From: a virus | IMG/VR virus record: IMGVR_UViG_3300020419_001178 | Location: 1 to 64,000 of that record | Reading direction: 5' to 3' (one strand) | DNA length: 64,000 nt | Shown: positions 1 to 64,000 of the stretch, piece by piece | Numbering within the stretch: position 1 is the first letter of the stretch | Layout of the letters: each line of letters opens with the position of its first letter | Program-made: the position numbers and the translations under genes | The notes under the pieces: generated by a model | What the model was told of the DNA's origin: nothing | Databases searched by the model: none | Seen by the model: the letters and a program-made list of their open reading frames with translations, nothing else

Positions 1-789
1 GCTGACATCACAGGTGAAATAGGCTTTGATGAAAATGCTCAGGTCGTCGACGATGTACTTCACGGCGATGATCCAGAATATTTCGATCCGCAAGAAGCAA
101 CAACAGAGGCTGATATGCAACGTGGTTTGGGAAGTTTAGATAAATTTAGAGAATTATATAGAAAAGGTATTGGTTCAGATGATGATGAAGTAGTTTTACG
201 CGAATTAATAGAAGAAATTAATGATGATGCTTTACAAGATGATTTTCCAAAACTTAAATCTTTTATAAGTGCATCAGAGTATGACGACTCCGATATAGTG
301 GTAGCAAAAGATGTACCTGGAAATAGTGCTGATGAAAAAATTATGTCACTTATAAAAGCAATTGGTGATGATTCATGGGTAGAAGGTTTTGCTCAAAGGT
401 TAACAAAAGATTTTAGCATGAGTGATAACGAAGAACTTGATAGAATTAAAGAACTTGCTGGAGCAAGTATTGACGAAACCTACGACGGTAATGGCTTTGA
501 TGAAGCATATGGTGACATGTGGTATAACGAAGATGAAGACCTAGACGAAGCTGAGTATCAAGGACGTAAAGTTAAACTTGGTAAACCTATGCGAGGAGAT
601 GTCAAAAAATTTAAAGTTTATGTAAAAGACCCAAAAACAAAGAATGTTAAAAAAGTAAACTTTGGTGACCCTGATATGAAAATTAAAAAATCAAATCCAG
701 CACGTAGAAGAAGTTTTCGTGCTAGACACAACTGTGACAATCCAGGACCTAGAACGAAGGCACGTTATTGGTCATGTAGGAAATGGTAA
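1..789 (+). CDS. 5'-truncated modular phage protein (putative internal head protein) with C-terminal basic Cys/His/Trp module seen in marine T4-like phages
   Basis: Frame 1 is open from base 1, so the true start lies upstream. An acidic N-part is followed by the module EAEYQGRKVKLGKP...KKVNFG...RRRSFRARHNC...ARYWSCRKW after LDE. Confidence 0.75.
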   Translation, partial: ADITGEIGFDENAQVVDDVLHGDDPEYFDPQEATTEADMQRGLGSLDKFRELYRKGIGSDDDEVVLRELIEEINDDALQDDFPKLKSFISASEYDDSDIVVAKDVPGNSADEKIMSLIKAIGDDSWVEGFAQRLTKDFSMSDNEELDRIKELAGASIDETYDGNGFDEAYGDMWYNEDEDLDEAEYQGRKVKLGKPMRGDVKKFKVYVKDPKTKNVKKVNFGDPDMKIKKSNPARRRSFRARHNCDNPGPRTKARYWSCRKW

Positions 790-1143
790 ATGAGAATAGA
801 CGAAATACATAATCCGATAGAAGATAAATTGCCATTTGATGTTGTAGATGATGTACATTTCCATCTATTAAATGATGACATGTTTTATAGAAAATATTAT
901 CTTCCTTGTATGGAAAAAATAAGAGCGGAAAAAAATGAAAAAGTGATTCAAGGTCATATGGATCCAATGATCCATAAAGGAATCAATCATTACGTGATCA
1001 AATATAATATTAACAAAACACCTACAGATTTAATGACTCCCGAAGATGTGAAGTCATTGAAGGACAGAGTTTTAGATCACGAAAAAAATCCTCCAAGGGA
1101 GATATCAAGTGCACCTGAGACAATTATTCGAAGCTCAAATTAA
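790..1143 (+). CDS. hypothetical phage protein
   Basis: 117-aa ORF abutting the previous stop (TAAATG); N-terminus MRIDEI. Confidence 0.65.
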   Translation: MRIDEIHNPIEDKLPFDVVDDVHFHLLNDDMFYRKYYLPCMEKIRAEKNEKVIQGHMDPMIHKGINHYVIKYNINKTPTDLMTPEDVKSLKDRVLDHEKNPPREISSAPETIIRSSN

Positions 1144-2053
1144 GACAGCAGTAATTGGTTATGGTAGGATGAATCCTCCTACTATAGGACATGCGGTTTT
1201 AGTCAATGCTATAAATGCAAAAGCAAAACAATATGATGGTGATCCAATGTTGTTTTTAAGCATGACGCAATCTCCTTTTTTGACACCAAAAGGTAAAACA
1301 AACAAACATTTTAAAACAGCAAATATTAAAAATCCATTAGATTGGAAAACAAAACTTGGATATGTTAATAAGTTTTTTGATATTCCTGTTAGCACAGATC
1401 CAAGCCTTAACACCATTATGAGTGTTATGAAATACTTAGAAAACAAAGGCTATGAAAAAGTAGTGCTTGTTTGTGGATCTGATAGAGTCAAAGAATTTGA
1501 AACACAAATATTACCTTACAACAACACACCAGATAAATCAGGAAATATTGCTTACAATATAAAAGAAGTTACTGTTGAACAAGGTGGATTTAGAGACGAA
1601 GAAGCAACCGATGCTAGTGGTATGAGTGCAAGTAAAATGCGTGAAGCGGCCGCACAAGGCGACTTTGAAAGTTTTAAACAAGGTGTTCCAGATCAAAGTG
1701 TAGCACAAAGAATGTTTGATGATGTACGCCGTGGACTTGGCTTCGAACATCAAGACGAAAGTTTAGACGAATACGAAGTAAAGCAACAAAAACCAAAGAT
1801 TGAAGTTTTAAATAATATTGCCGCAAGGAAAGATGGAACAGCTTTTCCTTTAAGTTGGAATGCTGGCAAAGGTGAAATTAAAGTAGGCGGAAAAATGTAC
1901 GTTGACCCTATAACTGCTAACAAGTTTGTGAATTTCTTTGATACAAATAAAGACAAACAAGATGCTATGACACAGGCATTGCGAAGTGCAACTACTACAG
2001 CTAAACTATTTGATGTATTAGGGTTTGATTATACTCTACGAATGGACAAGTAA
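1109..2053 (+). CDS. cytidyltransferase-like (HIGH-superfamily) nucleotidyltransferase with C-terminal extra module
   Basis: GRMNPPTIGH (HxGH-type) motif, VCGSDR and MSASKMR. GTG start preceded by GGGAG. Confidence 0.8.
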   Translation: MHLRQLFEAQIKTAVIGYGRMNPPTIGHAVLVNAINAKAKQYDGDPMLFLSMTQSPFLTPKGKTNKHFKTANIKNPLDWKTKLGYVNKFFDIPVSTDPSLNTIMSVMKYLENKGYEKVVLVCGSDRVKEFETQILPYNNTPDKSGNIAYNIKEVTVEQGGFRDEEATDASGMSASKMREAAAQGDFESFKQGVPDQSVAQRMFDDVRRGLGFEHQDESLDEYEVKQQKPKIEVLNNIAARKDGTAFPLSWNAGKGEIKVGGKMYVDPITANKFVNFFDTNKDKQDAMTQALRSATTTAKLFDVLGFDYTLRMDK

Positions 2054-2265
2054 TGGATATTAAAACTCTTCAGAAACTTGCGGGTATAAATGAATTCAAA
2101 GGATATGAACCAGTCAGTTTAGAAAACCTTAGTCATACAGCAAACGCCCTAAAACAAAAAGAAAAGAAACTTGGTGTAAAGCCTGGTGATCCAGATTGGT
2201 TTAAACTATGGTTTACATTACCATATATGACAGGGCCTGCTCAGTTTAGAGGTAGAAAAAAGTGA
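2053..2265 (+). CDS. small hypothetical phage protein
   Basis: 70-aa ORF coupled to neighbours on both sides; LQKLAGINE N-terminal motif. Confidence 0.7.
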   Translation: MDIKTLQKLAGINEFKGYEPVSLENLSHTANALKQKEKKLGVKPGDPDWFKLWFTLPYMTGPAQFRGRKK

Positions 2266-5200
2266 AATTTGGTCATATAAAAAGTATTGAAAATAAAGTT
2301 CCTAAGCAGGGTAGTTTTAAACACTATCTTAGAAACGAAGAAGCCGCAGGCGTTGGTATTGTAACAAAACAAAACGCAACAGCTGACGTTCCTGTTGGTG
2401 GCGAATACATGAATGTAAAGAAACTTGGCTTAGGTAAAGGCAAGCCAAAAAAGCATCCAAAAAAAGTCCGTGGTTCTAAAACCAATGTGCTATTCAACTT
2501 GGGTATGGCCGAATCAATTGATGAAGTTACAGCCAAAGAACTAGGTAGTGAATCAGAAATATACGTTGATATGGACGGTGTTTTAGCAGACTTCTTTGGT
2601 GCTTGGAAAACATTGGTTGGTACAGACTGGCGAGAAATAAAAGACTTAGATAGTGCTTTACAAAAAATTAGGGACAAGGATGATTTTTGGTTAAACATTC
2701 CTATAACAAAAAACGCTATGAACTTACTTGGTTTAATTAAAGAATTAAAAGGCAAGTATAATATTTTAAGTGCTCCTTTACCAAACGATCCTAATTCAGA
2801 ACCACACAAACGAGAATGGATTAAAAAGAATCTATCTGCTTTTCCTCCTAGCAAAGTTATTATTACATCTAACAAAGCAGTACATGCCACACAACCAGAC
2901 GGTACACCAAACATACTGATTGATGATTTTGGAAAAAATGTAGAAAAATGGGAAGCGGCAGGCGGTGTTGGATTTAAACACAAGGATCACAAGTTTGAAA
3001 GGACTGTAAAAAATTTAAAAGCACATATGAATAACCCTGTAGAAGAAGCAGAGATGAGTAAAAGCTCTATTAAAAGTATACACAAGACAGCTGACAAAAT
3101 TAAAGATAAGCCCAAGGCTAAAAAGTCTATAGGAAACTGGGCAAAAGAAAGAGGAATGGATCCTGAAGGAGCAATTTACGCTATTGCTACAAATATGAAA
3201 AAGCGTAAACAAGGTAAGAAGATTACTGGCTTAGGTAAAGAATCATATAGTAGAGACGAGCTTCCGCAAATCGGAAAAAAACATTTAAAGAATATACCAC
3301 ACAACATGGAAACTATTGACGTAGAAAATTTAGTTCCAATACAAAAAGAAAGATTAAAAGAAAATCATACAGATCAGTTACTAAAAATATTGGAAGGAAG
3401 ATTTAATCCTATAGTAGTAGACTGCTACAATAGAATAGTAAACGGTCATCACAGATATGACATAGTAAAAATGTTAAAAATGGAAAGCATTACAGTTGCT
3501 AAACTTCCATTCACATTAGAATTTTTACTAGAAATAACTAGAAGAGACTTCTTAACAAAAGCAGGAAAAGTTGGAGCAGGACTAGGAGCGGCCGCATTGT
3601 ATTCTGCTTTACCTACGCCAGTAAAAGCAATGACTAAAGATTCAAAACCTAAAATTATTATGCACACGAGCATTGGTCGCGAGTTTGATTTATCTGACCG
3701 TGAAGATCCTGCAAAAGCAATTCTAGATCTGTATGCAAAAATAGAAAAAATATATGCTGATAGAGGAGAAACAATCCCTCAAGTTTGGGTTACACTAGAC
3801 GGCAAACAAGTTTGGGCACCTGCTGGTAGTATTCCTAATGCTAATAAAACTCTTTGGACTAAGGACAAAGCTAAAAAGTCGAATGATAGAGAAGACAAAA
3901 TTAACAAAGCGGCCCGAGACGCATGGGATAATGGAGAGAGATTAAGTACGGAATACAAAATGCATTTGATTAGATTTCGACATAGGTATAAGAAAAGCAC
4001 ACAAGAAAGCGTTGAAGAAGGCAATCTCATAGCAAATCCACAACGATCCGTTTTGGTTAGAAAAAAAGACGGATATGATCATTATAAAATATCAACCAAC
4101 ATGGCAAATATTAAAAACGTATCGCCAGAGGTTGCTAGAAGAAATAAGCCTGATATAATGATACAATTTTATGGTGGAGAAAAAGAAAAAAAATACATGA
4201 TGAAGAATCTTAAAAGATTAGGTTATGATGTACAAGACGCTGACGGTTATCGAGATACACATTTTGACGAGAACATAGAAGGATCTTACATGCTTAGAGT
4301 ACGTGAGAACTTTGCTGATGGTAAGAAAAAAGGTAAAAGCAGACCCGGTCGTGTAAAAAAATCTGGTGCTAGTTGTAAAGGATCAGTCACTAGTTTGAGA
4401 GCAAAAGCTAAAAAAGCATCAGGAGAACGTGCTAAGATGTATCACTGGTGTGCTAACATGAAGGGTGGTAAAAAGAAAACAGAATCTTTATATACTGAAC
4501 AAGAATTTTTACAAATCTTAAATGAAAGTACTCCTCAACAATTACAAGAAGGTATAAAAGATACATTACAGAAACTTCCAAAAAATTTATTATCAAAAGT
4601 AACACCCATAATTAAAAAGATTCCAAAGACTGCAAAAAATTTAACATTAATGGCAGTACTGCTGGGCACTATGGTAAACGCTGTAGCGGCCGGAGACATG
4701 GCAAAGGTAAACACTCCGCTTGATAAACTTAATAACATGACTACAATGAGTACTACAATGGACACAGGTACTGACGTTGGGCCTGGACATACAATGCCCG
4801 ACAATATCAAGGTATTGAAAATGCCAGCACCTCCACCAGCACCAGGCGCAGATACTCCAGATGGCACAGCAGACAATGGTACAAACACACAAACAGATAA
4901 AAACGGTAACCGTACTGTATCAAGTGGAGCAGGTACATATACATTTTCACCAGATGGCAAATTATTAAAGTATGAAACTCCTAAAATAAAAGGTTATCAA
5001 CAAATACATGATCTAGTTAAAAAAACAGTTACAGTTGATGCTAATACATCTGTAACAATGGACAAAGATTATGGTAACTTATCCAAAGCAGATAGAGAAA
5101 TACTAAAAAAGAATGATCCTAATTTTGATAAAAGTACATCCGTAATAGATACAAAAGCAACTTATGACATGAGCGGTAAACTTATAAGCAAAGATCATAC

Positions 5201-5402
5201 TGGTATGAAGTCTGGAGGAATGTCTATAGGTATTGATGGAGATGGTAGTAAAAATATTAAATATAATGCTGGAGGAGGCAAAGTATATAAGGCAAGTACT
5301 GCTGATATGCCAGCCGCAAAGGATACTTTGAAGAAAATGCAGAAAGATTTTAACATAGCAAATAGCCAAACAGGCGCATCGGTTGCTAATAAGAAAGGGT
5401 AA
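2262..5402 (+). CDS. 1046-aa multi-module protein: HAD 5'(3')-deoxyribonucleotidase-like domain, ParB/Srx-like domain, internal Tat-like and Sec-like signal segments, basic modules
   Basis: IYVDMDGVLADF...ILSAP...ILIDD (HAD) and PIVVD..NRIVNGHHRY (ParB-like). Also ITRRDFLTKAG plus hydrophobic stretch plus VKA, and an ENFADGKKKGKSRPGR module. Confidence 0.8.
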   Translation: MKFGHIKSIENKVPKQGSFKHYLRNEEAAGVGIVTKQNATADVPVGGEYMNVKKLGLGKGKPKKHPKKVRGSKTNVLFNLGMAESIDEVTAKELGSESEIYVDMDGVLADFFGAWKTLVGTDWREIKDLDSALQKIRDKDDFWLNIPITKNAMNLLGLIKELKGKYNILSAPLPNDPNSEPHKREWIKKNLSAFPPSKVIITSNKAVHATQPDGTPNILIDDFGKNVEKWEAAGGVGFKHKDHKFERTVKNLKAHMNNPVEEAEMSKSSIKSIHKTADKIKDKPKAKKSIGNWAKERGMDPEGAIYAIATNMKKRKQGKKITGLGKESYSRDELPQIGKKHLKNIPHNMETIDVENLVPIQKERLKENHTDQLLKILEGRFNPIVVDCYNRIVNGHHRYDIVKMLKMESITVAKLPFTLEFLLEITRRDFLTKAGKVGAGLGAAALYSALPTPVKAMTKDSKPKIIMHTSIGREFDLSDREDPAKAILDLYAKIEKIYADRGETIPQVWVTLDGKQVWAPAGSIPNANKTLWTKDKAKKSNDREDKINKAARDAWDNGERLSTEYKMHLIRFRHRYKKSTQESVEEGNLIANPQRSVLVRKKDGYDHYKISTNMANIKNVSPEVARRNKPDIMIQFYGGEKEKKYMMKNLKRLGYDVQDADGYRDTHFDENIEGSYMLRVRENFADGKKKGKSRPGRVKKSGASCKGSVTSLRAKAKKASGERAKMYHWCANMKGGKKKTESLYTEQEFLQILNESTPQQLQEGIKDTLQKLPKNLLSKVTPIIKKIPKTAKNLTLMAVLLGTMVNAVAAGDMAKVNTPLDKLNNMTTMSTTMDTGTDVGPGHTMPDNIKVLKMPAPPPAPGADTPDGTADNGTNTQTDKNGNRTVSSGAGTYTFSPDGKLLKYETPKIKGYQQIHDLVKKTVTVDANTSVTMDKDYGNLSKADREILKKNDPNFDKSTSVIDTKATYDMSGKLISKDHTGMKSGGMSIGIDGDGSKNIKYNAGGGKVYKASTADMPAAKDTLKKMQKDFNIANSQTGASVANKKG

Positions 5403-5405
5403 ATA
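5398..5405 (+). promoter_or_regulatory. T4 late-type promoter box (GGTAAATA)
   Basis: Resembles TATAAATA, contains the TAA stop of the upstream gene, and lies 5 nt before ATG 5411. Confidence 0.5.
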
Positions 5406-5410
5406 GTATT

Positions 5411-5629
5411 ATGCGTATAAGAGAACTAATAACTGAATATACTACTGCTACAACAACACAGGCAGGTAATATTGCATGTTTACCTAATCCAGTAATGGCG
5501 CACGGCCATAGACCTAAGGGAAAAAACGGATTACCGCAGGCTCCTCAAAAGAAAAATAAAGATGGCACAGCTAAAAACGCACTTGACATCAGTAACAATT
5601 TGATGGGTGGCAAAGCCATAAAGAGATAA
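5411..5629 (+). CDS. small hypothetical protein (putative head-packaged)
   Basis: MRIRELITE N-terminus; 72 aa, basic. Confidence 0.7.
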   Translation: MRIRELITEYTTATTTQAGNIACLPNPVMAHGHRPKGKNGLPQAPQKKNKDGTAKNALDISNNLMGGKAIKR

Positions 5630-5632
5630 ATA
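5625..5632 (+). promoter_or_regulatory. T4 late-type promoter box (GATAAATA)
   Basis: Overlaps the stop of the upstream ORF; followed by AAGGA RBS and ATG 5650. Confidence 0.55.
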
Positions 5633-5649
5633 CTTAAAAGGACACGACA

Positions 5650-6669
5650 ATGAGAGAAAAGGACTTAAAAGAAGATTTAGCAACATTAGCTTACAAAGCC
5701 GAAGCTGATCATGAAGTTCAGATGGCTAGAGCTGATCTATACAAACTTGCCAAATATTCTATTAAATTACACGAAATGATGAAGGGTGTAACTGAGCAAG
5801 AAGGCTTAGAAGGTTGGGTCCAATCTAAAATTACTAAAGCGGCAGACTACATAGGGTCTGTATATCATTATCTAGATTATGAAACAAAATTTGATGAAAT
5901 GACCGAAGCTAAAAAGAAAATGGTCAAAGATCCTAAAACGGGTAAAATGGTTCCTAACTATGCTATAGACGGCAAAGGTAAAGACGACCTAACGAAGAAA
6001 AAAGTAAGTGAAAACAAAATTATGGATCCAGAAACTAAAAAAATGGTTCCAGAAAAAGATTACGTCATGAAATATGTAATGGCAAAACATCCGCAAGAAA
6101 CAAAAAAATTATTACAAAGTCAGGATCTAATGGACATATATGATACTGATTTATATATGGCTTTATTTGATTACTTTTCAGAAGATATGCCATATGGTAC
6201 ACAAAAAGGCAGAGATGGTGATCCTGTACAATATATGCAAGACGAATTAGATATGATGGGTATGTTTGATGGACGTGAAGGACCATTTGACATTTACAAC
6301 AAGACGCCTACTATGAAAGTATCACAGCCTGATAAGGATTTAAACACACCTGCTTTTCAAAGAATGAAAGCGGGAGATCCTCGTTACACAGACGATACAA
6401 ACAAAGAACAATATATTGAATCACTAAAAACAAAACTTGAAGATAATTTAAAGTCAAAAAAAAAATCTGAAGGTTCATTAGTACTAGAAGACTTTGTAGG
6501 AAAGTCTATTACTGAGGAACAATTTGACGAAGCGGCAGGGAAAAAAGATGCTTGTTATCACAAAGTTAAATCCAGATACAAAGTTTGGCCAAGTGCTTAT
6601 GCGTCTGGTGCTCTAGTTCAGTGCCGTAAGAAAGGCGCAAAAAACTGGGGTAGTAAAAGTGCATCTTAG
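5650..6669 (+). CDS. modular hypothetical protein (putative internal head protein)
   Basis: Modules DHEVQMARADL...LEGWVQSKITKAADY and KDACYHKVKSRYKVWPSAYASGALVQCRK, separated by E-ending linkers. Confidence 0.75.
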   Translation: MREKDLKEDLATLAYKAEADHEVQMARADLYKLAKYSIKLHEMMKGVTEQEGLEGWVQSKITKAADYIGSVYHYLDYETKFDEMTEAKKKMVKDPKTGKMVPNYAIDGKGKDDLTKKKVSENKIMDPETKKMVPEKDYVMKYVMAKHPQETKKLLQSQDLMDIYDTDLYMALFDYFSEDMPYGTQKGRDGDPVQYMQDELDMMGMFDGREGPFDIYNKTPTMKVSQPDKDLNTPAFQRMKAGDPRYTDDTNKEQYIESLKTKLEDNLKSKKKSEGSLVLEDFVGKSITEEQFDEAAGKKDACYHKVKSRYKVWPSAYASGALVQCRKKGAKNWGSKSAS

Positions 6670-7591
6670 AGAACTCATAAAAATAGTAGAACAGGCGGAT
6701 ACTCCTAGTTACGACAACTGGGATCATGACGAAGCTATATCATATTCACAGTATTTAGAAAAACATTTTGGTTCACCAGATGAATTTACTAATGAACAAG
6801 CTGTTTGGCATAACATAGACGGGTTCAAGAGAGTAGTTTGCCGAGATGAATATATTTTACATAGTTCACCTGCTCCACATTATGACTTTGTATATTCTTA
6901 CATTGACTTAGAAGTTGACGAAGATCTTTCAGACGAGTTAGCAAAATGTTCAGGTAGCATATTAATCGATCATTTGAAAAATGAAGTTGGTGCTAGATGC
7001 GGATCTCTTACAGCAAACGCTGTCACACTTAATTTTTGTTTAGATGTAGTATCAGGTAGAGTAGATCCTGTAAAAGATCAATACGAAGCACGTATTCTTG
7101 CTATGAAAGACATGTTTAAAAAGGGTGAAACATACAATTTAGATTGGTGGCCAGACACAGCAGGCGATGCTGATCCAGAAAATGAATACTATAAGGAACA
7201 TTACGATCTAACAACAGAAGGCACACGTTGTTGGAAAGGTTATAAGAAACATGGCATGAAGACAATGTTTGGTAAACGTGTACCTGACTGTAGAAAAAAT
7301 GAACATGTTGATTATTGTGTGAACTGTGGAGATCTTGTTTTTTCAGAAGACATGGACTTACATGAAGATCTAAAAAAATGGTTCAAACAAAAATGGGTTC
7401 GCTTTGGTCCAGACGGAAAAGTTCGTGGATCTTGCGGAGGAAAAAGTGAAGGTGAAGGAAAGCCAAAGTGTTTACCAGCCAGCAAGGCTTATGCTATGGG
7501 AAAGAAGAAAAGAAAAACTTCAGCATCTCGTAAGCGAAGAAAAGATCCCAATGCAGATAGACGTGGTAAGGCAAAAAACGTAAAAACTTAG
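6659..7591 (+). CDS. modular hypothetical protein (putative internal head protein)
   Basis: GTG start MHLRELIKIVE; modules EGTRCWKGY...VPDC and EDLKKWFKQKWV...KPKCLP. Confidence 0.75.
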   Translation: MHLRELIKIVEQADTPSYDNWDHDEAISYSQYLEKHFGSPDEFTNEQAVWHNIDGFKRVVCRDEYILHSSPAPHYDFVYSYIDLEVDEDLSDELAKCSGSILIDHLKNEVGARCGSLTANAVTLNFCLDVVSGRVDPVKDQYEARILAMKDMFKKGETYNLDWWPDTAGDADPENEYYKEHYDLTTEGTRCWKGYKKHGMKTMFGKRVPDCRKNEHVDYCVNCGDLVFSEDMDLHEDLKKWFKQKWVRFGPDGKVRGSCGGKSEGEGKPKCLPASKAYAMGKKKRKTSASRKRRKDPNADRRGKAKNVKT

Positions 7592-7600
7592 GAGAATACC

Positions 7601-7711
7601 ATGGAAAACTGTAAATGCGAAAAATGTAATCATACATGTCATTGTGATACAGAGTGCAAAGAGTGTGTTAATGATATATGTACTGGTTGTGTATGCCATC
7701 ACTGTAAATAG
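7601..7711 (+). CDS. 36-aa Cys/His-rich metallothionein-like peptide (not in ORF track)
   Basis: AGGAG RBS at 7590-7594. Translates to MENCKCEKCNHTCHCDTECKECVNDICTGCVCHHCK* (11 Cys, 4 His). Confidence 0.75.
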   Translation: MENCKCEKCNHTCHCDTECKECVNDICTGCVCHHCK

Positions 7712-7728
7712 CTCATAAAATAATATCA

Positions 7729-7736
7729 GATAAATA
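7729..7736 (+). promoter_or_regulatory. T4 late-type promoter box (GATAAATA)
   Basis: Intergenic, 8 nt before ATG 7745. Confidence 0.5.
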
Positions 7737-7744
7737 CATTTGAT

Positions 7745-8386
7745 ATGTCATTCTTAGTTCACAACACCCCTATTATACCAGTATTTGTAAAAAAAGAGTA
7801 TCTATATGATCTAGAAAAAGGACATGGAGAACTAACTCCTGGGCTTTGGATCACTGTAAAAAGCACTATGGGTAAGGCTTTGTATTTTGAAACATTACTC
7901 ACAGACTACGGTGCTTTATTTGATAAACTTCCTATATCAGCTTTTGTATGGAAAGAAGATTACGACAAAGATAATCAGCTTCCTTTAGATGTATTACAAA
8001 TATGGGATTGTTTTGACTATGATATTACTGTAACAAAGAAATCTATGCTGAGTAATTGTGAATTCTTTGGCAAAGATAAAAAAATGCATAAAGGCGAATA
8101 TATTTTTACAGTTGATAACGCACACAGAGACAAGAGCTTAATAGACACAAACTTTTCTGAACACGATCCTGAACATAAGTCTTTTAATATAATTAAATTA
8201 GACAACGGACAGTTTGCCGCACAACCTAATAACAGAGTTATTTTCACAGATCAAAGTTTAGTACCTTCAAACAGAAAGCAACCTGACTTTAAGGTTTGTA
8301 CCCAAAACTATACTGTAGAAAACACACCTAAATGGTCAGTAGGACATACCGACGAATGGCAATACAAGACGGAAGACGAAACCTAG
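7745..8386 (+). CDS. conserved hypothetical phage protein
   Basis: 213-aa ORF with normal codon style (LQIWDCF, EHKSFN, GQFAAQPNNR). Confidence 0.75.
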   Translation: MSFLVHNTPIIPVFVKKEYLYDLEKGHGELTPGLWITVKSTMGKALYFETLLTDYGALFDKLPISAFVWKEDYDKDNQLPLDVLQIWDCFDYDITVTKKSMLSNCEFFGKDKKMHKGEYIFTVDNAHRDKSLIDTNFSEHDPEHKSFNIIKLDNGQFAAQPNNRVIFTDQSLVPSNRKQPDFKVCTQNYTVENTPKWSVGHTDEWQYKTEDET

Positions 8387-8994
8387 ACAAGCAATATCCT
8401 GATCATCCTGAGGATATTTTATGGCGAACAATTGATCCAGACGAATTGTGGGTATTAGATAAGCTAATACTTTCAAGAAAGATGGGTTATATTTGTGGAC
8501 CTACGGGAATGGATGTTCCAAAGCCTGATTGGTATATAGTTCGTCCATGTGTAAACGCAATGGGCTTGGGCTTAGGTGCTCAAAAAGTTTGGCTGGAAGA
8601 AGAAACCATGCATCTTCCGTTAGGATATTTTTGGTGTGAATGGTTTGACGGACGTCACTATTCTGTAGATTACAAATGGGGTAATCAAGTATTATGTGTT
8701 GAAGGATTTAAAGCAGAAGATACATTTACACATTGGGATAAATGGCTCAGAATTCACAAACATATTCCTGCTCCTGATGTTGTGTTAAATACTTTTATAA
8801 ACAAAGAAAATTTAAACTGCGAATACATAGGTGACAAATTGATCGAAGTACATTTAAGACAAAATACTGATTTTGATAATAATATTAACGAGTTTATTCC
8901 AGTATGGGAAGGACAAGATACAAAGCCTCCGAAAGGATATAGGTATATTGATTACCCAGATATCCACGGAAGGATTGGCGCCTTTGTAAAATGA
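8356..8994 (+). CDS. hypothetical protein, possible ATP-grasp-like fold
   Basis: DKLILS...YIVRP..N..G.G.G...WCEWF.G.HYSVD...NCEYIG.KLIEVHLR resembles ATP-grasp motifs; start uncertain. Confidence 0.55.
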   Translation: MAIQDGRRNLDKQYPDHPEDILWRTIDPDELWVLDKLILSRKMGYICGPTGMDVPKPDWYIVRPCVNAMGLGLGAQKVWLEEETMHLPLGYFWCEWFDGRHYSVDYKWGNQVLCVEGFKAEDTFTHWDKWLRIHKHIPAPDVVLNTFINKENLNCEYIGDKLIEVHLRQNTDFDNNINEFIPVWEGQDTKPPKGYRYIDYPDIHGRIGAFVK

Positions 8995-9191
8995 GTGGTC
9001 CCTCACATAAGGAGGCCTGCGAGATGTTTTGGATAGTAAAAGGACATTTAAATACCTCCGATGAAACCATTTATAGTTGTTATGATTCTTACTTTAAGAG
9101 AATGTGGTGTAATTTACAAGGAGCAAGTGTCCAAGACTTAGGATATTTGGATGGTTTTGAAGAAGCATACGCAAATAAATTGGCAAAATAA
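8991..9191 (+). CDS. small hypothetical protein
   Basis: 66-aa ORF with ATGA overlap. Confidence 0.6.
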   Translation: MSGPSHKEACEMFWIVKGHLNTSDETIYSCYDSYFKRMWCNLQGASVQDLGYLDGFEEAYANKLAK

Positions 9192-9194
9192 CAC

Positions 9195-9223
9195 TTGACA
9201 AATAAACAAAAATACATTATAAT
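9195..9223 (+). promoter_or_regulatory. sigma70-type promoter
   Basis: Perfect TTGACA-17 bp-TATAAT upstream of AGGAG and ATG 9246. Confidence 0.85.
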
Positions 9224-9245
9224 TAGGCAACACTAGGAGAATATT

Positions 9246-9506
9246 ATGAGTGATAGAGTTTATGGACAAGATGAAAAGGCAAAACTAGAAAGACTAGTAA
9301 ATGAAGGCGCACAGGTTCTACAAGAAGTAGCTGACCTACAAGAAGGTTTGAAGGAAACTGTAAAAGCAGTTGCTGAAGAACTTAATGTTAAGACAGCAAC
9401 AATCAATAAGGCAATTAAGGTAGCACACAAAGGTGATTGGCATAAAGTTGCTGATGAATTTGAAGACCTTGAAACTCTTGTTGCTACTGTTGGAAAAGAC
9501 AAGTAA
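9246..9506 (+). CDS. small coiled-coil dsDNA-binding protein (T4 DsbA/GapR-like)
   Basis: 86 aa, helical, LKETVKAVAEELNVKTATINKAIK pattern, directly upstream of the DNA polymerase. Confidence 0.55.
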   Translation: MSDRVYGQDEKAKLERLVNEGAQVLQEVADLQEGLKETVKAVAEELNVKTATINKAIKVAHKGDWHKVADEFEDLETLVATVGKDK

Positions 9507-9585
9507 GTAAATATAATTATACGCCCTATACCAATTGGTGGGCATGTAGCAAGGTTTGGTTGGCCACAAGCAACTAGGAGAACAA

Positions 9586-12258
9586 ATGAGTTACGTAGAC
9601 GCATATTTTGACAGGGACTCTGATATTATCAGGGTAGTTGAAAGAAAAGAAGGTAAGAGACTTTATACTGAATACCCGGTCAAATATACATTTTATTATG
9701 ATGACCCTAGAGGTAAACATAAAAGCATATACGGTGATCCTATAAGCCGTATAGTAAGTAAAAGCACAAAAGACTTCCGCAAAGAATTAGCAATAAACAA
9801 CAAACGTAAGTTATTTGAATCCGACATTAATCCTATATTCCAATGTCTAAGTGAAAACTATCTTAATCAAGATGCTCCTAAACCAAATGTAGCATTTTTT
9901 GATATTGAAACTGACTTTGATCCTGAACGTGGATTCGCAGACCCAAGCGATCCGTTTATGCCAATTACTGCTATTACTGTACACTTACAGTGGCTTGATG
10001 CTTTGATAACACTAGCAGTTCCGCCTAAAACACTTACAATGGAACAGGCTAAAGAAGAATGTAAAGAATGGGGACAAGACGTTATCCTTTTTGAAAAAGA
10101 AGGAGATATGTTACAATCGTTCTTAGATATAATTGAAGATAGTGATATTCTTACTGGTTGGAACAGTGAAGGTTATGATATTCCTTATACTGTAAACAGA
10201 GTAAAACGTGTATTAAGCAAAGATGATACAAGACGTTTTTGTTTATGGAAACAACTTCCTAAGAAACGTGAGTATGAGAAGTATGGTAAATCAGCGGAAA
10301 CCTATGACCTAGTAGGTAGAGTACATTTAGATAGTTTAGAATTATATCGTAAATACACATATGAAGAAAGACATACTTACAGACTTGATGCCATTGGAGA
10401 ACTTGAAGTTGGCGAAAAGAAGACTGTTTATGAAGGTACCCTCGATCAACTTTATAACAATGACTTCCGAACGTTCATTGAATACAACAGACAAGATGTT
10501 GCACTACTGGACAAGCTGGACAAAAAACTAAGGTTTATAGATCTTAGTAACGAACTTGCTCATGCGAATACTGTTTTGCTACAGACCACTATGGGTGCTG
10601 TCGCAGTTACAGAACAAGCTATAGTTAACGAAGCACATAGACGTGGTATGCGAGTGCCAAACAGGCCTAAACGTGATCCTGAATCTTCGACGGCGGCTGG
10701 TGCTTATGTTGCTTTTCCTAAAAAAGGATTACATAAATGGATTGGATCAATGGACTTGAATTCACTGTATCCGTCCGTCATTAGAGCACTTAACATGGAT
10801 CCAGCAACCATTGTCGGACAACTCCGTCCAACACTTACTGAAGAATACTTAAATGAAGCAATGAATTTACAGAAAAAATCATTTGCTGGAGCATGGGAAG
10901 GAAAGTTTGGAACTTTAGAATATGAAGCAGTGATGGCAGAAAAACGTGATGTTGCTATTACATTAGACTGGGAAAATGGAAAAGAAGACATTCTTAGTGG
11001 TGCTGAAATATATAAGATGATCTTCGAAAGTAATAAGCCTTGGATGCTATCGTCTAATGGTACAATTTTTACTACAGAGCATGAAGGTATAATTCCTGGA
11101 CTACTTAAACGTTGGTATAGTGAACGTAAAGAGCTACAAGGTCAGCTTAAGAAAGCAAAAGATGCCGATAACAAGATTGAAGTAGAATATTGGGACAAGC
11201 GACAACTTGTTAAAAAAATTAACCTAAATAGTTTGTATGGTGCTATACTTAATCCAGGCTGTAGATTCTTTGATAAACGTATCGGACAGTCTACTACACT
11301 ATCAGGTAGAACTATTGTTAAACACATGTCAGCAGAAGTGAATAAAGTTATTACTGGTACTTATGATCACGTTGGTGATGCTGTCATATACGGAGATACT
11401 GACTCTGTATATTTTAGTGCTTATCCAATTCTTAAAAAAGATATTGACGCTGGTAAGATTCCTTGGTCAAAAGAAAACGTAATTACATTATATGATCAAG
11501 TAGCTGAAGCGGCAAATTCAACATTTGATAAGTTTATGGCTGAAGCATTTCATTGTCCTAAAAGTAGAGCAGAAGTTATTGCGGCAGGTAGAGAAATTGT
11601 TGCTGAAAGCGGATTGTATATTACTAAGAAACGTTATGCGGCATTGGTTTATGATTTGGAAGGTTTTAGAACAGACACAGAAGGTAAGCCTGGAAAAGTA
11701 AAAGCAATGGGCTTAGACTTGCGTAGATCAGATACTCCAGTGTTCATGCAAGACTTCTTAAGTGAACTTTTATTAATGGTGTTAACAGATAAAACTGAAA
11801 AAGAAATACTGAATAGAATTACAGAATTTAGAGCTGACTTTAAGCAACGTCCGGGATACGAGAAAGGATCTCCTAAGAGAGCAAATAAAGTTGGACACTA
11901 TAGAAGGTTAGAAGAAAAACAAGGCAAGGCAAATATGCCCGGACATGTTAGAGCAAGTATCAATTGGAATACACTAAAACGTATGAACGGGGACAAGTAT
12001 TGCCAAGAAATAGTTGACGGTATGAAGGTTATCGTTTGTAAACTGAAACAAAATCCACTAGGATATACAAGTGTTGCTTATCCAACTGATGAATTACGAA
12101 TACCAGATTGGTTTAAAGCACTTCCTTTTGATAATGACGCAATGGAGGAAACAATTATAGATAATAAATTAGATAATCTTATTGGTGTTCTCAATTATCA
12201 TTTAGAAGATACTAAACAACACAATACTTTCAACACACTTTTTGACTTTGGAGAATGA
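9586..12258 (+). CDS. family B DNA polymerase (T4 gp43-like)
   Basis: ExoI FFDIETD, ExoII GWNSEGYD, ExoIII YNRQD; Pol motifs DLNSLYPS, KKINLNSLYG, YGDTDS, KKRY. AGGAG RBS before ATG 9586. Confidence 0.97.
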   Translation: MSYVDAYFDRDSDIIRVVERKEGKRLYTEYPVKYTFYYDDPRGKHKSIYGDPISRIVSKSTKDFRKELAINNKRKLFESDINPIFQCLSENYLNQDAPKPNVAFFDIETDFDPERGFADPSDPFMPITAITVHLQWLDALITLAVPPKTLTMEQAKEECKEWGQDVILFEKEGDMLQSFLDIIEDSDILTGWNSEGYDIPYTVNRVKRVLSKDDTRRFCLWKQLPKKREYEKYGKSAETYDLVGRVHLDSLELYRKYTYEERHTYRLDAIGELEVGEKKTVYEGTLDQLYNNDFRTFIEYNRQDVALLDKLDKKLRFIDLSNELAHANTVLLQTTMGAVAVTEQAIVNEAHRRGMRVPNRPKRDPESSTAAGAYVAFPKKGLHKWIGSMDLNSLYPSVIRALNMDPATIVGQLRPTLTEEYLNEAMNLQKKSFAGAWEGKFGTLEYEAVMAEKRDVAITLDWENGKEDILSGAEIYKMIFESNKPWMLSSNGTIFTTEHEGIIPGLLKRWYSERKELQGQLKKAKDADNKIEVEYWDKRQLVKKINLNSLYGAILNPGCRFFDKRIGQSTTLSGRTIVKHMSAEVNKVITGTYDHVGDAVIYGDTDSVYFSAYPILKKDIDAGKIPWSKENVITLYDQVAEAANSTFDKFMAEAFHCPKSRAEVIAAGREIVAESGLYITKKRYAALVYDLEGFRTDTEGKPGKVKAMGLDLRRSDTPVFMQDFLSELLLMVLTDKTEKEILNRITEFRADFKQRPGYEKGSPKRANKVGHYRRLEEKQGKANMPGHVRASINWNTLKRMNGDKYCQEIVDGMKVIVCKLKQNPLGYTSVAYPTDELRIPDWFKALPFDNDAMEETIIDNKLDNLIGVLNYHLEDTKQHNTFNTLFDFGE

Positions 12259-12259
12259 T

Positions 12260-12472
12260 ATGATACACACAATACAACAATTAATGGACAAAGTAAGTGC
12301 TATGCATGGCTTGGCTGTACAAGCACATAGGGAAAAATATAAAACACATACAAAAGAATATGATGTTGATCTTGTAACACATTTAGTTGAACAAATTCAA
12401 GCTATGGCTGGAGACATTTATAACGATAGAACTCCACACCCTAAGCTACAAGCAAAGAAGGAGAAGAAATAA
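12260..12472 (+). CDS. hypothetical protein
   Basis: Short ORF after the polymerase, GGAG RBS; start reassigned to ATG 12260. Confidence 0.6.
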   Translation: MIHTIQQLMDKVSAMHGLAVQAHREKYKTHTKEYDVDLVTHLVEQIQAMAGDIYNDRTPHPKLQAKKEKK

Positions 12473-12473
12473 A

Positions 12474-12896
12474 TTGAATATATTTGCTAAAATTAGTGAA
12501 CGATTGCCAGAGTTTTGTCTGAGCCATTGGTTACTGAGAATACCACTAGCAATAGTTTTTATTCAGCAGGGATTAGATAAAATTCCAGTTGATATAGACA
12601 CAGCTGATTCATTTGGATTGCCTTATCTAGTATGGTGGGTAGTTGCTTATGGTGAATTAGGAGCGGGTATAGGATTACTTGCGGGCGGACTTATGGCAAA
12701 CAAGTGGTTAGAAAATTGGCCATGGATGGGTGATACCGTTACTAGATTCAGTGGTATTACAATCAGTTGTATTATGACCGGAGTGATTTGGGTAGGAGAA
12801 CCTGAAAGTTTTTGGGACGTAATTTTATACGACAATCTACATGTATTTTTATGGGTAGGTGGTGTATTTTTTGCTTTAAGGGGAAATAGAACATGA
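12474..12896 (+). CDS. DoxX-family membrane protein
   Basis: WLLRIPLAIVFIQQGLDK and AYGELGAGIGLLAG motifs, several TM helices; TTG start after GGAGA. Confidence 0.75.
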   Translation: MNIFAKISERLPEFCLSHWLLRIPLAIVFIQQGLDKIPVDIDTADSFGLPYLVWWVVAYGELGAGIGLLAGGLMANKWLENWPWMGDTVTRFSGITISCIMTGVIWVGEPESFWDVILYDNLHVFLWVGGVFFALRGNRT

Positions 12897-13174
12897 GTGA
12901 TCCGAATCAACCATACCATAACAAAGGCTTTGGAATATCCTTCATGTGGATAATTTTAGTTGTCTTTATTTTTCCTTTAGTCGCTATGATGAGCATGGAC
13001 GATACATGGAGTAGATTTTTAAAAAAGTACGGAGATCCTATTACAACAAATTGTTGGGAAAATAGCAAACATGAAAAAGTTTGTTCAGTACCTACTGAAG
13101 GTGCTAAATTGGCAGACTGTAAGTTTTTAAGGAACTTTTGTATAGAAGAAGTATATAGATGGAGAGCGAAATGA
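12893..13174 (+). CDS. hypothetical single-TM membrane protein
   Basis: Hydrophobic N-terminal helix and 4 Cys in the C-terminal part. Confidence 0.6.
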   Translation: MSDPNQPYHNKGFGISFMWIILVVFIFPLVAMMSMDDTWSRFLKKYGDPITTNCWENSKHEKVCSVPTEGAKLADCKFLRNFCIEEVYRWRAK

Positions 13175-13257
13175 TTATATCAGACGCAGAAACAATGTTA
13201 TTAACATTAGTACTAGGTGGACTATTTTATGCTTACCTATGTTGGAGAAATTTATGA
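13171..13257 (+). CDS. 28-aa hydrophobic peptide (not in ORF track)
   Basis: MIISDAETMLLTLVLGGLFYAYLCWRNL*; ATGA-coupled to both neighbours. Confidence 0.5.
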   Translation: MIISDAETMLLTLVLGGLFYAYLCWRNL

Positions 13258-14024
13258 AACTTACTTTAATTGGATTCGGTTTTGTAGGTAAAGCAGTACA
13301 TAATTTATTACAAGATCATTATGATGTAAAGGTAGTAGATCCACAATATAATAATAATGTTATTACAGAAGATTCAGATGGCTATATTGTTTGTGTTCCA
13401 ACACCAAGCTCACCTAATCTTAATGCTTGTGACATGAGCATAGTTTGGGACGTCATAAAAAAATGTCCTGACGATAAACCTATATTAATTAAAAGTACTA
13501 TAAGCCTTGAAGGTTATCAAGAAATTAAGTCTTGGAACAAACGAATTACATTTAGTCCTGAATTTTTGACAGCCGCGAATGCTAACGAAGACTTTAAGAA
13601 TCAAACCAATATGTTATTTGGAGGCTATGATACAGACTTTTGGTATGATATATTCATTTTAGTCAAAGGATTTAAACCTGTATATGGAACCGTTGAAGAA
13701 CTTATAATGGCAAAATATTTAAGAAATAGTTTTTTAGCTACCAAAGTTGCGTTCTTTAATGAAGTTTATGATTTCTGTAAATCAACAAATATTGAATATG
13801 AGAATGTTGCTGATTTAGTAGGCATTGATGATAGAATTACGAAAAGCCATATGATGATTCCTGGACCAGATGGTAGCAGAGGATTTGGCGGTGCTTGTTT
13901 CCCAAAAGATACAAAAGCCCTTTTACATACTTTTTCAAGTTATAATAAACCGTTTACTATATTAAAAGAGGTAGTAGACTCAAACGAAAGGACAATCAAT
14001 GAACATTCTGATAACAGGTCATGA
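13254..14024 (+). CDS. UDP-glucose/GDP-mannose dehydrogenase family protein (short form)
   Basis: IGFGFVG Rossmann motif, VCVPTP, IKST, FSPEFL, KYLRNSFLATKVAFFNE, GFGGACFPKD. Confidence 0.9.
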   Translation: MKLTLIGFGFVGKAVHNLLQDHYDVKVVDPQYNNNVITEDSDGYIVCVPTPSSPNLNACDMSIVWDVIKKCPDDKPILIKSTISLEGYQEIKSWNKRITFSPEFLTAANANEDFKNQTNMLFGGYDTDFWYDIFILVKGFKPVYGTVEELIMAKYLRNSFLATKVAFFNEVYDFCKSTNIEYENVADLVGIDDRITKSHMMIPGPDGSRGFGGACFPKDTKALLHTFSSYNKPFTILKEVVDSNERTINEHSDNRS

Positions 14025-14715
14025 GGGATTTATAGGCACAGAATTATGGAAAAGATTATCTACTAAACATGATTTAATGGGATTAGATATAAAAAGTGGA
14101 GACGATATACTTACATGTGAGCTTCCACACCCTAGTGTAGTAGAAATGGTAATACATTTAGCAGGTATAGGTGGAGTCAGAGAAAGTCTTGCTGATCCTC
14201 AAAAGTATTGGAATAACAATGTTGAAGGCACAAAAAGACTTCTTAATTATTATCCTAATGCTAGAATTTGTGTGGCAGGATCTAGTTCACAGTACGAACC
14301 TCACCTAAATCCATATGCGGCAAGTAAAAATATTATAGAATATATACCTCACGATAATTGCTGTTTTATGAGATTCCATACAGTTTATGGACCTATTCCT
14401 AGAGCTAATATGTTTTTCGATAAACTATTAAACAACAAACTAGAGTATGTTACAAATCATAAAAGAGACTTTATACACATTGAAGATCTTTGTGAAGCAA
14501 TTGAAATAATAATGAATAGTAAAACCGTAGGTTCGTTAGATGTTGGTACAGGAGTTTGTGTAAGTATTCACAACATTAGACCTGACTTACCTGTAAAACT
14601 AAATACTGTTGGTGAAAGAAAGATCACACAGGCAAATACAAAAAAACTTAGAGATTTAGGTTTTACACACAAGCATACCGTAGAAGGCTTTTTAAAAGAA
14701 AGAGGCATTAAATGA
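13999..14715 (+). CDS. NAD-dependent epimerase/dehydratase
   Basis: ILITGHEGFIG, IHLAG, YAASK (YxxxK), RFHTVYG, RDFIHIED. Confidence 0.9.
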   Translation: MNILITGHEGFIGTELWKRLSTKHDLMGLDIKSGDDILTCELPHPSVVEMVIHLAGIGGVRESLADPQKYWNNNVEGTKRLLNYYPNARICVAGSSSQYEPHLNPYAASKNIIEYIPHDNCCFMRFHTVYGPIPRANMFFDKLLNNKLEYVTNHKRDFIHIEDLCEAIEIIMNSKTVGSLDVGTGVCVSIHNIRPDLPVKLNTVGERKITQANTKKLRDLGFTHKHTVEGFLKERGIK

Positions 14716-15119
14716 AAATAGGCTTTACTTGTTCTACATTTGACTTACTACATGCCGGCCATGTAGTTATGTTAAGAGAAGCAAAAGAACAATGCGACTA
14801 TCTAATTTGCGGTCTTCAGGTTGATCCTAGCTTAGACAGAAAAGATAAGAATTCCCCAGTACAAACTTTAGTAGAAAGATACAGCCAATTACATGCTTGT
14901 AAGTATGTAAATGAAATTGTCCCATATCAAACCGAAACAGATTTAGAAGATATATTGGAAATGTTCAATATAAATGTAAGAATATTGGGTGAAGAATATC
15001 GAGAAAAGGATTTTACAGGTAAAGATATCTGTGAGAAAAGAGGTATACAACTATACTTCAATACAAGAGATCACCGTTTTAGCAGTAGTGATCTAAGAAA
15101 AAGAGTAAAAAACTGTTGA
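14712..15119 (+). CDS. glycerol-3-phosphate cytidylyltransferase-like (TagD family)
   Basis: TFDLLHAGH and R.H.FSSSDLR motifs. Confidence 0.88.
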   Translation: MKIGFTCSTFDLLHAGHVVMLREAKEQCDYLICGLQVDPSLDRKDKNSPVQTLVERYSQLHACKYVNEIVPYQTETDLEDILEMFNINVRILGEEYREKDFTGKDICEKRGIQLYFNTRDHRFSSSDLRKRVKNC

Positions 15120-15144
15120 CAAATAATGACAAATATCGTATACT
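15116..15144 (+). promoter_or_regulatory. sigma70-type promoter
   Basis: TTGACA-17-TATACT; the -35 contains the TGA stop of the upstream gene. Confidence 0.75.
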
Positions 15145-15163
15145 ATAAAATAGGAGAAGCAAT

Positions 15164-15898
15164 ATGAAAGATATTTTACAAGACGTAGTCGCAAAAACAC
15201 ATGCCCTTGGGTTTTTAAACTTGGTAAAGGTTACAGGTGATGAAACGTCTACAACAATCGAATCAATGGCTGAAGATAGAAGTGTAATTCTGACAGCCAA
15301 TACAAAAGACAAAGTAGAAGAGTTTGGTGCTAATGTATTTGGCATGCCAAACATGGATAAGTTGGCATTACATTTAAAAAATCCAGAATATCAAAAGAAT
15401 AGTAAATTAACAATTACTAAAGCACAAAGGAATGGAGTTGAAGTTCCTACAGGTATTCATTTTGAAAACGAAGCAGGAGACTTTCAAAACGATTTTAGAT
15501 TTATGGTAGCAGAAATCATAAACGAAAAACTTAAAAGTGTTAAATTTAAAGGTGCGTCTTGGGACGTTAACTTTACTCCATCTCTAGCATCTATTACTAG
15601 AATGAAACTACAAAGTGCCGCACACACAGAAGAAACTGTTTTTACTGTCAAAGTTGAAGACAAGGACTTAATGTTTTACTTTGGTGATGCTAATACACAC
15701 GCAGGTAAGTTTGTATTCCAAAATGCTATTGAAGGAGACCTAAAGCATACTTGGGCTTATCCAGTAGCACAGGTACAAGCTATACTTAACCTGGATGGAA
15801 CAATAACAATGTCACTCAGTGATCAAGGAGCAATGCAGATCGCAGTTGACAGTGGAATGGCAACTTATAATTACATTTTGCCAGCACAAAGCAAATAG
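15164..15898 (+). CDS. DNA polymerase sliding clamp (gp45/PCNA-like)
   Basis: 244 aa (clamp-sized), alternating beta/alpha pattern, SMAEDRSVI and C-terminal YNYILPA resembling clamp termini; near the polymerase. Confidence 0.6.
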   Translation: MKDILQDVVAKTHALGFLNLVKVTGDETSTTIESMAEDRSVILTANTKDKVEEFGANVFGMPNMDKLALHLKNPEYQKNSKLTITKAQRNGVEVPTGIHFENEAGDFQNDFRFMVAEIINEKLKSVKFKGASWDVNFTPSLASITRMKLQSAAHTEETVFTVKVEDKDLMFYFGDANTHAGKFVFQNAIEGDLKHTWAYPVAQVQAILNLDGTITMSLSDQGAMQIAVDSGMATYNYILPAQSK

Positions 15899-15905
15899 GA
15901 GTTTT

Positions 15906-16100
15906 ATGACCGATGATAGATCAGAAGACGCAACATATGAAAATGAGAATAGCACAGTAACAATACCTCTTAAGGAGTACGACAAGTTGAGAGAAAAGCA
16001 AAAGTATATTACAGATAAAGATATGATTTCTGTAGTAGATAAAATTGAAGAACTTGTTAGAGCTTTAAGGAAACACATTGTAAGGACGGACTTAGATTGA
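15906..16100 (+). CDS. small hypothetical protein
   Basis: AGGAG RBS then ATG 15906; VTIPLKEYDKLR. Confidence 0.6.
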   Translation: MTDDRSEDATYENENSTVTIPLKEYDKLREKQKYITDKDMISVVDKIEELVRALRKHIVRTDLD

Positions 16101-17557
16101 ACACAAACCTAACTAACGAACAAAAGGATTACGCAATATTTTTGCCAGCTTTAAGCGGCTTCTATGCTACCTTTGTTGGCAAACAACGTAGAGAGGAATA
16201 TGTTGAGAAAACACGTATTCCTAAATGCTTTCCTAATGAAGTAGAAAGTTTGAACTGGCTAAATCCAAATAAGTCTATGTTTAACTATCATTGGAGTTTA
16301 TATTCGGCAGGACATGCTGACTTAGATGTTAATAAAGATGCTCCTAAGGAAGATATGGTAAGAGATAGAGATCATAAAAATAGTTGGCTTTTAGGCGATA
16401 GTGGTGGTTTTCAAATAGGTAAAGGTGTTTGGGAAGGCGACTGGAAGGATCCTAATTGTCCTAAAGCAATGAAGAAACGTACACAAGTTCTTACGTGGAT
16501 GGATGCTTATATGGACTATGGAATGATACTTGATATTCCTGCTTGGGTGTCAAGATCAGAAGCAGGACAAAAGGCAACAGGCATAACAACTTATCAAGAA
16601 GCAGTAAATGCCACACGTATTAATAACGATTACTTTATGAAAAATCGTAATGGTAACTGTAAGTTCTTAAATGTATTACAAGGTGAGAATCATGCTGACG
16701 CAGAAGATTGGTATCAGCAAATGAAAGATTACTGTGATCCTGTTAAGTATCCTGACACACACTTTAATGGATGGTCGATGGGTGGTCAGAACATGTGTGA
16801 TATCCATCTAGTCTTAAAAAGATTGGTAGCATTACGTTTTGATGGATTACTTGAAAAAGGTGTACATGACTTTATGCACTTCTTAGGTACAAGTAAATTA
16901 GAATGGGCAACGTTACTAACTGATATACAAAGAGCAGTTCGAAAATATCACAATGAAAATTTTACAATTACATTTGATTGTGCTTCTCCTTTTCTTGCTA
17001 CTGCTAATGGACAACTGTATATACAAACTGAAACTGAAGACAGAACTAAATGGGTATACAGAATGGTACCAAGCATTGATGATAAGAAGTATGCTACTGA
17101 TACACGTAACTTTAGAGATGCTGTTTTACAAGATGGAATATTCAAAAACTTTACAGATAGTCCAATAACAAAGAATTTAGAAGTAAAAGATATTTGTATA
17201 TATGCTCCAGGAGATTTAAATAAAATAGGCAAAGAAGGAAAAACTAGTTGGGATAGCTTTTCTTATGCTATACAGATGGCTCACAATGTTTGGAGCCACA
17301 TTAATGCCGTACAAGAAGCAAACAGAAAATATGATTCAGGAACAACTCCCGCAATGCTTGTTGATGAATCATTTGACAGAATTCTATTTAGAGATGTTAT
17401 TGAAGCAATCTTCGCAACATCAAATAGAGATGAAGCAGAAGCAGTTATAGAAGAATTTAATAAATTTTGGTTATCTATTATAGGTACACGTGGTGCCGTA
17501 GGTAAAAAGACAGTTAATGCTTCAACACAATTTGGAAACCTATTCGAGGAGGTATAA
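16097..17557 (+). CDS. dpdA: DNA 7-deazaguanine transglycosylase (DpdA/DpdA2-type, TGT superfamily)
   Basis: TGT motifs GDSGGFQ, ILDIP, VLQG, HFLGT, TFDCASP; clustered with folE and queE. Confidence 0.82.
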   Translation: MNTNLTNEQKDYAIFLPALSGFYATFVGKQRREEYVEKTRIPKCFPNEVESLNWLNPNKSMFNYHWSLYSAGHADLDVNKDAPKEDMVRDRDHKNSWLLGDSGGFQIGKGVWEGDWKDPNCPKAMKKRTQVLTWMDAYMDYGMILDIPAWVSRSEAGQKATGITTYQEAVNATRINNDYFMKNRNGNCKFLNVLQGENHADAEDWYQQMKDYCDPVKYPDTHFNGWSMGGQNMCDIHLVLKRLVALRFDGLLEKGVHDFMHFLGTSKLEWATLLTDIQRAVRKYHNENFTITFDCASPFLATANGQLYIQTETEDRTKWVYRMVPSIDDKKYATDTRNFRDAVLQDGIFKNFTDSPITKNLEVKDICIYAPGDLNKIGKEGKTSWDSFSYAIQMAHNVWSHINAVQEANRKYDSGTTPAMLVDESFDRILFRDVIEAIFATSNRDEAEAVIEEFNKFWLSIIGTRGAVGKKTVNASTQFGNLFEEV

Positions 17558-17558
17558 T

Positions 17559-17741
17559 ATGGGAACAGGTAGAGCAAGTAAAAAAAGTAAAAAACTTTTG
17601 AACTTACACAATTATCTACACAATAAGGTGGAAGAAGTTGAAGTTGAAAGAAACGGCGATAGAACATGGCAGACAAAAGAACATTTAATCAGACTTAAGA
17701 AACAAAAGTTGGCAATAAAGGACAGGTTAAAAAATGAATAG
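17559..17741 (+). CDS. YdcH/DUF465-like coiled-coil protein
   Basis: LHNKVEEVE...RLKKQKLAIKDRL; GAGG RBS. Confidence 0.6.
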   Translation: MGTGRASKKSKKLLNLHNYLHNKVEEVEVERNGDRTWQTKEHLIRLKKQKLAIKDRLKNE

Positions 17742-18279
17742 AGATTATAACAACGGTCGACAAGAGAATATAGATTACTTTGTTGGCAAAGAAGTAGAAA
17801 AGACTCCGGCATTTGATAAAGATACGTTATTTGTAGTAGGTATCAAACCTGTTAAGGACATAATAAAATTAGCAACAAGAAATAACTGTGATCATATTTA
17901 CTTAGGAGCCAATCAAAGTTTTCATGTTACAGGAGACACTGGAACCGAAGAAGAAAGTCAAAGCTGGGATGAAATGGTTACAGAACTTTTAAAAGCAGGT
18001 CTTTGGGTTACATTAGACTATGATGTAAGATACCATGAATATGTTATTGAAAGTGGATATAACGAACACGATAATTTTATAAGTATGATTTCAGTAAAAT
18101 TGCCTTATGTTAAACAATTAAACTATAACGCATGTATTAAGGTTGACGACAATACATTTAAAGGTACTAATCCTGGAGTTTGGGTATCCTATGTACAAGA
18201 ACATTTGGATAGAAATAAGTTTACAGATTGGGAAAAATATACCCAAGATAAGCCAATTAAGGTTGACAGTGAGCATTAA
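17734..18279 (+). CDS. hypothetical protein in the dpd cluster
   Basis: 181-aa ORF coupled to neighbours (GKEVE.T...TLFVVG...HIYLGAN). Confidence 0.7.
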   Translation: MNRDYNNGRQENIDYFVGKEVEKTPAFDKDTLFVVGIKPVKDIIKLATRNNCDHIYLGANQSFHVTGDTGTEEESQSWDEMVTELLKAGLWVTLDYDVRYHEYVIESGYNEHDNFISMISVKLPYVKQLNYNACIKVDDNTFKGTNPGVWVSYVQEHLDRNKFTDWEKYTQDKPIKVDSEH

Positions 18280-18291
18280 AGGTAGTATACT
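18263..18291 (+). promoter_or_regulatory. sigma70-type promoter
   Basis: TTGACA-17-TATACT. Confidence 0.65.
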
Positions 18292-18756
18292 ATGTTTGGG
18301 AATGTTGAACAAGATGAAGAGCCAGTTAGATATTACGACTGGATGCTTTGGAAAATGAGGAAAGAGGCAAATATGAAAACAGAAGCAAAAAGAATGATTT
18401 GGGTAACTTTTACTAAAGAAGGTATCCATAAGTATCCTGCGGCACTGGATGATCCAAGTCTTGCTACAGGTGATGAATATGACGTAAGTTTTTTAGGTTA
18501 CCCACACAGACACATATTCCATTTTAAGGTAGCAATATCTGTTACACATAATGATAGAGATATTGAATTTATACAATTTAAACGTTGGTTAATGAAACTA
18601 TATGAAGGTGAATTAAATGTAGATTACAAGAGTTGTGAAATGATGTCCGATGATTTGTATGATAAGATTACAGAAAAATATCCTAACAGAGAAGTACATA
18701 TTGATATTTCAGAGGACGGTGAGAACGGTGCTCACATTGAATACCCTAGCTACTAA
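18292..18756 (+). CDS. T-fold QueD paralogue with LxxxHRHxF motif (DpdL-like candidate CDG decarboxylase)
   Basis: EGIH, LGYPHRHIFHF, RDIEF, SCEM, SEDGENG; lacks the canonical QueD CxxxHGH. Start may be ATG 18373. Confidence 0.65.
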   Translation: MFGNVEQDEEPVRYYDWMLWKMRKEANMKTEAKRMIWVTFTKEGIHKYPAALDDPSLATGDEYDVSFLGYPHRHIFHFKVAISVTHNDRDIEFIQFKRWLMKLYEGELNVDYKSCEMMSDDLYDKITEKYPNREVHIDISEDGENGAHIEYPSY

Positions 18757-18767
18757 GGAGAAATAAA

Positions 18768-19025
18768 GTGAAAAAGGGTCAATACTTTAACCAGAATCCA
18801 AAGATTGTACAAATCTTTGACGATTTAGAACAATACAAAAAGTTTTGCCAGACTGCGTTTGGTTATGGCCATGATGGTTATGTTTATAACGAAAAAGATC
18901 TTTATAATGACAAGAGTCGTGCTTGGCGTGCCTTTTGTAATTTTAAGAAAGGTAAAAAACGTCCATACTTTAAAAAGTTTGATAAGAAGTTTCAAGGACG
19001 TTACTATAGTAAAAGGAGACACTAA
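18768..19025 (+). CDS. hypothetical basic protein
   Basis: AAGGAG RBS, GTG start, 85 aa. Confidence 0.65.
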   Translation: MKKGQYFNQNPKIVQIFDDLEQYKKFCQTAFGYGHDGYVYNEKDLYNDKSRAWRAFCNFKKGKKRPYFKKFDKKFQGRYYSKRRH

Positions 19026-20092
19026 TGGCGATTTATATCGTAGATATTGAAGCAGTAGATACACGTTACACAAAGCAATGGAAAGAGTTTCTTCCAAAGC
19101 AACTAAGACATGCTACAAATCACGATGTGAAAGTTATAAGTGGAGGAGATACTCCCCAGGCAACAACACCCGGGGCGTTTCTTAACTTTGGTGGTACTAA
19201 CGTTTACAAAAGTAAGCAGTTAGAACAAATAGGCGAGATGTTCTGTAATGGAAAAGTTAAAAATGGCGATTATTTTCTCTATACCGATGCTTGGAATCCT
19301 ACAGTTATTCAACTACGGTATATGGCAGAACTATTGGGTGTTGACATTCGCATTGGTGGGTTGTGGCATGCTGGTAGTTATGATCCACAAGATTTTTTAG
19401 GTAGACTAATAGGTGATAAACCGTGGGTAAGACATGCTGAAAGAAGTATGTATGCTTGTTATGATCATAACTTTTTTGCTACACAATTCCATATTGATAT
19501 GTTTCTTGATACATTTAAACACAAAGGCAGTGATCTACAATGGATACAGGTTGATGAATCTAAAGTTAAAAGAGTAGGTTGGCCGATGGAATACTTAAAA
19601 GGCAGTTTGACATCCTATAAGAAGATGGAAAAAATTAATTCAATTGTTTTCCCTCACAGGCTTGCTCCAGAAAAACAATTAGACATATTTAAAGATTTAA
19701 GAGACAGCTTACCAGAGTATGAATTTGTAATCTGTCAGGAAAGACAACTTACAAAGAATGAATATCATAATATATTAGGTGAAGCTAAGATAGTGTTTAG
19801 TGCTAACTTACAAGAGACATTAGGTATAAGCTGGTACGAAGGAGCATTAGTTGGTGCTCTTCCTTTGGTTCCTGATAGATTAAGTTATAGTGAAATGGCA
19901 ATTCCAGATTTTAAGTATCCTAGTATATGGACAAAGAACTTTGATCAATATCAAAGATACAAACCACAATTGATTGCTAAGATTAAAGATCTAATGGAAT
20001 ACTATGATGAATACTTACAACCATTAGAAAAACAAATATTTCAATTGAAACAATTCTTTCACGGAGAAAGATTGTATGAGAGTATAAAATAA
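19025..20092 (+). CDS. GT-B (family 4-like) glycosyltransferase
   Basis: FPHRLAPEKQ, ETLGISWYEG and P(L)VPDRLSYSE motifs. Confidence 0.8.
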   Translation: MAIYIVDIEAVDTRYTKQWKEFLPKQLRHATNHDVKVISGGDTPQATTPGAFLNFGGTNVYKSKQLEQIGEMFCNGKVKNGDYFLYTDAWNPTVIQLRYMAELLGVDIRIGGLWHAGSYDPQDFLGRLIGDKPWVRHAERSMYACYDHNFFATQFHIDMFLDTFKHKGSDLQWIQVDESKVKRVGWPMEYLKGSLTSYKKMEKINSIVFPHRLAPEKQLDIFKDLRDSLPEYEFVICQERQLTKNEYHNILGEAKIVFSANLQETLGISWYEGALVGALPLVPDRLSYSEMAIPDFKYPSIWTKNFDQYQRYKPQLIAKIKDLMEYYDEYLQPLEKQIFQLKQFFHGERLYESIK

Positions 20093-20433
20093 TGGATGAT
20101 GAAAATAAAATTACTATAGATATTACAAAGCCAGATGATAATTATACTACTCATATAGGAGGAATGACAATTAGTCCTTGTCCTTCTATGTATACTACAG
20201 ATTTAAATGATACCGGTACTGAGTTCGCTTATAATACTACGTATACAAGCACTGACGGTTATACAATTACTCTTCCAGGCCTAGATGACAGTTTACAAGA
20301 TACTTGGCCCGCTGAATATAGGGTAAAAGAAATGATAGAAAAGTATCCTGCTTTAAAAATACAGTATGAAAAATTTATTGAGATTTATAATTTGATAAAA
20401 GATGATCATAAGGATGATTTGGATGTTATCTAA
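20092..20433 (+). CDS. hypothetical protein
   Basis: Thr-rich N-part with C-terminal KYPALK..YEKF..IYNL motif. Confidence 0.65.
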   Translation: MDDENKITIDITKPDDNYTTHIGGMTISPCPSMYTTDLNDTGTEFAYNTTYTSTDGYTITLPGLDDSLQDTWPAEYRVKEMIEKYPALKIQYEKFIEIYNLIKDDHKDDLDVI

Positions 20434-20926
20434 GTTGTTTGAAAAATTAGGAAGAAAAAGGGTTATCACAGATAGAAGTGGTACAATACCTTATCTCATA
20501 CGTTATTATGTATTTTTAAAGGAAAGAAAGAATTTTCCGTTTAACATTACACTTCATAAGGTACTTGTAAGTGACGAACCTGTATTACATGATCATCCTT
20601 GGAACTGGGGAGCAGTAATTTTAAAAGGTGGTTATTGGGAACATATTCCAATCATTTCACAGGAAGGAGCAGTAGTAGGTAGCACAAAGGAGTGGCGTGG
20701 TCCTGGACACATTAGATTTAGAAAGGCGGAAGACTTACACTGGTTAGAATTAGAAAAAGACAAAAACGGAAAAGAGATTCCTTGTTGGAGTTTATTCTTA
20801 ATGGGTAAGAAAAGAACCGAATGGGGATTTGTAGATTGGGTACCAGCAACAAAAGATAATTGGAGAGAAGCAGGATATAAATGGGTACACAACGAAACAT
20901 ATTTGAAGGAAAAACAAAATGGTTAA
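20423..20926 (+). CDS. cupin-like phage protein
   Basis: LHDHPW...ILKGGYWEH...H.LEL metal-binding pattern. Confidence 0.7.
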   Translation: MLSKLFEKLGRKRVITDRSGTIPYLIRYYVFLKERKNFPFNITLHKVLVSDEPVLHDHPWNWGAVILKGGYWEHIPIISQEGAVVGSTKEWRGPGHIRFRKAEDLHWLELEKDKNGKEIPCWSLFLMGKKRTEWGFVDWVPATKDNWREAGYKWVHNETYLKEKQNG

Positions 20927-21452
20927 AAAGCATTATTATTCGTGGAAAGATGTTGAACGTAGTTGTGTAAGCATAGTAAACCAAATGTATACAGATCAGT
21001 GGAGACCTGATTATATTGTAGGTATCACCAGAGGTGGTAATATTCCTGCTACTATTATAAGCAACATGACTGGAATACCTTGCGAAGCCATAAAAGTAAG
21101 TTTAAGAGACGACAGTAAACTTGAAAGCAATACCTGGATGGCTGAAGATGCGTTTGGAAAATTCCAACAAGGACAACCAAGGAACGAGTCAAAAAATATA
21201 TTAATAGTAGATGACATTAATGATACAGGAGCAACATTCAATTGGATTGTTGACGACTGGCAAAAAAGTTGTAACCCAGAGGATACTGGCTGGCGTGATG
21301 TGTGGTGTGAAAATGTACGTTTCGCAGTACTGACAGATAATTCAGCAAGTGATTTTAAATTTATGGTAAACTATTCAACCCACGAGGTTAACAAAGCAGA
21401 AGAAGATGTTTGGTTAGTATATCCTTGGGAAAGAGTAGGTACATATGATTGA
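20919..21452 (+). CDS. purine phosphoribosyltransferase (Gpt/xanthine-guanine PRTase-like)
   Basis: IVGITRGG, ILIVDDINDTGAT PRPP loop, WLVYPWE. Confidence 0.88.
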   Translation: MVKKHYYSWKDVERSCVSIVNQMYTDQWRPDYIVGITRGGNIPATIISNMTGIPCEAIKVSLRDDSKLESNTWMAEDAFGKFQQGQPRNESKNILIVDDINDTGATFNWIVDDWQKSCNPEDTGWRDVWCENVRFAVLTDNSASDFKFMVNYSTHEVNKAEEDVWLVYPWERVGTYD

Positions 21453-22029
21453 CGCACAATTAATTTTTCCTACGAAAGTATATAGATCCAAGTTTGAAGA
21501 TTCACAAGAGTTACAAAAAGATATTGTCCCTTTGTTGCTAGATCAAGAAAAGAAGGATACATCTCCTGTAAGGTATTCTGCTAACGGTTATACTTCTTAT
21601 GGTGCTAACACAAATATATTAAGTTTACCACAATTAAGCAAATTAAAAGATTTTATAAATGAAATAGTTTTAAAATGCCATGATGAAACTATGCTAGAAG
21701 GTACTCCTGTTCTTGAGTCCAGTTGGTATAGTATTATGAGAAAGCATACATACCACGAAGAACATCATCACTTACCTAGTGTATGGAGCGGTGTTTACTA
21801 TGTACAAGCTGATCAGACTCACCCCGGACTGACATTTGTAAATCGTAATCAAAAAGGACATTGGCCAAGAACAGGTGTAAAAGGATTGACAGAATTTAAT
21901 TCTCCTGAAGTAACTTGTTCAGCTGAAACAGGAAGTGTAATTATATTTCCTAGTCATGTACTACATAAAGTACACCAACAAACTATTGACAAAGATAGGA
22001 TAATGATAAGTTTTAATTATGGAATATAA
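21445..22029 (+). CDS. 2OG-Fe(II) oxygenase-like (TIGR02466-type)
   Basis: HEEHHH..SGVYYV...IFPSHVLH.V...RIMISFN. Confidence 0.8.
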   Translation: MIDAQLIFPTKVYRSKFEDSQELQKDIVPLLLDQEKKDTSPVRYSANGYTSYGANTNILSLPQLSKLKDFINEIVLKCHDETMLEGTPVLESSWYSIMRKHTYHEEHHHLPSVWSGVYYVQADQTHPGLTFVNRNQKGHWPRTGVKGLTEFNSPEVTCSAETGSVIIFPSHVLHKVHQQTIDKDRIMISFNYGI

Positions 22030-22378
22030 AGACATACCTTGGACAGACATATTGATTGATTCAAAAGAATTTACAGTTTTTAGAGACGGATATCCAGTAA
22101 CAGAAGGACACATTCTTTTTGTACCTAAAGGTAATAGTTGGGAATCTCTCGTAAAGTGTTTCGAAGCCGCATACAAATGGGGCTACGATTGGGTTGAACG
22201 TGGATATTGTGATGCGTTCAACATAGGACAAAATGTGGGCAAAGAAGCAGGTCAAACTGTTATGTATCCACACGTTCATTTAATTCCCAGACGTGAAGGC
22301 GATATGGGAGATCCACGCGGCGGCGTTAGACACGTGATACCTAGTAAGGGAAACTACAGGAAGGAAAAGCAAGTATGA
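22019..22378 (+). CDS. HIT-family nucleotide hydrolase
   Basis: DGYPVTEGH.LFVP, AGQTV, HVHLIPR. Confidence 0.9.
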   Translation: MEYKDIPWTDILIDSKEFTVFRDGYPVTEGHILFVPKGNSWESLVKCFEAAYKWGYDWVERGYCDAFNIGQNVGKEAGQTVMYPHVHLIPRREGDMGDPRGGVRHVIPSKGNYRKEKQV

Positions 22379-22584
22379 AGGTTGGTGAAGCTATAATTAA
22401 TGCGGCTAAGAAACAAGCAGAAGGCGAAGTTGCTGTGCATTTGGCTAACATTGAAGTTTATAAAACAATGCCAGCAGGTATTGGTGAACATTCAGATGTT
22501 ACTGAGGCAGTTATCGCAGAGCTTGATAAATTAGCGGCCGCACAAGACAGACTTGACATGATTGAAAAATATTTTAATGGCTAG
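22375..22584 (+). CDS. small conserved phage protein
   Basis: HLANIEVY...GIGEHSD. Confidence 0.7.
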   Translation: MKVGEAIINAAKKQAEGEVAVHLANIEVYKTMPAGIGEHSDVTEAVIAELDKLAAAQDRLDMIEKYFNG

Positions 22585-23404
22585 AACATTATTCATTGGC
22601 GATAGTCATTCGCATGGTTATTTCGAAATGGGTGGTAAAATTCATTCATGGGAAAGTAATAATTATGCTGAGATTTATGCTAATGATAATAACAAACAAA
22701 CTGTAATATACAGTATGCCAGGCGGGTGTAATAGAAAATATCCCGCCTGGCTAAAAACAATGCTTGATAGATATGATGATATTGATGAAGTCTTCATACA
22801 ATCAACATATTGGAACAGATTTTTATTATCATGCTCCAAGAATCTAGGAGTAGGAGAAGAGACAGATTCTAGCCTATACTTAGACAACGACCAACCTAAA
22901 GATAGTTTAATTGATAGATATACTGATCATAGAATTACAGATGACTATATAGAAATGATCGAACAGACTAGAAAAGAAAATTACGAAGAATTTAAAGGTT
23001 TTGCCTTTAATGATATGAAAGTAGGATATGACTTTCAACCATTTCATGAAAAATATTCATATACAAAACTATGGCACGAACTTGTAAGTCCTTTACAATA
23101 CAAAGATTATTGTATAGACCTGTTAGCTATAGATACTATGTGTAAAAATAAAAATATTAAATGGTACTTGTGGAGTATAAATGATAGAGTGTTTATACCA
23201 CAAAATATAGACTATTACGGAAAACTATCTTGTGTAAGAGCTCCTATGAGTGCTGAAGCTTTCTTTAAAAGTAAAATGGATATAGATATTGAAACAGATC
23301 ACTATCGATTAGATAGCGAACATTACATAAGAGAGATACACAATAAGATAGCAAGACAATATTTTGGCTATGTGAAGGATACCAATAATGAAAATAACAC
23401 TTGA
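22577..23404 (+). CDS. SGNH/GDSL-hydrolase-like protein
   Basis: FIGDSHS N-terminal motif and C-terminal D..H (LDSEH). Confidence 0.55.
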   Translation: MARTLFIGDSHSHGYFEMGGKIHSWESNNYAEIYANDNNKQTVIYSMPGGCNRKYPAWLKTMLDRYDDIDEVFIQSTYWNRFLLSCSKNLGVGEETDSSLYLDNDQPKDSLIDRYTDHRITDDYIEMIEQTRKENYEEFKGFAFNDMKVGYDFQPFHEKYSYTKLWHELVSPLQYKDYCIDLLAIDTMCKNKNIKWYLWSINDRVFIPQNIDYYGKLSCVRAPMSAEAFFKSKMDIDIETDHYRLDSEHYIREIHNKIARQYFGYVKDTNNENNT

Positions 23405-23429
23405 CAAAAACCTAAATAACATATATAAT
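23401..23429 (+). promoter_or_regulatory. sigma70-type promoter for folE
   Basis: Perfect TTGACA-17-TATAAT; the -35 contains the upstream TGA stop. Confidence 0.8.
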
Positions 23430-23474
23430 AAACAGAAAAAGTGGCAATCCACTGCCTTAACATCGGAGAAGAAA

Positions 23475-24161
23475 TTGAGTAAAAGTGATCAAATTGTAGA
23501 AAAACTAAAAAAATCAGGTATTAGATACTGGGCGGGTGATAACATCAGTCAAATATTAGAGCCCGGTGATAAAGAAGAACTTATTGAAGAACTAACACCA
23601 AAGTTTGAAGCAGTACTAGATAGTCTAGTTATTGATCGGTTTAATGATCCTAACAGTATGGACACTGGTAGACGACTAGCAAAAATGTATATAAATGAAA
23701 TTATGAGTGGCAGGTATGAACCTATGCCTAATGCTACTGCTTTTCCTAATCATGTAGATGATGGTTATAAAGGTATGTTAGTTGTGCGTTCAGAAATTAA
23801 AAGTATGTGTTCGCATCATCATCAGCCAGTTTCAGGTGTAGCATACATAGGTATTATCGCCGCAGAAACACTTATAGGACTTTCTAAATATACACGTATC
23901 GCACAATGGTGTGCCAGAAGAGGTACATTACAAGAAGAACTTAATAATGTAATTGCTAATGAAATACAAAAAGCAACAGGTAGTGGGAACATAGGCGTTT
24001 ACTTACAAGCAACACACGGTTGTTGTGAGAATAGAGGAATAGGTGCTCATAGTAGTTTAACACAAACCACTGTACTAAGAGGAGCATTTAACGAGGATCC
24101 AGGAACTAAAAAGGAGTTTATGGATAATATTAAATTACAACAGGAGTTCGCTCCTAGGTAG
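23475..24161 (+). CDS. folE: GTP cyclohydrolase I
   Basis: SMCSHHHQP, GLSKYTR, LQEEL, HGCCENRG. TTG start after GGAG and downstream of the promoter; the ORF-track start 23388 lies upstream of the promoter. Confidence 0.93.
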   Translation: MSKSDQIVEKLKKSGIRYWAGDNISQILEPGDKEELIEELTPKFEAVLDSLVIDRFNDPNSMDTGRRLAKMYINEIMSGRYEPMPNATAFPNHVDDGYKGMLVVRSEIKSMCSHHHQPVSGVAYIGIIAAETLIGLSKYTRIAQWCARRGTLQEELNNVIANEIQKATGSGNIGVYLQATHGCCENRGIGAHSSLTQTTVLRGAFNEDPGTKKEFMDNIKLQQEFAPR

Positions 24162-24171
24162 AAAGGTAGAT

Positions 24172-24378
24172 ATGAATTTAAATCATTTTTCAGTTAGTAT
24201 AGTTAAAAGTATTTTTAGAATCGTAGCAGGTGGATTACTATCCTATGGAGGCTACGTTTTTTGGTCGGCAAATATGTACAGTGATATCTTTATAGCAGAG
24301 TCAGGTTTTGTTATAATGTTATCAGGTGGAGCATTTGTCATAGCAGAAGCATTAGGAATAATTGAGGAGATAGTCTAA
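24172..24378 (+). CDS. small membrane protein
   Basis: Hydrophobic 68 aa, HF.VS.VKS..RI...AE.LGI.EE. Confidence 0.65.
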   Translation: MNLNHFSVSIVKSIFRIVAGGLLSYGGYVFWSANMYSDIFIAESGFVIMLSGGAFVIAEALGIIEEIV

Positions 24379-24491
24379 TGAAGTTAAGTGAATTTAGAAA
24401 AAAGTTTGGTGAAGGTACAGATTTCGACCTTGACTATGGTAAACTTTTTATTATTGCTATTTGTATCTATATAGCTTTTCAGGTTAGTTAG
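24378..24491 (+). CDS. 37-aa membrane peptide (not in ORF track)
   Basis: MKLSEFRKKFGEGTDFDLDYGKLFIIAICIYIAFQVS*; GAGGAG RBS, TAATG coupling. Confidence 0.55.
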   Translation: MKLSEFRKKFGEGTDFDLDYGKLFIIAICIYIAFQVS

Positions 24492-24493
24492 AT

Positions 24494-25396
24494 ATGGAAA
24501 AAGCAGAAAAGAAAGTATATTACAGTGAAATATTTCACTCTATACAAGGAGAAGGACATTATACAGGTGTGCCTACTGCTTGGATACGTTTCTTTCTGTG
24601 TAATTTACAATGTAGTGGCTTTGGACAAATAGATCCTACTAATCCAGAAACATATGATCTTCCGTTTTTAGATTACGATGTAAGTCAAGTAAAGAGAGTT
24701 GAAGACTTGCCTGTGTGGGAAAAAGGTTGTGATAGTTCATATACTTGGGCAAAAAAGTATAAACACTTAATGGGGCATGAAGTTCCTAGTACATTAGCAA
24801 ATAGGATTGTAGATATACTAAGAACAGATTCTAATCCAGAAGGTTTGTTTTTACATCCTGTTAGTAAACAAAGACAACATCTATGTTTTACAGGCGGTGA
24901 GCCTTTAATGATAACAGGACAGACAGCAAGTATTGGTATATATGAAGAATTAGAAAAACAAGGTAACTTGCCTAGTTCGATGACTTTTGAAACTAACGGT
25001 ACACAAAAGTTGAGAGATCCTTTTAAAGATTGGGTGAAAAGGATAGATGAAGAAGTGTTCTTTAGTTGTAGTCCTAAGTTATGGACAGTAGCAGGCGAGG
25101 AGGCTAAAAAAGCAATCATACCAGAGGTAGTAGGTGAGTATGCTGAACTATCTAAAGCAGGGCAACTAAAATTTGTCGTTGGTAGTGAACAACAACAATG
25201 GGATGAAATGGAATCTGTTGTAGAACAATTTAAAGCACAAGGTGTTGATTGGCCTATATGGGTAATGCCTGTAGGAGCAAGAGAAGAAGAACAGAGTGCG
25301 ACAGCAGGTGATGTAGCAAAAATGGCATTTCAAAGAGGATATAATGTGGCGGCAAGAGTACATGTTTATCTATTTGGAAACGCAATAGGAACGTAA
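24494..25396 (+). CDS. queE: 7-carboxy-7-deazaguanine synthase (radical SAM)
   Basis: EIFHSIQGEG, IRFFLCNLQC...GCDS, FTGGEP, FETNGT, CSPK, RVHVYLFG. Confidence 0.9.
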   Translation: MEKAEKKVYYSEIFHSIQGEGHYTGVPTAWIRFFLCNLQCSGFGQIDPTNPETYDLPFLDYDVSQVKRVEDLPVWEKGCDSSYTWAKKYKHLMGHEVPSTLANRIVDILRTDSNPEGLFLHPVSKQRQHLCFTGGEPLMITGQTASIGIYEELEKQGNLPSSMTFETNGTQKLRDPFKDWVKRIDEEVFFSCSPKLWTVAGEEAKKAIIPEVVGEYAELSKAGQLKFVVGSEQQQWDEMESVVEQFKAQGVDWPIWVMPVGAREEEQSATAGDVAKMAFQRGYNVAARVHVYLFGNAIGT

Positions 25397-25406
25397 AGGA
25401 GGTGAT

Positions 25407-25796
25407 ATGAAAGATATCATTAATAAGATAAAAGGTCTTGGTAAAAAGAAAGAGGAAGTTAAAAAACCTCTCAGTGCTGAAGAAGAAAGAAGAGCAGTAC
25501 TAGCCAAAGAAAAAGAAGCGGCATCTAAGGATGGTAAACCTTGGGTTGGTGTTTTAGATACAAAAGTAAATCCAGATAATATTAAGAATGGATTTTTTGA
25601 ACTTGATTGGAACAATGAATTCATAGAACAGTTACTTGATGCTGGATATACTGGTGAATCAAATGAACAAATTGTTGATGCTTGGTTTAAAACTATAGCT
25701 AGACAAGTTCTTGAAGAAGGTGGAGAAGATCCCGAAAGAGGTTCAGGATTTATAGATACTACCAAAATTGATGAAGAAAAAACAAAAGTTTCTTGA
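25407..25796 (+). CDS. conserved hypothetical phage protein
   Basis: GGAGG RBS; GFFELDWNNEFI motif. Confidence 0.7.
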   Translation: MKDIINKIKGLGKKKEEVKKPLSAEEERRAVLAKEKEAASKDGKPWVGVLDTKVNPDNIKNGFFELDWNNEFIEQLLDAGYTGESNEQIVDAWFKTIARQVLEEGGEDPERGSGFIDTTKIDEEKTKVS

Positions 25797-25821
25797 CAAA
25801 TTAACTTTTAGAAAGTATAGT
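25793..25821 (+). promoter_or_regulatory. sigma70-type promoter
   Basis: TTGACA-17-TATAGT, 6 nt before ATG 25828. Confidence 0.7.
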
Positions 25822-25827
25822 AATACT

Positions 25828-26814
25828 ATGACTTATATACTTGTAGATACAGCGAATACATTTTTCCGTGCTAGACATGTGATCCGAGGAGACTTAGAAA
25901 CAAAGATTGGCATGGCATTACATATCACATTAGGCGGCATAAGAAAGGCATATCAAGACTTTGATGGTGCTCATGTTGTCTTTTGTTTAGAAGGACGTAG
26001 TTGGCGTAAAGATTATTACGAGCCTTATAAAAGAAACAGAAGTGATGCTCGTGCGGCACAGACAGAAAGAGAACAAGAAGAAGATAAAGTATTCTGGGAA
26101 ATATTTGATGAATTTAATAAATTTGTACATAACAAAACAAATTGTTCTGTTTTACACAATCCGCAATTAGAGGCAGATGATCTTATTGCTGGTTGGGTTC
26201 AAGCACACCCTAACGATAATCATGTTATTATTTCTACTGATGGGGACTTTGCTCAATTGATAGCTAGTAATGTAAGCCAATATAACGGAGTATCTAATAC
26301 TATTATTACACACGAAGGATACTTTGATGACAAGAAAAGATTGCCTGTTATTGATAAGAAGACAGGCAAAGAAAAGCCTGCTCCTGATCCGGAATGGTTA
26401 TTGTTTGAAAAGTGTATGAGAGGTGATACAAGTGATAACGTGTTCAGTGCTTACCCTGGCGTAAGAACAAAAGGTACTAAAAACAAAGTAGGACTTATGG
26501 AAGCCTACGCAGATAGGAAAAGCAAAGGCTTTAATTGGAATAACTTAATGTTACAACGTTGGATGGATCATAAAGGCGATGAACATAGAGTACTTGATGA
26601 TTACAATAGAAACGTTGTGTTATGTGACTTATCAGCACAACCTGGTAATATTAGATCAATTATAAATGATGTTGTTGAAGATGCTATAGAAAAACCTAAG
26701 AGCATATCACAGGTAGGATTACATCTTATGAAGTTTTGTGCTAAACATGATTTACAAAAGATAGCAGATAACGTTCAACAATATGCTGAACCACTACAGG
26801 CAAAATATTCATAA
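25828..26814 (+). CDS. rnh: T4 RNase H-like 5'-3' exonuclease / flap endonuclease
   Basis: ILVD..N, SWRK.YY..YK.NR, EADDLI, ISTDGDF.QL, GDTSDNV. Confidence 0.9.
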   Translation: MTYILVDTANTFFRARHVIRGDLETKIGMALHITLGGIRKAYQDFDGAHVVFCLEGRSWRKDYYEPYKRNRSDARAAQTEREQEEDKVFWEIFDEFNKFVHNKTNCSVLHNPQLEADDLIAGWVQAHPNDNHVIISTDGDFAQLIASNVSQYNGVSNTIITHEGYFDDKKRLPVIDKKTGKEKPAPDPEWLLFEKCMRGDTSDNVFSAYPGVRTKGTKNKVGLMEAYADRKSKGFNWNNLMLQRWMDHKGDEHRVLDDYNRNVVLCDLSAQPGNIRSIINDVVEDAIEKPKSISQVGLHLMKFCAKHDLQKIADNVQQYAEPLQAKYS

Positions 26815-26824
26815 GGAGGTATAA

Positions 26825-27304
26825 ATGACAATAAAAGCAAAACCAATATTAAAAAATAAGTTTTGGATTATTGAAAACAACGGACAAAGAATAGGCACAC
26901 TTTCTAAACAGGAAGATAAAAGATACATGTATAGTTGTGCTACAGGTACTGAATACTTTACTGACACAAAGAGCTTTAATAGTTATATAGGCGGAGTAAG
27001 TTGGGATAAAACAAGTATTTCAGATGCTGGAAGTATTTCAAAAGAAATACATGGATTTTCAACTTCGACTAAACCACATAATGTAGTTTACAATGTACAA
27101 AAGAAACTTCCACTTTTTACAAAGAGTAAAAAGTCAAAAAGTTTATATTGTGCTGGTTACTATGTAATTAAATTTGACAAAGGCTGGGTAAGAAGTTTTT
27201 GTCCTAAGTTAGTAACTCTTGAAACATATGACTATAAGGGTCCTTTCAAGACTGAATTTACTATGAGAGAGGAACTTAAAAATGCAAACAAAAGAAGCAA
27301 TTAA
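26825..27304 (+). CDS. hypothetical phage protein
   Basis: AAGGAGG RBS; 159 aa. Confidence 0.7.
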   Translation: MTIKAKPILKNKFWIIENNGQRIGTLSKQEDKRYMYSCATGTEYFTDTKSFNSYIGGVSWDKTSISDAGSISKEIHGFSTSTKPHNVVYNVQKKLPLFTKSKKSKSLYCAGYYVIKFDKGWVRSFCPKLVTLETYDYKGPFKTEFTMREELKNANKRSN

Positions 27305-27527
27305 TACTATTCCTATACAAAAGTTTATTCAACAAGTAAAAATTGCTGATTCAGGTCAGCACAAAGAAATAAAAATGAATATTCAAGAAGCAAAAAATCT
27401 TATGTATTCATTAAGCATTCTAGTTGCTAATAATCAAGGTCGATTAGAACAGTTGATTGTAGATAACAAATCTACAGGAGAAGAGACTGTAACTATAGCA
27501 ATGGATGGTGGTACTAATTGGAAGTAA
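27282..27527 (+). CDS. hypothetical phage protein
   Basis: 81 aa, C-terminal MDGG motif. Confidence 0.65.
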   Translation: MQTKEAINTIPIQKFIQQVKIADSGQHKEIKMNIQEAKNLMYSLSILVANNQGRLEQLIVDNKSTGEETVTIAMDGGTNWK

Positions 27528-27550
27528 ACCGATAGTATAACCTAAAAAGA

Positions 27551-27558
27551 GATAAATA
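27551..27558 (+). promoter_or_regulatory. T4 late-type promoter box (GATAAATA)
   Basis: Intergenic, upstream of AAGGA RBS and ATG 27588. Confidence 0.55.
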
Positions 27559-27587
27559 TATACGTATATAATTTTAAGGATACGTAT

Positions 27588-27878
27588 ATGAGTAGACCAA
27601 AACCAACAGTAATATTAGAGAACATTGATAAGAATAATTATAAATGTGAACAAATATTAAAGGCTGATGCGATATGGGCCGTCTTTTTTAAAAAGGCACC
27701 ATTCAACCTAAAAACCTCTAATGCTTTAACAAATTATCCTGGACCCAAATATAAAAAGGTGTCCTTCTCCAATCCAGGACATGCTCATAATCTAGCTAAA
27801 AAGCTGAATGAGATGTTCAAATGTGAAGATTTTTCCGTTTATAAATTAACTGACGGAGAAGTGGTTACGGATGAATGA
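27588..27878 (+). CDS. conserved hypothetical phage protein
   Basis: MSRPKPTVILE...YPGPKYKKVSFSNPGHA. Confidence 0.75.
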   Translation: MSRPKPTVILENIDKNNYKCEQILKADAIWAVFFKKAPFNLKTSNALTNYPGPKYKKVSFSNPGHAHNLAKKLNEMFKCEDFSVYKLTDGEVVTDE

Positions 27879-28258
27879 ACTGGAAAGAAACATACACTAA
27901 GATCTTCCTAAAACAGGCTGATATTGCTATTAGTGAAACTTCGCTAAAACAATACATGCCTACTTGGTGGCAAAATACTAGAGGAAAAGAGACTGGCGGA
28001 TTACGACTTACCGACGACGGTTTTGATTTTTTGGTTGAAAAAATAGATCTACAAATGTATGAAATTCCTTTTCCAAAAGATTTCACAATGACAACACAAA
28101 CTGTGATATTCTTGGATCAATTTATTAATTGTCCTTATTATCTTTCCCCAAGAAGTATATTTGTAACGGACGAAAAGAAGTCTATGGAACTACATCTTTT
28201 CTCCGGAGACCTCCGAAAATATGGATTAGTAAAAGCAATTCAACGCCAAAAAAAATAA
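27875..28258 (+). CDS. hypothetical phage protein
   Basis: WW.N.R....GLRLT..G motif; ATGA overlap. Confidence 0.7.
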   Translation: MNWKETYTKIFLKQADIAISETSLKQYMPTWWQNTRGKETGGLRLTDDGFDFLVEKIDLQMYEIPFPKDFTMTTQTVIFLDQFINCPYYLSPRSIFVTDEKKSMELHLFSGDLRKYGLVKAIQRQKK

Positions 28259-28277
28259 TATTTTGGTAAAAAAGAGG

Positions 28278-28305
28278 TTGACTTTTATTTGTTCTGTGCT
28301 ATAAT
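28278..28305 (+). promoter_or_regulatory. sigma70-type extended -10 promoter
   Basis: TTGACT-16-TATAAT with a TG extension. Confidence 0.75.
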
Positions 28306-28351
28306 GTATACATAGTTAGAAATTAGGCACTGACAAATAAAGGAGTACAAT

Positions 28352-29440
28352 ATGGACAATATAGCATTAAGAACAGTATCACCCAACGGAGCAAAAAGAA
28401 GTATCCGTAGGGCATTCAAAAAGAAAAGACCACTTTTTATTTGGGGACCTCCAGGCATTGGTAAGTCTGAAGTAGTTCATCAAATAGGTGACGAATATAA
28501 AAAAGCATTAGTAATTGATATAAGACTTTCATTATGGGAACCTACAGACATCAAAGGTATTCCTTATTTTGATAGCAATGCCGGTACAATGGTATGGGCA
28601 CCACCTTCAGAACTTCCTGATGCGGAAACCGCTAAGAAGTATGAAATAGTCATTTTATTTATGGACGAAATGAACTCTGCTCCTCCGGCTGTACAGGCGG
28701 CGGCTTATCAGCTTATTCTTAACAGACGTGTAGGCACTTATCATTTGCCAGAGAACGTTGTTATTGTAGCGGCTGGTAACAGAGATGCTGACAAAGGTGT
28801 TACTTATAGAATGCCTGCTCCGTTGGCAAACAGGTTCATTCACTTAGAAATGAAAGTAGACTTTGATGATTGGTTTCAGTGGGCGGCTGAGCATAAACTT
28901 CATCAAGACGTCGTAGGTTATTTAAATTTTAGCAAGAAGGACTTGTATGACTTTGATCCAAAAAGCCCAAGTCGTTCATTTGCTACACCGCGTTCTTGGT
29001 CATTTGTTTCCGAGCTTATCGAAGACGATGATGATGAGAATACCACTACCGATTTGGTAAGTGGTGCCGTAGGCGAAGGACTTGCCGTTAAGTTCATGGC
29101 GCATCGTAAGGTTGCTTCAAAACTTCCTAAACCCACTGACATCCTAGATGGCAAGGTTAAGGATTTAGAGACTAAAGAAATCAGTGCCATGTATTCCTTG
29201 ACAGTCTCTTTATGCTATGAACTGAAAGAAGCCTGTGATAAAAAGGATAAAAAGTTTGATACGAAAGTTAATAACTTCCTTAGATTCGCAATGGACAACT
29301 TTGATACAGAATTGGTTGTTATGGGTATAAAGTTAGCCCTCACACAATACTCACTTCCAATAGACCCAGATGAGGTCGACTGTTTCGATGAATTCCATAA
29401 CAGGTTTGGTAAGTACGTAACTGCGGCTCAAAGTGCTTAA
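28352..29440 (+). CDS. MoxR-like AAA+ ATPase
   Basis: Walker A GPPGIGKS, Walker B ILFMDE, AAGN, MPAPLANRF, TPRSW. Confidence 0.9.
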   Translation: MDNIALRTVSPNGAKRSIRRAFKKKRPLFIWGPPGIGKSEVVHQIGDEYKKALVIDIRLSLWEPTDIKGIPYFDSNAGTMVWAPPSELPDAETAKKYEIVILFMDEMNSAPPAVQAAAYQLILNRRVGTYHLPENVVIVAAGNRDADKGVTYRMPAPLANRFIHLEMKVDFDDWFQWAAEHKLHQDVVGYLNFSKKDLYDFDPKSPSRSFATPRSWSFVSELIEDDDDENTTTDLVSGAVGEGLAVKFMAHRKVASKLPKPTDILDGKVKDLETKEISAMYSLTVSLCYELKEACDKKDKKFDTKVNNFLRFAMDNFDTELVVMGIKLALTQYSLPIDPDEVDCFDEFHNRFGKYVTAAQSA

Positions 29441-29454
29441 TAGCACTAGGAGTT

Positions 29455-29486
29455 TGGGCGTCTCCTTTAAAAAACGCCCATTTTTT
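29455..29486 (+). terminator. Rho-independent terminator
   Basis: TGGGCGT / ACGCCCA 7-bp stem followed by TTTTTT. Confidence 0.65.
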
Positions 29487-29489
29487 CAC

Positions 29490-29518
29490 TTGACAAATGA
29501 TGAAAAATGTTGTATATT
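29490..29518 (+). promoter_or_regulatory. sigma70-type promoter
   Basis: TTGACA-17-TATATT, upstream of GGAGAGG RBS. Confidence 0.7.
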
Positions 29519-29549
29519 AAATATATAATAAGGCAATACGGAGAGGCAC

Positions 29550-30818
29550 ATGACTATAGATACTAAAGGATTTGAACCAAAAGAGCTTACAGTAGATGAG
29601 CTTAAAGCAATGAGAGAAGACGTTGCTGATAGAATAATTGTAGCAAGAGTAGGATTACTACTTAGACACCCATTCTTTGGTAACATGGCTACAAGACTTA
29701 TTGTTAAAAACTGTGATGACTGGTGTCCTACTGCCGCAACAGACGGTAAACATTTATTTTATAATACACAATTCTTTAATGCTTTATCTAATAAAGAGAT
29801 AGAGTTTGTTATAGCACATGAGATACTTCATTGTGTTTTTGACCATATTATTAGACGTGAAGAAAGAGATCCAGAAATTTATAATATCGCTTGTGACTAT
29901 ATTGTAAATAATACATTGGTAAGAGATAAAATTGGTGATCCAGTAAAAATGATTCCTATTTTTCAAGACTGGAAATATGATGGTTGGCAATCAGAAGCAG
30001 TATATGATGACATATACGAGAAGGCTAAAGAGAACGGTAAGCAATTCTTAAAACAATTAGGCGAACTTTTAGACGAGCATATTGACTGGGAGAAAAAACC
30101 AGGGCAAAGTAAAAAAGGTAATGGTTCTAAAAACGGACAACGTCCGCATTATACAAAAGATGAAATGAAAAAAATTAGAGATCAAATAAAAGAAAACATG
30201 ATCTCTGCGGCACAATCCGCTGGTGCTGGTAATGTTCCTGCTGAAATAGAAAGAATGATAAAGGAACTTACTGAACCTAAAATGAATTGGAAAGAAATAC
30301 TAAGACAACAAATTCAGGCAACTGTAAGAAATGATTATACATTTAGTAGACCTAGTAGAAAAGGTTGGCATAGTGGTGTTGTTTTACCAGGTATGAATTT
30401 TGATCAACAGATAGATTGTGCTATTGGCTTTGATATGTCAGGTTCTATTGGAGACGATCAAGCTAAATTATTCCTATCTGAAGTAAAAGGTATAATGGAT
30501 GAATTTAAAGAATACAATTTAAAACTATGGTGTTTTGATACTAATGTATATGCTGAAAAAGATTATTCTAGTTCAGATGGAGAAGACTTTTCTAAGTATC
30601 AACCAGTAGGAGGTGGCGGTACTGACTTTATGGTTAATTGGGAATATATGAAAGAACACGATATACAACCTAAGAAGTTTATTATGTTTACAGACGGTTA
30701 TCCATTTGGTAGTTGGGGTGATGAAGATTATTGTGATACTGTATTTGTTATACATGGACATCACGATAGAAACTTTGTAGCACCGTTTGGAATAACTGCT
30801 CATTACGAGGATGCCTAA
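29550..30818 (+). CDS. HEXXH metallopeptidase-like plus vWA domain protein (DUF2201-type)
   Basis: TAATDG, AHEILH, NIACD, MIDAS DMSGS, GGGGTDF, FTDG; partner of the upstream AAA ATPase. Confidence 0.88.
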   Translation: MTIDTKGFEPKELTVDELKAMREDVADRIIVARVGLLLRHPFFGNMATRLIVKNCDDWCPTAATDGKHLFYNTQFFNALSNKEIEFVIAHEILHCVFDHIIRREERDPEIYNIACDYIVNNTLVRDKIGDPVKMIPIFQDWKYDGWQSEAVYDDIYEKAKENGKQFLKQLGELLDEHIDWEKKPGQSKKGNGSKNGQRPHYTKDEMKKIRDQIKENMISAAQSAGAGNVPAEIERMIKELTEPKMNWKEILRQQIQATVRNDYTFSRPSRKGWHSGVVLPGMNFDQQIDCAIGFDMSGSIGDDQAKLFLSEVKGIMDEFKEYNLKLWCFDTNVYAEKDYSSSDGEDFSKYQPVGGGGTDFMVNWEYMKEHDIQPKKFIMFTDGYPFGSWGDEDYCDTVFVIHGHHDRNFVAPFGITAHYEDA

Positions 30819-30824
30819 TAATAT

Positions 30825-31106
30825 ATGAAACTAAAGCATAAATTATCCCCTCAAGACTATTTTAGGTTTAGAAGATTAAAACATCAGCCTCCCCATTTGG
30901 CTATAATAGATTTACCTGTGAAATATAATATCCAAAATGCTATTGAAAATTGGATAGACAGCAACTTAAAGAACAGGTATTTTATTGGAAAATCTATAGG
31001 ATTAACCAAGGATAATAATGTGGATCAAGTACTAAGAGTAGGATTTGAAGATCCAAAAGAGCTGTCATTTTTCGTTTTAGCTTGTCCACTTTTGAAGTAC
31101 AAGTAA
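30825..31106 (+). CDS. hypothetical phage protein
   Basis: 93 aa, VGFEDPKELSFF.LAC motif. Confidence 0.65.
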   Translation: MKLKHKLSPQDYFRFRRLKHQPPHLAIIDLPVKYNIQNAIENWIDSNLKNRYFIGKSIGLTKDNNVDQVLRVGFEDPKELSFFVLACPLLKYK

Positions 31107-31146
31107 ATACTGAGCAGATAATTACTATATAGAAGGAGTATAAAAT

Positions 31147-31440
31147 ATGTCTGAAAACACAACTGTACCAGGTACAAACCCCGCAGAAGCACCTGCTGGA
31201 GCACCAGCTCAAGGCACACCGCCAACTGGAGCCCCTGTAGAACTAACTGTACAAGATCTTGGAGTAATTAAATCCATTATCGATGTTGCTTCACAGAGGG
31301 GTGCTTTTAGAGCAAATGAAATGGAAGCCGTTGGCAAAACTTTTAACAAACTTGACTCATTCCTTTCAACTGTTCAAAAGGCAGAAGAAGAAGCAAAAAA
31401 AGCCAACGAAGGAAAAGAAGAGTCTAAAGGAGACAAATAA
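31147..31440 (+). CDS. hypothetical phage protein
   Basis: AGTAAATA box at 31102 and AAGGAG RBS; IIDVASQRGAF.A.E motif. Confidence 0.75.
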   Translation: MSENTTVPGTNPAEAPAGAPAQGTPPTGAPVELTVQDLGVIKSIIDVASQRGAFRANEMEAVGKTFNKLDSFLSTVQKAEEEAKKANEGKEESKGDK

Positions 31441-32096
31441 TGGCTGATATAAAACACGTAGGTAGACTTAAAGCCAACCAGAGAAAGGTTGTTGTCGCTT
31501 ACAAAGTCATCCCAAATGAAGATCCAGCAGTAAGTGCATTAGTGATTGATACGGCAACATTAGAAGATGCTGATCACGATGCTTTAATTAATACTGTCCA
31601 AGGTAACGCAGGCCAATCGGCATTTGAATTTGCTGAAGTAATGGCAAGAAGCACATTACCAGATGGTTCGAACATGTTAGCTAGATTCCATGCTACTGGA
31701 AAATTAGTTAAGGTTCCGCACACTTCAATTGAAATGATGCCTAATCCAAACGCAACTGTAGGATTAGATGAACTGGTTAAAATTATTGCTGAACAAAGAG
31801 GCACAACTGTAGCAGGTTTGGCTATGAAAAATCCAAACGAATTGCCAGAAGGCACAACTATTACAGAAGCTGGTTCAGTAAACGAGATGCCAAAGGCATC
31901 AAACGTACTAGCAGAATCACAGGCGGCAAATATTCAAGCCCCGAACAACGCGGCATTGACAGATGAGCAATTGGCGGCAAGCTATAGATCTCAAGCTGAT
32001 AGACTTTATAAAGAAGCAAAAAGTCTAAGAGAACAAGCTGAAGAGCTAGTTCCTACTACTAAGAAAAGCAAAGCCAGTGTCAAAGCGGCTTCCTGA
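31440..32096 (+). CDS. hypothetical phage protein
   Basis: 218 aa, KHVGR N-terminal motif, C-terminal coiled coil. Confidence 0.75.
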   Translation: MADIKHVGRLKANQRKVVVAYKVIPNEDPAVSALVIDTATLEDADHDALINTVQGNAGQSAFEFAEVMARSTLPDGSNMLARFHATGKLVKVPHTSIEMMPNPNATVGLDELVKIIAEQRGTTVAGLAMKNPNELPEGTTITEAGSVNEMPKASNVLAESQAANIQAPNNAALTDEQLAASYRSQADRLYKEAKSLREQAEELVPTTKKSKASVKAAS

Positions 32097-32394
32097 TGAT
32101 GTAATTAAGCATTGGCCAGACGTTTTCAAAGATATTGATATACATACTATCCCCATAAACTATCTTAGTTCTATAAAGGTAGAATTTAAAAAAGGTAGAG
32201 TGTGGGAGATAGATTGTAACGCAAAAAGAGAAACCGGTGCTGATCTAGACAAAAGCATATCAGATTTATTCAAAGAGTACGGAGAAGATATATTACACGT
32301 TGATTTTAGGCTTAACACGCCTAAACTTAAGAGAGATATAGAAAAACGTACTAGAGCATTCTTAAAAAACCCCAGAAAAAAGAGAACACGATAA
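32077..32394 (+). CDS. hypothetical phage protein
   Basis: 105 aa, GTG start. Confidence 0.65.
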   Translation: MSKRLPDDVIKHWPDVFKDIDIHTIPINYLSSIKVEFKKGRVWEIDCNAKRETGADLDKSISDLFKEYGEDILHVDFRLNTPKLKRDIEKRTRAFLKNPRKKRTR

Positions 32395-32405
32395 TTGATT
32401 AATGT

Positions 32406-32413
32406 GATAAATA
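32406..32413 (+). promoter_or_regulatory. T4 late-type promoter box (GATAAATA)
   Basis: Intergenic, upstream of AGGAG and a structural gene. Confidence 0.6.
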
Positions 32414-32440
32414 TATACAACAACGAATTAGGAGTATTAG

Positions 32441-33538
32441 ATGGGTACTTTAAGACTTAAAAGAGGGACTAAAGAAGCACTGCAAACCAACCCCGGTTTT
32501 ACACCCGCGGAAGGTGAACTTGTTTATACAACAGACAGTAAAGAAGTATTTGTAGGTGATGGAGCCACACAAGGTGGTGTAGCAGTTTCAGTATCCACAC
32601 AAAACCTAGAAGACTTAGGTAACGTTCAAGCACTAGCGGCGCAAAAAGACCAAATTTTAGTATATACAGGGTCTCAATGGGCGGCAACAAACAATCCAGC
32701 AGTAGACATACGTGGTAACATATATGGTGATGATTCCACACTATTAGTTGATGCTATCAACGGAAAAATAGTAGGACCAGTAGAAACTTCAACAGTAGCG
32801 GCAACTACACTAACAGGAAACCTTACAGGTGATACTAACGGATCACATACAGGCGGAGTGGTTGGTGATGTTGTAGGTAATGTAGTAGGAACTATCACTG
32901 GCTCATTAACAGGTACTATGACAGGTTCAGTATTTGGTGATGACAGTTCAGGACTACTAGTTGACGGTATTAACAATCAAATTACTGGCTCCATTAATGC
33001 TATGAATGTTTCAACATTTGATAACACAATTAACATTGGTACTAAATCAGCCAATCCAGCTTTTAATTATAATACAACATCAACAAACGGTTCTTTTCCA
33101 CAGTCAACTATACAGATTAGAAATGTACACAATGATGTAACAGCAGACGAATTAGGTATTTTCAGATCCAGAGGAGTTTTAGGAGCAAGAACAACTGTAC
33201 AAGCAAATGATGTAATTGGTGGATTTGGTTGGTCAGCATATGACGGAGCATCAGTTTTAATTGGTGCGAACATGAATAGTGTTATTAATAGTGTTTCTAC
33301 AAATAACCTATCAGCAGATTTAATTATTAGAACAAGAAACGGTGCTATATCAACATATGGCGAAGCAATGAGAATTAAAGCAGATAAAGGTGTGACAACA
33401 GCAAGTTACGTCCAGTTTGGTAGTTTGACAACTACACAAAGAGATGCTTTGACTCCTGCTAATGGGATGGTAATTTACAATTCAAGTGATAATAAATTCC
33501 AAGGCTATGAAAACGGTGCTTGGGTTAATTTAATTTAA
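32441..33538 (+). CDS. tail fibre / virion fibre protein
   Basis: N-terminal LKRGT...PAEGELVYTTD...VGDG (Mtd/hyaluronidase-N-like), GxxxG repeats, C-terminal TTTQRDAL..ANGMVIYN...FQGY.NGAW. Confidence 0.8.
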   Translation: MGTLRLKRGTKEALQTNPGFTPAEGELVYTTDSKEVFVGDGATQGGVAVSVSTQNLEDLGNVQALAAQKDQILVYTGSQWAATNNPAVDIRGNIYGDDSTLLVDAINGKIVGPVETSTVAATTLTGNLTGDTNGSHTGGVVGDVVGNVVGTITGSLTGTMTGSVFGDDSSGLLVDGINNQITGSINAMNVSTFDNTINIGTKSANPAFNYNTTSTNGSFPQSTIQIRNVHNDVTADELGIFRSRGVLGARTTVQANDVIGGFGWSAYDGASVLIGANMNSVINSVSTNNLSADLIIRTRNGAISTYGEAMRIKADKGVTTASYVQFGSLTTTQRDALTPANGMVIYNSSDNKFQGYENGAWVNLI

Positions 33539-34109
33539 ATAACTTACCCTTATCATACAATTCAACAATTTCGTTAAAAGGTATATCTGTACTAAATTGA
33601 CAGTGGAATCTATAGTCGTTTGTTTCATTTGTAGCATTATGATACTCTAACAAATTAAAGATTACAGCAGTATGATCTGTATAATTTATAGTTTCTTGTA
33701 ATTTAAATTTAGCATTATCGTAATCACTGTATTCTCCTTCTTCTAAGGTCCAAAACTTTGTTGGGCCAAAGCTACTTATAGTCAATGGGTATACAGGAAT
33801 GCTTATAACACTTACTCTTGGAACAAAAGGATTCTTTTGGTCAACATGTATCTTTCCTATAGTAAAAGGTGTTTGTCCTAGTATTTCATAATGTACATCA
33901 ACTAAAAATTTCTTGCCTATCTCATCCATTAGTTCTGTAGGAATAAGATCTCTAGGACAATACCAATTCCAGTCAGTCTTTCCATACTTGTCTGGCTTTG
34001 TGCCAGTGTAAGCGAAACTGTCTTTATGATTAAGTATATGATCTGCTAACTTAGATCTTGTTTCTTTACTAAAAGTTAACTCTTTAATGTGCTGAAAATA
34101 TGGTCTCAT
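33525..34109 (-). CDS. Fe(II)/2OG-dioxygenase-like (DSBH) protein
   Basis: IHVD ... YHNA ... R pattern. Confidence 0.6.
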   Translation of the reverse strand: MRPYFQHIKELTFSKETRSKLADHILNHKDSFAYTGTKPDKYGKTDWNWYCPRDLIPTELMDEIGKKFLVDVHYEILGQTPFTIGKIHVDQKNPFVPRVSVISIPVYPLTISSFGPTKFWTLEEGEYSDYDNAKFKLQETINYTDHTAVIFNLLEYHNATNETNDYRFHCQFSTDIPFNEIVELYDKGKLFKLN

Positions 34110-34684
34110 TTATTACTCCGTAGTGGATAATTATTTTTAATTTTTTCTTTTATTTCATCAAAAGTATTATGGGTAAACCGTAACTTAAATAATATCCTAT
34201 CTTGATCTTTTTGAACTGGAACACTATGATTGATACTTACATTTAACAATGCAACATCATAGTATTCATCAGCATGTCCCTCAAAATTTATAGGAGTTTG
34301 TTCTCCTTCTAGGATAAAATTTATAGCACATAAAGTGCCTACATCAGTATGTACAGGCACTTCAGAACCTTGTGTCTGCGTTAAAAAGTTTGCTTTGATT
34401 GTATCAGTTTCACAAATCTTTTTGAATAAAGATGTTAATCGTCTACTCTCTGAGAGATCAAATTCTGTGACTTTAGGTTCTCTTGAAGCATTCCACGACC
34501 TTTGCTCTGTCCACCATTTGTTATTTTTTTCAATAAATGACATATCGTCATTGTAATCCAATCCTTCATTATATATCCATGTCAAGGTATCTTTATTAAT
34601 TGGTTGGTACTGAAATACCTTAGACTCTTCTAACAGCTTTTTCTTATCATGATCTACTACAAATTTAAAAATACAATCTTCCAT
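34106..34684 (-). CDS. Fe(II)/2OG-dioxygenase-like protein
   Basis: VHTD..CAINF...LLNVSINHSV...DRI. Confidence 0.65.
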   Translation of the reverse strand: MEDCIFKFVVDHDKKKLLEESKVFQYQPINKDTLTWIYNEGLDYNDDMSFIEKNNKWWTEQRSWNASREPKVTEFDLSESRRLTSLFKKICETDTIKANFLTQTQGSEVPVHTDVGTLCAINFILEGEQTPINFEGHADEYYDVALLNVSINHSVPVQKDQDRILFKLRFTHNTFDEIKEKIKNNYPLRSNK

Positions 34685-34685
34685 T

Positions 34686-35387
34686 TTAATTTTTCCTACC
34701 TAAGTAATACATCCTATTACCCATATCTAAAGCTACTATATCTCCAGTCGCAAACCAGTCATCATATATACTTGTTGATCCTTTCACATGTAACTCATGA
34801 TCAATTATCTTCCAATCACAATAATATGTATCTCCTAAAATTGTATATCCTTCGAAACATCTTTCCTTTACATAGTTAACTTTATCTATACTATCAAATT
34901 CTATGTTAATTGTTATAGGACCTATTTCACTCATTCCCCAGTTAGGTTGTACAATAGCTCCTTTAGAAACAAAAGCTTCTATCATATCCCAAGATACAGG
35001 ATCACTGCCGCCTAATATTCTTTTACCTGTCAAATCACAATCTTTAAATCCTTTAGTATTCATTACTGCTGTCATTTGTGCTGGTGCTAAAAATGTATGG
35101 GTATAATTTTTAAAAATGTCTAAAAACTTAAATGGATTAAATTTCATTGCTGTCACTTCTGCGTTTACACTAAAAGCCGGTAAACTTTGTGCTAATAATC
35201 CGCCAGCATGGGTCATACGTGTCACTGTAAGTATCTTACTTGTTACTGATATCTTTTGGGCATCAACTGCTATACGATTTGCTTCTTTAAGGTTTTCTGG
35301 TGTTCTAAAAATGTCCTTGGACGGGCCTGTTGTCCCACTACTAGAAATGGTTACACCATTTTCTAATACGTGCTGAAAATCAACCAT
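34686..35387 (-). CDS. truncated adenylate-forming (ANL/AMP-binding) enzyme
   Basis: SSGTTGPSK, WGMSEIG, FATGD, YLGR; ends right after the hinge. Start reassigned to ATG 35387. Confidence 0.8.
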   Translation of the reverse strand: MVDFQHVLENGVTISSSGTTGPSKDIFRTPENLKEANRIAVDAQKISVTSKILTVTRMTHAGGLLAQSLPAFSVNAEVTAMKFNPFKFLDIFKNYTHTFLAPAQMTAVMNTKGFKDCDLTGKRILGGSDPVSWDMIEAFVSKGAIVQPNWGMSEIGPITINIEFDSIDKVNYVKERCFEGYTILGDTYYCDWKIIDHELHVKGSTSIYDDWFATGDIVALDMGNRMYYLGRKN

Positions 35388-36420
35388 TTTCGTATTTCTC
35401 CAAGCTATTATTAATTTGATTTTTGACTTTAATGAACGTACAAAGCTCATATAAGCGGTTTATATGCTCTGCGCCTACATACGTACAAGTACTCCGTAAA
35501 CCCCCTTGTAACTGCTTTAAAATGCGTTTAATAGGCCCTTTACAGGGTATTAATAGGTCTCTGCCTTCGTTAGGTTTGTAATCCATTTCGTCTGGATTTG
35601 TTCTGTCATACATTTTGGTACTTCCTAGCCCATACAAGTTTACAAACCGTTTTCCGTCAATTTCAATTACATTATCACACTCGTCACTTCCACTAACCAT
35701 GCCTGCTATCATAACTATTTTAGCTCCCGCTCCAATTGCTTTGGCTACGTCTCCTGGAGTTACACACCCTCCATCAGAAATAATATCTAACCCAAACTTT
35801 GTTGCTTCAGGATAACAATCCATAATAGCACTTAATTGTGGTACTCCTACTCCTACTTCAGATCTTGTCTTACAAGCGGCTCCACTACCTACACCTACTT
35901 TTATTAAATTTGCTCCTGCCATTGCTAATTTTTTAATTACTTCGGGCGTAGCTATGTTTCCCGCACAGATTTTAATGTGCGGAAATTTTTTTCTAAACTG
36001 TGTAATAGTTTCTAACATACCTTCTACATTAGCATACACATTAGCAATGTCAATATTGATTAGTCCAATGTCGGGAAACTGTGAAATAATTTCTATAGTC
36101 TTTTCCCTGTCTTTAAGACGAACACCACTTGTAATAGCAATGTATCTTCTATCACTTATTGATCGTAAGTGTTTTAGATGTTCTTCTAACTTATATTCTT
36201 TGTGTATGAAAGTAAAAAATCTCATCGGTGTAAGTATGTTTGCTATCTTATAGGTACCTGTGCTTGTCATATTAGCAACAGCTATAGGATGTACAGTGGT
36301 ATCCAACCAATCTATTTCTATTTGTATATCTTTTCTCGTAAGAGATTTTGTTGCTTCTTTAGGCTCTATTAAAACATCTTTAAAATCTAATTTTATTTCT
36401 TCTTTAACTTTAGTATTCAT
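35380..36420 (-). CDS. guaC: GMP reductase / IMPDH-family oxidoreductase
   Basis: LDFKDVLI, ANM, AGN, KVGVGSGAACKTR, GVPQLSA, ISDGG, GDVAKA, EGR, GGLRSTCTYVGA. Confidence 0.8.
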   Translation of the reverse strand: MNTKVKEEIKLDFKDVLIEPKEATKSLTRKDIQIEIDWLDTTVHPIAVANMTSTGTYKIANILTPMRFFTFIHKEYKLEEHLKHLRSISDRRYIAITSGVRLKDREKTIEIISQFPDIGLINIDIANVYANVEGMLETITQFRKKFPHIKICAGNIATPEVIKKLAMAGANLIKVGVGSGAACKTRSEVGVGVPQLSAIMDCYPEATKFGLDIISDGGCVTPGDVAKAIGAGAKIVMIAGMVSGSDECDNVIEIDGKRFVNLYGLGSTKMYDRTNPDEMDYKPNEGRDLLIPCKGPIKRILKQLQGGLRSTCTYVGAEHINRLYELCTFIKVKNQINNSLEKYENG

Positions 36421-37342
36421 TTTCGTTTAATTTCACATGTTCGTAAAAAGGAGCTAACTTCCAATCTTTTGTAATTCTGCCTCTACGAATACTTCCAGGG
36501 TCAGGAATACCTACTTCATTATCTGTATCCCAATCTGTTATTTTTACCCATTGCCCTTTATATCTTTCTTTGTTAGTTGGATCTAAAGGAAATTCTATTG
36601 TTCCAGGTTCTACTACATTACTATATCTATGGGGCTTGCCGTAATGACTCCAAATGTAATCTTCTGTATGACCTAGTTGGTCAGCACATAGTTTGACCAT
36701 GTCAGCCATCTTTAAATTTTCATCTGCTTCTTTTTGATACCTTCCAAGTTGTCCTACATTCTTAAAACGCAAAGTTATATCAGGAACTTTTTCTCTAGTA
36801 ATTAACTCAAGAGCCGCCGCTGGTGCTTGTTCATTTATACCTTTAACTAAAATTATTCCTGCGTTCATGTTAAATTTATCTTTACAATTTTTAAATGCTT
36901 TAATTTTTTTTGTAGCACATCTCATTTCGTCTATTTGCTCGTACCAGTCATCATTTTCTATTCCGTTTAGACTCATATAAACATGCTTTAATCCAGTAGC
37001 TTCTATCTTGTTAACAAAGGATTCACTTGACATTCTAAGTCCATTTGTAATTAAAATACAGTTATGTCCGTGTTTGAATCCAATGTTTATAAAATCTATT
37101 AGTTGTGGATGGAGTGTTGGTTCGGCTCCTACTATACGTATCATAATTGGGTTAGGAAGTTTGGCAATAAATTCTTCATATGGTTTAATTTCCATATCTG
37201 GTATGAATCTGTTTGGAACGTAGCAGTTTTTACATTCCATATTACAGCGATGAGTGATATCGGCCACAACATCAAAAAAAGAATTATTCTCCGGCTCGAT
37301 CTCATAATAATTTAGGTTATCAAGATTTATCTGTTTTGTCAT
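36410..37342 (-). CDS. radical SAM enzyme (MoaA-like core)
   Basis: ITHRCNMECKNC, VGAEPTL, ITNG, MSLNG. Confidence 0.85.
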   Translation of the reverse strand: MTKQINLDNLNYYEIEPENNSFFDVVADITHRCNMECKNCYVPNRFIPDMEIKPYEEFIAKLPNPIMIRIVGAEPTLHPQLIDFINIGFKHGHNCILITNGLRMSSESFVNKIEATGLKHVYMSLNGIENDDWYEQIDEMRCATKKIKAFKNCKDKFNMNAGIILVKGINEQAPAAALELITREKVPDITLRFKNVGQLGRYQKEADENLKMADMVKLCADQLGHTEDYIWSHYGKPHRYSNVVEPGTIEFPLDPTNKERYKGQWVKITDWDTDNEVGIPDPGSIRRGRITKDWKLAPFYEHVKLNENEY

Positions 37343-37362
37343 ATAGGCACTCTTTTACAAAG

Positions 37363-37381
37363 TATTTATAGGATATAAATA
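37363..37381. promoter_or_regulatory. back-to-back divergent T4 late promoters
   Basis: TATAAATA on the minus strand (37363-37370) and on the plus strand (37374-37381), between divergent genes. Confidence 0.75.
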
Positions 37382-37386
37382 TACGT

Positions 37387-38082
37387 ATGTATGATGTGAA
37401 CAAATGGCAAGAATTATATACTCCGCACACCGACTATCAAAAAAGTCAGCATAGTGTAGTCAGTTTACCTGACAAGTATGATATAGACTTGAAAGAAATA
37501 GATAAAGGAATTGATACTGTATTAAGTAATTATGAAATGGTTGCTTATACTGTAGACACACCGGTAGGAAAAATACAAGTTCCAGGATACTACGGACTTT
37601 GCTTTAAAACTAAACCTAAATCAAATGACCCTTTAGGTGAAGGATTGACAAGTAATATCCATTCTCACTCTAATATGAATCATCCAGTAGATATCGAATA
37701 TACTGAAAAAAGTCCAGCTTGGTTTCCCTATTTAGATGAAATAACAAAAAAGTTTAGAGGACAAGTTACGCAGATTAGACTTATAAAATTGGAAGCAGGA
37801 CATGACTTGTTAAGTAGAGAAAAAACTTCCCACATTGACTATCCATGGTATAGAGGTATAAGGATTCATATTTGTCTAACACCTGATGTTGATTATGTAT
37901 GGAGAGTTTTAGATAAAGATTATCATTTTCAAAGATCTAGCAAAATGAATTATTTAGATACAGGTAAACCTCACGGTGCCGTAAATAATCATAATGACAA
38001 AGATAGATATGTTTTAAATATAAATTTAGCACCAAAATTAGATTTACATATTGACGAGCAAATAGAAAAACAAATTATTTAA
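37387..38082 (+). CDS. Asp/Asn beta-hydroxylase-like Fe(II)/2OG dioxygenase
   Basis: QIRLIKL, SHID, RIHI, DTGKPHGAVN, R.VL. Confidence 0.7.
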   Translation: MYDVNKWQELYTPHTDYQKSQHSVVSLPDKYDIDLKEIDKGIDTVLSNYEMVAYTVDTPVGKIQVPGYYGLCFKTKPKSNDPLGEGLTSNIHSHSNMNHPVDIEYTEKSPAWFPYLDEITKKFRGQVTQIRLIKLEAGHDLLSREKTSHIDYPWYRGIRIHICLTPDVDYVWRVLDKDYHFQRSSKMNYLDTGKPHGAVNNHNDKDRYVLNINLAPKLDLHIDEQIEKQII

Positions 38083-39583
38083 AAATATTTAATTTTCTTT
38101 GTTTATATTCTTCTATTCTATCTCTGTTTGTTTGACTATACTTCCTTTTTATATACATCTCGTCTAAACTTAAACTTAAAAGTTCATCAGTATCTTCAAA
38201 TTTTCCTATATATTCCGTGATATCAAAGTTAGAAATTTTTTGCTTGAAAAAATAATCTTTGTGATACATTTCTCCAAACTCTGAAGCCTCTTTAAAGTTG
38301 GTTATATCACTTTCCCAAATTAACGCCCTATTATCAAGTTTGTTATTAAGCCTACCCATAGGATCTGCTTTAAACGGAACGTTGTATCCTTTTTTTATTG
38401 ACCAATCAATTATCTCTTTATTTTTAGTCGGAAAGTATCCAAATTTTTGTGCGTCTACACTAAAGTCACTGTGTGTCTTTGTATCTGGGTCGTCACTAAT
38501 ATGTAAGCCCCAATAAAAGAAACTATCCCAATTTTTATCTAACCAGTCTAAGCTATCATACCAAGACTTAACAGGCTCATTAGGCAATCCAGCTATCATT
38601 CCAATTGTGCCTCTATATAAACCTAACCTAGCATTAAACTCATCTCTTATCCATAGTAAACCTTCTTTTATCTTATCGGGATGCATTCCTTTTCCTATAG
38701 CTTTTGCCGCTTCTGGATGAAATGTTTCTATTCCATAAAAATGCCCCCAACATCTTGCTCTCACTAATAATGCGATTTGTTGTGGTCTTGAAATCACTAA
38801 ATCTAATCTAATAAAACAAGTAAAGTTAGGCTCAAAGGGTAAACGTTCTACAGCTAAAGCTAGTTTTTCTATCTTACTATCTCTATCATTAAACGTATCG
38901 TCACTAATAATATAGTTGGTTGTTCCCCATTTCTCATAATTGTGCATCATTTCATTATACAAATCATCCTGTGTCCTACTATAGTCTTCTTTCACCCCTA
39001 AGAAGGCGTAATTACAATACTTACATTTGAATCTACATCCTCTACTTGTTTCTAATGTAAGAGCTTCATGGGGTTCTATGAAATCATTTGGATGGTACAC
39101 ACAATCATATTTGTCTATGTCTAATCCTTTATAATGATGATTAGCATCTATCAATAGACTATTAGGTGCCCAATCAGGATATTTTCCTATAGGTTTAGGT
39201 CCATTGTTAAACATCCATTCTAACACAGGAGTAATACTATGTTCGCTATAACCAAATACCATACAGTCTGCTCCATAATCCATTTGGTAAGGTTTAGGAC
39301 CTCCCATTAAGATTTTGGCCTTAGGGTATTCTTTTTTTAAAAAAGTAATTTTATCGTTGACCATTTCGTCCATCATCCATAAATTACCAAAGGCAAGTAA
39401 ATCAACTTCGTAAGGCAACGAGTCAATAAATTGTTTCACTTCTTTGTTTGACCATCTAGACAGCCAATCTATTACTTCGACAGTCCATCCTTGAGAACGC
39501 ATCATATCGGCAATTTTATACGCACCCATGGTACGTCTAATTATATCGTCACCACTTTCATTAAAAATTACTGCGTAATTCAT
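38075..39583 (-). CDS. B12-binding-type (class B-like) radical SAM enzyme
   Basis: N-terminal Rossmann-like domain with MGGP; ETSRGCRFKCKYC, SDDTFND, GIET, IAGLP.E. Confidence 0.85.
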   Translation of the reverse strand: MNYAVIFNESGDDIIRRTMGAYKIADMMRSQGWTVEVIDWLSRWSNKEVKQFIDSLPYEVDLLAFGNLWMMDEMVNDKITFLKKEYPKAKILMGGPKPYQMDYGADCMVFGYSEHSITPVLEWMFNNGPKPIGKYPDWAPNSLLIDANHHYKGLDIDKYDCVYHPNDFIEPHEALTLETSRGCRFKCKYCNYAFLGVKEDYSRTQDDLYNEMMHNYEKWGTTNYIISDDTFNDRDSKIEKLALAVERLPFEPNFTCFIRLDLVISRPQQIALLVRARCWGHFYGIETFHPEAAKAIGKGMHPDKIKEGLLWIRDEFNARLGLYRGTIGMIAGLPNEPVKSWYDSLDWLDKNWDSFFYWGLHISDDPDTKTHSDFSVDAQKFGYFPTKNKEIIDWSIKKGYNVPFKADPMGRLNNKLDNRALIWESDITNFKEASEFGEMYHKDYFFKQKISNFDITEYIGKFEDTDELLSLSLDEMYIKRKYSQTNRDRIEEYKQRKLNIFK

Positions 39584-40203
39584 TTTACCTTTGCTACCAT
39601 ATTCCAACATGGGTAAGCCCAATAATCGCTGAAAGATGGTAATGTTTCCTTTTCTAATAATACAATATTAAAATTTTTAAAAGTATTTAATAAATCTTGT
39701 TCTTCTAATTGCGGAGGAGTATATTCAACACTTCCTAATTTATTTTCTAATCTACCTGATTGATTACAGTAAACTCCGTTTTTCATTAAAACCTTTTGTA
39801 CTATATTTGCGTACTGTTCTCTATATTCGTGTGGTACAAAATGATATAATCCAAAATCTATTATTACATCATATTTGTTCTCTGTGTTTAATTCAAATAA
39901 ATCAATACATTGAAATACACAATCACTTTGTTTTTTCTTAGCATTATCTATTGCTTTGTCAGAAATATCAATTCCATGTACTTCATATCCCATTTTGCTT
40001 AAAGGTATGCTATTACGACCTTCTCCGCAACCTAAATCTAAAATTTTACTTTCCTTAGGAAAATAACTTATGAACTTTTCCAACACACTTGCTGGTGCTT
40101 TCCCCCATGCTGGATTTCCTGCTTCATAAATAGTGTTCCAAAAATTAGGTAACTTAATCTCATAGTCTTCGAGATGCTTGTTAACAGGATATTGTGTTGA
40201 CAT
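39580..40203 (-). CDS. class I SAM-dependent methyltransferase
   Basis: ILDLGCGEGRN, GIDIS, YDVIID.G.YH. Confidence 0.9.
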   Translation of the reverse strand: MSTQYPVNKHLEDYEIKLPNFWNTIYEAGNPAWGKAPASVLEKFISYFPKESKILDLGCGEGRNSIPLSKMGYEVHGIDISDKAIDNAKKKQSDCVFQCIDLFELNTENKYDVIIDFGLYHFVPHEYREQYANIVQKVLMKNGVYCNQSGRLENKLGSVEYTPPQLEEQDLLNTFKNFNIVLLEKETLPSFSDYWAYPCWNMVAKVK

Positions 40204-40772
40204 CAGGTAAGGTCCGCAACTGCCTCTGCGTATGGCGCTTCATATGCCCAACTAAAGATTACCCTCATTGAATCAGTAGTGTTTATTATTTGATGTGGCA
40301 TTTTAGTATTAATTAGAGTGGGCATTACAGTGACATGTTCACAGGCAAGTTCCGCATTTTCAACATAAGTTAACCATTCGTTAGATTGCCATATACCTTT
40401 TTTATCGCCAAATTGATCATAAATTGATTCTGCTATATCTCCGTTTTTAAAAAACTTTGTAATCTTTGAGCTGTCGCAGTTGTGAACAGGTATACTTATT
40501 GCTGAACTCCTGTGTGCGTCAATGTGTATAGGCCAAGAACCTTTACTACACTTCATTAGCTTTATAAAACTTTTTAATTTAGGATATTTTGCTCGTATTC
40601 CGCTCAGATATTCGTCTGCTTCAACATCAACAACTTTTACATCTGTGTATAATGCTAATGCTTCAACATCTGATAAGCTCTTCCATTCATCGGTAAGCAT
40701 GTCATCTGCTATACCTTTCATGTAATCTAAATCTACAAATCCGGGTAGCTCTGTTAAATATGGTTCTTTCAT
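40203..40772 (-). CDS. Fe(II)/2OG-dioxygenase-like protein
   Basis: IHID..R.SAISIPV...LINT..PH...RVI. Confidence 0.65.
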   Translation of the reverse strand: MKEPYLTELPGFVDLDYMKGIADDMLTDEWKSLSDVEALALYTDVKVVDVEADEYLSGIRAKYPKLKSFIKLMKCSKGSWPIHIDAHRSSAISIPVHNCDSSKITKFFKNGDIAESIYDQFGDKKGIWQSNEWLTYVENAELACEHVTVMPTLINTKMPHQIINTTDSMRVIFSWAYEAPYAEAVADLT

Positions 40773-41296
40773 AATGTTTTACCTTTCAATTTTTTTTCAA
40801 ATATTTGGCAAACATCTTCGTACGTTTCTTCAAAGCACAACTGAAACACTATTCTTGTATCGTTGTTCTCTGTGAAGTAAACATTATGATAATGTCCCCC
40901 AGTATTTAATATTGCTCCGTACCCTTCATAATTGATACTGGCTACTTTATTTAGTGACTCGTCATAGAACCAAGTTTCACCACAATTTTCTGTTAAAGGA
41001 AAACTAATTACTGTCTGTCGGGGGATATATGTTCCTTCAAATTCATTATGTCTATTTTTATCTTTATGGATTTTACTTCCTGATTCATTTACTTTTAGTA
41101 GCTGACAAACACAATTTAATCCTGTTTTGTTGAACTTTTGTATTGTACTAGGAAATTTGAAGAAACTTATTTTGTAACTTATATCTACAAAAGCATCAGG
41201 CTTTAAAGCTATAGCTAATAATTCGTTTTTAGTCTGTTCACTAATAATGTTAGGAATAACTCTATAATACGGATCATAACTTTGTAGCATATTCAT
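40769..41296 (-). CDS. Fe(II)/2OG-dioxygenase-like protein
   Basis: IHKD...ISFPL...ILNT..HYHNV...RIVFQ. Confidence 0.65.
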   Translation of the reverse strand: MNMLQSYDPYYRVIPNIISEQTKNELLAIALKPDAFVDISYKISFFKFPSTIQKFNKTGLNCVCQLLKVNESGSKIHKDKNRHNEFEGTYIPRQTVISFPLTENCGETWFYDESLNKVASINYEGYGAILNTGGHYHNVYFTENNDTRIVFQLCFEETYEDVCQIFEKKLKGKTL

Positions 41297-42113
41297 CTTT
41301 TTTAATTTCGTATTTGCTTATAAGTAAGTCAGTGACAGATCCTGTAATCGTTGTAGGAGTCACACCGCCACTTGAACTAGTAATAAAAACCTCATCTGCT
41401 GACAAAAATAGTTCTGTAGTTATAGGCATTCTTTGAAAATTTATATCTTGTTCATTTGCTATATCCTCAACTACACTCATTGTAATACCTTTTAGAACAT
41501 TTTTGTTAGAAGTCATTATGACTTTATCTTTTACAATACCTACATTGAACCCAGGGCCTTCAGTAACTAGTCCGTCAGTATCTACTAACACAGTCGTATC
41601 AAATCCGGTTGGACAATTCATTTGACTCATTGTTAATTCTATCCAAGCCATGTTCTTATATTGTTGTCCGTAGTAATCGTCGTTTACTCTGTGTGTTTTT
41701 TTATCCAAGTATAATTTAACCATCGGTGTTGATGCTATAGGATAACTAGGTTTAATATACATGGCAAAATTTATAGGACAATTTTCTAAATCTCTTGGAT
41801 TTCCACTAGAAGGATATCCACGCCAAATTATAAACCATACAAATGCATTCTCAATAGGATTACGTTTAGCAAGTTCTTTAATTACTTCTAAAGTATCTAC
41901 ATTTGGAATAGTTAGTCCGTAACGTTTAGCACTATTCTGAAATCTTTTTAAGTGCCTTTCATAACAAAATGCTTTTCCTTTATACACAGGCATTACATCA
42001 TAAGTAGCATCACAATGGATAAAACCAAAATCTAATATGCTAGGTCCTATATCTTTTAACGGCAGGAATTCACCGTTTTTATATGCTATTAAGTCTAATA
42101 CATTATTCATCAA
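41274..42113 (-). CDS. class IV PLP aminotransferase (BCAT/D-amino-acid/(R)-amine type)
   Basis: GFIHCDATYD, HLKRF, YKN..W, EGPGFN, LKGIT, ADEVFITSS. Confidence 0.9.
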   Translation of the reverse strand: MMNNVLDLIAYKNGEFLPLKDIGPSILDFGFIHCDATYDVMPVYKGKAFCYERHLKRFQNSAKRYGLTIPNVDTLEVIKELAKRNPIENAFVWFIIWRGYPSSGNPRDLENCPINFAMYIKPSYPIASTPMVKLYLDKKTHRVNDDYYGQQYKNMAWIELTMSQMNCPTGFDTTVLVDTDGLVTEGPGFNVGIVKDKVIMTSNKNVLKGITMSVVEDIANEQDINFQRMPITTELFLSADEVFITSSSGGVTPTTITGSVTDLLISKYEIKKDEYATKL

Positions 42114-42360
42114 AATTTACCTTTTTAAGTTGCGGATCGTCAGGCAATTTTTTCTTAAGTTCCTTTAATCTATTAATTCGCCATTCTAATAATTTAAAAT
42201 CAAGAACCCAAGGAAAAATAGCGTGAATAAGACTACCGATTGTTACTCCAAGTAGAAAAAAGAATTCAGCTATGGCTAATTTAAAGTGCCACCAATACCC
42301 TGCATCTTCTCTACCTGCTTTTGCTTTTGCTTCTTGTAAGTGTTTAGGATTGTACCACAT
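42103..42360 (-). CDS. small membrane-associated hypothetical protein
   Basis: KHL...YWWHF..A...LIHAIFPW pattern. Confidence 0.65.
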   Translation of the reverse strand: MWYNPKHLQEAKAKAGREDAGYWWHFKLAIAEFFFLLGVTIGSLIHAIFPWVLDFKLLEWRINRLKELKKKLPDDPQLKKVNFDE

Positions 42361-42904
42361 AATTTCCTTTCAACAAACTTCTACGTCTATTATACTCATT
42401 TATATTTAAATGCCAAATTGTTTGCTCACAGTTATATAATTCCATATCGCAATGTTTATCAAGTATTCCTTGCCTTGCTAATAGACCCATTAATCTATGA
42501 TTGCGGGCCGCTTTACCGTTTGAATGTTCTCGGTAAATGTTTGTAGTAATATATAGCTTGTCTGTAGGACAATAATCTATAAAGCGAGGAATAAATTCTC
42601 TTTGAGTAACGCTGTTCCAATCACCCTTTCCTAATCCTTTGAAGTTACTATCATGAGGTAGTTCACAACCTCTAAATAAAATTCTCCAAGCATCTTCGCC
42701 TACTTCCGGCAACGGATGACATCCGGCTACTGCTATTATATTTCCATTTTTTAAAGCACAAAAATATTCTCCCCATTCTTTTGTTTTTTCAAATCTCATT
42801 TCTTTCAGACTACTGTTATTAACATAGCCTAATTCTTTTGCTTTTTCACAAAAGGTTTCTAACTTAGAGATGAGATCATCAGTGATTATTTTTACTTCAA
42901 TCAT
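42344..42904 (-). CDS. hypothetical protein, possible GNAT fold
   Basis: IIAVAGCH...WRILFRG..LP pattern. Confidence 0.55.
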   Translation of the reverse strand: MIEVKIITDDLISKLETFCEKAKELGYVNNSSLKEMRFEKTKEWGEYFCALKNGNIIAVAGCHPLPEVGEDAWRILFRGCELPHDSNFKGLGKGDWNSVTQREFIPRFIDYCPTDKLYITTNIYREHSNGKAARNHRLMGLLARQGILDKHCDMELYNCEQTIWHLNINEYNRRRSLLKGNYVVQS

Positions 42905-43518
42905 AGTGGCATTAAATTTGTTACTATTTCTTCTGCTGTTTTTTTATTAAGTTCAAGATTAACAACTAACCAATAACTATCTTCATTTGTACTATTAAAT
43001 AATTGATGTACCTTTGCTGTATTTAAAAAGTACAAATGACCTAAACGCCAATTTAAAATTTTATCTTCTAGTATAAATGTACAAGGATTTTTCATTGGAC
43101 ATATTAATCTACAACTATCTAAATTAAGATGCCTAAAATCTCTATGGGTAGGAAAATATCCGCCAGGGGCTAATTTTAAAATATGTGTCCTAAAAAAATT
43201 ACCTTCAAATGGTTTTAAAAAATCTTTTATACTGTTACTTTTCGTATACGCATCTGTATACACATTAAAATCTTGCTCTTCATAATTTGTATTATTTTCT
43301 TGATTGTATTCGTGTAAACTATCTAGATCTGGTATTCCAGATAACCCGCCGTCTAAACTGGTTAGGCTTAATCCGTATCTAGCAATAGGTTTTCTAGGAT
43401 TGTATTTGACATAGTCAAAGTTTTCTTCTGTCCATTTTATGTATGCTCTGCTATCAAAATTGAAACCTAGCCTAATAAAATCACCATATTGTGTTATTGT
43501 TTGATACAAGCCAGACAA
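42901..43518 (-). CDS. Asp/Asn beta-hydroxylase-like Fe(II)/2OG dioxygenase
   Basis: LAPGGYFPTHRD...FLNTAKVH.LFN; likely TTG start at 43518 after GGAGG. Confidence 0.7.
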   Translation of the reverse strand: MSGLYQTITQYGDFIRLGFNFDSRAYIKWTEENFDYVKYNPRKPIARYGLSLTSLDGGLSGIPDLDSLHEYNQENNTNYEEQDFNVYTDAYTKSNSIKDFLKPFEGNFFRTHILKLAPGGYFPTHRDFRHLNLDSCRLICPMKNPCTFILEDKILNWRLGHLYFLNTAKVHQLFNSTNEDSYWLVVNLELNKKTAEEIVTNLMPL

Positions 43519-43540
43519 GATATCCTCCAAATTCTATTCA

Positions 43541-43554
43541 TATAAATATTTATT
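43541..43554. promoter_or_regulatory. overlapping divergent late-type promoters
   Basis: TATAAATA (+, 43541-43548) and AATAAATA (-, 43547-43554). Confidence 0.65.
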
Positions 43555-43580
43555 GAACGTATGTAAAGGTTTTAGTCAAT

Positions 43581-44459
43581 ATGAATAGACAAACTCAGCT
43601 AGAAAATCAAATAAAATTTATGAATTATGACCGTAGTAAAAACATGGACGTAATTCGTAACATGCAAAAATGTCAAAGGAATTGGGACTACTCTAAAAAA
43701 ATATGGGACGAAATAGTCGAATATTTACTATGGATTGCAGAAAATAGTCCTTCCAAACAATGGGAAGCCTATTACGATGTGTATTGGAGTGCTGACAGGA
43801 AAGTAGTACAAGAAATATCCAGGTATACCTGGGGGTGTACACATAGCAGAAATCCTCCTAGCACATGGAGAAATGCTCAAGCTAATGCTAATATGTATAT
43901 GTTATTTGTTGCCAAAGAGCCTGAAACGCAAGAGAATTGTAACCCCGACGGAACTTTAAAATCTAACACTAAAAATTCTAGATGGGAAAATGCTTATGTC
44001 AGTATAGGTATAGCAATGGGGCTTGTTATGCATGCCGCTCATAAATTAGATATGGTTACAGGTTGTAATAAGAGTCACGGTGATATAAATGGCGACATGT
44101 TCTGGGAAAAAAGGCTTGGAATCTTGGATGATGTAAAAGCAGGCAGGAAAAAGATTGCTTATGGCATAGGCATAGGATATCCACAAGCAGACAAAGAAAG
44201 ATGGCAAACAGATGAGACAGAATTAGCAATAGGTGCTGGCAACGGAGATACATTAACAACTTTAAATGAAAAAGATCCTAATTGGGTAGATAAACATATT
44301 GATACAGGAAAAACCGTCAGGAAAATTAAGATAGTAAACATAAAAGAAAACTCAGAAGCAGTTGACCCTTATGGCAATTTACATCCACTACCTCTTACAA
44401 GTGATATTAAAATTAACACACAAAAAATACGCAAAATTAATGTGACGGAGATTAAATGA
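43581..44459 (+). CDS. nitroreductase-like flavoprotein
   Basis: QRNWD, PSKQ, SIGIAMG....AA..L...TG, GIGYP. Confidence 0.65.
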   Translation: MNRQTQLENQIKFMNYDRSKNMDVIRNMQKCQRNWDYSKKIWDEIVEYLLWIAENSPSKQWEAYYDVYWSADRKVVQEISRYTWGCTHSRNPPSTWRNAQANANMYMLFVAKEPETQENCNPDGTLKSNTKNSRWENAYVSIGIAMGLVMHAAHKLDMVTGCNKSHGDINGDMFWEKRLGILDDVKAGRKKIAYGIGIGYPQADKERWQTDETELAIGAGNGDTLTTLNEKDPNWVDKHIDTGKTVRKIKIVNIKENSEAVDPYGNLHPLPLTSDIKINTQKIRKINVTEIK

Positions 44460-45340
44460 TAAACATAGTTGTTACAAGCAAACCTTGTGATGGTTTGTTT
44501 TACTATAGTTACGAATACAAATCAGCTTTAAAAAGTATAGGTATGCCTGTACAAGTTATAGTAATTACACATAGAAAATTTAAGGAACAAGATTATTTAG
44601 ACAGCATAAATGAAAAATATATTCATTGTGAAGATTTATTTTTCAACGATTTTAATCCTGAAGAAAATGACACAACTTTAATCATGGGTAGAAGCATGAT
44701 GACATTAGGTTATCAGGATTTCAAAGAATATACGGAATCTCAACAGGAAACTTTGAAAAAAGTTTTTAGTAAAAATCTAATAGCTGTATATTCCGAAAAT
44801 CATCCTACTAGATATCATCAAGCTATCGGATTTTTTAATCCTGCGAAAATAATAGATTTATGCGACACTGATGTGTATCCAGAAGGGCCTACAGAATTAC
44901 ATTTTGAGAAACATATTAATTTTACAATTCACAAAGATATAATAGATGATATTAAGTTTGATCATTTGTTTTTAGGAACTAACGACAAATACTATGCTAC
45001 TATAAATTCAATAATTAAAGACTATCCTGATCATGGAATTATTACATACGATGAAGATTATATAAATGAAAACAATAATAATGTTTTTGCTCCAGTCAAA
45101 AATATTATGGGAATGTTTAAAACTTATGTATATACTAAGGATACTTTTGATCCAGCACCAAGAATATTTCAAGAATGTAGATATTTTGGTAAGGAAGTAA
45201 TTTATCAAAGAGATAAAAGTATAAAAGATGGAGGTAGTGTGTATTGGGATAGAGGCTTGAAAGATCCTGATATATCTAATATAGCAACAGCAATACAGCA
45301 ATTTGCGGGTCAACGAAATGTGCCTGTAAAGAAGGGATAG
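44456..45340 (+). CDS. hypothetical protein (possible glycosyltransferase fold)
   Basis: 294 aa; FD..PR...EC.YFGK motif. Confidence 0.6.
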   Translation: MINIVVTSKPCDGLFYYSYEYKSALKSIGMPVQVIVITHRKFKEQDYLDSINEKYIHCEDLFFNDFNPEENDTTLIMGRSMMTLGYQDFKEYTESQQETLKKVFSKNLIAVYSENHPTRYHQAIGFFNPAKIIDLCDTDVYPEGPTELHFEKHINFTIHKDIIDDIKFDHLFLGTNDKYYATINSIIKDYPDHGIITYDEDYINENNNNVFAPVKNIMGMFKTYVYTKDTFDPAPRIFQECRYFGKEVIYQRDKSIKDGGSVYWDRGLKDPDISNIATAIQQFAGQRNVPVKKG

Positions 45341-45342
45341 TA

Positions 45343-46416
45343 ATGATATCATACGACGGATGGGATAGAGAGTACCAAAAAAATAGATCAGCGTACCTAG
45401 ACATATTTGAAAGTTTTATGTCGCAACTTAATTATGAGAACGCAGAAGATTTCGAAAAACAAATAGCAGAATACGTAGGTAGGAAACATGTCGTATCCGT
45501 AGCTTGTGCTACTGATGCCTTAGGCTTTTCTTTAATGAGTCACGGTATAGGTCCAGGTGACGAAGTTTTGGTAACAGACTTCAGCTGGATTTCGACATCT
45601 TCATGTATAAGTATGACCGGTGCCACTCCTGTTTTCTGTGATATAGATTTAGATTCGTATCATATGAGTTTTGAAAGTATAAAACGCATGGTAAGTCCTA
45701 AGACAAAAGCAATAGTATATACACATCTATTTGGAAACATGGTTGATGTCACTGAAATAATAGAATTTTGTACGGAGAAAAAAATATTCTTTATTGAAGA
45801 TGCCGCACAATCGTTAGGTTCTAGTTACAATAAAGTAAAAGCAGGTAGCATAGGACATTGTAGTTCCTTTAGTTTTAACACAAATAAAGTGATCGCAGGC
45901 ATAAACGGTGGTGGTGTGTTTATGACTGATAATGAAGATATAGCTAATATTGTTAGAAAACTAAGAAGACACGGAAAAGACAAGGATTTTGAAATGATTG
46001 GTTACAATTCTAGATTGTATGTTTTCAATTCTATGATTATAAAACAAAGAATGAAAAATATTGTTGAAACGCAAAAAACGAGACAAGAAATAGCCCAAAG
46101 ATATAATGATGCTTTTAAAGACTTACCTGTAATTACACAAAAGCCTAGTGGCATATTAGATCATAATTTTCACAAATATACTGTAAGATTTGAAAATAAA
46201 GAAATTAGAAAAAAAGTTAAAAAGGAACTGAGTTTATCCATACACTACGAACGTCCTTTATCAGAAAACTCTATGTATGAACATTTAAAATATAGAAAAG
46301 ACGATTGTAAAAATGCTAAATTAGTAGCAGATACTATTGTATCACTTCCAATACATGCTTGGTTAAAAGAAGAAGAAATAAATCAAATTATAGATAAAGT
46401 AAAATCAAGTTTCTAG
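45343..46416 (+). CDS. DegT/DnrJ/EryC1/StrS sugar aminotransferase
   Basis: GIGPGDEV, GATPVFCD, HLFG, IEDAAQS, FSFNTNK, GYNSRL, SLPIH. Confidence 0.92.
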   Translation: MISYDGWDREYQKNRSAYLDIFESFMSQLNYENAEDFEKQIAEYVGRKHVVSVACATDALGFSLMSHGIGPGDEVLVTDFSWISTSSCISMTGATPVFCDIDLDSYHMSFESIKRMVSPKTKAIVYTHLFGNMVDVTEIIEFCTEKKIFFIEDAAQSLGSSYNKVKAGSIGHCSSFSFNTNKVIAGINGGGVFMTDNEDIANIVRKLRRHGKDKDFEMIGYNSRLYVFNSMIIKQRMKNIVETQKTRQEIAQRYNDAFKDLPVITQKPSGILDHNFHKYTVRFENKEIRKKVKKELSLSIHYERPLSENSMYEHLKYRKDDCKNAKLVADTIVSLPIHAWLKEEEINQIIDKVKSSF

Positions 46417-47103
46417 TTTAATAAATGATAAGATATCTCTTGCGGCTACCATGTGAGATCCACGTCCTGGATGTAGGTTGTCTAACGCTATGTCAATAAA
46501 AAAAGATTTGTTTTTCAGCCTCATTAAATTTACATTATTCCAAGAATAATCTAAATCTTTGTAATTGTTTTCGCACGTCACATGATAATTTTTTATTCCG
46601 ATTCTATCTAAATGATATTTTGCCATATTCATTCTTACAATAGAATCATAAGCAGTATCTACATCTGTATGAAATTTTTCATAGTATAATAATGTATCTT
46701 CTAGGTTGGTTCCATTTGGCGCTCTTCTGCTTGTTCCTATTTTTTCAACGTCCATTGGCATAAATCTTTGAATTGCTCCGCCTCTCCAATCCTGTCTTTC
46801 TTTTTCTAAAAATACACAGTACCGATCAAAGTAACTCCACATTACTACAACTATATCACCTTTTACATATTTTGTATGTAGAATGATGTCTAATATATGT
46901 TTATTAGATGCTCCTGGCACAGCAAAATTTACACATTTTCGTCCTAAATCATCTGACACTAGTCTAGGCCAAGCGTATTTACTAGGTTTTTGTCCGTGTG
47001 ATCCTTTTTGCTTCATGGTAGGTTGTCCATTTTTGTCTACCCAACAATCAGTAAGTCCTTCACCATACGTGTTACTACAACCAAATGCTACTAATCTGTT
47101 CAT
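46405..47103 (-). CDS. SGNH-hydrolase-like phage protein
   Basis: AFGCSNTYG, G.SN, WS..DR, D.LHPG..SH. Confidence 0.65.
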   Translation of the reverse strand: MNRLVAFGCSNTYGEGLTDCWVDKNGQPTMKQKGSHGQKPSKYAWPRLVSDDLGRKCVNFAVPGASNKHILDIILHTKYVKGDIVVVMWSYFDRYCVFLEKERQDWRGGAIQRFMPMDVEKIGTSRRAPNGTNLEDTLLYYEKFHTDVDTAYDSIVRMNMAKYHLDRIGIKNYHVTCENNYKDLDYSWNNVNLMRLKNKSFFIDIALDNLHPGRGSHMVAARDILSFIKLET

Positions 47104-47108
47104 GCTTA

Positions 47109-47156
47109 TATTTACCTGCCAGGCTTTAATGTATTTTATTTTGCGAATAATAAATA
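47109..47156. promoter_or_regulatory. divergent late-type promoters
   Basis: GGTAAATA (-, 47109-47116) and AATAAATA (+, 47149-47156). Confidence 0.55.
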
Positions 47157-47173
47157 TTCAAGTAAGAGTGTAA

Positions 47174-48019
47174 ATGAGAAAACCTATATCATTAAAAGAA
47201 CTTAAAGGTTCACAATACAGAACAGTGGATTTTTATCTTTCAAAATCCTGTAATAAATCGTGCCACTACTGTACTGCTTGGACTCTTGAAATGAGATACC
47301 TACACACAAATATGGATTTGGTGCGTACTATCCTAAAAGGATTATCTCCTTACAAAACAAGAATATGTTTACTTGGAGGAGAACCAGGGCTTATAAAAAA
47401 TCTTGACGAAATAATAGCAGAGATAAAGAAACATGACAATTTGATACCACAGGTATTATCAAATAGTCTAGTTAGAAAATTTTATCCACACATACTTGAA
47501 GACCCTGAAATCATTTATATAGAACATTTAGTATTAGACTTTTATGAAGATAAAATAGAAAAACTAGGCAACTGGCCGTTTTTGCCAAGAAATGATAAAA
47601 ACAATTATAATTTAATAATAGAAACTCCTGGTTATTTCAAATACAGAGATAGATTTGATCTTACAGAAATAGATCACGAAAATACAGAATTTAAAGAATA
47701 TAATTCTAGATCACCTGACTTCCATAGTGATCACGATATAATACAAGCACCAGAGATAGAACGGAGAATATGTGCTAAATTTCCGCAGGTTCCTGTTTTT
47801 GATTTTGAAATACAAAAGATCAGGCACTGCAGTAGGAAAGCAATTGACGGTTCTAGAGAATTTGATATAACTGTAGAAAATATACAAAAAATGATGGAAT
47901 ATAAATTATTTGACTTTGAAAAATATTGTACTACTTGTATGGATATTATTCCTCCTAGACCAGAGGCTAGGAGATTAGAAATACTAGAAAAATTAGCATT
48001 GGAAAAAACACCAGCATGA
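47174..48019 (+). CDS. radical SAM enzyme with C-terminal Cys cluster
   Basis: CNKSCHYC, LLGGEP; C-terminal C...C...CxxC. Confidence 0.8.
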   Translation: MRKPISLKELKGSQYRTVDFYLSKSCNKSCHYCTAWTLEMRYLHTNMDLVRTILKGLSPYKTRICLLGGEPGLIKNLDEIIAEIKKHDNLIPQVLSNSLVRKFYPHILEDPEIIYIEHLVLDFYEDKIEKLGNWPFLPRNDKNNYNLIIETPGYFKYRDRFDLTEIDHENTEFKEYNSRSPDFHSDHDIIQAPEIERRICAKFPQVPVFDFEIQKIRHCSRKAIDGSREFDITVENIQKMMEYKLFDFEKYCTTCMDIIPPRPEARRLEILEKLALEKTPA

Positions 48020-49530
48020 ACATATATTCAGTAGCTTTAAATATTCATGACCATAATACATACGACGGAACATTTCACAACCAAGTTGAGAGACATAACA
48101 GGATTAAACATAATCTAAATTATGAATGGTCACATGACCCTAGTCCTAGTAAAAAATTTTTTAATGAACATGTATTAGACAAATTTAAAAGTAGAGACGA
48201 AAATAATATATTTGCATTCACAGTATCTAACTTAGGCCAAGAATTTGTAACAGATTTAATTGATGAAAACTTTCCAAATAAAGACTTTTTAAAATTTAAA
48301 CCCAAAAGTTTATGGGAACCATTTCATAACGAGTTTGTTTACTACATTGACCATCATCAATCACATGCTACCTATGCCTTTCTTACTTCGGGATATCCAG
48401 AATCTGATATACTTGCTATAGATGGAAGAGGTTGGCAATTTAATTGTATTTTTATAGGAAAAGATGGTATTATAAAAGACCTATCAAAAAAGATTCCTAT
48501 TGGAGGACTATGGAATAGATTAGCTCAAGACATAGGGTTTAAGTATCTTGACGCAGGCAAAGTAATGGGATTAGCAGGATACGGAAAGTATAATTATCAG
48601 ACAGATGCTATGATTGAAACTTATTTAATGAATCCTAATCATACACTACCTAGTTTTGCTACTGAAGTAATTAAAAATAATAAAAGAGAAGATATAGCTT
48701 ATACATTACAGTTTAAAACTATAGAACTTATAAAAAAGTACGTGTATCCACTTAAGACTTGTGATAATATTTGTGTAGCGGGCGGAGTAGCATACAATGG
48801 TTACATGAACGAAGAACTGACAAAGCACTATAAAAATGTACACATTCCTCCAGCTATAGGAGATGAAGGTCAGGCCTTAGGCACTTATATGCATGCCGAC
48901 TATTATCTAAATGATAATATACATAAGCCTAGTGTGTTTTCTGGCAAGGAACATGTTATAGATACAAATCTGTTTACAGGAATGAGCTTTGAAAAATGGC
49001 CATTTGAAAAATTAGTAAGTATGGTAGCAGAAGAAATTGCTAACGGTAAAATAGTAGGATGGTATCAAGGAAAATCTGAAAGTGGAAATAGAGCTTTAGG
49101 TAATAGAAGCATACTAGCCGATCCACGCAATCCTAATATAAAAGATATCATAAACAGTAAAATTAAGAAACGCGAAGACTTTAGACCATTTGCTCCTAGT
49201 GTTTTAGAAGAACATTATCAAGAATATTTTGACACCAGTCAACCTAGTCCATACATGTCTAGAATTATGCCAGTCAAAGTAGATACAGTACCTGGAATTA
49301 CACATGTAGATGGTACTGCTAGAATACAAACAGTGAATAGATCATTCAATAAACGATATTATGACTTAATTACTGCTTTTTATAAACATACAGGAATACC
49401 TATGCTTTTGAACACCAGTTTTAATTGCCAGGAACCTATAGTAGAAACACCAGCAGATGCTTTACGTACTTTTAAAAATTGTGGTTTAGACTTATTAGTA
49501 TTAGGAGATTATTTAATATGGAAGTTATAA
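48016..49530 (+). CDS. carbamoyltransferase (NodU/CmcH family)
   Basis: DHHQSHA, IDGRG, AGKVMGLAGYG, AGGVAYN, GD.G.ALG, RALGNRSILADP, KKREDFRPFAPS, HVDGTARIQ, LNTSFN. Confidence 0.93.
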   Translation: MNIYSVALNIHDHNTYDGTFHNQVERHNRIKHNLNYEWSHDPSPSKKFFNEHVLDKFKSRDENNIFAFTVSNLGQEFVTDLIDENFPNKDFLKFKPKSLWEPFHNEFVYYIDHHQSHATYAFLTSGYPESDILAIDGRGWQFNCIFIGKDGIIKDLSKKIPIGGLWNRLAQDIGFKYLDAGKVMGLAGYGKYNYQTDAMIETYLMNPNHTLPSFATEVIKNNKREDIAYTLQFKTIELIKKYVYPLKTCDNICVAGGVAYNGYMNEELTKHYKNVHIPPAIGDEGQALGTYMHADYYLNDNIHKPSVFSGKEHVIDTNLFTGMSFEKWPFEKLVSMVAEEIANGKIVGWYQGKSESGNRALGNRSILADPRNPNIKDIINSKIKKREDFRPFAPSVLEEHYQEYFDTSQPSPYMSRIMPVKVDTVPGITHVDGTARIQTVNRSFNKRYYDLITAFYKHTGIPMLLNTSFNCQEPIVETPADALRTFKNCGLDLLVLGDYLIWKL

Positions 49531-50162
49531 ATGAAAACTATTGGAAAGTATGGTGGGAAGCTATACAACACAGTCATGAGATAAAAGATATACTTTACAG
49601 CGTTGGTCCTGATCAAATGGATTCAAAAGTTCATCTTGTTGATAGTATTCCGTTAGATGAAATGAAAAAGTTTAACGATTTAAAAATACACTTATATGGT
49701 GGTTGGTATGGATATCCTCTAATTAATCTTTTACTTAATAAATTTTTAAATATAGAACATATAACAAATATAGACTTAGACGAAAAAGCATTAGATCTAT
49801 CAAGAAAATACACCCACGCTATGAGCTTAGAGAACAAAGTCTTTTTTAAACACAGAGATGTTAAAGATAAAATAGAAACATCTTACTATAAAGACAAAGA
49901 TGTAAGATTAGTTATTAATACATCAAGCGAACACATGGCAGATCTGCCTGATTTAATAGCAAATAAAGATTACACTCCTAATTGTGTATTTGCTTTACAA
50001 AGTAATAATATGTTTCATGTAAAAGATCAACATATAAACTGTTCAAATAATTTAGATGAATTCGTAAGTAAAACTGGGCTTACTAAGATATGGTTTGCTG
50101 ACACTTACAAAATGTCAAACGGATATGAAAGATATACTGTTATTGGCAATCATCGAACTTAG
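49518..50162 (+). CDS. putative SAM-dependent methyltransferase-like protein
   Basis: LYGGWYG, NIDLD, VINTSSEH, LQSNN, H.NC. Confidence 0.6.
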   Translation: MEVINENYWKVWWEAIQHSHEIKDILYSVGPDQMDSKVHLVDSIPLDEMKKFNDLKIHLYGGWYGYPLINLLLNKFLNIEHITNIDLDEKALDLSRKYTHAMSLENKVFFKHRDVKDKIETSYYKDKDVRLVINTSSEHMADLPDLIANKDYTPNCVFALQSNNMFHVKDQHINCSNNLDEFVSKTGLTKIWFADTYKMSNGYERYTVIGNHRT

Positions 50163-50829
50163 ATTTTAACCAATCAAAATCATTTATTAACCGAAGATCA
50201 GACCCCCTAGAAAAGCCAAACTCCATACCAGCATTAGCACCTCGAATCGCATCTTCACGAAATCTTCCATTACCTGTTGTGGTCCATACTTTAAGTCTTT
50301 CATTAGTTTCTCCTTCTTGTTGTCTATCTATCACTTTACTACTTAATTTAGCACATTCTCTAAAAGCACTTTTCCATGTATTAAATGAATCAGTATCGAA
50401 AGCTGTTATGTTACTTACTTGATCAAATACAATGAAGTTGTCTGAAATGCTTGTTGTCATATCATAACTGTTTACATCCATATTCTTTGTTAAGTTTGTT
50501 GGAAGTAACTTGACTCCACCGTAACCATAAGTAAGATTGTTTACAGGATTCATACTTTTGTATACATGAACAATATTTTCAATTTTTGAAGTTACAAAAT
50601 AATTAAACATAAAGTCTTCTGTAATTACTGCGTCACCATCTACTACAAAAAAATATCTTGTATTAGCTTTTTTAGCCGCTTCTATATGAGCTTTGTGTAT
50701 TCCTTTAACCCCGTCTATCCTTTTAACTCTATCTCCAAAAACTCCTGACGTATTAAATCTATTATACAAATCATTATAATTTTTATCTGCGTGAGGCTCG
50801 TTATAACTTATAAAAACTATATCATGCAT
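50140..50829 (-). CDS. GT-A-like glycosyltransferase
   Basis: DIVFISYNEP, GVKGIH.AH, VVDGD (DxD), YGYGGVKL, WKSAFREC.KL. Confidence 0.7.
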   Translation of the reverse strand: MHDIVFISYNEPHADKNYNDLYNRFNTSGVFGDRVKRIDGVKGIHKAHIEAAKKANTRYFFVVDGDAVITEDFMFNYFVTSKIENIVHVYKSMNPVNNLTYGYGGVKLLPTNLTKNMDVNSYDMTTSISDNFIVFDQVSNITAFDTDSFNTWKSAFRECAKLSSKVIDRQQEGETNERLKVWTTTGNGRFREDAIRGANAGMEFGFSRGSDLRLINDFDWLKSKFDDCQ

Positions 50830-52186
50830 TTTTTATTTCCTTGTAAAATTCTTTGTATTCTGGAAATGTTTTTACAAAATTTAGATCTCTTCTTTTGTCA
50901 TATTCATTAACAAATTTGTAAAACAACTTTTGTGATTGTCTTTGCTCTTCTTTAAATTCTTTGTTTTTAAATCTATACAAAACGTCAGCTATAATTCTTT
51001 TTAGCTTGGCTGTTTCTATATCTCCAAAGCCACCAAGATTAGTATTTTCAATCATAAAATCTACTGCTGGAATTAAATGTGTTTTAACCAATTCTTCACT
51101 TGCTACTTTTACATCTAAAAATCCAGGATTACGCACATACGGAATATCAACCTTTATTCTATGATCTTCTCGGTGTTTCCTATAATATGTAGTTTTAAGA
51201 TGTAATATCCAGATTAAAAAATTTTTAAATGTTGGTAAACTTAAAATATTAAAGGCACTCATAAAGCTGATTCTACTGTTTGTATTCCTAGCAAAATATT
51301 CAATATTATCCTTAAACAAATACCAATCCATACCATAACGACTATATTCTGCTTGAGCTCCACTGCTTTCCGCACTTGTAAATAACGTAAACTGTTTAAT
51401 ACTTTTTTTATTTTCTAATTCATTAATACTTTTAGTAAATTTTTTCCATAAATCTTTTGGAGGACATCCATTAGAATTAATAGCAAAATCCAAATGCGGT
51501 TGTGGATTTTCAATCAAATAATTAATAACCTTTTGTGTATGCTTACTCAACAATGGTTCACCACCTGTGATCCTAAAAACTTTCATATGTTTTACTGCTT
51601 CAGGAAACCATTTCCAAAATGCTTCTATATAAGGATTGTGTTCTCTTTCGAGTATTTGTACTTCTTCAGGATCTATAGCATTATATTTCCATATTCCTAA
51701 ATCGTAATGTCCTTCTTGTTTTACTTCTTCTGCCCATTTACTGCTAAAGGCAGGCCCACAGTAAGAACATTTAAAATTACATACATTGCTAAAACTTATT
51801 TCAACATATCTAGGATAAAAGTCTTCATGACCTGTTGAGTTAGAGATACTATCAAAATCATCCCAACTAAAGTGATCAGCACTTTTGTATATTCTATCAC
51901 TAAATTTATCGGTGTTATCTTCAATTCTCCAACAGTAATCACATTCCTCAGGACGTTCATTATTGAGCATTCTACGTCTTGTATTTTTTTTAAACTCTGT
52001 ATTATGTAAAACGTTTGGATTATTTTTTAAATCATCTAAAGGAATCTTGTGAGCTTTGACATGATGACAACTATGGTTTATTCCTGACCCTAAGTGTATG
52101 GTTACCTGTGTCCATTTTGCTAAACAAAATCCACAACCTACTTCATTAAGTTTATCTTTTACTTCAGCCGGATTAGCTCTTATCAT
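50822..52186 (-). CDS. radical SAM enzyme with N-terminal SPASM/twitch-like Cys domain
   Basis: CLAKW..SCHH..CDYCW, then CNFKCSYC, ITGGEP, INSN. Confidence 0.85.
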   Translation of the reverse strand: MIRANPAEVKDKLNEVGCGFCLAKWTQVTIHLGSGINHSCHHVKAHKIPLDDLKNNPNVLHNTEFKKNTRRRMLNNERPEECDYCWRIEDNTDKFSDRIYKSADHFSWDDFDSISNSTGHEDFYPRYVEISFSNVCNFKCSYCGPAFSSKWAEEVKQEGHYDLGIWKYNAIDPEEVQILEREHNPYIEAFWKWFPEAVKHMKVFRITGGEPLLSKHTQKVINYLIENPQPHLDFAINSNGCPPKDLWKKFTKSINELENKKSIKQFTLFTSAESSGAQAEYSRYGMDWYLFKDNIEYFARNTNSRISFMSAFNILSLPTFKNFLIWILHLKTTYYRKHREDHRIKVDIPYVRNPGFLDVKVASEELVKTHLIPAVDFMIENTNLGGFGDIETAKLKRIIADVLYRFKNKEFKEEQRQSQKLFYKFVNEYDKRRDLNFVKTFPEYKEFYKEIKNA

Positions 52187-53082
52187 GATATAAATGATCT
52201 ACCATAATTTTGATTGACAGTTTTAAAAAATGTGCTTTGTTCTTCGTTTAACTGTAATACAGAAATAGGTAGCTGTAGTTGATTTATCAATTCAGTTCCT
52301 AAATTCCATATTTCGTTGTGTAGAATATCACCAGGTAACTCATCTCGGTTACCCCAAATTTCTTCTAAATGGTCGAAGTCTCTTACATTTATATAATCCC
52401 AGTCTGTGAGTAATGTCATTTGTAAGCCTTCTCTTGCTCCGTATATTGCCCAATCTCCGTTTTCAACATCACTACCAACCATAGTCCAGATGTAAAGCAT
52501 GTTTAAGTTCTTTGGATGACCTTGTAAAAATTGTTCATGTGTAGGTCTTACTCCTCTATCTGTAGCTAATTTTACTCCTTCTCTAAATCCTGCTCTCCAT
52601 GCTTGTTTAGGAGTAGTGTTGTTATGTGTCAAACTAAAACAGCTATTCTGTTGGATATATCGTGCGTCCCAACAAAAATCTACCTTAGCATGGATATTAT
52701 CAGGATCAGCATTTTCATGTGTTTTCATGTTTAGAACATATTCTTTAGGCCAGCACTTTAGACCTCCGTTTCCATACATCAGTCCATTAATAACATTTTT
52801 GCCACACCAGCTTATAACACTATTAGACAAGTTTTCATTCTCTTCAAGGTCTATTACTTGATCTAAAAATTCTTGCTTTATAGTATTATCGCCATCTACA
52901 GTTATAAATCTATCAGTTTCACTTAATTTAGCACAGGCTTTATGTGCCGCATCGGACCCTTTTATCCCATGTACACGTTTGGCCCAAGGAACCTTGGTCA
53001 ATAAGTCTGCGTAATTTTTTTCAGCATTTGGTTCATCATAACTTAAAAAAATTATATCTAGTTCTGCTATTTTAATTTTCAT
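52183..53082 (-). CDS. GT-A-like glycosyltransferase (paralogue of 50140-50829)
   Basis: DIIFLSYDEP, GIKGSDAAH, TVDGD, YGNGGLKCW, AWRAGFREG.KL. Confidence 0.7.
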   Translation of the reverse strand: MKIKIAELDIIFLSYDEPNAEKNYADLLTKVPWAKRVHGIKGSDAAHKACAKLSETDRFITVDGDNTIKQEFLDQVIDLEENENLSNSVISWCGKNVINGLMYGNGGLKCWPKEYVLNMKTHENADPDNIHAKVDFCWDARYIQQNSCFSLTHNNTTPKQAWRAGFREGVKLATDRGVRPTHEQFLQGHPKNLNMLYIWTMVGSDVENGDWAIYGAREGLQMTLLTDWDYINVRDFDHLEEIWGNRDELPGDILHNEIWNLGTELINQLQLPISVLQLNEEQSTFFKTVNQNYGRSFIS

Positions 53083-53249
53083 AAATCACCTCTTATCACA
53101 CTATCTCCAAACATTAAATATATTAACGTTTCGTATTTTTCGTCTATTTCAACCCATAATTCTCCTACGAATTCATTTGTAAAAGCTCTACAAGGAAATG
53201 CTTTTTGAATTCCGTAATATGGTCCAAGATGTTTACAAATAATTTTCAT
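53079..53249 (-). CDS. 56-aa hypothetical protein (not in ORF track)
   Basis: MKIICKHLGPYYGIQKAFPCRAFTNEFVGELWVEIDEKYETLIYLMFGDSVIRGDL*; fills the gap and is ATGA-coupled to the next gene. Confidence 0.5.
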   Translation of the reverse strand: MKIICKHLGPYYGIQKAFPCRAFTNEFVGELWVEIDEKYETLIYLMFGDSVIRGDL

Positions 53250-53760
53250 TAGTTTCTCTGGTTACACAATCAGCGAATACATTTTTTGTATATACGCTGT
53301 AAGTTTCAATGTTATTGAAAGGAAACATTTCTTTTGATCCTATCTTAAAAGTAAAAGTATTTAACAAGTAATGTGGGTCTCCTTTTTTTGTAACATAAAA
53401 AGTTATTTCATTTAAGTTCTTTGGTGTGTCTAATGTTTTAACATAACACTTGTTCCTACTTCTATCAACAACAAATTCTATGTCATGGAATTCATCTTTG
53501 GGTTTATATAATTCATTAAGCAAAAAAGTCTGTTGTTCTTGATCAACATTTTTCTTTAATTCAAAGGATTTATTTCTTTTATTATACTGGACTGCCCAAT
53601 TTATAAAATTCTCTTTAAGCGTTTGAAATGGTTTAGCTTGATCATCAGTAATTTCAATATGTTCATAATTAGAATTAATATTAGGACCTATACTAAAAAT
53701 TTCTCCGCTTTCCTTATTGAAGCAAACGTATTGTTGTGTTTTCACTTTGATATCAGCCAT
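53233..53760 (-). CDS. hypothetical protein
   Basis: 175 aa, FYVTKKGDPH motif. Confidence 0.65.
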   Translation of the reverse strand: MADIKVKTQQYVCFNKESGEIFSIGPNINSNYEHIEITDDQAKPFQTLKENFINWAVQYNKRNKSFELKKNVDQEQQTFLLNELYKPKDEFHDIEFVVDRSRNKCYVKTLDTPKNLNEITFYVTKKGDPHYLLNTFTFKIGSKEMFPFNNIETYSVYTKNVFADCVTRETNENYL

Positions 53761-54553
53761 ATGCTTTTTCTAACCTTTCACAAAAGCTATTTTCAGTATA
53801 ATGTAATATTCCATGTTGTAAATAGTTACCTATCTTAAGTTGCTTATCATTGTTAAAATAATAGGGTATAGATTCAGTCCAATCTTGTTGTGCTACTTGC
53901 CAATCCTGTACTTGCGACTTCATATGAACAAAACTTGCGGGAGCAAATATATAATTTTCTATATTCTCGTCTAATAAAGTAATGGCATGATTAAGATCCA
54001 TACTGCTAACCTTAGGAGTTAGTTTCGGAGTATATATTTTGTAATAATCTTTATAATTTCTACAAACATGTTCTAGTTTTAAGTAATATTTCAAAGCTAC
54101 ATCATTTTGTTGGAAGTAATGAAAAGCACAGTATACATTAGGAATATTATTTTCAACAAATGTTTTCCTATAATAGTTGTTTGTTACTAATTTGTTTTTA
54201 TATGTTCTAACATTACTTGTAAAACATACGTCATAATTACTCAAATAATTCCACCAATGGCTAATATCGCTTAAGAATAGCATGTCCGTATCTAGTAATA
54301 CTGTTTCTTTGTAAGGTGTACTGTGAAAAGCCTTCCATCTAATATCTGTTCTATAAAAATCAACTTTATTTCTATCCGAAATTGGAATATCTATAATTTT
54401 ATCAAATACATCCGTATATTCATCTGGAACCTTATCTCCAGTTAGTAGAGAAACATTGTTAATTGTTTGGGTATGTTTAATACTTTTAGCACAAAGGTAA
54501 GCCTGTTTTATATATTCAGTACCTGTCGCTATAATTATATAACCTTTAGACAT
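53753..54553 (-). CDS. GT8-like glycosyltransferase
   Basis: KGYIIIA, TPYKETVLLDTDML (DxD), FVHMK. Confidence 0.72.
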   Translation of the reverse strand: MSKGYIIIATGTEYIKQAYLCAKSIKHTQTINNVSLLTGDKVPDEYTDVFDKIIDIPISDRNKVDFYRTDIRWKAFHSTPYKETVLLDTDMLFLSDISHWWNYLSNYDVCFTSNVRTYKNKLVTNNYYRKTFVENNIPNVYCAFHYFQQNDVALKYYLKLEHVCRNYKDYYKIYTPKLTPKVSSMDLNHAITLLDENIENYIFAPASFVHMKSQVQDWQVAQQDWTESIPYYFNNDKQLKIGNYLQHGILHYTENSFCERLEKAYG

Positions 54554-55376
54554 TCAAATGTCTTTCCAAACTAAACTTATTCATCACATGAATATTCATA
54601 TCTTTGACAGTAGATAGTATGTACTCATTTGTTATATTTTGTTTTTGCGTCAAAAATGTTAAAGTGTCATCTTTAATCTTATGTAATACATCTCTATCTA
54701 ATGTGTAATACATTTTTCCAGGTAGTGACTTTGTCCAGGAACCTTCTTCAAATCCATTCATAATGTGTATACCTATACTAAAAAGATGATCATTTCTAAA
54801 ATTGCGACTTCCTAAATCGTACACATCACTATAGTATTTCCAATTATCGTAAAGATGTTTTAACAGATCAAAAAATATCTTGTTTTCTTTACTCTTAGTA
54901 AAATAAAAACAAGTAGCCCAATAGAAAGGAATTCCTTTATCGTTTATATAATCAAATTCACTGTAGTTTCTCCATTGGCATAAGTCTACTCCGTGTTTGT
55001 AAATCTGAAAATCATAATCTAAGTCAAAAGCATGTTTAAAATTATCATTACAAATTATATAATCTGTATCTAATACTAATGTTTTGTCATATGGGCTTAG
55101 ATAATACGCATTATGTCTTTCGTTATTTTTAAAATGTAGGCTTTGAGAATAACCAAACCCGTCATTATATCGTTTTTGATTATCCTGTGCGTCATTTATT
55201 GTTATAATTTTATCAAAGACATCGTGATACTGTAAATCTATTTTATCAAATGTAGATGTTACTAAAGACACAGGTAAATTTAAATGCCTTTTTGAACGAT
55301 AGGCAAGTTCTATTGCTTGTTTTATATAATCAATAGAACCATTATTGTTAGCAAAACAGATAATTCCATTAGACAT
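54546..55376 (-). CDS. GT8-like glycosyltransferase (paralogue)
   Basis: SPYDKTLVLDTDY, WAT.FYF, FRND, HVMNK. Confidence 0.72.
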   Translation of the reverse strand: MSNGIICFANNNGSIDYIKQAIELAYRSKRHLNLPVSLVTSTFDKIDLQYHDVFDKIITINDAQDNQKRYNDGFGYSQSLHFKNNERHNAYYLSPYDKTLVLDTDYIICNDNFKHAFDLDYDFQIYKHGVDLCQWRNYSEFDYINDKGIPFYWATCFYFTKSKENKIFFDLLKHLYDNWKYYSDVYDLGSRNFRNDHLFSIGIHIMNGFEEGSWTKSLPGKMYYTLDRDVLHKIKDDTLTFLTQKQNITNEYILSTVKDMNIHVMNKFSLERHLNV

Positions 55377-55713
55377 CTACTAAACCTTTTACACTACGTC
55401 TAGTACTAAGAATCTTATAATCTTCGTTATACTGATTTGTTGCTTCAGTGTATTTCTGAATCAATGCCTCAGTAAAATCATTAAGGTCATTAATCTCAAT
55501 AGGAGTTTGGTTATCATCAACTATAATAGTTTTAGTAGTTTTATTTAAAAGCATAGAACAGAAGTTTAACATCTCTCTGTTTGCTGTAAACGTTCCACCA
55601 AGATAGTAAATAATTAGGTTTTCTTGATACTTTTCGGACAGAATTCTCTTTTGATTATTCAGTGTTACAGAATAATTCGAAAACTCTAACGCTTTTTCAA
55701 GAGATTCTTCCAT
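55369..55713 (-). CDS. conserved hypothetical phage protein
   Basis: AGGAG RBS with ATTAAATA box at 55740-55747; 114 aa. Confidence 0.7.
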   Translation of the reverse strand: MEESLEKALEFSNYSVTLNNQKRILSEKYQENLIIYYLGGTFTANREMLNFCSMLLNKTTKTIIVDDNQTPIEINDLNDFTEALIQKYTEATNQYNEDYKILSTRRSVKGLVDV

Positions 55714-55748
55714 AATTATACTCCTAGTTAATGTATAACTATTTAATC

Positions 55749-56663
55749 TTACAGAGCGTTGGTGGTATTGAAAGTTGGCGCCGGTATATTGACGCTGTTA
55801 ATGTTATTTGGTCTGTTTTGTTGTGCTGTGCTTGACGTTGTTGCTGTTACTGCCTCATCAAAATTTGGATTTGGACCTTTATCTTCATTAAATGTAACTT
55901 TGAAATATAAAACAGCCGAACTTTTGTATGCCTCTATTAAATAATCATTGGCACTATACGCACTTGCTGTTTTATTAAAAATGGTTACATAAGATCCTGG
56001 CAAATTGTTATAACCATAACTAGTTCCAACCGAACCGTTACTTGTAGAACTCCTACCAAAAACCACTGTACCAACTGATGACATCAAACTTCGCCAGTCA
56101 TTGTTAATTGGAGTATTTCCCGATCCAATTACACCACTTAAATTAATAGTTCCGCCAGCATTAAAAAATATTCGCATATGATCAATACCACTAATCGTAG
56201 TTTGACTTCCATCTCCGTTAGTAACAGAGTATCCACCGAATGTAACAGTAAAATAATGATCAATATCAGTTGACCAAGATGCTGATCTTGAACTTGTTAC
56301 TCCTGATTCTAATCCTAATTGGCTTGCCGCAACACTTAATCTAGATGCCTGTGCTGTAATACTTAATGATTCGTACTGAGCATATCCTTCTTTTGATGTT
56401 GCGTTAGAATCTTCAACTGTATCGCCTACTGAAGGAGGAGCAACCTCGCTTGGTAAACTTCCTGTTTGGTGAATTCTAATTTTTGTCAGGTCTGTGTCTA
56501 GGTTGACCATATCTTGAGCTGTAACTGTGTTACCTACTACAACAGTTTGACTGGTTACTGCTTGTCCGTATCCTTCGTCTCCTGCTCCTAATCCTAAAAC
56601 TGCCGCTACTCTTGCTCTAATATTGTTATATCGTGCCGCGGTAATTGTATCGCCTACTGCCAT
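55749..56663 (-). CDS. virion structural protein (tail/baseplate-associated)
   Basis: Ser/Thr/Gly-rich; G..ITA..YN, GYGQ, HQTG, FFNAGG motifs; within the fibre operon. Confidence 0.7.
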   Translation of the reverse strand: MAVGDTITAARYNNIRARVAAVLGLGAGDEGYGQAVTSQTVVVGNTVTAQDMVNLDTDLTKIRIHQTGSLPSEVAPPSVGDTVEDSNATSKEGYAQYESLSITAQASRLSVAASQLGLESGVTSSRSASWSTDIDHYFTVTFGGYSVTNGDGSQTTISGIDHMRIFFNAGGTINLSGVIGSGNTPINNDWRSLMSSVGTVVFGRSSTSNGSVGTSYGYNNLPGSYVTIFNKTASAYSANDYLIEAYKSSAVLYFKVTFNEDKGPNPNFDEAVTATTSSTAQQNRPNNINSVNIPAPTFNTTNAL

Positions 56664-56679
56664 TTTACTTCCTTATATT

Positions 56680-58158
56680 TTATAACTTCAAAATACATTC
56701 TACTAAAGTTTCTTCGTGTCTGTCATTGCTTTCTAAAGCAATACCTATCATGTCGCCGTTTCCGTCAACACTAGCTGTACCGTTATTAGCAATATATACA
56801 GACTCCCCTTTATTTACCGGACCTGTTATTCTTACAGGTACTCTTCCGACTAAGGCTACTGCTTGTCCTTCAGCTTCTGAATTCATTAAATATGCTGGTT
56901 TCATACTGATCACTCCAATACAAATTGCGTCATCACCTTCACATGCTGTAGCTTCTTTTTCTCCGCCAATCGTAATAAGCGTTCCTACAGGGTAATTTTG
57001 ATCAGTTTCGTATTTTTCAGCCAAGTCAGCATATCTAGCTTGTGTTGAAATACCATTGAAAACGTTTGCGGCTATATTACCACTTGAATCTCTTACTGCT
57101 ACAGTATTATTAGTAGCACTTGTATCACCTGTTCTAAAATTACTACCTACCTGTAAGTTTGTTGCGTTTGTTGCCAATCCAATAAATGAAGTAGCATACA
57201 TTGATCTAAATTTGTAATTGGTATCACCTATGTCATAAGTGGTTGTTGCTGTAGGAATAAGTCCTGCCGCTTGTACATGGAATGGTTCAGTAGTAACACC
57301 ACCACTTGATTTGACTTTAAATCTAATTTTTTGTCCAACTGTGTTATCAATTACTGCTTCGTCACCACTTCCTGATGTATCAATCTTAATTGCTAAATCG
57401 TTAGCATCACCAACTGTTAAACCTGCGTCTGTAAATCTTACAATACTGTTAAAATTTGCCGCACCTGATAAAGCATAATCACTAGCTGGTAAACCGTTTA
57501 ACTTATCTGCGTTAGTTGCTGTGCCGTAAAATCTAAATGTTCCACTTGTTACTCCATCAGTTCCTGATGTAGTATTTCTAAGTGTTAATCCCTGTCTTAC
57601 AACATCAAATCCTGTAATAACATTTTGCGGATCTGTAGCATCTATTGTAAATTCTGAATTACTAATAATAAAGACAACTCCGTCTTCTACAGTACCTTTA
57701 ATAATTGTTCTATTGTTTTGACTAGAGTCTCTAACTTGCCCTGTAACCATAGCAGAAACTGTAGCACCAATACTTTGAGGACCAATTAAAACAAATCCTC
57801 CAGCGGCATTTTGTGCGTATAATTGATTATTTCCACTATCCCACCAAAAATCACCAGTGGTTAATCCTACAGGTTGTGTTCCACTTACTTCTGCTCCACC
57901 TGTAGATCTAAATTTTGTACCATCGTAAAACTTCAGTTTGCTTCCTGAACTATCAAACCAAATCTGTCCTGTTAAGGGTGATGCTGGTTGATTAGCACTT
58001 GAAAAGTTTTCAAGTAAGTGTACAAAGTTTTCGTTTTGTATTTCCCCGTAGCCAGCATAGTTTTTACCAACTAGCTTTAGAGATGTGCTTTGATCAATAG
58101 TACCATCTTCAACAGTTGCTAACTGCGATCCGTTTGTTAAGTTTATTACGTATGCCAT
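56680..58158 (-). CDS. tail fibre protein with C-terminal autocleaving chaperone-like domain
   Basis: Shared N-terminal domain (LVGKNYAGYG..NENFVHLLENF..P..GQIWFD); C-terminal YADLAE...GVIS..PAY.MN...VALVGRVPV. Confidence 0.78.
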   Translation of the reverse strand: MAYVINLTNGSQLATVEDGTIDQSTSLKLVGKNYAGYGEIQNENFVHLLENFSSANQPASPLTGQIWFDSSGSKLKFYDGTKFRSTGGAEVSGTQPVGLTTGDFWWDSGNNQLYAQNAAGGFVLIGPQSIGATVSAMVTGQVRDSSQNNRTIIKGTVEDGVVFIISNSEFTIDATDPQNVITGFDVVRQGLTLRNTTSGTDGVTSGTFRFYGTATNADKLNGLPASDYALSGAANFNSIVRFTDAGLTVGDANDLAIKIDTSGSGDEAVIDNTVGQKIRFKVKSSGGVTTEPFHVQAAGLIPTATTTYDIGDTNYKFRSMYATSFIGLATNATNLQVGSNFRTGDTSATNNTVAVRDSSGNIAANVFNGISTQARYADLAEKYETDQNYPVGTLITIGGEKEATACEGDDAICIGVISMKPAYLMNSEAEGQAVALVGRVPVRITGPVNKGESVYIANNGTASVDGNGDMIGIALESNDRHEETLVECILKL

Positions 58159-58183
58159 CTATAACCCCTAATCATGTTATATG

Positions 58184-58191
58184 TATTTATA
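58184..58191 (-). promoter_or_regulatory. T4 late promoter TATAAATA
   Basis: Exact TATAAATA overlapping the upstream stop codon. Confidence 0.65.
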
Positions 58192-60022
58192 TTAAATTGC
58201 CCGGAGTTAGGTCTTGTACATAACCCCAGCTACCCCCATTTATCCTAAATAATTTTAAAGATCTTTGTACTGTAGATGTAATAGCACCTGTCACATCGTT
58301 AAATGTAGCATCTCCTATTACAGATACACTACCGCTATCACTTCCACCACCATCTAATTGTTGTACAACCACTAAACTTTTGTTGAAACTTGCGTTTAAG
58401 TTTGCCGCTGAAAGCGTTGCTGTAGCGCCAGTAGTGGCTGTACAGTGAACTCTAGCTTCACAACCTTCTACTTTTCCTCCTGCTGGAGCAATATCCTGTA
58501 TAATAGTTGCTATATTAGTATTTAGATTAGCGCCTGAACCTAATCCTGTTATATCTAAAGCCAAAGCAATCACTTCTGTGCCTATAGCTGTATCAACATA
58601 ATTTTTCGTTGTAACGTCAGTTGTTCCTGTAGGGTCTGATACTCCAGTAATTTTTCTTGGAGTAACAAAATTCATATTACCTGCTAGTGTTAAATTTAAA
58701 CCATTTCCACTACCGTCTACAACACCTGTGCTAACTCCTATACCGCCTGTAAAGCTGATGTTTCCAATGTTAGCTGTAGTTAAGTTACCAATAGATGTAA
58801 TACCTGGAGCCTGTGTTCCGTCTATAACATCTACACCGTTATATTTTAATTTACCTGTACCAGTAAAGTTTATACTATTACCTGTAGTCCAAGCGTTTGT
58901 AGATTGTCTCCACAACCATTCTTTATCTCCACCAGATGATTTAACAATAATACCTGCTGAATCTATCTGTGTATCGTTTAACAATGTACTGTCTGAACCT
59001 AATCCTAATTCTATGTTCTTATCTTCAACTCTTAATGTAGCTGAATCTATAGTTGTAGTTGATCCTGCCACTGTTAAATTACCAGAAACTTTTACATCTC
59101 CTGTGACATCTAATGTAGCACTAGGACTTGAATTGTAAATACCAACTTTACTATCTGTAGAATTAATTGTTATAGCATCTCGCTTACCTAAACTAGTAGT
59201 CATTCTAATAATGTAGTTTTCACCACTAACATTATTCTCTGATACAACACCAAGATTAGTTACTTTTAAAACATTGTTATCAGTCAATCCAACTGTAAGT
59301 CCGTTATTGTTTCTTATACTTAAAGCGCCACTTGTAGAATCGTCTGAGTCACTAGCTAAAAACTGTGCCGCTGTTCTAACAACACCCTGTGAATCAACAA
59401 GTGATGATGTTCTAGATGCCGTTCCAGCATACACAAAGTCTGAGTCTACAACGTTAAAACCTTTAACAACGTTTCCTGTGAAACTAGGAATTGTATCAAT
59501 GTTCTGAGGTGTAAAAGCAATTTTACTCCATAGTCCAACAAGTGTTCCTCCAACCCAATACTTTACAATAGTTCTACTTGTACCTGTGTTATCAAGAACA
59601 GTTACAACTTGTGGACCTGATCGTCCTTGGAACGCATTATATATAGGTCCTGCTAGTTCTAAGTCTGTACCATCAAAAAAGTAAAGTTGGTTAGCTTCGT
59701 TGTTTATCCATAAATCTCCAGCAACCATACTAGGCTGTGTTGATTGTACAAGAGGTCCGCCGCCTGTTGTCCAAGCAGTTCCGGTATATACTTTTAATCT
59801 AGATGTAGATGTATCCCACCAAATCTGTCCTGCTAAAGGTGTGCTAGGAGCAGATGAATTAGCAAAGTTTTCTAACAAGTGAACAAAGTTTTCATTTATA
59901 GATTCGCCAAACCCTGCGTAATTTTTTCCAATAAGTGAAATATCAGTTGTTGTAGTATCTATCTGTCCGTCTGCTAGATTAACAAGTAACGTTCCACTAG
60001 TTTTATTAATTTGATATGCCAT
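58187..60022 (-). CDS. tail fibre / baseplate fibre protein
   Basis: Same N-terminal domain; LDVTG, GNLTV.G.TT, VEDKNIEL, D.TTKNYVD fibre motifs. Confidence 0.78.
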   Translation of the reverse strand: MAYQINKTSGTLLVNLADGQIDTTTTDISLIGKNYAGFGESINENFVHLLENFANSSAPSTPLAGQIWWDTSTSRLKVYTGTAWTTGGGPLVQSTQPSMVAGDLWINNEANQLYFFDGTDLELAGPIYNAFQGRSGPQVVTVLDNTGTSRTIVKYWVGGTLVGLWSKIAFTPQNIDTIPSFTGNVVKGFNVVDSDFVYAGTASRTSSLVDSQGVVRTAAQFLASDSDDSTSGALSIRNNNGLTVGLTDNNVLKVTNLGVVSENNVSGENYIIRMTTSLGKRDAITINSTDSKVGIYNSSPSATLDVTGDVKVSGNLTVAGSTTTIDSATLRVEDKNIELGLGSDSTLLNDTQIDSAGIIVKSSGGDKEWLWRQSTNAWTTGNSINFTGTGKLKYNGVDVIDGTQAPGITSIGNLTTANIGNISFTGGIGVSTGVVDGSGNGLNLTLAGNMNFVTPRKITGVSDPTGTTDVTTKNYVDTAIGTEVIALALDITGLGSGANLNTNIATIIQDIAPAGGKVEGCEARVHCTATTGATATLSAANLNASFNKSLVVVQQLDGGGSDSGSVSVIGDATFNDVTGAITSTVQRSLKLFRINGGSWGYVQDLTPGNLI

Positions 60023-62112
60023 TAGCCGCCAACTCCTGAGTAAATTATATATTTGACTGTCAAGAAAGGATTCAGTACATTAAACGGTGTACCTAATTCT
60101 GTAATATCAAATGTTTCAAATTGTTCCAATCCAGTATTTTGATTGTATGTTATATTTCTTCTATTCAACAATCCTCCTGAAGAAGTTCTAGCTTGACCTG
60201 CCTGGTTACCAGTTGGCGCATCATATATAATTGTATCCGCATCCTGTGGTGTACCACTGTCATCTAGTATGACATAAAATTGTGCGCCTTTAGGCGATCT
60301 TAAATCGTGTTCGTGTTCAGGTAAGTTTTTAACATCAATGGATCTACTTTCAACTCCAGATGCTAATCCAACTGTATCAGCATTTACGTCTGTAACTCTA
60401 TTAGCACTTGTTCCTCCAAGGTTGTCAGCACCTAATGGAAATCTACCTCTAAAGTCTGGTAATCCAAAAAATCCAGAAGCAACTTGGCTTTGATCTTTAA
60501 ATTGAAATTGTACAGCGTTGTATAATGATAGATAATCTGCTATTCTTTTTTCACTTCCATCACATAGTAACCAACCTGCTGGAAGATTAACTCCTCCAAA
60601 CGGCACTATTGTTCCTACAGGAATAACTGGAACACTACTTACTAAAGCACTTTGTGATATCTTAAATACTCCTGTGCTATCCCCAGACACTCTGTTTATT
60701 ATTACTTCATCATCTTGTCTAGGTGCTGTAGCTAAAGTTTTGTTTGCTATAAATGTATTACTAATAGCTGTTGTAAATACTTTAGTTGTTCCGCCAGTAC
60801 TACCGTCAAATGTAATTTGATTTGAACTAACATCTCCAGATAATTGGAAAGTTGATGCTGTAGTTAATTTATTAGCGTTTGCTGATCCACCTGTAACTGT
60901 ACCTGTTACGTTACCAACAATATCTCCTCTAAATTGAACAGCATGTACTGTTTGCCATCTTTTGTCTGATGCTCCTAAATTATATGTTTGCGTAGCACTA
61001 GGTTCTATTGTTCCTGCTGTAGTTGTTCCTGCTATATTAACATTATTTCCTACCCAAAGTTTTTTAGCAATTCCTACGCCACCTGAAATTTTTACTGACC
61101 CTGTTCCAATACTTGTACTATCAGTAGTACCCTGAATGATTAAATTATTACTAGCTTGTATAGAACCACTAACATCTAATGCTTCTGCTGGAGTAATTGT
61201 GTTAATACCTACTTTTTCAGTTGAGTCTATTCTTAATACGTTTTTCTGTAGACCGTCATCGTTTTTAATTTTAAAATCTAATGGAGCACCCTGTGTTTGG
61301 TTTACCATCTGTCCTGTACCGTTACTTACAGCTATATCGATAGTATTAGTTACTCCGATTCTTAAACCTTTATCATTACTAATTATTAATTGTTCATTAG
61401 TAGTACTTGTTACATCACTTCTTAAAAATTTACTTGCCGCAACAGGTAGTTCATTAGCAGATACAACTAAATTTTCTGCTTTTTCACTTGTACCGTAAAA
61501 CTTGCCTATTCCTGCTCCTGATATATTAGCAGTTGATAAATTTAATCCAGGTTGAATAATTGAAAATCCTACAATAGTACTTTTAGGAGAAAATGATCTA
61601 GTTGAATAAATTGCTATAGGATTACCTTGAACTTCAATTTGTAGAACAGTATAATTAACTTCGTCTTTACCAGTAACAGTCGTAGGCTTTGCTCCTGTTA
61701 GCAAACCGTCACTATACTCTGGTCCTACTAGTGTCCAAGCACTTCCTGTAAAAATATATAATTGATTGTTATCTGTGTCAGCCCATAAGTCTCCTGTAAG
61801 TGATGTAGATACAGATGGAGAATTATTACCTTTTTTAAGTCCGCCGGCGTTCACCCATGATGTTCCGTCATAAAGTTTTAACGAATTGACGCCTGTTGTC
61901 GTATCGTACCAAAGTTGACCTTGTATAGGATTTCTTGGTGCTGTTGTATTAGAAAAGTTTTCAAGTATCTTTAAAAAACTTTCGGCGATGACTGAACCGT
62001 AACTTGTTGTATTTCTACCGGGAATGTCCAAACTAGTCGTTTGGTTGATTGTACTATCCTCGATAGATATAGTACCTTTGTTAGTGTCCGAATAATTAAT
62101 TGAGTATGCCAT
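60022..62112 (-). CDS. tail fibre protein with phage tail-collar domain
   Basis: Same N-terminal domain; PVGTIVPFGG...GWLLCDG...F.LPDFRGRF..G and C-terminal PFLTVKYII. Confidence 0.85.
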   Translation of the reverse strand: MAYSINYSDTNKGTISIEDSTINQTTSLDIPGRNTTSYGSVIAESFLKILENFSNTTAPRNPIQGQLWYDTTTGVNSLKLYDGTSWVNAGGLKKGNNSPSVSTSLTGDLWADTDNNQLYIFTGSAWTLVGPEYSDGLLTGAKPTTVTGKDEVNYTVLQIEVQGNPIAIYSTRSFSPKSTIVGFSIIQPGLNLSTANISGAGIGKFYGTSEKAENLVVSANELPVAASKFLRSDVTSTTNEQLIISNDKGLRIGVTNTIDIAVSNGTGQMVNQTQGAPLDFKIKNDDGLQKNVLRIDSTEKVGINTITPAEALDVSGSIQASNNLIIQGTTDSTSIGTGSVKISGGVGIAKKLWVGNNVNIAGTTTAGTIEPSATQTYNLGASDKRWQTVHAVQFRGDIVGNVTGTVTGGSANANKLTTASTFQLSGDVSSNQITFDGSTGGTTKVFTTAISNTFIANKTLATAPRQDDEVIINRVSGDSTGVFKISQSALVSSVPVIPVGTIVPFGGVNLPAGWLLCDGSEKRIADYLSLYNAVQFQFKDQSQVASGFFGLPDFRGRFPLGADNLGGTSANRVTDVNADTVGLASGVESRSIDVKNLPEHEHDLRSPKGAQFYVILDDSGTPQDADTIIYDAPTGNQAGQARTSSGGLLNRRNITYNQNTGLEQFETFDITELGTPFNVLNPFLTVKYIIYSGVGG

Positions 62113-62723
62113 TATTCATTAAATCCTGTCAAGCTCTGTACTCTGACTGTGTAGTCAATTTGTACTAATCTATTTAAACTTTTTTGTACTGGGTGGAAGA
62201 CCACATGCGTAAGTAATCTACCTGTTCCTGATGCGTTGTAACTGACCAGTCCTAGTTCGTCAAATACATACAAACTATTACTATTCGTAGCATTATCAAC
62301 AGCATCTTGTCCTGTTGGTTCACCATAGTCAAGTAAACATGTAACTAATATGTCTGTGTAGTTTGTTCCGCTAACATGTCTTGATTCTATCTTGTTTCTA
62401 GCAGGATCAGTGTTATTAACACTTCTATCATCTACTACTTTAACAAAAGTTTGATTATAAAGACTAGCATTTGTACCTGTGGAATTTGGTGTAAGGTATG
62501 TAATTATACCTGTTGGGTCAATGCTTGTACCACCATTTCCAAATGCCATCTGATATATGAACCCTTCGCCTGCGTTTCCTAAACTTTCAGCTAATGAAAT
62601 ACTCATATTCTCATAATGGATAGCATTACGCTTATCAACAATAATCTCACCATTTGTTGGGTCAAATATCTTGATATGCCCTTGTAAAAGCACCCCGTTA
62701 TTTTCTTTAAAATTGTCTATCAT
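62112..62723 (-). CDS. conserved virion structural (baseplate/tail) protein
   Basis: GHIKI.D, NAIH, FGNGG, LDYGEP, FDELGL, HV.FHPVQKSLNR; AATAAATA box at 62742-62749. Confidence 0.7.
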   Translation of the reverse strand: MIDNFKENNGVLLQGHIKIFDPTNGEIIVDKRNAIHYENMSISLAESLGNAGEGFIYQMAFGNGGTSIDPTGIITYLTPNSTGTNASLYNQTFVKVVDDRSVNNTDPARNKIESRHVSGTNYTDILVTCLLDYGEPTGQDAVDNATNSNSLYVFDELGLVSYNASGTGRLLTHVVFHPVQKSLNRLVQIDYTVRVQSLTGFNE

Positions 62724-62744
62724 ATCACTTTCCTACAACTGTAT

Positions 62745-64000
62745 TTATTTTGGTAGCTCCACCTTTTCCGCCTTAAAGAAACGTGCTACCAAACTTTCCG
62801 CATCATTTAAGGATTGTCCGCTTTCTGTCCATAGTGTACCTGTACGCCTAATGACTTGTATTTTAGCTAAATTTGCCGGTGTAGTGGTCAAAGTAAGCTG
62901 ATTTGTAGTGCCATCAACACTAAATTGAGCAGGTGATGTTATATCTGCTTCAGGTGAATCCTGATTTAGTGTAACATCGAACATCTGTATACTATTTTTT
63001 CTTAATCTTTTTCCAGCAACAAAAACTTCAAACTCATTTACTGAGCTAGGAATAAAGGATAATTCAAAAATACTTGTAGAACCGTCACCTACATAGTCTT
63101 CAGTCAATGTAGTATCTGCATATGGTGCTGTTTGCTGTAATCCTTGATTATATACGTCACTACCTGTAAGGTGTACCTCTGGCGCACCTGTTCCAAGTGT
63201 TGCTCTTTGAATTTGTTTCAATACATTACCTTGTTTAATTAAGAATGTTATTCTTTCTCCGTTAATGAATAAGATACCTGGTATTCCGCTATTTTTATCC
63301 GGAGCACTAATTGTAGTAGCATCAACTAGCAAGATTTGTTTATCTGTGACTTTTAAATCTTCAGCAAGTTTCAACGGAGCAACATCACCTAATCTTTTAT
63401 AGATATTTCTATTTAATATATCCTTAAATTGACTAAAGCCAAATTTAGGTGCTATAGGTCCATCTGAACTGTATTGTATTACTTCTACTACATCGTTGTC
63501 TGATAAAATACCTTCATACTTAACAAAGTTTTTATCATCTGTCAAGTAGTAGTCAACACTAGGAGTTTGTAGTTCTCCGTTAACAATAAACCAAATATAT
63601 TGAGCATCAATAGCAGGCTTACGTAATTGTACTAATCCTGCCTTTAAGTGATTGTATTGTATATGGTCTTCGCTTCCAACACTTAAGGTTGATCTTGCTA
63701 TGACATCAAAGTTTTGTCTTTCAAAATCCTGAATATCGTGTTTGCTATATGTAGTGATTTTTACTGTTTCTCCAATAGTAGGCGCAACATCTAGTTTCAG
63801 CACACCTGGTGTTTCTACCCAAGTATTTTGATTGTTAATTACTTCAACTGCTCCAAAAGCATATTCACCATCTGTTCTAATATACACTTCTAAAATATCG
63901 CCTGGTTGTCCTATTCCAGGTTCAAGTATAATACTACTATTAGCTGGACGTATATTAAATTCTGTAGCAATTTTTAATTCAGTTCCGTTTAATGTTGCTA
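62745..64000 (-). CDS. large virion structural protein, C-terminal part (starts beyond the window)
   Basis: Frame is open to base 64000; beta-rich repeats (V..NG, GDGST..F.L, EVFVAG). Confidence 0.75.
   Translation of the reverse strand, partial: ATLNGTELKIATEFNIRPANSSIILEPGIGQPGDILEVYIRTDGEYAFGAVEVINNQNTWVETPGVLKLDVAPTIGETVKITTYSKHDIQDFERQNFDVIARSTLSVGSEDHIQYNHLKAGLVQLRKPAIDAQYIWFIVNGELQTPSVDYYLTDDKNFVKYEGILSDNDVVEVIQYSSDGPIAPKFGFSQFKDILNRNIYKRLGDVAPLKLAEDLKVTDKQILLVDATTISAPDKNSGIPGILFINGERITFLIKQGNVLKQIQRATLGTGAPEVHLTGSDVYNQGLQQTAPYADTTLTEDYVGDGSTSIFELSFIPSSVNEFEVFVAGKRLRKNSIQMFDVTLNQDSPEADITSPAQFSVDGTTNQLTLTTTPANLAKIQVIRRTGTLWTESGQSLNDAESLVARFFKAEKVELPK

What the first reader, a model, noticed from the sequence alone, without database searches (positions are those of the whole stretch)
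1..64000. Strong apparent avoidance of GCWGC, visible as forced GCG/GCC codons in Ala-Ala pairs
Seen: in this AT-rich genome Ala is normally GCA/GCT, yet every Ala-Ala I checked (more than 40, both strands, all blocks; e.g. near 1645, 2343, 3588, 11581, 22533, 28697, 45801, 56601) starts with GCG or GCC, even creating GCGGCCGC. I found no GCAGC or GCTGC, although I did not count exhaustively. Known: GCWGC is the TseI/ApeKI-type site. Inference: long-term selection by a host GCWGC restriction system that the deazaguanine modification does not block. It also shows the island is long-resident in the same host range, and gives a host-prediction handle.
Basis: partly seen in the sequence, partly recalled or inferred. 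Interest (0 to 1): 0.7.

Follow-up and report, generated by a model that had tools for sequence, protein, structure and literature searches.

The report
Unshieldable restriction sites purged from phage
This fragment of an abundant, uncultured marine giant phage has removed every copy of the DNA word GCWGC (and most TGCA) by silent recoding, most likely because these restriction-enzyme targets contain no guanine that the phage's own DNA modification can protect.

Summary
GCWGC occurs 0 times in the 64-kb window and 0 times in the whole 145.7-kb contig. A codon-preserving shuffle expects 54 and 126±6. All 140 Ala-Ala pairs start with GCG or GCC, and the site is also avoided silently in the other two reading frames, so this is not a base-calling artefact.

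TGCA is depleted 5.7-fold. Relatives from many independent metagenomes show graded GCWGC loss (ratio 0 to 0.7, never 1). Different sub-lineages lack other words as well, such as TGCA, GTGCAC, GTWAC and GCGC.

About a dozen other palindromes are purged only in copies that have no G followed by A or G. These include GCGC, CGCG, CAATTG, CATATG and AAGCTT. This points to a protective mark on 5'-GR-3' guanines, like the GA/GGC specificity of phage CAjan's DpdA. GCWGC and TGCA contain no such G, so they must be deleted outright.

A conserved ORF (16097-17557) has a tRNA-guanine transglycosylase fold and a DSGGFQ motif, and it sits beside FolE and QueE-like genes.

The host, the restriction enzymes and the modified base were not observed. 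This scan has already reported the same flank-conditional purge on other marine phage DNA. What is new here is the unconditional GCWGC loss, the recent TGCA purge and the decaying "fossil" bias in relaxed relatives.

The parts
1..64000 (.). Stretch with no GCWGC at all and 5.4-fold fewer TGCA than expected. It is part of a 145.7-kb contig with the same properties.
   Evidence: Window: GCWGC 0 against 54.0 expected; TGCA 41 against 221.6; unflanked GCGC 0 against 18.2; seven terminal-G palindromes in the Y+Y context 2 against 51.2.
1646..1653 (+). Example of forced recoding: GCGGCCGC made by consecutive Ala codons. The same word is at 3588-3595 and 22534-22541.
16097..17557 (+). Conserved 486-aa ORF, a divergent tRNA-guanine-transglycosylase (TGT/DpdA-like) fold. 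It is the candidate enzyme that places the protective base.
   Evidence: No Pfam, PHROG, NCBIfam or PDB-sequence hit. It has 982 homologues. Alignment A1 shows invariant D101, S102, G104 and D294, and Q106 is nearly invariant (>=90%); the motif reads LLGDSGGFQ. The AF2 model has pLDDT 92.7. The Foldseek top 50 are all Z. mobilis TGT, probability 1.0.
23388..24161 (+). GTP cyclohydrolase I (FolE), the first step of 7-deazaguanine synthesis.
   Evidence: PF01227, E = 5.7e-37.
24494..25396 (+). QueE-like radical-SAM enzyme (7-carboxy-7-deazaguanine synthase type).
   Evidence: phrog_2076, E = 2e-53. NCBIfam QueE models match at 8e-11 but below their cut-offs.
9586..12258 (+). Family-B DNA polymerase, used as the marker to collect and order relatives. 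The true start is the ATG at 9586, not the TTG at 9556.
33525..55713 (.). Biosynthetic island, largely absent from the 335-kb relative but purged like the rest of the contig.
   Evidence: no C57 counterparts for most ORFs between 33.5 and 47 kb. GCWGC 0 against 8.9 expected; TGCA 12 against 61.8; unflanked GCGC 0 against 5.8; terminal-G Y+Y 1 against 16.4.

Best explanation
The contig is a fragment of an abundant, uncultured marine jumbo phage of about 335-350 kb. Its DNA is exposed to many sequence-specific host nucleases, most simply Type II restriction enzymes.

The phage appears to defend itself in two layers. First, a post-replicative guanine modification marks G in 5'-GR-3' contexts and shields any site that contains such a G or abuts one. 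This is probably a 7-deazaguanine derivative inserted by the divergent TGT/DpdA-like enzyme at 16097-17557, with FolE and QueE-like genes beside it. Second, sites that cannot be shielded are removed from the genome by selection on silent changes.

In GCWGC (TseI/ApeKI type, or BbvI GCAGC) and TGCA (HpyCH4V/CviRI type) every G is followed by C, so these sites can never be shielded and are purged outright. That is why every Ala-Ala pair is written GCG-GCN or GCC-GCN.

What is shown: the statistics, the silent routes, the flank rule, the distribution among relatives, and the TGT fold. What is inferred: that restriction enzymes are the selecting agent, that the shield is a base modification, and what that modification is chemically.
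For: (a) Depletion against a protein- and codon-preserving null. GCWGC is 0 against 126.3 +/- 5.9 expected, and TGCA is 93 against 525.

(b) Removal is silent in all three frames. For TGCA, 28 of the 93 survivors are ATG-CAN (Met-His or Met-Gln), which no silent change can remove.

(c) Independent lineages fixed the same ancestral TGCA columns by different substitutions, for example TAGCAA against TTGCTA and ATGCGA against ACGCAA. So the word itself is selected against, not one mutational path.

(d) Comparative pattern. Of 43 loci, 27 have ratio 0, 4 have 0.06-0.09, 1 has 0.27 and 11 have 0.35-0.70. On the PolB tree the GCWGC state changes at least 6 times and the TGCA state at least 4 times. 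Other lineages lack other restriction-type words: GTGCAC 2 against 64 in the 335-kb relative, GTWAC 0 against 30 in L019, GCAGT 2 against 24-28 in L069/72/73, and GCGC in several.

(e) Flank rule. On this contig GCGC is 0 against 47.9 when unflanked but 43 against 55.4 as GGCGC or GCGCC. Pooled over CAATTG, CATATG, CTTAAG, CAGCTG, CGCG, CASTG and CTWAG, copies whose terminal G is followed by C or T on both strands are 6 against 130.8, while every class with a G followed by A or G is at 0.76-1.09. As a control, in the relative C57 three of these words (CATATG, CASTG, CTWAG) are not purged and their Y+Y class is at expectation.

(f) Precedent. CAjan's DpdA modifies GA and GGC. Enzymes with those contexts in their site are blocked, while NsiI (ATGCAT, which contains TGCA) still cuts (PMC7544227).

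(g) A TGT-fold enzyme with the DSGGFQ motif sits beside FolE and QueE-like genes.

(h) No C5, N4/N6 or Dam-type methyltransferase is found on the contig.
Against: No host is known, and no cognate restriction enzyme or methylome was found. The four bacterial or archaeal bins that hold related contigs belong to discordant phyla and look like mis-binning.

The modification is inferred from sequence statistics only. The TGT-like ORF matches no DpdA or TGT sequence family, QueC was not found, and QueD was not identified.

GCGC is protected by a G just outside the site, but on this contig GCWGC is not (flanked copies 0 against 26.3). In the 335-kb relative flanked GCWGC copies survive at 0.34. That difference is unexplained.

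GCWGC avoidance spread over a whole phage clade is broader than one would expect from patchily distributed restriction systems.

Only 41% of the genome is in hand, so a phage methyltransferase or nuclease could lie elsewhere.
Confidence: 0.72

Rival explanations
1. Self-avoidance of a phage-borne nuclease. The phage, or the whole lineage, would carry its own GCWGC-specific and/or TGCA-specific endonuclease without a methylase, use it to destroy host or competitor DNA, and stay safe by having no sites.
For: The purge is absolute and unconditional here and in 35 related loci (flanked copies 0 against 82.8 expected, unflanked 0 against 313). It is clade-wide, which fits a vertically inherited phage gene better than patchy host systems do. 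Five ORFs specific to this contig are still unannotated.
Against: Among the ORFs that this contig has and the TGCA-tolerant 335-kb relative lacks, the ten examined (outside most of the biosynthetic island) gave no nuclease, methyltransferase or PADLOC restriction model. The annotated ones are DoxX, SufE, DUF6445, a 2OG oxygenase and a halogenase. A dozen further words are purged under the same flank rule, which would need a dozen phage nucleases. Relaxed lineages re-gain GCWGC gradually (ratio 0.35-0.70), as expected after a host shift.
Confidence: 0.08
2. The selecting agent is another motif-reading host defence or DNA-binding factor (for example Type I/III, BREX/DISARM-like, or Dnd/Ssp-like) rather than classical Type II restriction enzymes.
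For: The agent was never observed. Some lineage-specific missing words are asymmetric, for example GCAGT in L069/72/73 and CATCC in L077. GCAGC itself could be read as an asymmetric word.
Against: Most purged words are 4-6-bp palindromes or quasi-palindromes that are established Type II sites. GCWGC is TseI/ApeKI per PMC3643589 and PMC8557920. That GCGC is HhaI, CAATTG MfeI, CATATG NdeI and AAGCTT HindIII is from my own knowledge. Both orientations are removed equally, unlike the strand-biased avoidance expected for Type III.
Confidence: 0.1
3. A mutational or technical cause: deamination of methylated GCWGC, context-specific mutagenesis, or systematic base-calling or assembly error at a modified motif that converts GCWGC to GCSGC.
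For: GCSGC is 3.5-fold in excess (173 against 50), roughly matching the missing GCWGC.
Against: The excess GCSGC is almost all in the Ala-Ala frame, with 140 there and only 2 in the frame where W-to-S would turn Gln into Arg or Leu into Pro. Deamination products would be non-synonymous in the Ala-Ala frame. In the other frames the site is avoided by choosing CAA, TTA or AGT, not by W-to-S. The same pattern appears in dozens of contigs assembled independently from different metagenomes.
Confidence: 0.02

Closest known systems
Restriction-site (short palindrome) avoidance in virulent dsDNA phages (classical literature and surveys, recalled from my own knowledge; the concept is confirmed in papers listed)
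   Same: Strong under-representation of Type II recognition words, achieved by silent changes, specific to each lineage, with no cognate methylase in the phage.
   Different: For most words the avoidance here depends on context: only copies with no G followed by A or G are removed. GCWGC is removed completely (0 of about 126 expected). Its loss is shared in graded form by a whole abundant marine clade, including lineages where the bias is decaying.
7-Deazaguanine DNA modification by DpdA in phages, for example CAjan (preQ0 at GA and GGC; PMC7544227), iggy (GA only; PMC10484667) and the DpdA1-4 subfamilies (PMC10516641)
   Same: A TGT-fold enzyme with the DSGGFQ motif sits next to FolE and QueE-like genes. 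The protective context inferred here (G followed by A or G) nearly matches CAjan's GA/GGC. Sites whose G lies in a GC context stay unprotected, as shown for NsiI on CAjan DNA.
   Different: The enzyme matches no TGT or DpdA sequence family (Pfam, NCBIfam, PHROG and a PDB profile all negative). GG appears to protect with or without a following C. QueC was not found. The base itself and its presence in the DNA are unobserved.
GCWGC restriction-modification systems: TseI (PMC3643589), ApeKI (PMC8557920), M.AbaBS3I of freshwater Chloroflexi (PMC6329791); BbvI GCAGC (from my own knowledge)
   Same: The missing word is exactly their recognition sequence.
   Different: No such system was linked to a host of this phage. 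In the marine methylome survey GCWGC modification was seen only in one Chloroflexi bin (PMC8919816).

Membership tests
Restriction-site avoidance in phage genomes | The word is under-represented against a null that keeps composition, proteins and codon usage. | tested here: met
   GCWGC 0 against 126.3 +/- 5.9 and TGCA 93 against 525 by synonymous shuffle. The Markov expectation for GCWGC is 138.
Restriction-site avoidance in phage genomes | The word is a recognition sequence of known restriction enzymes. | tested here: met
   TseI G^CWGC (PMC3643589) and the ApeKI methyltransferase GCWGC (PMC8557920), both listed. That TGCA is the HpyCH4V/CviRI site is from my own knowledge.
Restriction-site avoidance in phage genomes | Removal by silent substitutions, in all frames and on both strands. 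| tested here: met
Restriction-site avoidance in phage genomes | The host carries the cognate restriction system. | not testable with these tools
   The host is unknown. Related contigs sit in bins of four discordant phyla. No REBASE or methylome data for candidate hosts is available.
Restriction-site avoidance in phage genomes | The phage lacks a cognate protective methyltransferase. | tested here: inconclusive
   PF00145, PF01555 and PF02086 give no match on the contig, but the contig is only 41% of the genome.
Phage DpdA / 7-deazaguanine DNA modification system | A TGT-superfamily transglycosylase with catalytic Asp residues. | tested here: met
   Met by fold and motif only. The Foldseek top 50 are all TGT (probability 1.0, TM about 0.5). 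D101, S102, G104 and D294 are invariant and Q106 is nearly invariant. Sequence families are negative.
Phage DpdA / 7-deazaguanine DNA modification system | Deazaguanine biosynthesis genes (FolE, QueD, QueE, and QueC for preQ0). | tested here: inconclusive
   FolE is clear and a QueE-like gene is clear by PHROG. QueD and QueC were not identified among the ORFs scanned, and the contig is incomplete.
Phage DpdA / 7-deazaguanine DNA modification system | The modified base is present in virion DNA at defined motifs. | not testable with these tools
   There is only the indirect footprint: sites with a G followed by A or G are spared.

The most novel reading that the evidence does not exclude
The pattern of which restriction words are missing, and in which flanking contexts, reads out two things from sequence alone for an uncultured and very abundant marine jumbo-phage clade. 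One is the sequence specificity (5'-GR-3') of a guanine modification made by a previously unclassified TGT/DpdA-like family. The other is the restriction repertoire of its unknown hosts, with at least 14 specificities. The sub-lineage differences would then trace host shifts, and the unconditional, clade-wide loss of GCWGC would mark a nuclease that ignores an adjacent modified G.
Probability: 0.55. Interest if true: 0.7.

Novelty: new variant of a known kind. Interest (0 to 1): 0.55.

Why it matters
If this reading is right, plain k-mer statistics with flank classes can predict both the motif of a phage DNA hypermodification and the restriction systems of hosts nobody has cultured. That gives testable links between abundant ocean viruses and their hosts.

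It also shows how the two anti-restriction strategies divide the work. Modification covers what it can reach, and recoding covers the rest, at a visible cost in codon choice: every Ala-Ala pair is forced into rare codons.

The decaying bias in relaxed lineages offers a molecular clock for host shifts.

Tried and rejected
(1) Base-calling or assembly artefact (W to S). Rejected by the frame distribution and by many independent assemblies.

(2) Near-DNA match to cultured phages. None found. The closest polymerases are jumbo phages at 42-50% identity.

(3) Host hints from genome bins. PolB relatives lie in bins of Thermoplasmata, Neomarinimicrobiota, Methanobacteriota and Crocinitomicaceae. These are discordant, so I treated them as mis-binning.

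(4) Marine methylome papers. GCWGC appears only in Chloroflexi bins. Neither TGCA nor GCWGC appears in PMC9516812.

(5) Counting GCWGC in whole related records with the genome search.

(6) My first codon alignment of PolB was shifted by one codon, because a stop upstream of the true start had been dropped. I redid it.

(7) Sequence-family tests for DpdA (Pfam, PHROG, NCBIfam, PDB sequence and profile). All negative. Only the fold and the motif identify the protein.

(8) Are the TGCA-richer regions (1-9 kb and 102-106 kb) recent recombinational imports? Inconclusive. All sampled relatives are 70-85% identical there and none is an obvious donor.

(9) Literature search for context-conditional avoidance linked to deazaguanine. 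Nothing on the topic is in the held library.
Full report
**Observation.** The window has no GCAGC and no GCTGC, against 70 GCSGC. The same holds for the whole 145,741-bp contig the window comes from: 0 against 173. Expected GCWGC in the contig is 91 from base composition and 138 from a maximal-order Markov model. It is 126.3 +/- 5.9 (minimum 105) from 200 shuffles that keep every protein and each gene's codon usage. For the window alone the shuffle expects 54.0. All 140 Ala-Ala pairs in the contig, 63 of them in the window and on both strands, begin with GCG or GCC. Ala followed by anything else is 87% GCA/GCT. The site is also avoided silently in the other two frames: none of 21 G-Gln-C contexts uses CAG, none of 49 G-Leu-C contexts uses CTG, and there is no NGC-AGC or NGC-TGC pair.

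**What the DNA is.** The contig is an IMG/VR metagenomic record, linear, rated 41% complete by CheckV. It encodes a family-B polymerase closest (42-50%) to jumbo phages. It has no near-DNA match among cultured phages. The polymerase has at least 597 relatives in IMG/VR. One relative, with 83% PolB identity, is a 335,231-bp contig filed in a Neomarinimicrobiota bin, and this contig is collinear with positions 119-270 kb of it.

**Not an artefact and not a mutational bias.** A systematic W-to-S miscall would create Arg and Pro codons (G-CGG-C, G-CCG-C). Only 2 GCSGC lie in that frame, against 140 in the Ala-Ala frame. The pattern recurs in dozens of contigs assembled from different samples. Deamination of a methylated site would be non-synonymous in the Ala-Ala frame and cannot give complete loss.

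**A second purge.** An unbiased scan of all 4-6-mers puts GCWGC and TGCA far ahead of every other word. TGCA is 93 against 525 expected (0.18). Of the 93 survivors, 28 are ATG-CAN (Met-His or Met-Gln), which no silent change can remove, and 65 are free. So the TGCA purge is strong but unfinished. The survivors are denser at 1-12 kb and at 102-106 kb of the contig. I could not show that these regions are recombinational imports.

**Relatives.** With the codon-preserving null, all 43 related loci of at least 9 kb are GCWGC-depleted. Ratios are 0 in 27 loci, 0.06-0.09 in 4, 0.27 in 1 and 0.35-0.70 in 11; none is near 1. In the high-ratio loci Ala-Ala still starts with GCS about half the time, against about 10% for other Ala codons. 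That is a fossil of a GCWGC-free ancestor now decaying.

TGCA is at 0.92-1.27 everywhere except a few sub-lineages: this phage with L003 and L011, the L001-L006 group, and L079. On the PolB tree the GCWGC state needs at least 6 changes and the TGCA state at least 4.

The closest relatives are only 84% identical in nucleotides, with 62% identity at third positions, so there has been ample time for these changes. TGCA-free lineages removed the same ancestral sites by different silent routes, and L062 and L008 are mosaics. Other lineages lack other restriction-type words: GTGCAC is 2 against 64 in the 335-kb relative, GTWAC is 0 against 30 in L019, GCAGT is 2 against 24-28 in L069/72/73, GCGC is low in several, and CATCC is low in L077. 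This is what an arms race with diverse, changing restriction systems should leave behind.

**The flank rule.** Earlier notes of this scan, on other marine phage DNA, reported that GCWGC survives only as GGCWGC or GCWGCC, and that only copies lacking a G followed by A or G are purged. I tested this here.

- In the 335-kb relative all 35 surviving GCWGC are GGCWGC or GCWGCC, against 31% of control GCSGC sites with that flank.
- On this contig GCGC is 0 against 47.9 when unflanked but 43 against 55.4 as GGCGC or GCGCC. GCTAGC (0 of 11.2 unflanked), GAGCTC and GTGCAC behave alike.
- I split every 4-6-mer into copies with and without a G followed by A or G, within the site plus or minus one base. 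In the unshieldable class GCGC, CGCG, AAGCTT, CATATG and CAATTG have zero copies, and CASTG and CTWAG nearly zero. In the shieldable class only words containing TGCA or GCWGC are depleted.
- Pooled over seven palindromes that end in G, copies whose terminal G is followed by C or T on both strands are 6 against 130.8. Every class with a G followed by A, by GC, or by G plus a non-C base is at 0.76-1.09.
- Internal control: in the relative, CATATG, CASTG and CTWAG are not purged, and their C/T-flanked class is at expectation. So the effect is not a codon artefact.
- The rule holds across the clade, even in lineages relaxed for GCWGC: CGCG 0 against 40.9 and CTTAAG 0 against 15.1 in the unshieldable class.

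**Interpretation.** One common factor that spares more than ten different sites whenever a G is followed by a purine is most simply a modification of the phage's own DNA at 5'-GR-3'. This nearly matches the published specificity of phage CAjan's DpdA. There, preQ0 sits at GA and GGC, enzymes with those contexts in their site are blocked, and BcuI, BstEII and NsiI (ATGCAT, which contains TGCA) still cut (PMC7544227). In GCWGC and TGCA every G is followed by C on both strands, so they cannot be shielded and must be deleted. That explains the forced GCG/GCC codons.

The candidate enzyme is the 486-aa ORF at 16097-17557. It has no hit in Pfam, PHROGs, NCBIfam or PDB sequences. It does have 982 homologues, an invariant DSGG and a nearly invariant Q in a DSGGFQ motif plus an invariant Asp-294, and a confident model (pLDDT 92.7). 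The 50 best structural matches of that model are all tRNA-guanine transglycosylase. FolE and a QueE-like gene lie just downstream. The cluster is shared with the 335-kb relative. Divergent DpdA subfamilies that are invisible to simple sequence searches have precedent (PMC10516641).

**What stays open.**
- The flanking G protects GCGC here but not GCWGC. Flanked GCWGC is 0 against 26.3 on this contig and 0 against 82.8 in 35 related loci, but 0.34 in the 335-kb relative.
- The clade-wide reach of GCWGC avoidance is broader than patchy restriction systems would suggest. I therefore tested the rival that the phage carries its own nuclease. Among the ORFs present here but absent from the TGCA-tolerant relative, I scanned the ten outside most of the biosynthetic island. 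The annotated ones are DoxX, SufE, DUF6445, a 2OG oxygenase and a halogenase, five are unknown, and none matches a PADLOC restriction model. No methyltransferase is on the contig. With 59% of the genome missing, this rival is weakened but not excluded.
- The host is unknown. Bins holding related contigs are taxonomically discordant. Marine and lake methylome surveys report GCWGC modification only in Chloroflexi bins.

**The island.** The 33.5-55.7 kb biosynthetic island is mostly absent from the 335-kb relative, yet it is purged like the rest of the contig: GCWGC 0 against 8.9, TGCA 12 against 61.8, unflanked GCGC 0 against 5.8. So it is long-resident, or it came from a genome under the same regime.

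**Verdict.** As a kind, restriction-site avoidance is classical. The context-conditional form, which exposes a modification motif, was already noted by this scan on other marine phage DNA, and I did not find it in the held literature. Specific to this case are the unconditional GCWGC loss, the young and still unfinished TGCA purge, and the graded fossil bias among relatives.

Noticed in passing
window 9556-9586: The listed TTG start of the polymerase ORF (9556) is an over-extension. Relatives have a stop codon just upstream, and the conserved start is the ATG at 9586 (MSYVDAY...).
   Followed up: yes
window 10500-10503: One free TGCA (GTT-GCA, inside PolB) is retained in all 14 close relatives compared, including every TGCA-purged lineage. 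The reason is unknown.
   Followed up: partly
window 1-12000 and contig 102000-106000 (capsid region): Residual TGCA sites cluster here at about 40-60% of expectation, against about 10% elsewhere. A test for recent recombinational import was inconclusive.
   Followed up: partly
L088-L104 (G001:C57, 335,231 bp): A probably near-complete jumbo-phage genome is filed inside a Neomarinimicrobiota MAG. Shorter relatives sit in Thermoplasmata, Methanobacteriota and Crocinitomicaceae MAGs. This is likely mis-binning. C57 lacks GTGCAC (2 against 64 expected) and unshielded CTGCAG, CTTAAG and CAGCTG.
   Followed up: partly
L019; L069, L072, L073; L077; L043, L064-L067: Lineage-specific missing words: GTWAC 0 against 30; GCAGT/ACTGC 2 against 24-28; CATCC 2 against 17; GCGC 0-3 against 9-16.
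   Followed up: partly
L062 and L008 (PolB gene): PolB is a mosaic, with a 5' part carrying normal TGCA density and a 3' part matching the TGCA-purged clade. This is evidence of recombination between lineages under different purge regimes.
   Followed up: partly
contig 92605-93009, 134203-137319; window 12387-12896: ORFs with no counterpart in the 335-kb relative include SufE, DoxX, DUF6445, a 2OG-Fe(II) oxygenase and a tryptophan-halogenase-like flavoenzyme.
   Followed up: partly
contig-wide: CCGCGG-type contexts (CGCG followed by GC on both strands) are several-fold over-represented: 2 against 0.1 expected for CGCG here and 9 against 0.6 in C57. This is probably a by-product of the GCC-GCG-GCN recoding of alanine runs.
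   Followed up: no

What the first reader, a model, noticed from the sequence alone, without database searches (positions are those of the whole stretch)
3525..4020. Cryptic twin-arginine (Tat) signal buried mid-protein, right after an LLE cleavage-type site
Seen: ...LEFLLE|ITRRDFLTKAGKVGAGLGAAALYSALPTPVKA|MTK. This matches a Tat signal ([ST]RRxFL, hydrophobic region, VxA peptidase site) but sits about 425 residues into the 1046-aa protein. Inference: head-protease cleavage at LLE would expose it as a new N-terminus. An ejected, already folded fragment could then be exported to the periplasm by the host Tat system (e.g. superinfection exclusion or envelope remodelling), or could jam TatC. I know of no described protease-activated cryptic Tat cargo in phage heads.
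Basis: partly seen in the sequence, partly recalled or inferred. Interest (0 to 1): 0.85.

Follow-up and report, generated by a model that had tools for sequence, protein, structure and literature searches.

The report
Buried Tat signal in phage polyprotein
An uncultured marine T4-like phage carries a textbook bacterial export signal (Tat) in the middle of a long modular protein, right behind a head-protease-type cutting site; relatives keep this layout while swapping what lies on either side, which suggests (untested) that a protein injected with the DNA is then exported by the host to its periplasm.

Summary
Observation confirmed. ORF 2262-5402 (1046 aa) of a 146-kb marine T4-like phage has a Tat signal at residues 425-456, above the TIGR01409 cut-off, directly after Leu-Leu-Glu424. 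Residues 425-586 are a swappable cassette: many relatives lack it and rejoin at or within a few residues of this Glu; others keep it behind a different module or with another cargo. In scans that did not ask for the Glu, 41 of 45 internal Tat signals of viral contigs have Glu at -3 to -5 (background 19%); in a scan that did not ask for the arginines, 33 of 35 have them. Annotated cargos elsewhere are envelope-type (GH19, TonB-C, LysM/SLT). The phage encodes a gp21-type protease. In the cultured relative Atu_ph07, 13 of 13 proteins with similar Glu-ending leaders are in the published virion proteome. Packaging, cutting and export are inferred, not shown; this cargo's function is unknown, and two lineages keep it without the signal. 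Stand-alone versions need no unmasking. I found no paper on it. The scan noted the same layout before in at least 7 other genomes.

The parts
2262..5402 (+). 1046-aa modular polyprotein, probable head cargo; modules exchanged at Glu junctions
   Evidence: 192 of 347 homolog alignment ends lie within 6 aa of an [ILV]xE site (12% of positions do); ends are not independent
2262..2291 (+). 10-residue basic/hydrophobic leader ending in Glu, resembling a T4 capsid-targeting sequence; P3 is Ser, not Leu/Ile
   Evidence: sequence; role inferred by analogy with PMC9026906 and Atu_ph07
2526..3047 (+). 5'(3')-deoxyribonucleotidase-like (NT5C/HAD) module, residues 89-262
   Evidence: phrog_2643 E 2.5e-22; PF06941 24.2 bits, just under cut-off
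3246..3533 (+). ParB/Srx-like module, residues 329-424, ending in Leu-Leu-Glu
   Evidence: phrog_620 E 1.9e-6; homologs
3525..3533 (+). L-x-E site of gp21 type (predicted cut after E424)
   Evidence: motif L/I-X-E per PMC9026906; junction conserved with and without the cassette; cleavage not shown
3534..3629 (+). Tat-type signal peptide, residues 425-456: T-R-R-D-F-L, Gly/Ala/Leu h-region, Val-Lys-Ala peptidase site
   Evidence: TIGR01409 over cut-off; invariant RR, F and final Ala in alignment A2
3630..4019 (+). 130-aa basic cargo (15 kDa, pI 9.2, no Cys); core of about 65 aa, beta-beta-alpha-beta-beta; no known family; ends in a V-x-E site
4308..4478 (+). Small Cys-containing basic module (residues 683-739) that is a separate leader-bearing gene in L180
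4551..4691 (+). Second buried export-type signal (Sec-like, no RR) after the L-x-E site at residue 763
   Evidence: layout kept in 11 homologs at 60-95% identity; no predictor run
790..7591 (+). Cluster of neighbouring genes with short M-[KRH]..[LI]-x-E leaders (790, 1109, 5411, 5650, 6659)

Best explanation
The polyprotein is head cargo. Its leader brings it into the prohead (inferred). The gp21-type protease cuts at the Glu junctions and frees residues 425-586, an 18-kDa piece that now starts Ile-Thr-Arg-Arg (inferred). The piece is injected with the DNA into the next cell's cytoplasm, as T4 internal proteins are (inferred). Being ready-made and folded, it is taken by TatC, exported, and trimmed after Ala456, leaving a 15-kDa domain in the periplasm from the first minutes of infection (inferred). 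There it most likely binds an envelope protein or the cell wall to block rival phages or steady the envelope (weakest step; this cargo has no known family). Cutting also removes the acidic linker and so gives the signal its positive n-region. Shown: the signal, its conservation, its coupling to the Glu site, the modular exchange, the presence of the protease gene.
For: Signal over curated cut-off. Cassette absent in 44 of 65 homologs, several rejoined exactly at the Glu (P0022, P0023, P0025, P0026), and present in 21, behind two unrelated upstream modules and with two cargo types. Arg codons differ between relatives (AGA-AGA, CGT-AGG, CGT-AGA) and pN is below pS in the signal (e.g. 0.10 vs 0.50). 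Scan without the Glu: 41/45 internal hits have Glu at -3..-5 against 19% background, 28 of 32 cargo families. The following ten residues are 1.7% charged against 28%. Scan without the arginines: 33/35 have RR. Cargo family: all 19 distinct contexts with the signal have the Glu. Named cargos elsewhere are GH19, TonB-C/TolA, LysM+SLT, M48. Genome has Peptidase_S77, gp23 and gp20 homologs, and the capsid protein has L-x-E just before the part matching mature T4 gp23. Atu_ph07: 13/13 leader-bearing proteins are in the virion proteome against 16/37 others; 87-kDa gp53 and 86-kDa gp44 are most abundant in low-mass gel bands 9 and 10 (PMC6102473 Table S5).
Against: No experiment on this phage; host unknown, so a Tat system in it is assumed. 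Stand-alone forms (P0078, P0085, P0086) would be valid Tat substrates uncut and could be exported in the producing cell. Internal Tat signals can work uncut (FecR, Rieske). Two lineages keep the cargo without a signal (P0080/P0088; P0076/P0094/P0095). The cassette DNA looks inherited (CGT-AGA in 30 of 41), so hits are not independent. Atu_ph07 has no Tat match and its leader proteins are largely paralogues. This protein's own leader has Ser at P3.
Confidence: 0.6

Rival explanations
1. The signal is a working Tat signal but acts in the producing cell late in infection: stand-alone forms are exported directly, and the polyprotein is read as an internal (class V-like) signal or cut outside the head. 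The cargo then acts in lysis timing or exclusion. The Glu is a remnant of gene fusion at old leaders.
For: Stand-alone leader+signal genes exist, and the next gene in L180 is another of our modules with its own leader, so junctions are former leaders. Class IV/V internal signals are known. Peptidoglycan-type cargos would also suit lysis.
Against: Leaders of this form mark virion proteins in Atu_ph07. The Glu is kept at a fixed 3-5 residues in 28 unrelated cargo families. An uncut chain would have to export 590 residues of mixed modules. Class V signals are uncleaved, these keep AxA.
Confidence: 0.2
2. The freed peptide is a decoy or membrane anchor: it binds TatC or the inner membrane and blocks host export, or tethers the cargo, without productive export.
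For: A strongly stereotyped consensus would bind TatC well. The cargo is kept without the signal in two lineages.
Against: AxA-type sites are kept; cargos are many and include periplasm-acting folds; a second, non-RR export-type signal sits in the same protein.
Confidence: 0.1
3. Vestige: modules were captured from host exported proteins with their signal, which no longer works.
For: Cassette DNA is shared by descent; it is dispensable in many relatives.
Against: No convincing cellular homolog of the cargo in 1.84 billion representatives (the one repeat-protein hit looks spurious). pN below pS in the signal and RR kept across codon families. RR in 33/35 unconstrained hits.
Confidence: 0.05
4. 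An internal translation start makes an ordinary N-terminal Tat protein, so no protease is needed.
For: Some relatives have Met two residues before RR; here in-frame ATGs lie at residues 405 and 408.
Against: Only 4 of 41 internal hits have ATG at -2, and 3 of 41 have a start codon with a Shine-Dalgarno-like word within 10 codons. No such word precedes the ATGs here. It does not explain the Glu.
Confidence: 0.05

Closest known systems
T4 internal proteins IPI-III and Alt (capsid-targeting sequence, gp21 processing, injection); cleaved head proteins of phiKZ and SPN3US
   Same: Short Glu-ending leader, L/I-X-E sites, gp21-family protease, presumed delivery with the DNA (PMC9026906, PMC3012670).
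   Different: Many modules in one chain; a released piece starts with a host export signal. No such onward export is described in the papers read.
Polyvalent proteins of phages (Iyer et al. 2017, PMC5512222)
   Same: Large mosaic multidomain proteins thought to be packaged and injected; ParB-like and nucleotide-acting modules.
   Different: Those are proposed to self-process by metallopeptidase domains; the paper has no occurrence of 'signal peptide' or 'periplasm'. Here junctions are prohead-protease-type sites.
Tat substrates, class I (cleaved N-terminal signal) and classes IV/V (internal uncleaved signal: actinobacterial Rieske, FecR) (PMC13673990)
   Same: S/T-R-R-x-F-L motif, h-region, AxA site; internal position as in IV/V.
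   Different: Internal and yet cleavable, preceded by a viral protease site; would be class I only after cutting. The review names no phage substrate.
Bipartite transit peptides of thylakoid-lumen proteins (from my own knowledge, not tested)
   Same: Two addresses in series; a processing protease exposes a Tat signal.
   Different: First address is a phage head and the trip spans two cells; no homology implied.

Membership tests
Tat signal peptide (class I) | S/T-R-R-x-F-L-K / Z-R-R-x-phi-phi motif | tested here: met
   T-R-R-D-F-L-T; TIGR01409 over cut-off; RR and F invariant in relatives
Tat signal peptide (class I) | Uncharged, moderately hydrophobic h-region and AxA-like site | tested here: met
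   Residues 437-454 uncharged, Val-Lys-Ala at 454-456
Tat signal peptide (class I) | N-terminal position in the gene product | tested here: not met
   Residue 425 of 1046; N-terminal only after a predicted cut, or in stand-alone relatives
Tat signal peptide (class I) | TatC-dependent export of a folded passenger | not testable with these tools
   Needs a reporter assay
Tat class IV/V internal signal | Internal signal left uncleaved as a membrane anchor | tested here: inconclusive
   Internal, but AxA sites are kept in relatives, which points to cleavage
T4-type internal head protein | gp21-family prohead protease in the genome | tested here: met
   PF03420 E 1.7e-26 at genome 102261-102899
T4-type internal head protein | About 10-aa N-terminal leader ending in L/I-X-E | tested here: inconclusive
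   10-aa leader ends in Glu but with Ser at P3; four neighbours fit the strict pattern
T4-type internal head protein | L/I-X-E sites at the borders of released pieces | tested here: met
   L-x-E424 and V-x-E586, none between; sites match module borders
T4-type internal head protein | Present and cleaved in the virion, injected | not testable with these tools
   Uncultured; indirect support from Atu_ph07 proteome
Polyvalent proteins (Iyer 2017) | Several unrelated domains in one mosaic chain | tested here: met
Polyvalent proteins (Iyer 2017) | Hallmark domains such as MPTase or MuF | tested here: inconclusive
   None found by Pfam, NCBIfam or PHROGs; only a ParB-like module is shared

The most novel reading that the evidence does not exclude
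A widespread group of uncultured T4-like phages uses a two-address code: a leader sends a polyprotein into the head, the head protease frees pieces and exposes Tat (and Sec) signals, and the next host exports these pre-made proteins to its periplasm before any phage gene is expressed. The signal is a mobile cassette fused to dozens of unrelated cargos.
Probability: 0.55. Interest if true: 0.85.

Novelty: new variant of a known kind. Interest (0 to 1): 0.7.

Why it matters
Injected phage proteins are thought of as acting in the cytoplasm. If this reading holds, abundant aquatic phages also deliver ready-made proteins to the periplasm through the host's own translocase, a route to immediate superinfection exclusion or envelope control. 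It would add a class of Tat substrate (internal, activated by a viral protease), give a sequence rule for finding envelope-acting phage proteins among unannotated genes, and suggest a way to route T4-packaged cargo to the periplasm. It is cheap to test with reporter fusions.

Tried and rejected
Cargo function: no Pfam, NCBIfam or PHROG family, no ESM Atlas feature hit. The AlphaFold model is weak (mean pLDDT 56; core 11-60 about 70-80). 81 loci fetched by a neighbouring module held one Tat cassette: the cassette is a minority feature. Cultured phages: no Glu-preceded Tat signal in Atu_ph07, XacN1 or BF; Phosso has one ordinary N-terminal one; tblastn of a junction gave no match. SignalP/TatP were not available. 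No complex was predicted: a signal peptide with a stand-in TatC would pass by likeness. Eight literature searches found no description of this layout; the library lacks most subscription papers. The binomial P is not quoted because hits share ancestry.

Full report
Observation. The window is the first 64 kb of a 145,741-bp virus record, 35% G+C. The same protein occurs on Tara marine contigs. Its DNA polymerase is closest to Sinorhizobium phage Phosso (50%) and Agrobacterium phage Atu_ph07 (45%) among cultured phages. ORF 2262-5402 encodes 1046 aa. After Leu-Leu-Glu424 come T-R-R-D-F-L, an uncharged Gly/Ala/Leu stretch and Val-Lys-Ala456. TIGR01409 scores 17.9-19.9 bits against a cut-off of 16.7. 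It is the only such motif in the proteome; a loose version with upstream Glu is expected 0.03 times by shuffling.

The protein is a string of exchangeable modules: an NT5C-like nucleotidase, a ParB-like domain and several unknown ones. Alignment ends of homologs pile up at [ILV]xE sites: 192 of 347 within 6 residues, against 12% of positions (not independent). Of 65 homologs, 44 carry the ParB module without the cassette; in P0022, P0023, P0025 and P0026 the Glu is followed directly by the module that starts at our residue 587. Twenty-one carry a Tat cassette: some behind ParB, some behind an unrelated module ending Val-Leu-Glu-Glu, some with an unrelated cargo. Residues 425-586 are thus a unit bounded by two protease-type sites with none inside.

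The signal is kept at the protein level. The arginine pair is written AGA-AGA, CGT-AGG or CGT-AGA in relatives, and between diverged copies pN is 0.09-0.12 against pS 0.39-0.53. Variation falls where the Tat consensus allows it (consensus per PMC13673990).

Two scans of IMG/VR tested the parts separately. A pattern for the RR motif alone, blind to what lies upstream, gave 70 distinct in-frame hits; 45 are internal, and 41 of these have Glu 3-5 residues before the arginines, against 19% background, in 28 of 32 cargo families. The ten residues after the fixed pattern are 1.7% charged against 28%. A pattern for the downstream part alone gave 35 contexts, 33 with RR in place; the other two are Phe-Phe chance matches. 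The cassette DNA looks inherited, so these are repeated uses of one cassette, not independent origins. Where cargos can be named they are envelope-type: GH19, TonB/TolA C-terminal domain (3), LysM plus SLT, M48 peptidase. Most have no family.

Our cargo forms a small family seen only in this kind of phage protein. Of about 24 assessable contexts, 19 have the Tat signal, all with the Glu; five, in two lineages, lack it. Three are stand-alone 99-aa genes: a 5-residue leader ending in Glu, the signal, the cargo. In L180 the neighbouring gene is another of our modules with its own leader. The polyprotein therefore arose by fusing leader-bearing genes. The fold model is weak and matches nothing clearly.

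Packaging and cutting are inferred. The genome encodes T4-type portal, capsid protein and Peptidase_S77; the capsid protein has L-x-E at residue 41, just before the part that aligns with mature T4 gp23. T4 gp21 cuts after L/I-X-E, and a 10-residue leader suffices for packaging (PMC9026906). I matched Atu_ph07 genes 21-70 to the published virion proteome by molecular mass (PMC6102473 Table S5). All 13 proteins with an M-[KRH]..[LI]-x-E leader were detected, against 16 of 37 without (many are paralogues). The 87-kDa gp53 and 86-kDa gp44, rich in such sites, were most abundant in bands 9 and 10, below the 43-kDa capsid protein in band 6, as expected if cut. Virion protein gp65 matches a module in two related polyproteins of about 1000 aa. 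Four neighbours of our gene fit the same leader pattern; our own leader ends in Glu with Ser at P3.

Mechanism. Most likely: into the head, cut at Glu, injected, exported by Tat, trimmed (0.6). Tat suits a protein that arrives ready-made, and cutting strips the acidic linker from an n-region that should be net positive. The main rival is export in the producing cell (0.2): stand-alone forms need no unmasking and Tat can read internal signals. Decoy or anchor (0.1), vestige (0.05) and internal start (0.05) fit worse.

Novelty. Each part is known; their coupling was not found in eight literature searches, in two reviews of injected phage proteins or in a 2026 Tat review. Automated annotation does label such proteins (row 48, row 1). 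The scan has noted the same layout in at least 7 other genomes; those notes are not evidence, and I reached this reading before seeing them. What this locus adds: exact presence/absence of the cassette, stand-alone ancestors, signal-less exceptions and the Atu_ph07 link. Verdict: real, conserved, mechanism plausible and untested; new variant of a known kind; interest 0.7.

Noticed in passing
window 4551-4691: Second buried export-type signal without RR (basic stretch, hydrophobic core, Ala-Val-Ala-Ala end) after the L-x-E site at residue 763, kept in 11 homologs, before a Thr/Gly/Pro-rich domain.
   Followed up: partly
window 3840-4019: The C-terminal half of the cargo differs between close relatives with pN near pS (0.05-0.11 vs 0.03-0.14): mosaic or fast-evolving, as a host-contact surface might be.
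   Followed up: partly
L128, L130, L145: Phage TonB/TolA C-terminal domains behind Glu-preceded Tat signals; candidate periplasmic blockers of TonB- or Tol-dependent phage entry.
   Followed up: partly
L095, L167, L172: Genes that start with a 5-residue Glu-ending leader followed at once by a Tat signal; L095 carries LysM and SLT domains.
   Followed up: partly
L129, L136, L137, L143, L169: Tat-like motifs without an upstream Glu at -3..-5, some deep in long proteins of apparently other virus groups (L136 after a Tyr-Ala-Gly-Gly-Gly motif); perhaps the same trick with another protease.
   Followed up: no
P0080, P0088: The cargo follows a very basic Lys/Arg-rich stretch in place of the Tat signal.
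   Followed up: partly
L190 (Atu_ph07 39484-50592): Run of 11 virion proteins gp53-gp63 with near-identical Glu-ending leaders, an apparently unremarked capsid-targeting sequence in a cultured jumbo phage.
   Followed up: partly
L088 9456-10004: An Fe/Mn superoxide dismutase gene sits directly before the polyprotein gene in a relative.
   Followed up: no
window 1-789: The record starts inside a gene; the full product is 454 aa in L001, preceded by an AdoMet decarboxylase gene on the other strand.
   Followed up: no
L185 (Phosso 258268-258735): Cultured phage Phosso has a 155-aa hypothetical protein with an ordinary N-terminal Tat signal: a ready test case for a phage-encoded Tat substrate.
   Followed up: partly

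Follow-up and report, generated by a model that had tools for sequence, protein, structure and literature searches.

An enzyme island between tail-fibre genes

The 64,000-nucleotide stretch analysed here (the window) belongs to the 145-kb record, an incomplete genome, of an uncultured marine giant phage. Reading of its ORFs revealed a ~22-kb enzyme island at positions 33525-55713 with 29 ORFs and with fibre genes on both sides. This confirms the fibre-flanked enzyme island of an earlier, sequence-only reading, which had counted about 28 genes, on the strands found here. On the left, the island is preceded by the gene of a fibre-like receptor-binding protein (32441..33538, + strand) with a Pfam Mtd_N match (E 9.3e-11, 41.9 bits vs a cut-off of 26.3). 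On the right, three fibre paralogues (56680..62112, - strand) have a common N-terminal domain of ~300 aa (blastp E 1e-32 to 1e-39). Peptidase_G2 intramolecular-chaperone and Tail Collar (E 2.4e-13) domains as well as tail-fibre PHROGs were identified in these right-flank fibres. A conserved 304-aa Ser/Thr-rich protein is encoded between the fibres and the island (55749..56663, - strand). Its product contains 24% Ser+Thr and no Cys, its gene is syntenic in 37 loci, and its C-terminal part matches ORF355 of the Ralstonia phage RsoM2USA. We consider it a candidate acceptor or fibre part.

The island is composed of a conserved seven-gene core (55713-50140) and a swappable tailoring part (33525-50162), and its genes form seven transcription units spread over both strands. 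All seven units are preceded by (A)TAAATA, 11 to 38 bases ahead of the start codons. ATAAATA occurs 2.84 times per kb of intergenic DNA vs 0.09 times per kb of coding DNA, sigma-70-like matches are no commoner than in shuffled sequence, and a gp55-like sigma factor is encoded in the genome. Judging from their sequence, the boxes are T4-type late promoters like those ahead of structural genes, as the sequence-only reading had proposed when it noted TAAATA late-type boxes and no sigma70 consensus. GATAAATA is found 33 bases ahead of the left-flank fibre gene. The first gene of the left operon (36410..37342) has TATAAATA 26 bases ahead of its start codon, as part of a divergent pair at 37363..37381 with exact copies of TATAAATA at 37363 (- strand) and 37374 (+ strand). 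The 43530->38075 operon has AATAAATA 22 bases ahead of its first gene, 42901..43530, and the 43581-46416 operon has TATAAATA at 43541..43548 (+ strand). The monocistronic gene 46405..47103 is preceded by GGTAAATA at 11 bases, and 47174..48019 by AATAAATA at 23 bases. Lastly, the TAAATA of the core operon (55740-55745) lies 32 bases ahead of the 55369..55713 start codon, in the 35-base gap after 55749.

The conserved core and its relatives

The core encodes two GT8 and two GT-A glycosyltransferases, one N_Twi radical SAM enzyme (NF033640) and two proteins of unknown function, all on the - strand. One of the latter, a 114-aa protein present in 43 loci and with no match in the PDB, is the product of the first gene (55369..55713). 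It is followed by two paralogous, glycogenin-like GT8 enzymes with LDTD motifs (53753..55376; genes 53753-54553 and 54546-55376; paralogy E 2.8e-9), whose profiles match glycogenin in the PDB with E values of 2.2e-5 and 0.012. The second conserved unknown (175 aa, 53233..53760, in 25 loci) yielded no match in PDB and Pfam searches. A 56-aa ORF (53079..53249) is 94% identical in the two loci L002 and L003; it is found in close relatives only, and more distant loci lack it at the corresponding site.

The product of 52183..53082 is a GT-A-fold glycosyltransferase. Its AlphaFold2 model (pLDDT 86.6) matches B4GALNT1 in VIA (Z 10.7) and has SunS/ThuS S-glycosyltransferases as best Foldseek matches, and residues D63 and D65 are invariant. 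Its paralogue (50140..50829; blastp E 1.3e-23, hhalign probability 100%) harbours a VDGD motif. Between them, the N_Twi radical SAM enzyme (50822..52186; 306.8 bits vs a cut-off of 170) has an invariant CNFKCxYC motif and additional N-terminal Cys residues at positions 21, 40, 82 and 85, with 368 relatives in IMG/VR. The core thus accounts for the four or more glycosyltransferases claimed earlier, and a fifth, tentative one is described below.

Among 80 IMG/VR loci, ~40-59 have the core directly behind fibre genes, with identities as low as 40%, and it is also present beside fibres in the cultured phage RsoM2USA (ORF348-354). Searches of XacN1, the nearest relative of RsoM2USA, for the N_Twi radical SAM enzyme and two of the core glycosyltransferases gave no match, which indicates that the module is accessory and not essential for assembly. 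Bacterial homologues of the N_Twi radical SAM enzyme belong mostly to Bdellovibrionota. In one Bdellovibrio locus, the homologue is accompanied by three GT2 genes, 2 kb from the gene of a fibre-like protein of 1965 aa that contains an endosialidase-chaperone domain.

The tailoring part

Four radical SAM enzymes, one of them B12-type, had been noted in the island, two of them with extra Cys residues, and all of these assignments hold. In addition to the N_Twi enzyme, they comprise a TrsS/MoaA-like protein (36410..37342, - strand; Radical_SAM E 6.9e-13, CNMECKNC motif), a B12-binding and weakly PhpK-like enzyme (38075..39622, - strand; Radical_SAM E 1.3e-15, B12-binding E 7.5e-6) and a small enzyme with a CNKSCHYC motif and four extra C-terminal Cys residues at positions 200, 219, 252 and 255 (47174..48019, + strand; Radical_SAM E 3.6e-9).

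Most of the other proposed families were recovered as well. The ANL enzyme (34686..35450, - strand; AMP-binding E 4.8e-10, SSSGTTGPSK and GRKN motifs) is truncated. With a length of just 254 aa and a match confined to profile positions 170-333, it can be described as a mini-ANL. The GMP reductase/IMPDH-family enzyme (35380..36420, - strand; IMPDH E 1.7e-58) possesses the catalytic Cys183 in GSGAACKTR, and its PRK05096 score of 303.6 bits is under the cut-off of 397. Pfam matches identify a class IV aminotransferase of the D-amino-acid/branched-chain type (41274..42113, - strand; Aminotran_4 E 6.1e-33), a DegT/PseC/LegC-type sugar aminotransferase (45343..46416, + strand; DegT_DnrJ_EryC1 E 2.5e-87), for which the LegC and PseC models score ~190 bits, under their cut-offs, and a NodU/TobZ-type carbamoyltransferase (48016..49530, + strand; Carbam_trans_C E 9.9e-68, Carbam_trans_N E 2.9e-17). 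The matches are weaker for the nitroreductase-fold flavoprotein (43581..44459, + strand; profile vs PDB E 2.4e-5) and for the SGNH/GDSL-like esterase encoded by the monocistronic gene (46405..47103, - strand; Lipase_GDSL E 0.0026, with GCSNT and DNLH (DxxH) motifs recognized by eye). As to the two methyltransferase-like proteins, the class I SAM methyltransferase (39580..40203, - strand; Methyltransf_25 E 4.9e-16) is clear, and the second, with a spermine-synthase-type fold (49479..50162, + strand), scores 23.0 bits vs a cut-off of 22.9. From the ORF reading, its true start is probably the ATG at 49518.

Other claims fared less well. Out of six proposed HxD..H dioxygenases, one passes a curated threshold, namely an AspH-family 2OG oxygenase (42901..43530, - strand; Asp_Arg_Hydrox 24.0 bits vs 22.6). 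Two proteins of 192 and 231 aa are weakly AspH-like (34106..34684, - strand, E 0.11, motif HTD112...H172; and 37387..38082, + strand, E 0.026). For a possible 194-aa 2OG oxygenase (33525..34109, - strand), Pfam, NCBIfam and PHROG searches gave no match, and its nearest named Atlas clusters, Asp_Arg_Hydrox and 2OG-FeII_Oxy_3 at 0.93, provide a lead. Two small proteins of 189 and 175 aa (40203..41296, - strand; ORFs at 40203 and 40769) show the HxD..H motif and no significant match in family searches. The GNAT-like assignment of a 186-aa protein (42344..42904, - strand) likewise remains a lead, from Atlas clusters named N-acetyltransferase at 0.97-0.99, with Acetyltransf_1 on 20% of one of these clusters.

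The hydropathy scan predicts that all island enzymes are soluble. A membrane helix is likely in just one island ORF, coding for an 85-aa protein with a weak DUF6356 match (42103..42360, - strand; hydropathy 1.93, residues 30-48). The product of 44456..45340 (+ strand), from a widespread family with 1575 unnamed metagenome relatives, is tentatively a GT-B glycosyltransferase. The best VIA matches of its AlphaFold2 model (pLDDT 64.6) are all GT-B (Z 9.7, 9.2 and 8.9).

In 11-31 loci, the cassette genes of the tailoring part are again found together, with their order rearranged. Compared with the closest relative, the island is a mosaic in which genes of 70-81% identity adjoin others of 90-97%. 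Just four close relatives have the left block (33525-43530), which therefore may represent a separate pathway; the distant relative L088 shares the left flank and carries other content. The mosaic identity, the restricted left block and the content of L088, together with the seven transcription units on both strands, would also be expected of a recombination hot spot between fibres that gathers unrelated accessory genes with no single product. Actual pathways would then be limited to the core and, perhaps, to the cassette in common with phage Mosig (see below), and the GMP reductase would serve nucleotide salvage in an AT-rich genome. Consistent with this, GMP reductase genes occur outside any glycan context in XacN1, where the gene is in a non-structural region, and in other large phages. 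Nevertheless, we regard such a miscellany as unlikely, as the units all have the same late box, the cassette genes travel together, the families fit a common theme, with amino-sugar, carbamoyl, methyl, acyl and redox tailoring, and a GMP-reductase-like homologue lies 0.6-1.6 kb from the N_Twi radical SAM gene in five other contigs.

Proposed product and target

Our preferred reading, to which we assign a probability of roughly 0.4, is that of a late-transcribed pathway for glycan building and editing, with the virion fibres or an adjacent virion protein as the likeliest target. The pathway would occupy a hypervariable site between tail-fibre genes. The core would assemble a short oligosaccharide on an intracellular acceptor from host nucleotide sugars, and exchangeable cassettes of soluble tailoring enzymes would then edit it. 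One such cassette would consist of the small radical SAM enzyme, the DegT aminotransferase, the carbamoyltransferase and the methyltransferase, accompanied by the nitroreductase-like, SGNH and AspH-type enzymes. The left block of this phage would add the B12-radical SAM enzyme, the class IV aminotransferase, the mini-ANL and the GMP-reductase-like enzyme. The acceptor would most likely be a co-produced virion protein, either the fibres next to the island or the Ser/Thr-rich product of 55749, in which case the particles would gain a variable sugar coat.

The presence of four glycosyltransferases and a tentative fifth beside sugar-type tailoring enzymes argues for this reading, as do the core-fibre synteny, the late boxes and the Bdellovibrio locus. 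Further support comes from a carbamoyltransferase paralogue found behind other fibre-like genes of the same genome (127-134 kb), and from the Pfam searches of the island, in which neither a flippase nor a polymerase, carrier protein or transporter was detected. The fibre decoration proposed in the sequence-only reading is thus favoured by late-type promoters, fibres on both sides and soluble enzymes with glycosyltransferases, but the expected co-variation with fibre alleles was not found. In 17 non-redundant related loci, cassette content showed no correlation with fibre-tip divergence beyond general relatedness (partial Mantel r ~0). In locus L045, the fibres are 87-96% identical, but the core is 56-72% identical and the cassette different. 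The lack of detected sugar-nucleotide synthesis genes (nucleotidyltransferase, 4,6-dehydratase) within the island, the restricted left block, the setting of the XacN1 GMP reductase and the lack of matches in XacN1 to the three core proteins searched also count against a glycan on the virion.

With all enzymes soluble and four to five glycosyltransferases, glycan decoration fits better than DNA modification. Thymidine hypermodification involves radical SAM and PLP enzymes, and the glycosyltransferases and tailoring enzymes might decorate a modified base of the phage DNA. The tentative GT-B model also matches the T4 alpha-glucosyltransferase (Z 8.9), and phages glycosylate DNA with diverse glycans according to Pyle et al. 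2024, as cited in PMC12619734. Nevertheless, base-exchange, hydroxymethylase and kinase genes are absent from the island, Pfam TGT and thymidylate-synthase families have no match in the 145-kb record of this incomplete genome, the FolE-containing block at 16-25 kb has no late box, and the core is syntenic with structural rather than replication genes, which makes DNA hypermodification very improbable.

The enzyme set also resembles the logic of aminoglycoside and nucleoside antibiotics, with auxiliary-cluster radical SAM enzymes and a B12-radical SAM methylase, DegT, a TobZ-type carbamoyltransferase, glycosyltransferases, an ANL and a purine-nucleotide enzyme, all soluble. A free small molecule of this kind might be made late and be released at lysis or act intracellularly. 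However, scaffold-forming enzymes (cyclitol synthase, NRPS or PKS) are missing from the island, as are a carrier protein, an exporter and a self-resistance determinant, and the conserved core-fibre linkage would be left unexplained. We thus deem this hypothesis improbable.

Remodelling of the host envelope is a serious rival to a virion target, if still on the unlikely side. The modified structure would be the LPS core, the O-chain or some other glycan on the surface of the infected cell. Modification at the cytoplasmic face would mask the receptor of the neighbouring fibres, so that superinfection would be limited and fewer progeny would be lost on debris. LPS-core galactosyl- and glucosyltransferases belong to GT8, and LpxO belongs to the AspH family. 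Similarly, the DegT family includes ArnB, whose model scores 160.7 bits here, and the scarcity of membrane proteins is compatible with this explanation because the enzymes that act on the LPS core, being soluble or peripheral, work without a flippase from the phage. These families fit LPS-core chemistry as well as the glycan-on-virion reading. Yet late-box expression would leave a short time to replace the existing outer-membrane LPS, the core is tied to the structural operon in phages of Ralstonia and of marine bacteria, whose LPS differs, the GT8 profiles match protein-glycosylating glycogenin in the PDB and not LgtC-type LPS enzymes, and no lipid A- or Kdo-specific enzymes are found in the island.

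Known systems lend support to a virion target. Ser-rich adhesins of streptococci are glycosylated by soluble GT8 and GT2 enzymes, and virus-made glycans decorate Mimivirus fibrils and mycobacteriophage virions. The cultured Pelagibacter phage Mosig carries a similar island with one cassette in common at 54-56% identity: the small radical SAM enzyme is 54% identical to Mosig_00088, and the nitroreductase-domain protein and the carbamoyltransferase are each 56% identical to their Mosig counterparts. The AspH-family oxygenase is 44% identical to Mosig_00081. Fibre genes together with GT8 enzymes and radical SAM cassettes have been published as the 'host recognition clusters' of pelagimyophages, where they are read as host O-chain modification, in favour of envelope remodelling (PMC7029224). 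Together with the Mosig island, they make this chemistry less new for a phage than initially stated.

Setting and predicted late transcription of the island

The biosynthetic island spans window positions 33525-55713 and contains 29 ORFs, on whose map our analysis and the sequence-only reading agree. Its description as embedded among fibre genes was correct, with fibre-type genes on both flanks. The right flank harbours three fibre paralogues (56680-62112) with a shared N-terminal domain of ~300 aa; a Peptidase_G2 intramolecular-chaperone domain occurs in one of them and a Tail Collar domain in another. On the left, the product of 32441-33538 has a major-tropism-determinant N-terminal domain; its identity came from Pfam (Mtd_N, E 9.3e-11), and neither tblastn among phages nor a search of the PDB returned a match.

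The record measures 145.7 kb in IMG/VR, the window being its first 64 kb, and its CheckV completeness is 41%, so the complete genome is probably ~350 kb in size. With 42-50% identity of its family-B DNA polymerase to the enzymes of Rak2-, Atu_ph07-, Phosso- and XacN1-type jumbo myoviruses, the phage falls into the Rak2/Atu_ph07/XacN1-like jumbo group and not into the Kyanoviridae, a difference from the phages with 'host recognition clusters' (HRCs) considered below. None of 50,697 phage records matched the island by megablast.

Late-type boxes had been noticed in the island and were found again, a TATAAATA-type box lying 11-38 bases before the first gene in all seven transcription units. Similar boxes precede fibre and other large structural genes. 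The motif ATAAATA occurs 31 times in 145 kb, with 18 copies in the intergenic 4.3% of the sequence (~30-fold enrichment). The sequence-only reading saw no sigma70 consensus in the island, and sigma-70-type matches are no commoner than in shuffled sequence. Positions 89373-89645 of the record (plus strand), inside a 287-aa open frame, encode a relative of gp55, the T4 late sigma factor (E 6.6e-7, with 33% identity over 93 residues). The late box is absent from the FolE-containing block at 16-25 kb. Box placement, intergenic enrichment, sigma-70 matches at shuffle level and the gp55 relative make late timing well supported by sequence, and the island appears to consist of T4-type late transcription units.

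Other features of the record deserve mention. The FolE gene itself (GTP cyclohydrolase I, 128 bits) lies at window 23646-24131, in the upstream same-strand block. Just left of the fibre and island block, window positions 28352-30818 encode two proteins, an AAA ATPase that matches phrog_1297 (E 2.8e-102) and, weakly, 'porphyrin biosynthesis', and its partner (phrog_1314), with near-consensus sigma-70-type promoters upstream (TGnTATAAT before 28352; TTGACA-17-TATATT before 29550). The two genes resemble the CobS/CobT-like pair known from marine T4-like phages and adjoin an island with a B12-dependent radical SAM protein. Next to the fibres, positions 62745-77705 of the record (minus strand, partly inside the window) form a single 4,986-aa ORF with an FG-GAP repeat; its matches to CBM_5_12 and to the N-terminal domain of T7 tail fibres are weak. 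Its product is a giant structural or adhesin-like protein placed as VrlC is in pelagimyophages, and BLAST detected no similarity to the partial VrlC of Pelagibacter phage Mosig. Beyond the window, at positions 107664-133611 of the record, more giant fibre-like paralogues (1076-1848 aa) form a second set, accompanied by three paralogues of 279 aa with 64-71% identity, and late boxes lie upstream of several of these genes. Behind this set lies a paralogue (607 aa, E 1e-51) of the island carbamoyltransferase (48016-49530), so that fibre-like and tailoring genes are combined at a second place in this genome.

A conserved core of glycosyltransferases and a radical SAM protein

We mapped all window proteins onto 80 loci from IMG/VR. 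The order of the seven-gene operon at 55713-50140, hereafter the core, is kept directly behind the gene for a Ser/Thr-rich protein (55749-56663) and three fibre genes in about 40-59 loci, down to 40% identity. The core encodes, in order, a 114-aa protein without annotation, two GT8 glycosyltransferases (GTs), a 175-aa protein without annotation, a GT-A enzyme, a radical SAM protein and another GT-A enzyme. When the radical SAM protein and two core GTs were searched against 50,697 phage records, Ralstonia phage RsoM2USA was the sole match. The papers searched contain no description of a core combining four GTs with an N_Twi radical SAM protein.

At least four GTs had been proposed for the island; four are supported (53753-54553, 54546-55376, 52183-53082 and 50140-50829), and a fifth (44456-45340) is tentative. 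Pfam single-sequence searches with 53753-54553 and 54546-55376 returned no match. Against the PDB, the profile of the former matches glycogenin-1 (E 2.2e-5) and that of the latter glycogenin-2 (E 0.012), and both proteins keep an LDTD motif. Based on profile similarity and the DxD motif, they are predicted to be paralogous GT8 enzymes of the glycogenin/LgtC type.

The model of 52183-53082 (pLDDT 86.6) contains a GT-A domain. Structure comparison with VIA gave B4GALNT1 as the best match (Z 10.7, rmsd 3.1 over 139 residues), with STIV A197 and ThuS/SunS also matching, and SunS/ThuS peptide S-glycosyltransferases are the top Foldseek matches. D63 and D65 are invariant, and 50140-50829 is a paralogue. 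On modelled fold and DxD motif, both proteins are predicted GT-A fold, GT2-like glycosyltransferases. Nucleotidyltransferases come next in VIA (Z about 9), and a sugar nucleotidyltransferase function was considered for both; the GT assignment is preferred because the DxD is invariant and a Gly-rich loop, looked for by eye, is lacking. Profile searches against the PDB gave nothing useful for 52183-53082, for 44456-45340 or for the two unannotated core proteins (53233-53760 and 55369-55713). A homologue search with 44456-45340 retrieved 1575 proteins, all unnamed, from a very common marine family, with no gain in annotation. Its model is poor (pLDDT 64.6, C-terminal half below 60), and the highest-ranking VIA matches are GT-B enzymes, with Z values (8-9.7) that chance matches also reach; it may be a GT-B enzyme.

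The radical SAM protein of the core (50822-52186) matches NF033640 (N_Twi_rSAM) with 306.8 bits against a cut-off of 170, residues 20-448 aligning with profile positions 4-398 of 398. This full-length match above the curated cut-off assigns it by sequence to the twitch domain-containing radical SAM proteins. The Cys residues of the CxxxCxxC motif (C136, C140 and C143) and four N-terminal ones (21, 40, 82 and 85) are invariant in 16 sequences, down to 43% identity. The protein thus appears to combine a radical SAM motif with an N-terminal Cys-rich auxiliary (twitch/SPASM-like) domain, and cluster binding is predicted. In a Bdellovibrio paralogue, Pfam detects a SPASM domain at the N-terminus. 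We found no characterized member of NF033640, and the nearest solved structure in a profile search of the PDB is MoaA (E 0.011), which aligns in the GGEP motif region only. The IMG/VR scan with this protein yielded 368 relatives. The family has hundreds of viral and many Bdellovibrionota copies, without a known reaction.

Judging by record titles, the bacterial homologues are mostly from Bdellovibrionota (about 60 of 77 loci). In Bdellovibrio sp. HCB2-146 (locus L098, 1959-15133), the gene of a 1965-aa protein whose C-terminus carries an endosialidase-chaperone (Peptidase_S74) domain precedes those of an N_Twi radical SAM protein, three GT2 enzymes and a second radical SAM protein with an N-terminal SPASM domain. 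The 1965-aa protein is phage-fibre-like, and the cluster may be a glycosylation module for a phage-like fibre of the predator. Nevertheless, this fibre link is an anecdote from one locus, as the others have different neighbours: nine other large neighbours of bacterial N_Twi genes code for TPR proteins, other radical SAM proteins, transporters and metabolic enzymes or have no informative match. Three contigs binned into Fischerella and Neomarinimicrobiota MAGs (L096, L107 and L108, one of them 335 kb long) contain the fibre genes and the whole core operon, arranged as in the phages; they are very probably mis-binned phage contigs.

Tailoring genes and their exchange

Pfam and NCBIfam searches confirmed the four radical SAM proteins (36410-37342, 38075-39622 with an additional B12-binding domain, 47174-48019 and 50822-52186), the class IV and DegT aminotransferases, a carbamoyltransferase of NodU/TobZ type and, for the ANL enzyme, an AMP-binding domain in a protein of only 254 aa. 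They also identified one clear class I methyltransferase, the second methyltransferase-like gene being borderline. The nitroreductase was recovered as well, since the profile of 43581-44459 matches nitroreductase-fold flavoproteins in the PDB (E 2.4e-5). Other assignments held in part. The SGNH candidate has a weak Pfam match with Ser and DxxH motifs, and the GNAT-like candidate comes solely from a lead among the Atlas clusters. Among the six proposed dioxygenases, 42901-43530 alone exceeds the Pfam threshold (Asp_Arg_Hydrox), three have weak matches or leads, and two have only a low-information HxD..H motif.

Whether these six are mutually related was addressed by hhalign among the small unannotated proteins, which gave zero signal; the left-block alignments hold only 2-3 sequences, so that this lack of signal says little. 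PHROGs searches with ten unannotated proteins matched families of unknown function only. Beside the carbamoyltransferase, no convincing small ORF that might encode a micropeptide was found within 49350-50200.

The proposed GMP reductase (35380-36420) does belong to the GMP-reductase/IMPDH family according to Pfam and NCBIfam, but it misses the equivalog cut-offs for GuaC (PRK05096, 303.6 bits versus 397; TIGR01305, 289.7 versus 492). By sequence it is a member of the family, with GMP reductase as its putative activity. The catalytic Cys loop GSGAACKTR (Cys183) and the phosphate-binding DGG (ISDGG, 214-218) are retained, motifs that we take to be equivalent to those of GuaC. A homologue lies 0.6-1.6 kb from an N_Twi radical SAM gene in five other contigs, which suggests that the gene is a pathway member. 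In XacN1, the GMP-reductase gene sits in a non-structural region, and the island copy may serve nucleotide salvage and have been trapped in the slot.

Genes of the middle part (43581-50162) are found again in 11-31 loci, in shuffled order, and the left block (33525-43530) was found in four close relatives only. A distant relative (L088) keeps the left flank yet holds other content, and the slot is therefore hypervariable. Identity to the closest relative is bimodal: some genes reach 70-81% and the genes next to them 90-97%, which suggests gene-by-gene allele replacement. In another related locus (L045), the fibres are 87-96% and the 55749-56663 product 87% identical to those of the window, versus 56-63% for the GT8 enzymes and 72% for the radical SAM protein, with a cassette similarity of 0.15. 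This contrast places a recombination boundary between 55749-56663 and the core, and the glyco-module is swapped independently of fibre alleles.

Comparing island content with fibre alleles had been proposed as a check on fibre decoration, and its outcome went against the expected co-variation. Over 17 non-redundant loci, the Mantel r between cassette gene content and fibre-tip divergence was 0.2-0.39, but with radical SAM divergence controlled the partial r fell to about 0 (p > 0.1). GT and fibre distances gave positive partial correlations, which are not interpretable as co-evolution because all are sequence distances of linked genes and a single gene, that of the radical SAM protein, is a poor control for relatedness. 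Independent exchange is in keeping with a variable coat of serotype type or with a function directed at the host, and not with tight enzyme-substrate co-evolution.

Predicted product and comparison with known systems

The presence of four or five GTs together with amino-, carbamoyl-, methyl-, acyl- and redox-tailoring enzymes points to an oligosaccharide that would be assembled and edited on an acceptor inside the cell. In a plausible partial route, modelled on BtrN/BtrR and TobZ, the small radical SAM protein with its extra Cys cluster would oxidize a sugar hydroxyl, the DegT enzyme would aminate the resulting ketone, and the carbamoyltransferase and methyltransferase would cap the aminated sugar. 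The island encodes no flippase, polymerase, carrier protein or exporter, and a likely membrane helix occurs in one 85-aa ORF only. Of the genes typical of a phage DNA hypermodification cluster, namely base-exchange (DpdA/TGT), hydroxymethylase or 5-hmdU kinase genes, Pfam and NCBIfam identify none in the island, and searching the 145-kb record, which represents 41% of the genome, with the Pfam families TGT and Thymidylat_synt gave no match.

Since the position of the core is conserved inside the late structural block, a virion protein is favoured as the acceptor, be it the fibres or the Ser/Thr-rich 55749-56663 product. The initial interpretation of a late island that decorates virion fibres is thus partly supported, by the late boxes and the fibre context, but co-variation with fibre alleles beyond relatedness is lacking. 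The island might instead modify the LPS core or another host surface glycan and act as a late receptor-masking system. LPS-core chemistry is an equally good fit for the GT8, DegT/ArnB-like and AspH/LpxO-like families, and LPS-core enzymes are soluble or peripheral, so the lack of membrane proteins is compatible with envelope remodelling too.

In its full form, the fibre-decoration reading is that the core puts an oligosaccharide on tail-fibre proteins, that the radical SAM protein edits the protein-bound sugar by an undescribed type of reaction, that swappable cassettes give each lineage a 'glycotype', a serotype-like variable coat, and that predatory Bdellovibrionota use the same system on phage-like adhesive fibres. 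We would give this whole proposal roughly one chance in four. If the product does decorate fibres, a variable sugar coat made through uncharacterized radical chemistry takes up 5-10% of the genome in giant aquatic phages, with a bearing on host recognition, particle stability and escape from bacterial defences.

Soluble GT-A enzymes acting in series glycosylate Ser/Thr-rich fibrous adhesins in the cytoplasm, as for streptococcal serine-rich repeat proteins (GT8/GT2-type) and with autotransporter heptosyltransferases. Sequence-level kinship of the island with these O-glycosylation systems is limited to the GT8 and GT-A folds, and unlike the island they have no radical SAM or carbamoyl tailoring. 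The fibril glycans of Mimivirus/Megavirinae and the capsid glycans of chloroviruses are made by virus-encoded soluble GTs in clade-specific variable clusters, which include a DegT-type aminotransferase and produce rare sugars for attachment to fibres or other particle proteins. The 52183-53082 fold also matches PBCV-1 and Mimivirus GT-A enzymes. Virus-encoded glycosylation of this kind is also reported for the capsid and tail tube of mycobacteriophages (Freeman et al. 2023, as cited in PMC12619734). These viral systems have sugar-nucleotide synthesis enzymes and no radical SAM proteins; in contrast, none of the 29 island ORFs is identified by Pfam or NCBIfam as such a synthesis gene (nucleotidyltransferase, 4,6-dehydratase). 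Their particle glycans are demonstrated, whereas for the island a glycan on the particle is a prediction.

Other parallels are found among marine phages and a Ralstonia phage. The HRCs of pelagimyophages, also present in cyanomyophages, bring together fibres and GT8 and radical SAM cassettes (Zaragoza-Solas et al. 2020, PMC7029224), and are located between VrlC and the neck gene gp14 in marine T4-like phages. The island is likewise hypervariable, lies inside a structural region and combines tail fibres with GT8 and radical SAM cassettes. The same authors proposed that HRC GTs alter the host O-chain and so would avoid co-infection. The 'moraphage' of PMC12619734 was considered for comparison and set aside as a different lineage.

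Searches with the carbamoyltransferase and the small radical SAM protein led to the cultured Pelagibacter phage Mosig EXVC030M (MT647606), whose annotated genome carries a comparable ~20-kb island flanked by a tail-fibre gene and by VrlC, a giant structural gene. Seven genes are common to both islands at 32-56% identity (AspH-like, nitroreductase-like, 44456-45340 family, DegT, small radical SAM, carbamoyltransferase and methyltransferase). Mosig is devoid of the core, with no match to the N_Twi radical SAM protein and none to any core gene in its 25-kb island locus. Conversely, ORF348-354 of the Ralstonia jumbo phage RsoM2USA (MG752970) correspond one by one to the seven core genes, with their order conserved and 33-45% identity, and lie directly after the fibre-like ORF355 and near tail sheath and other structural genes. 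All seven are annotated as 'hypothetical', and the ten abundant virion bands identified by MS include none of their products (PMC8504454). RsoM2USA holds little of the variable tailoring part, with one methyltransferase-like match. These two culturable phages, one with the core and the other with one tailoring cassette, make the question directly testable. The island is real, coherent and largely uncharacterized, and of a glycan-tailoring type already noted in marine T4-like phages. As its general layout has been published for pelagimyophages, the value of the window lies mainly in the unusual left block and the clean separation of core and cassette.
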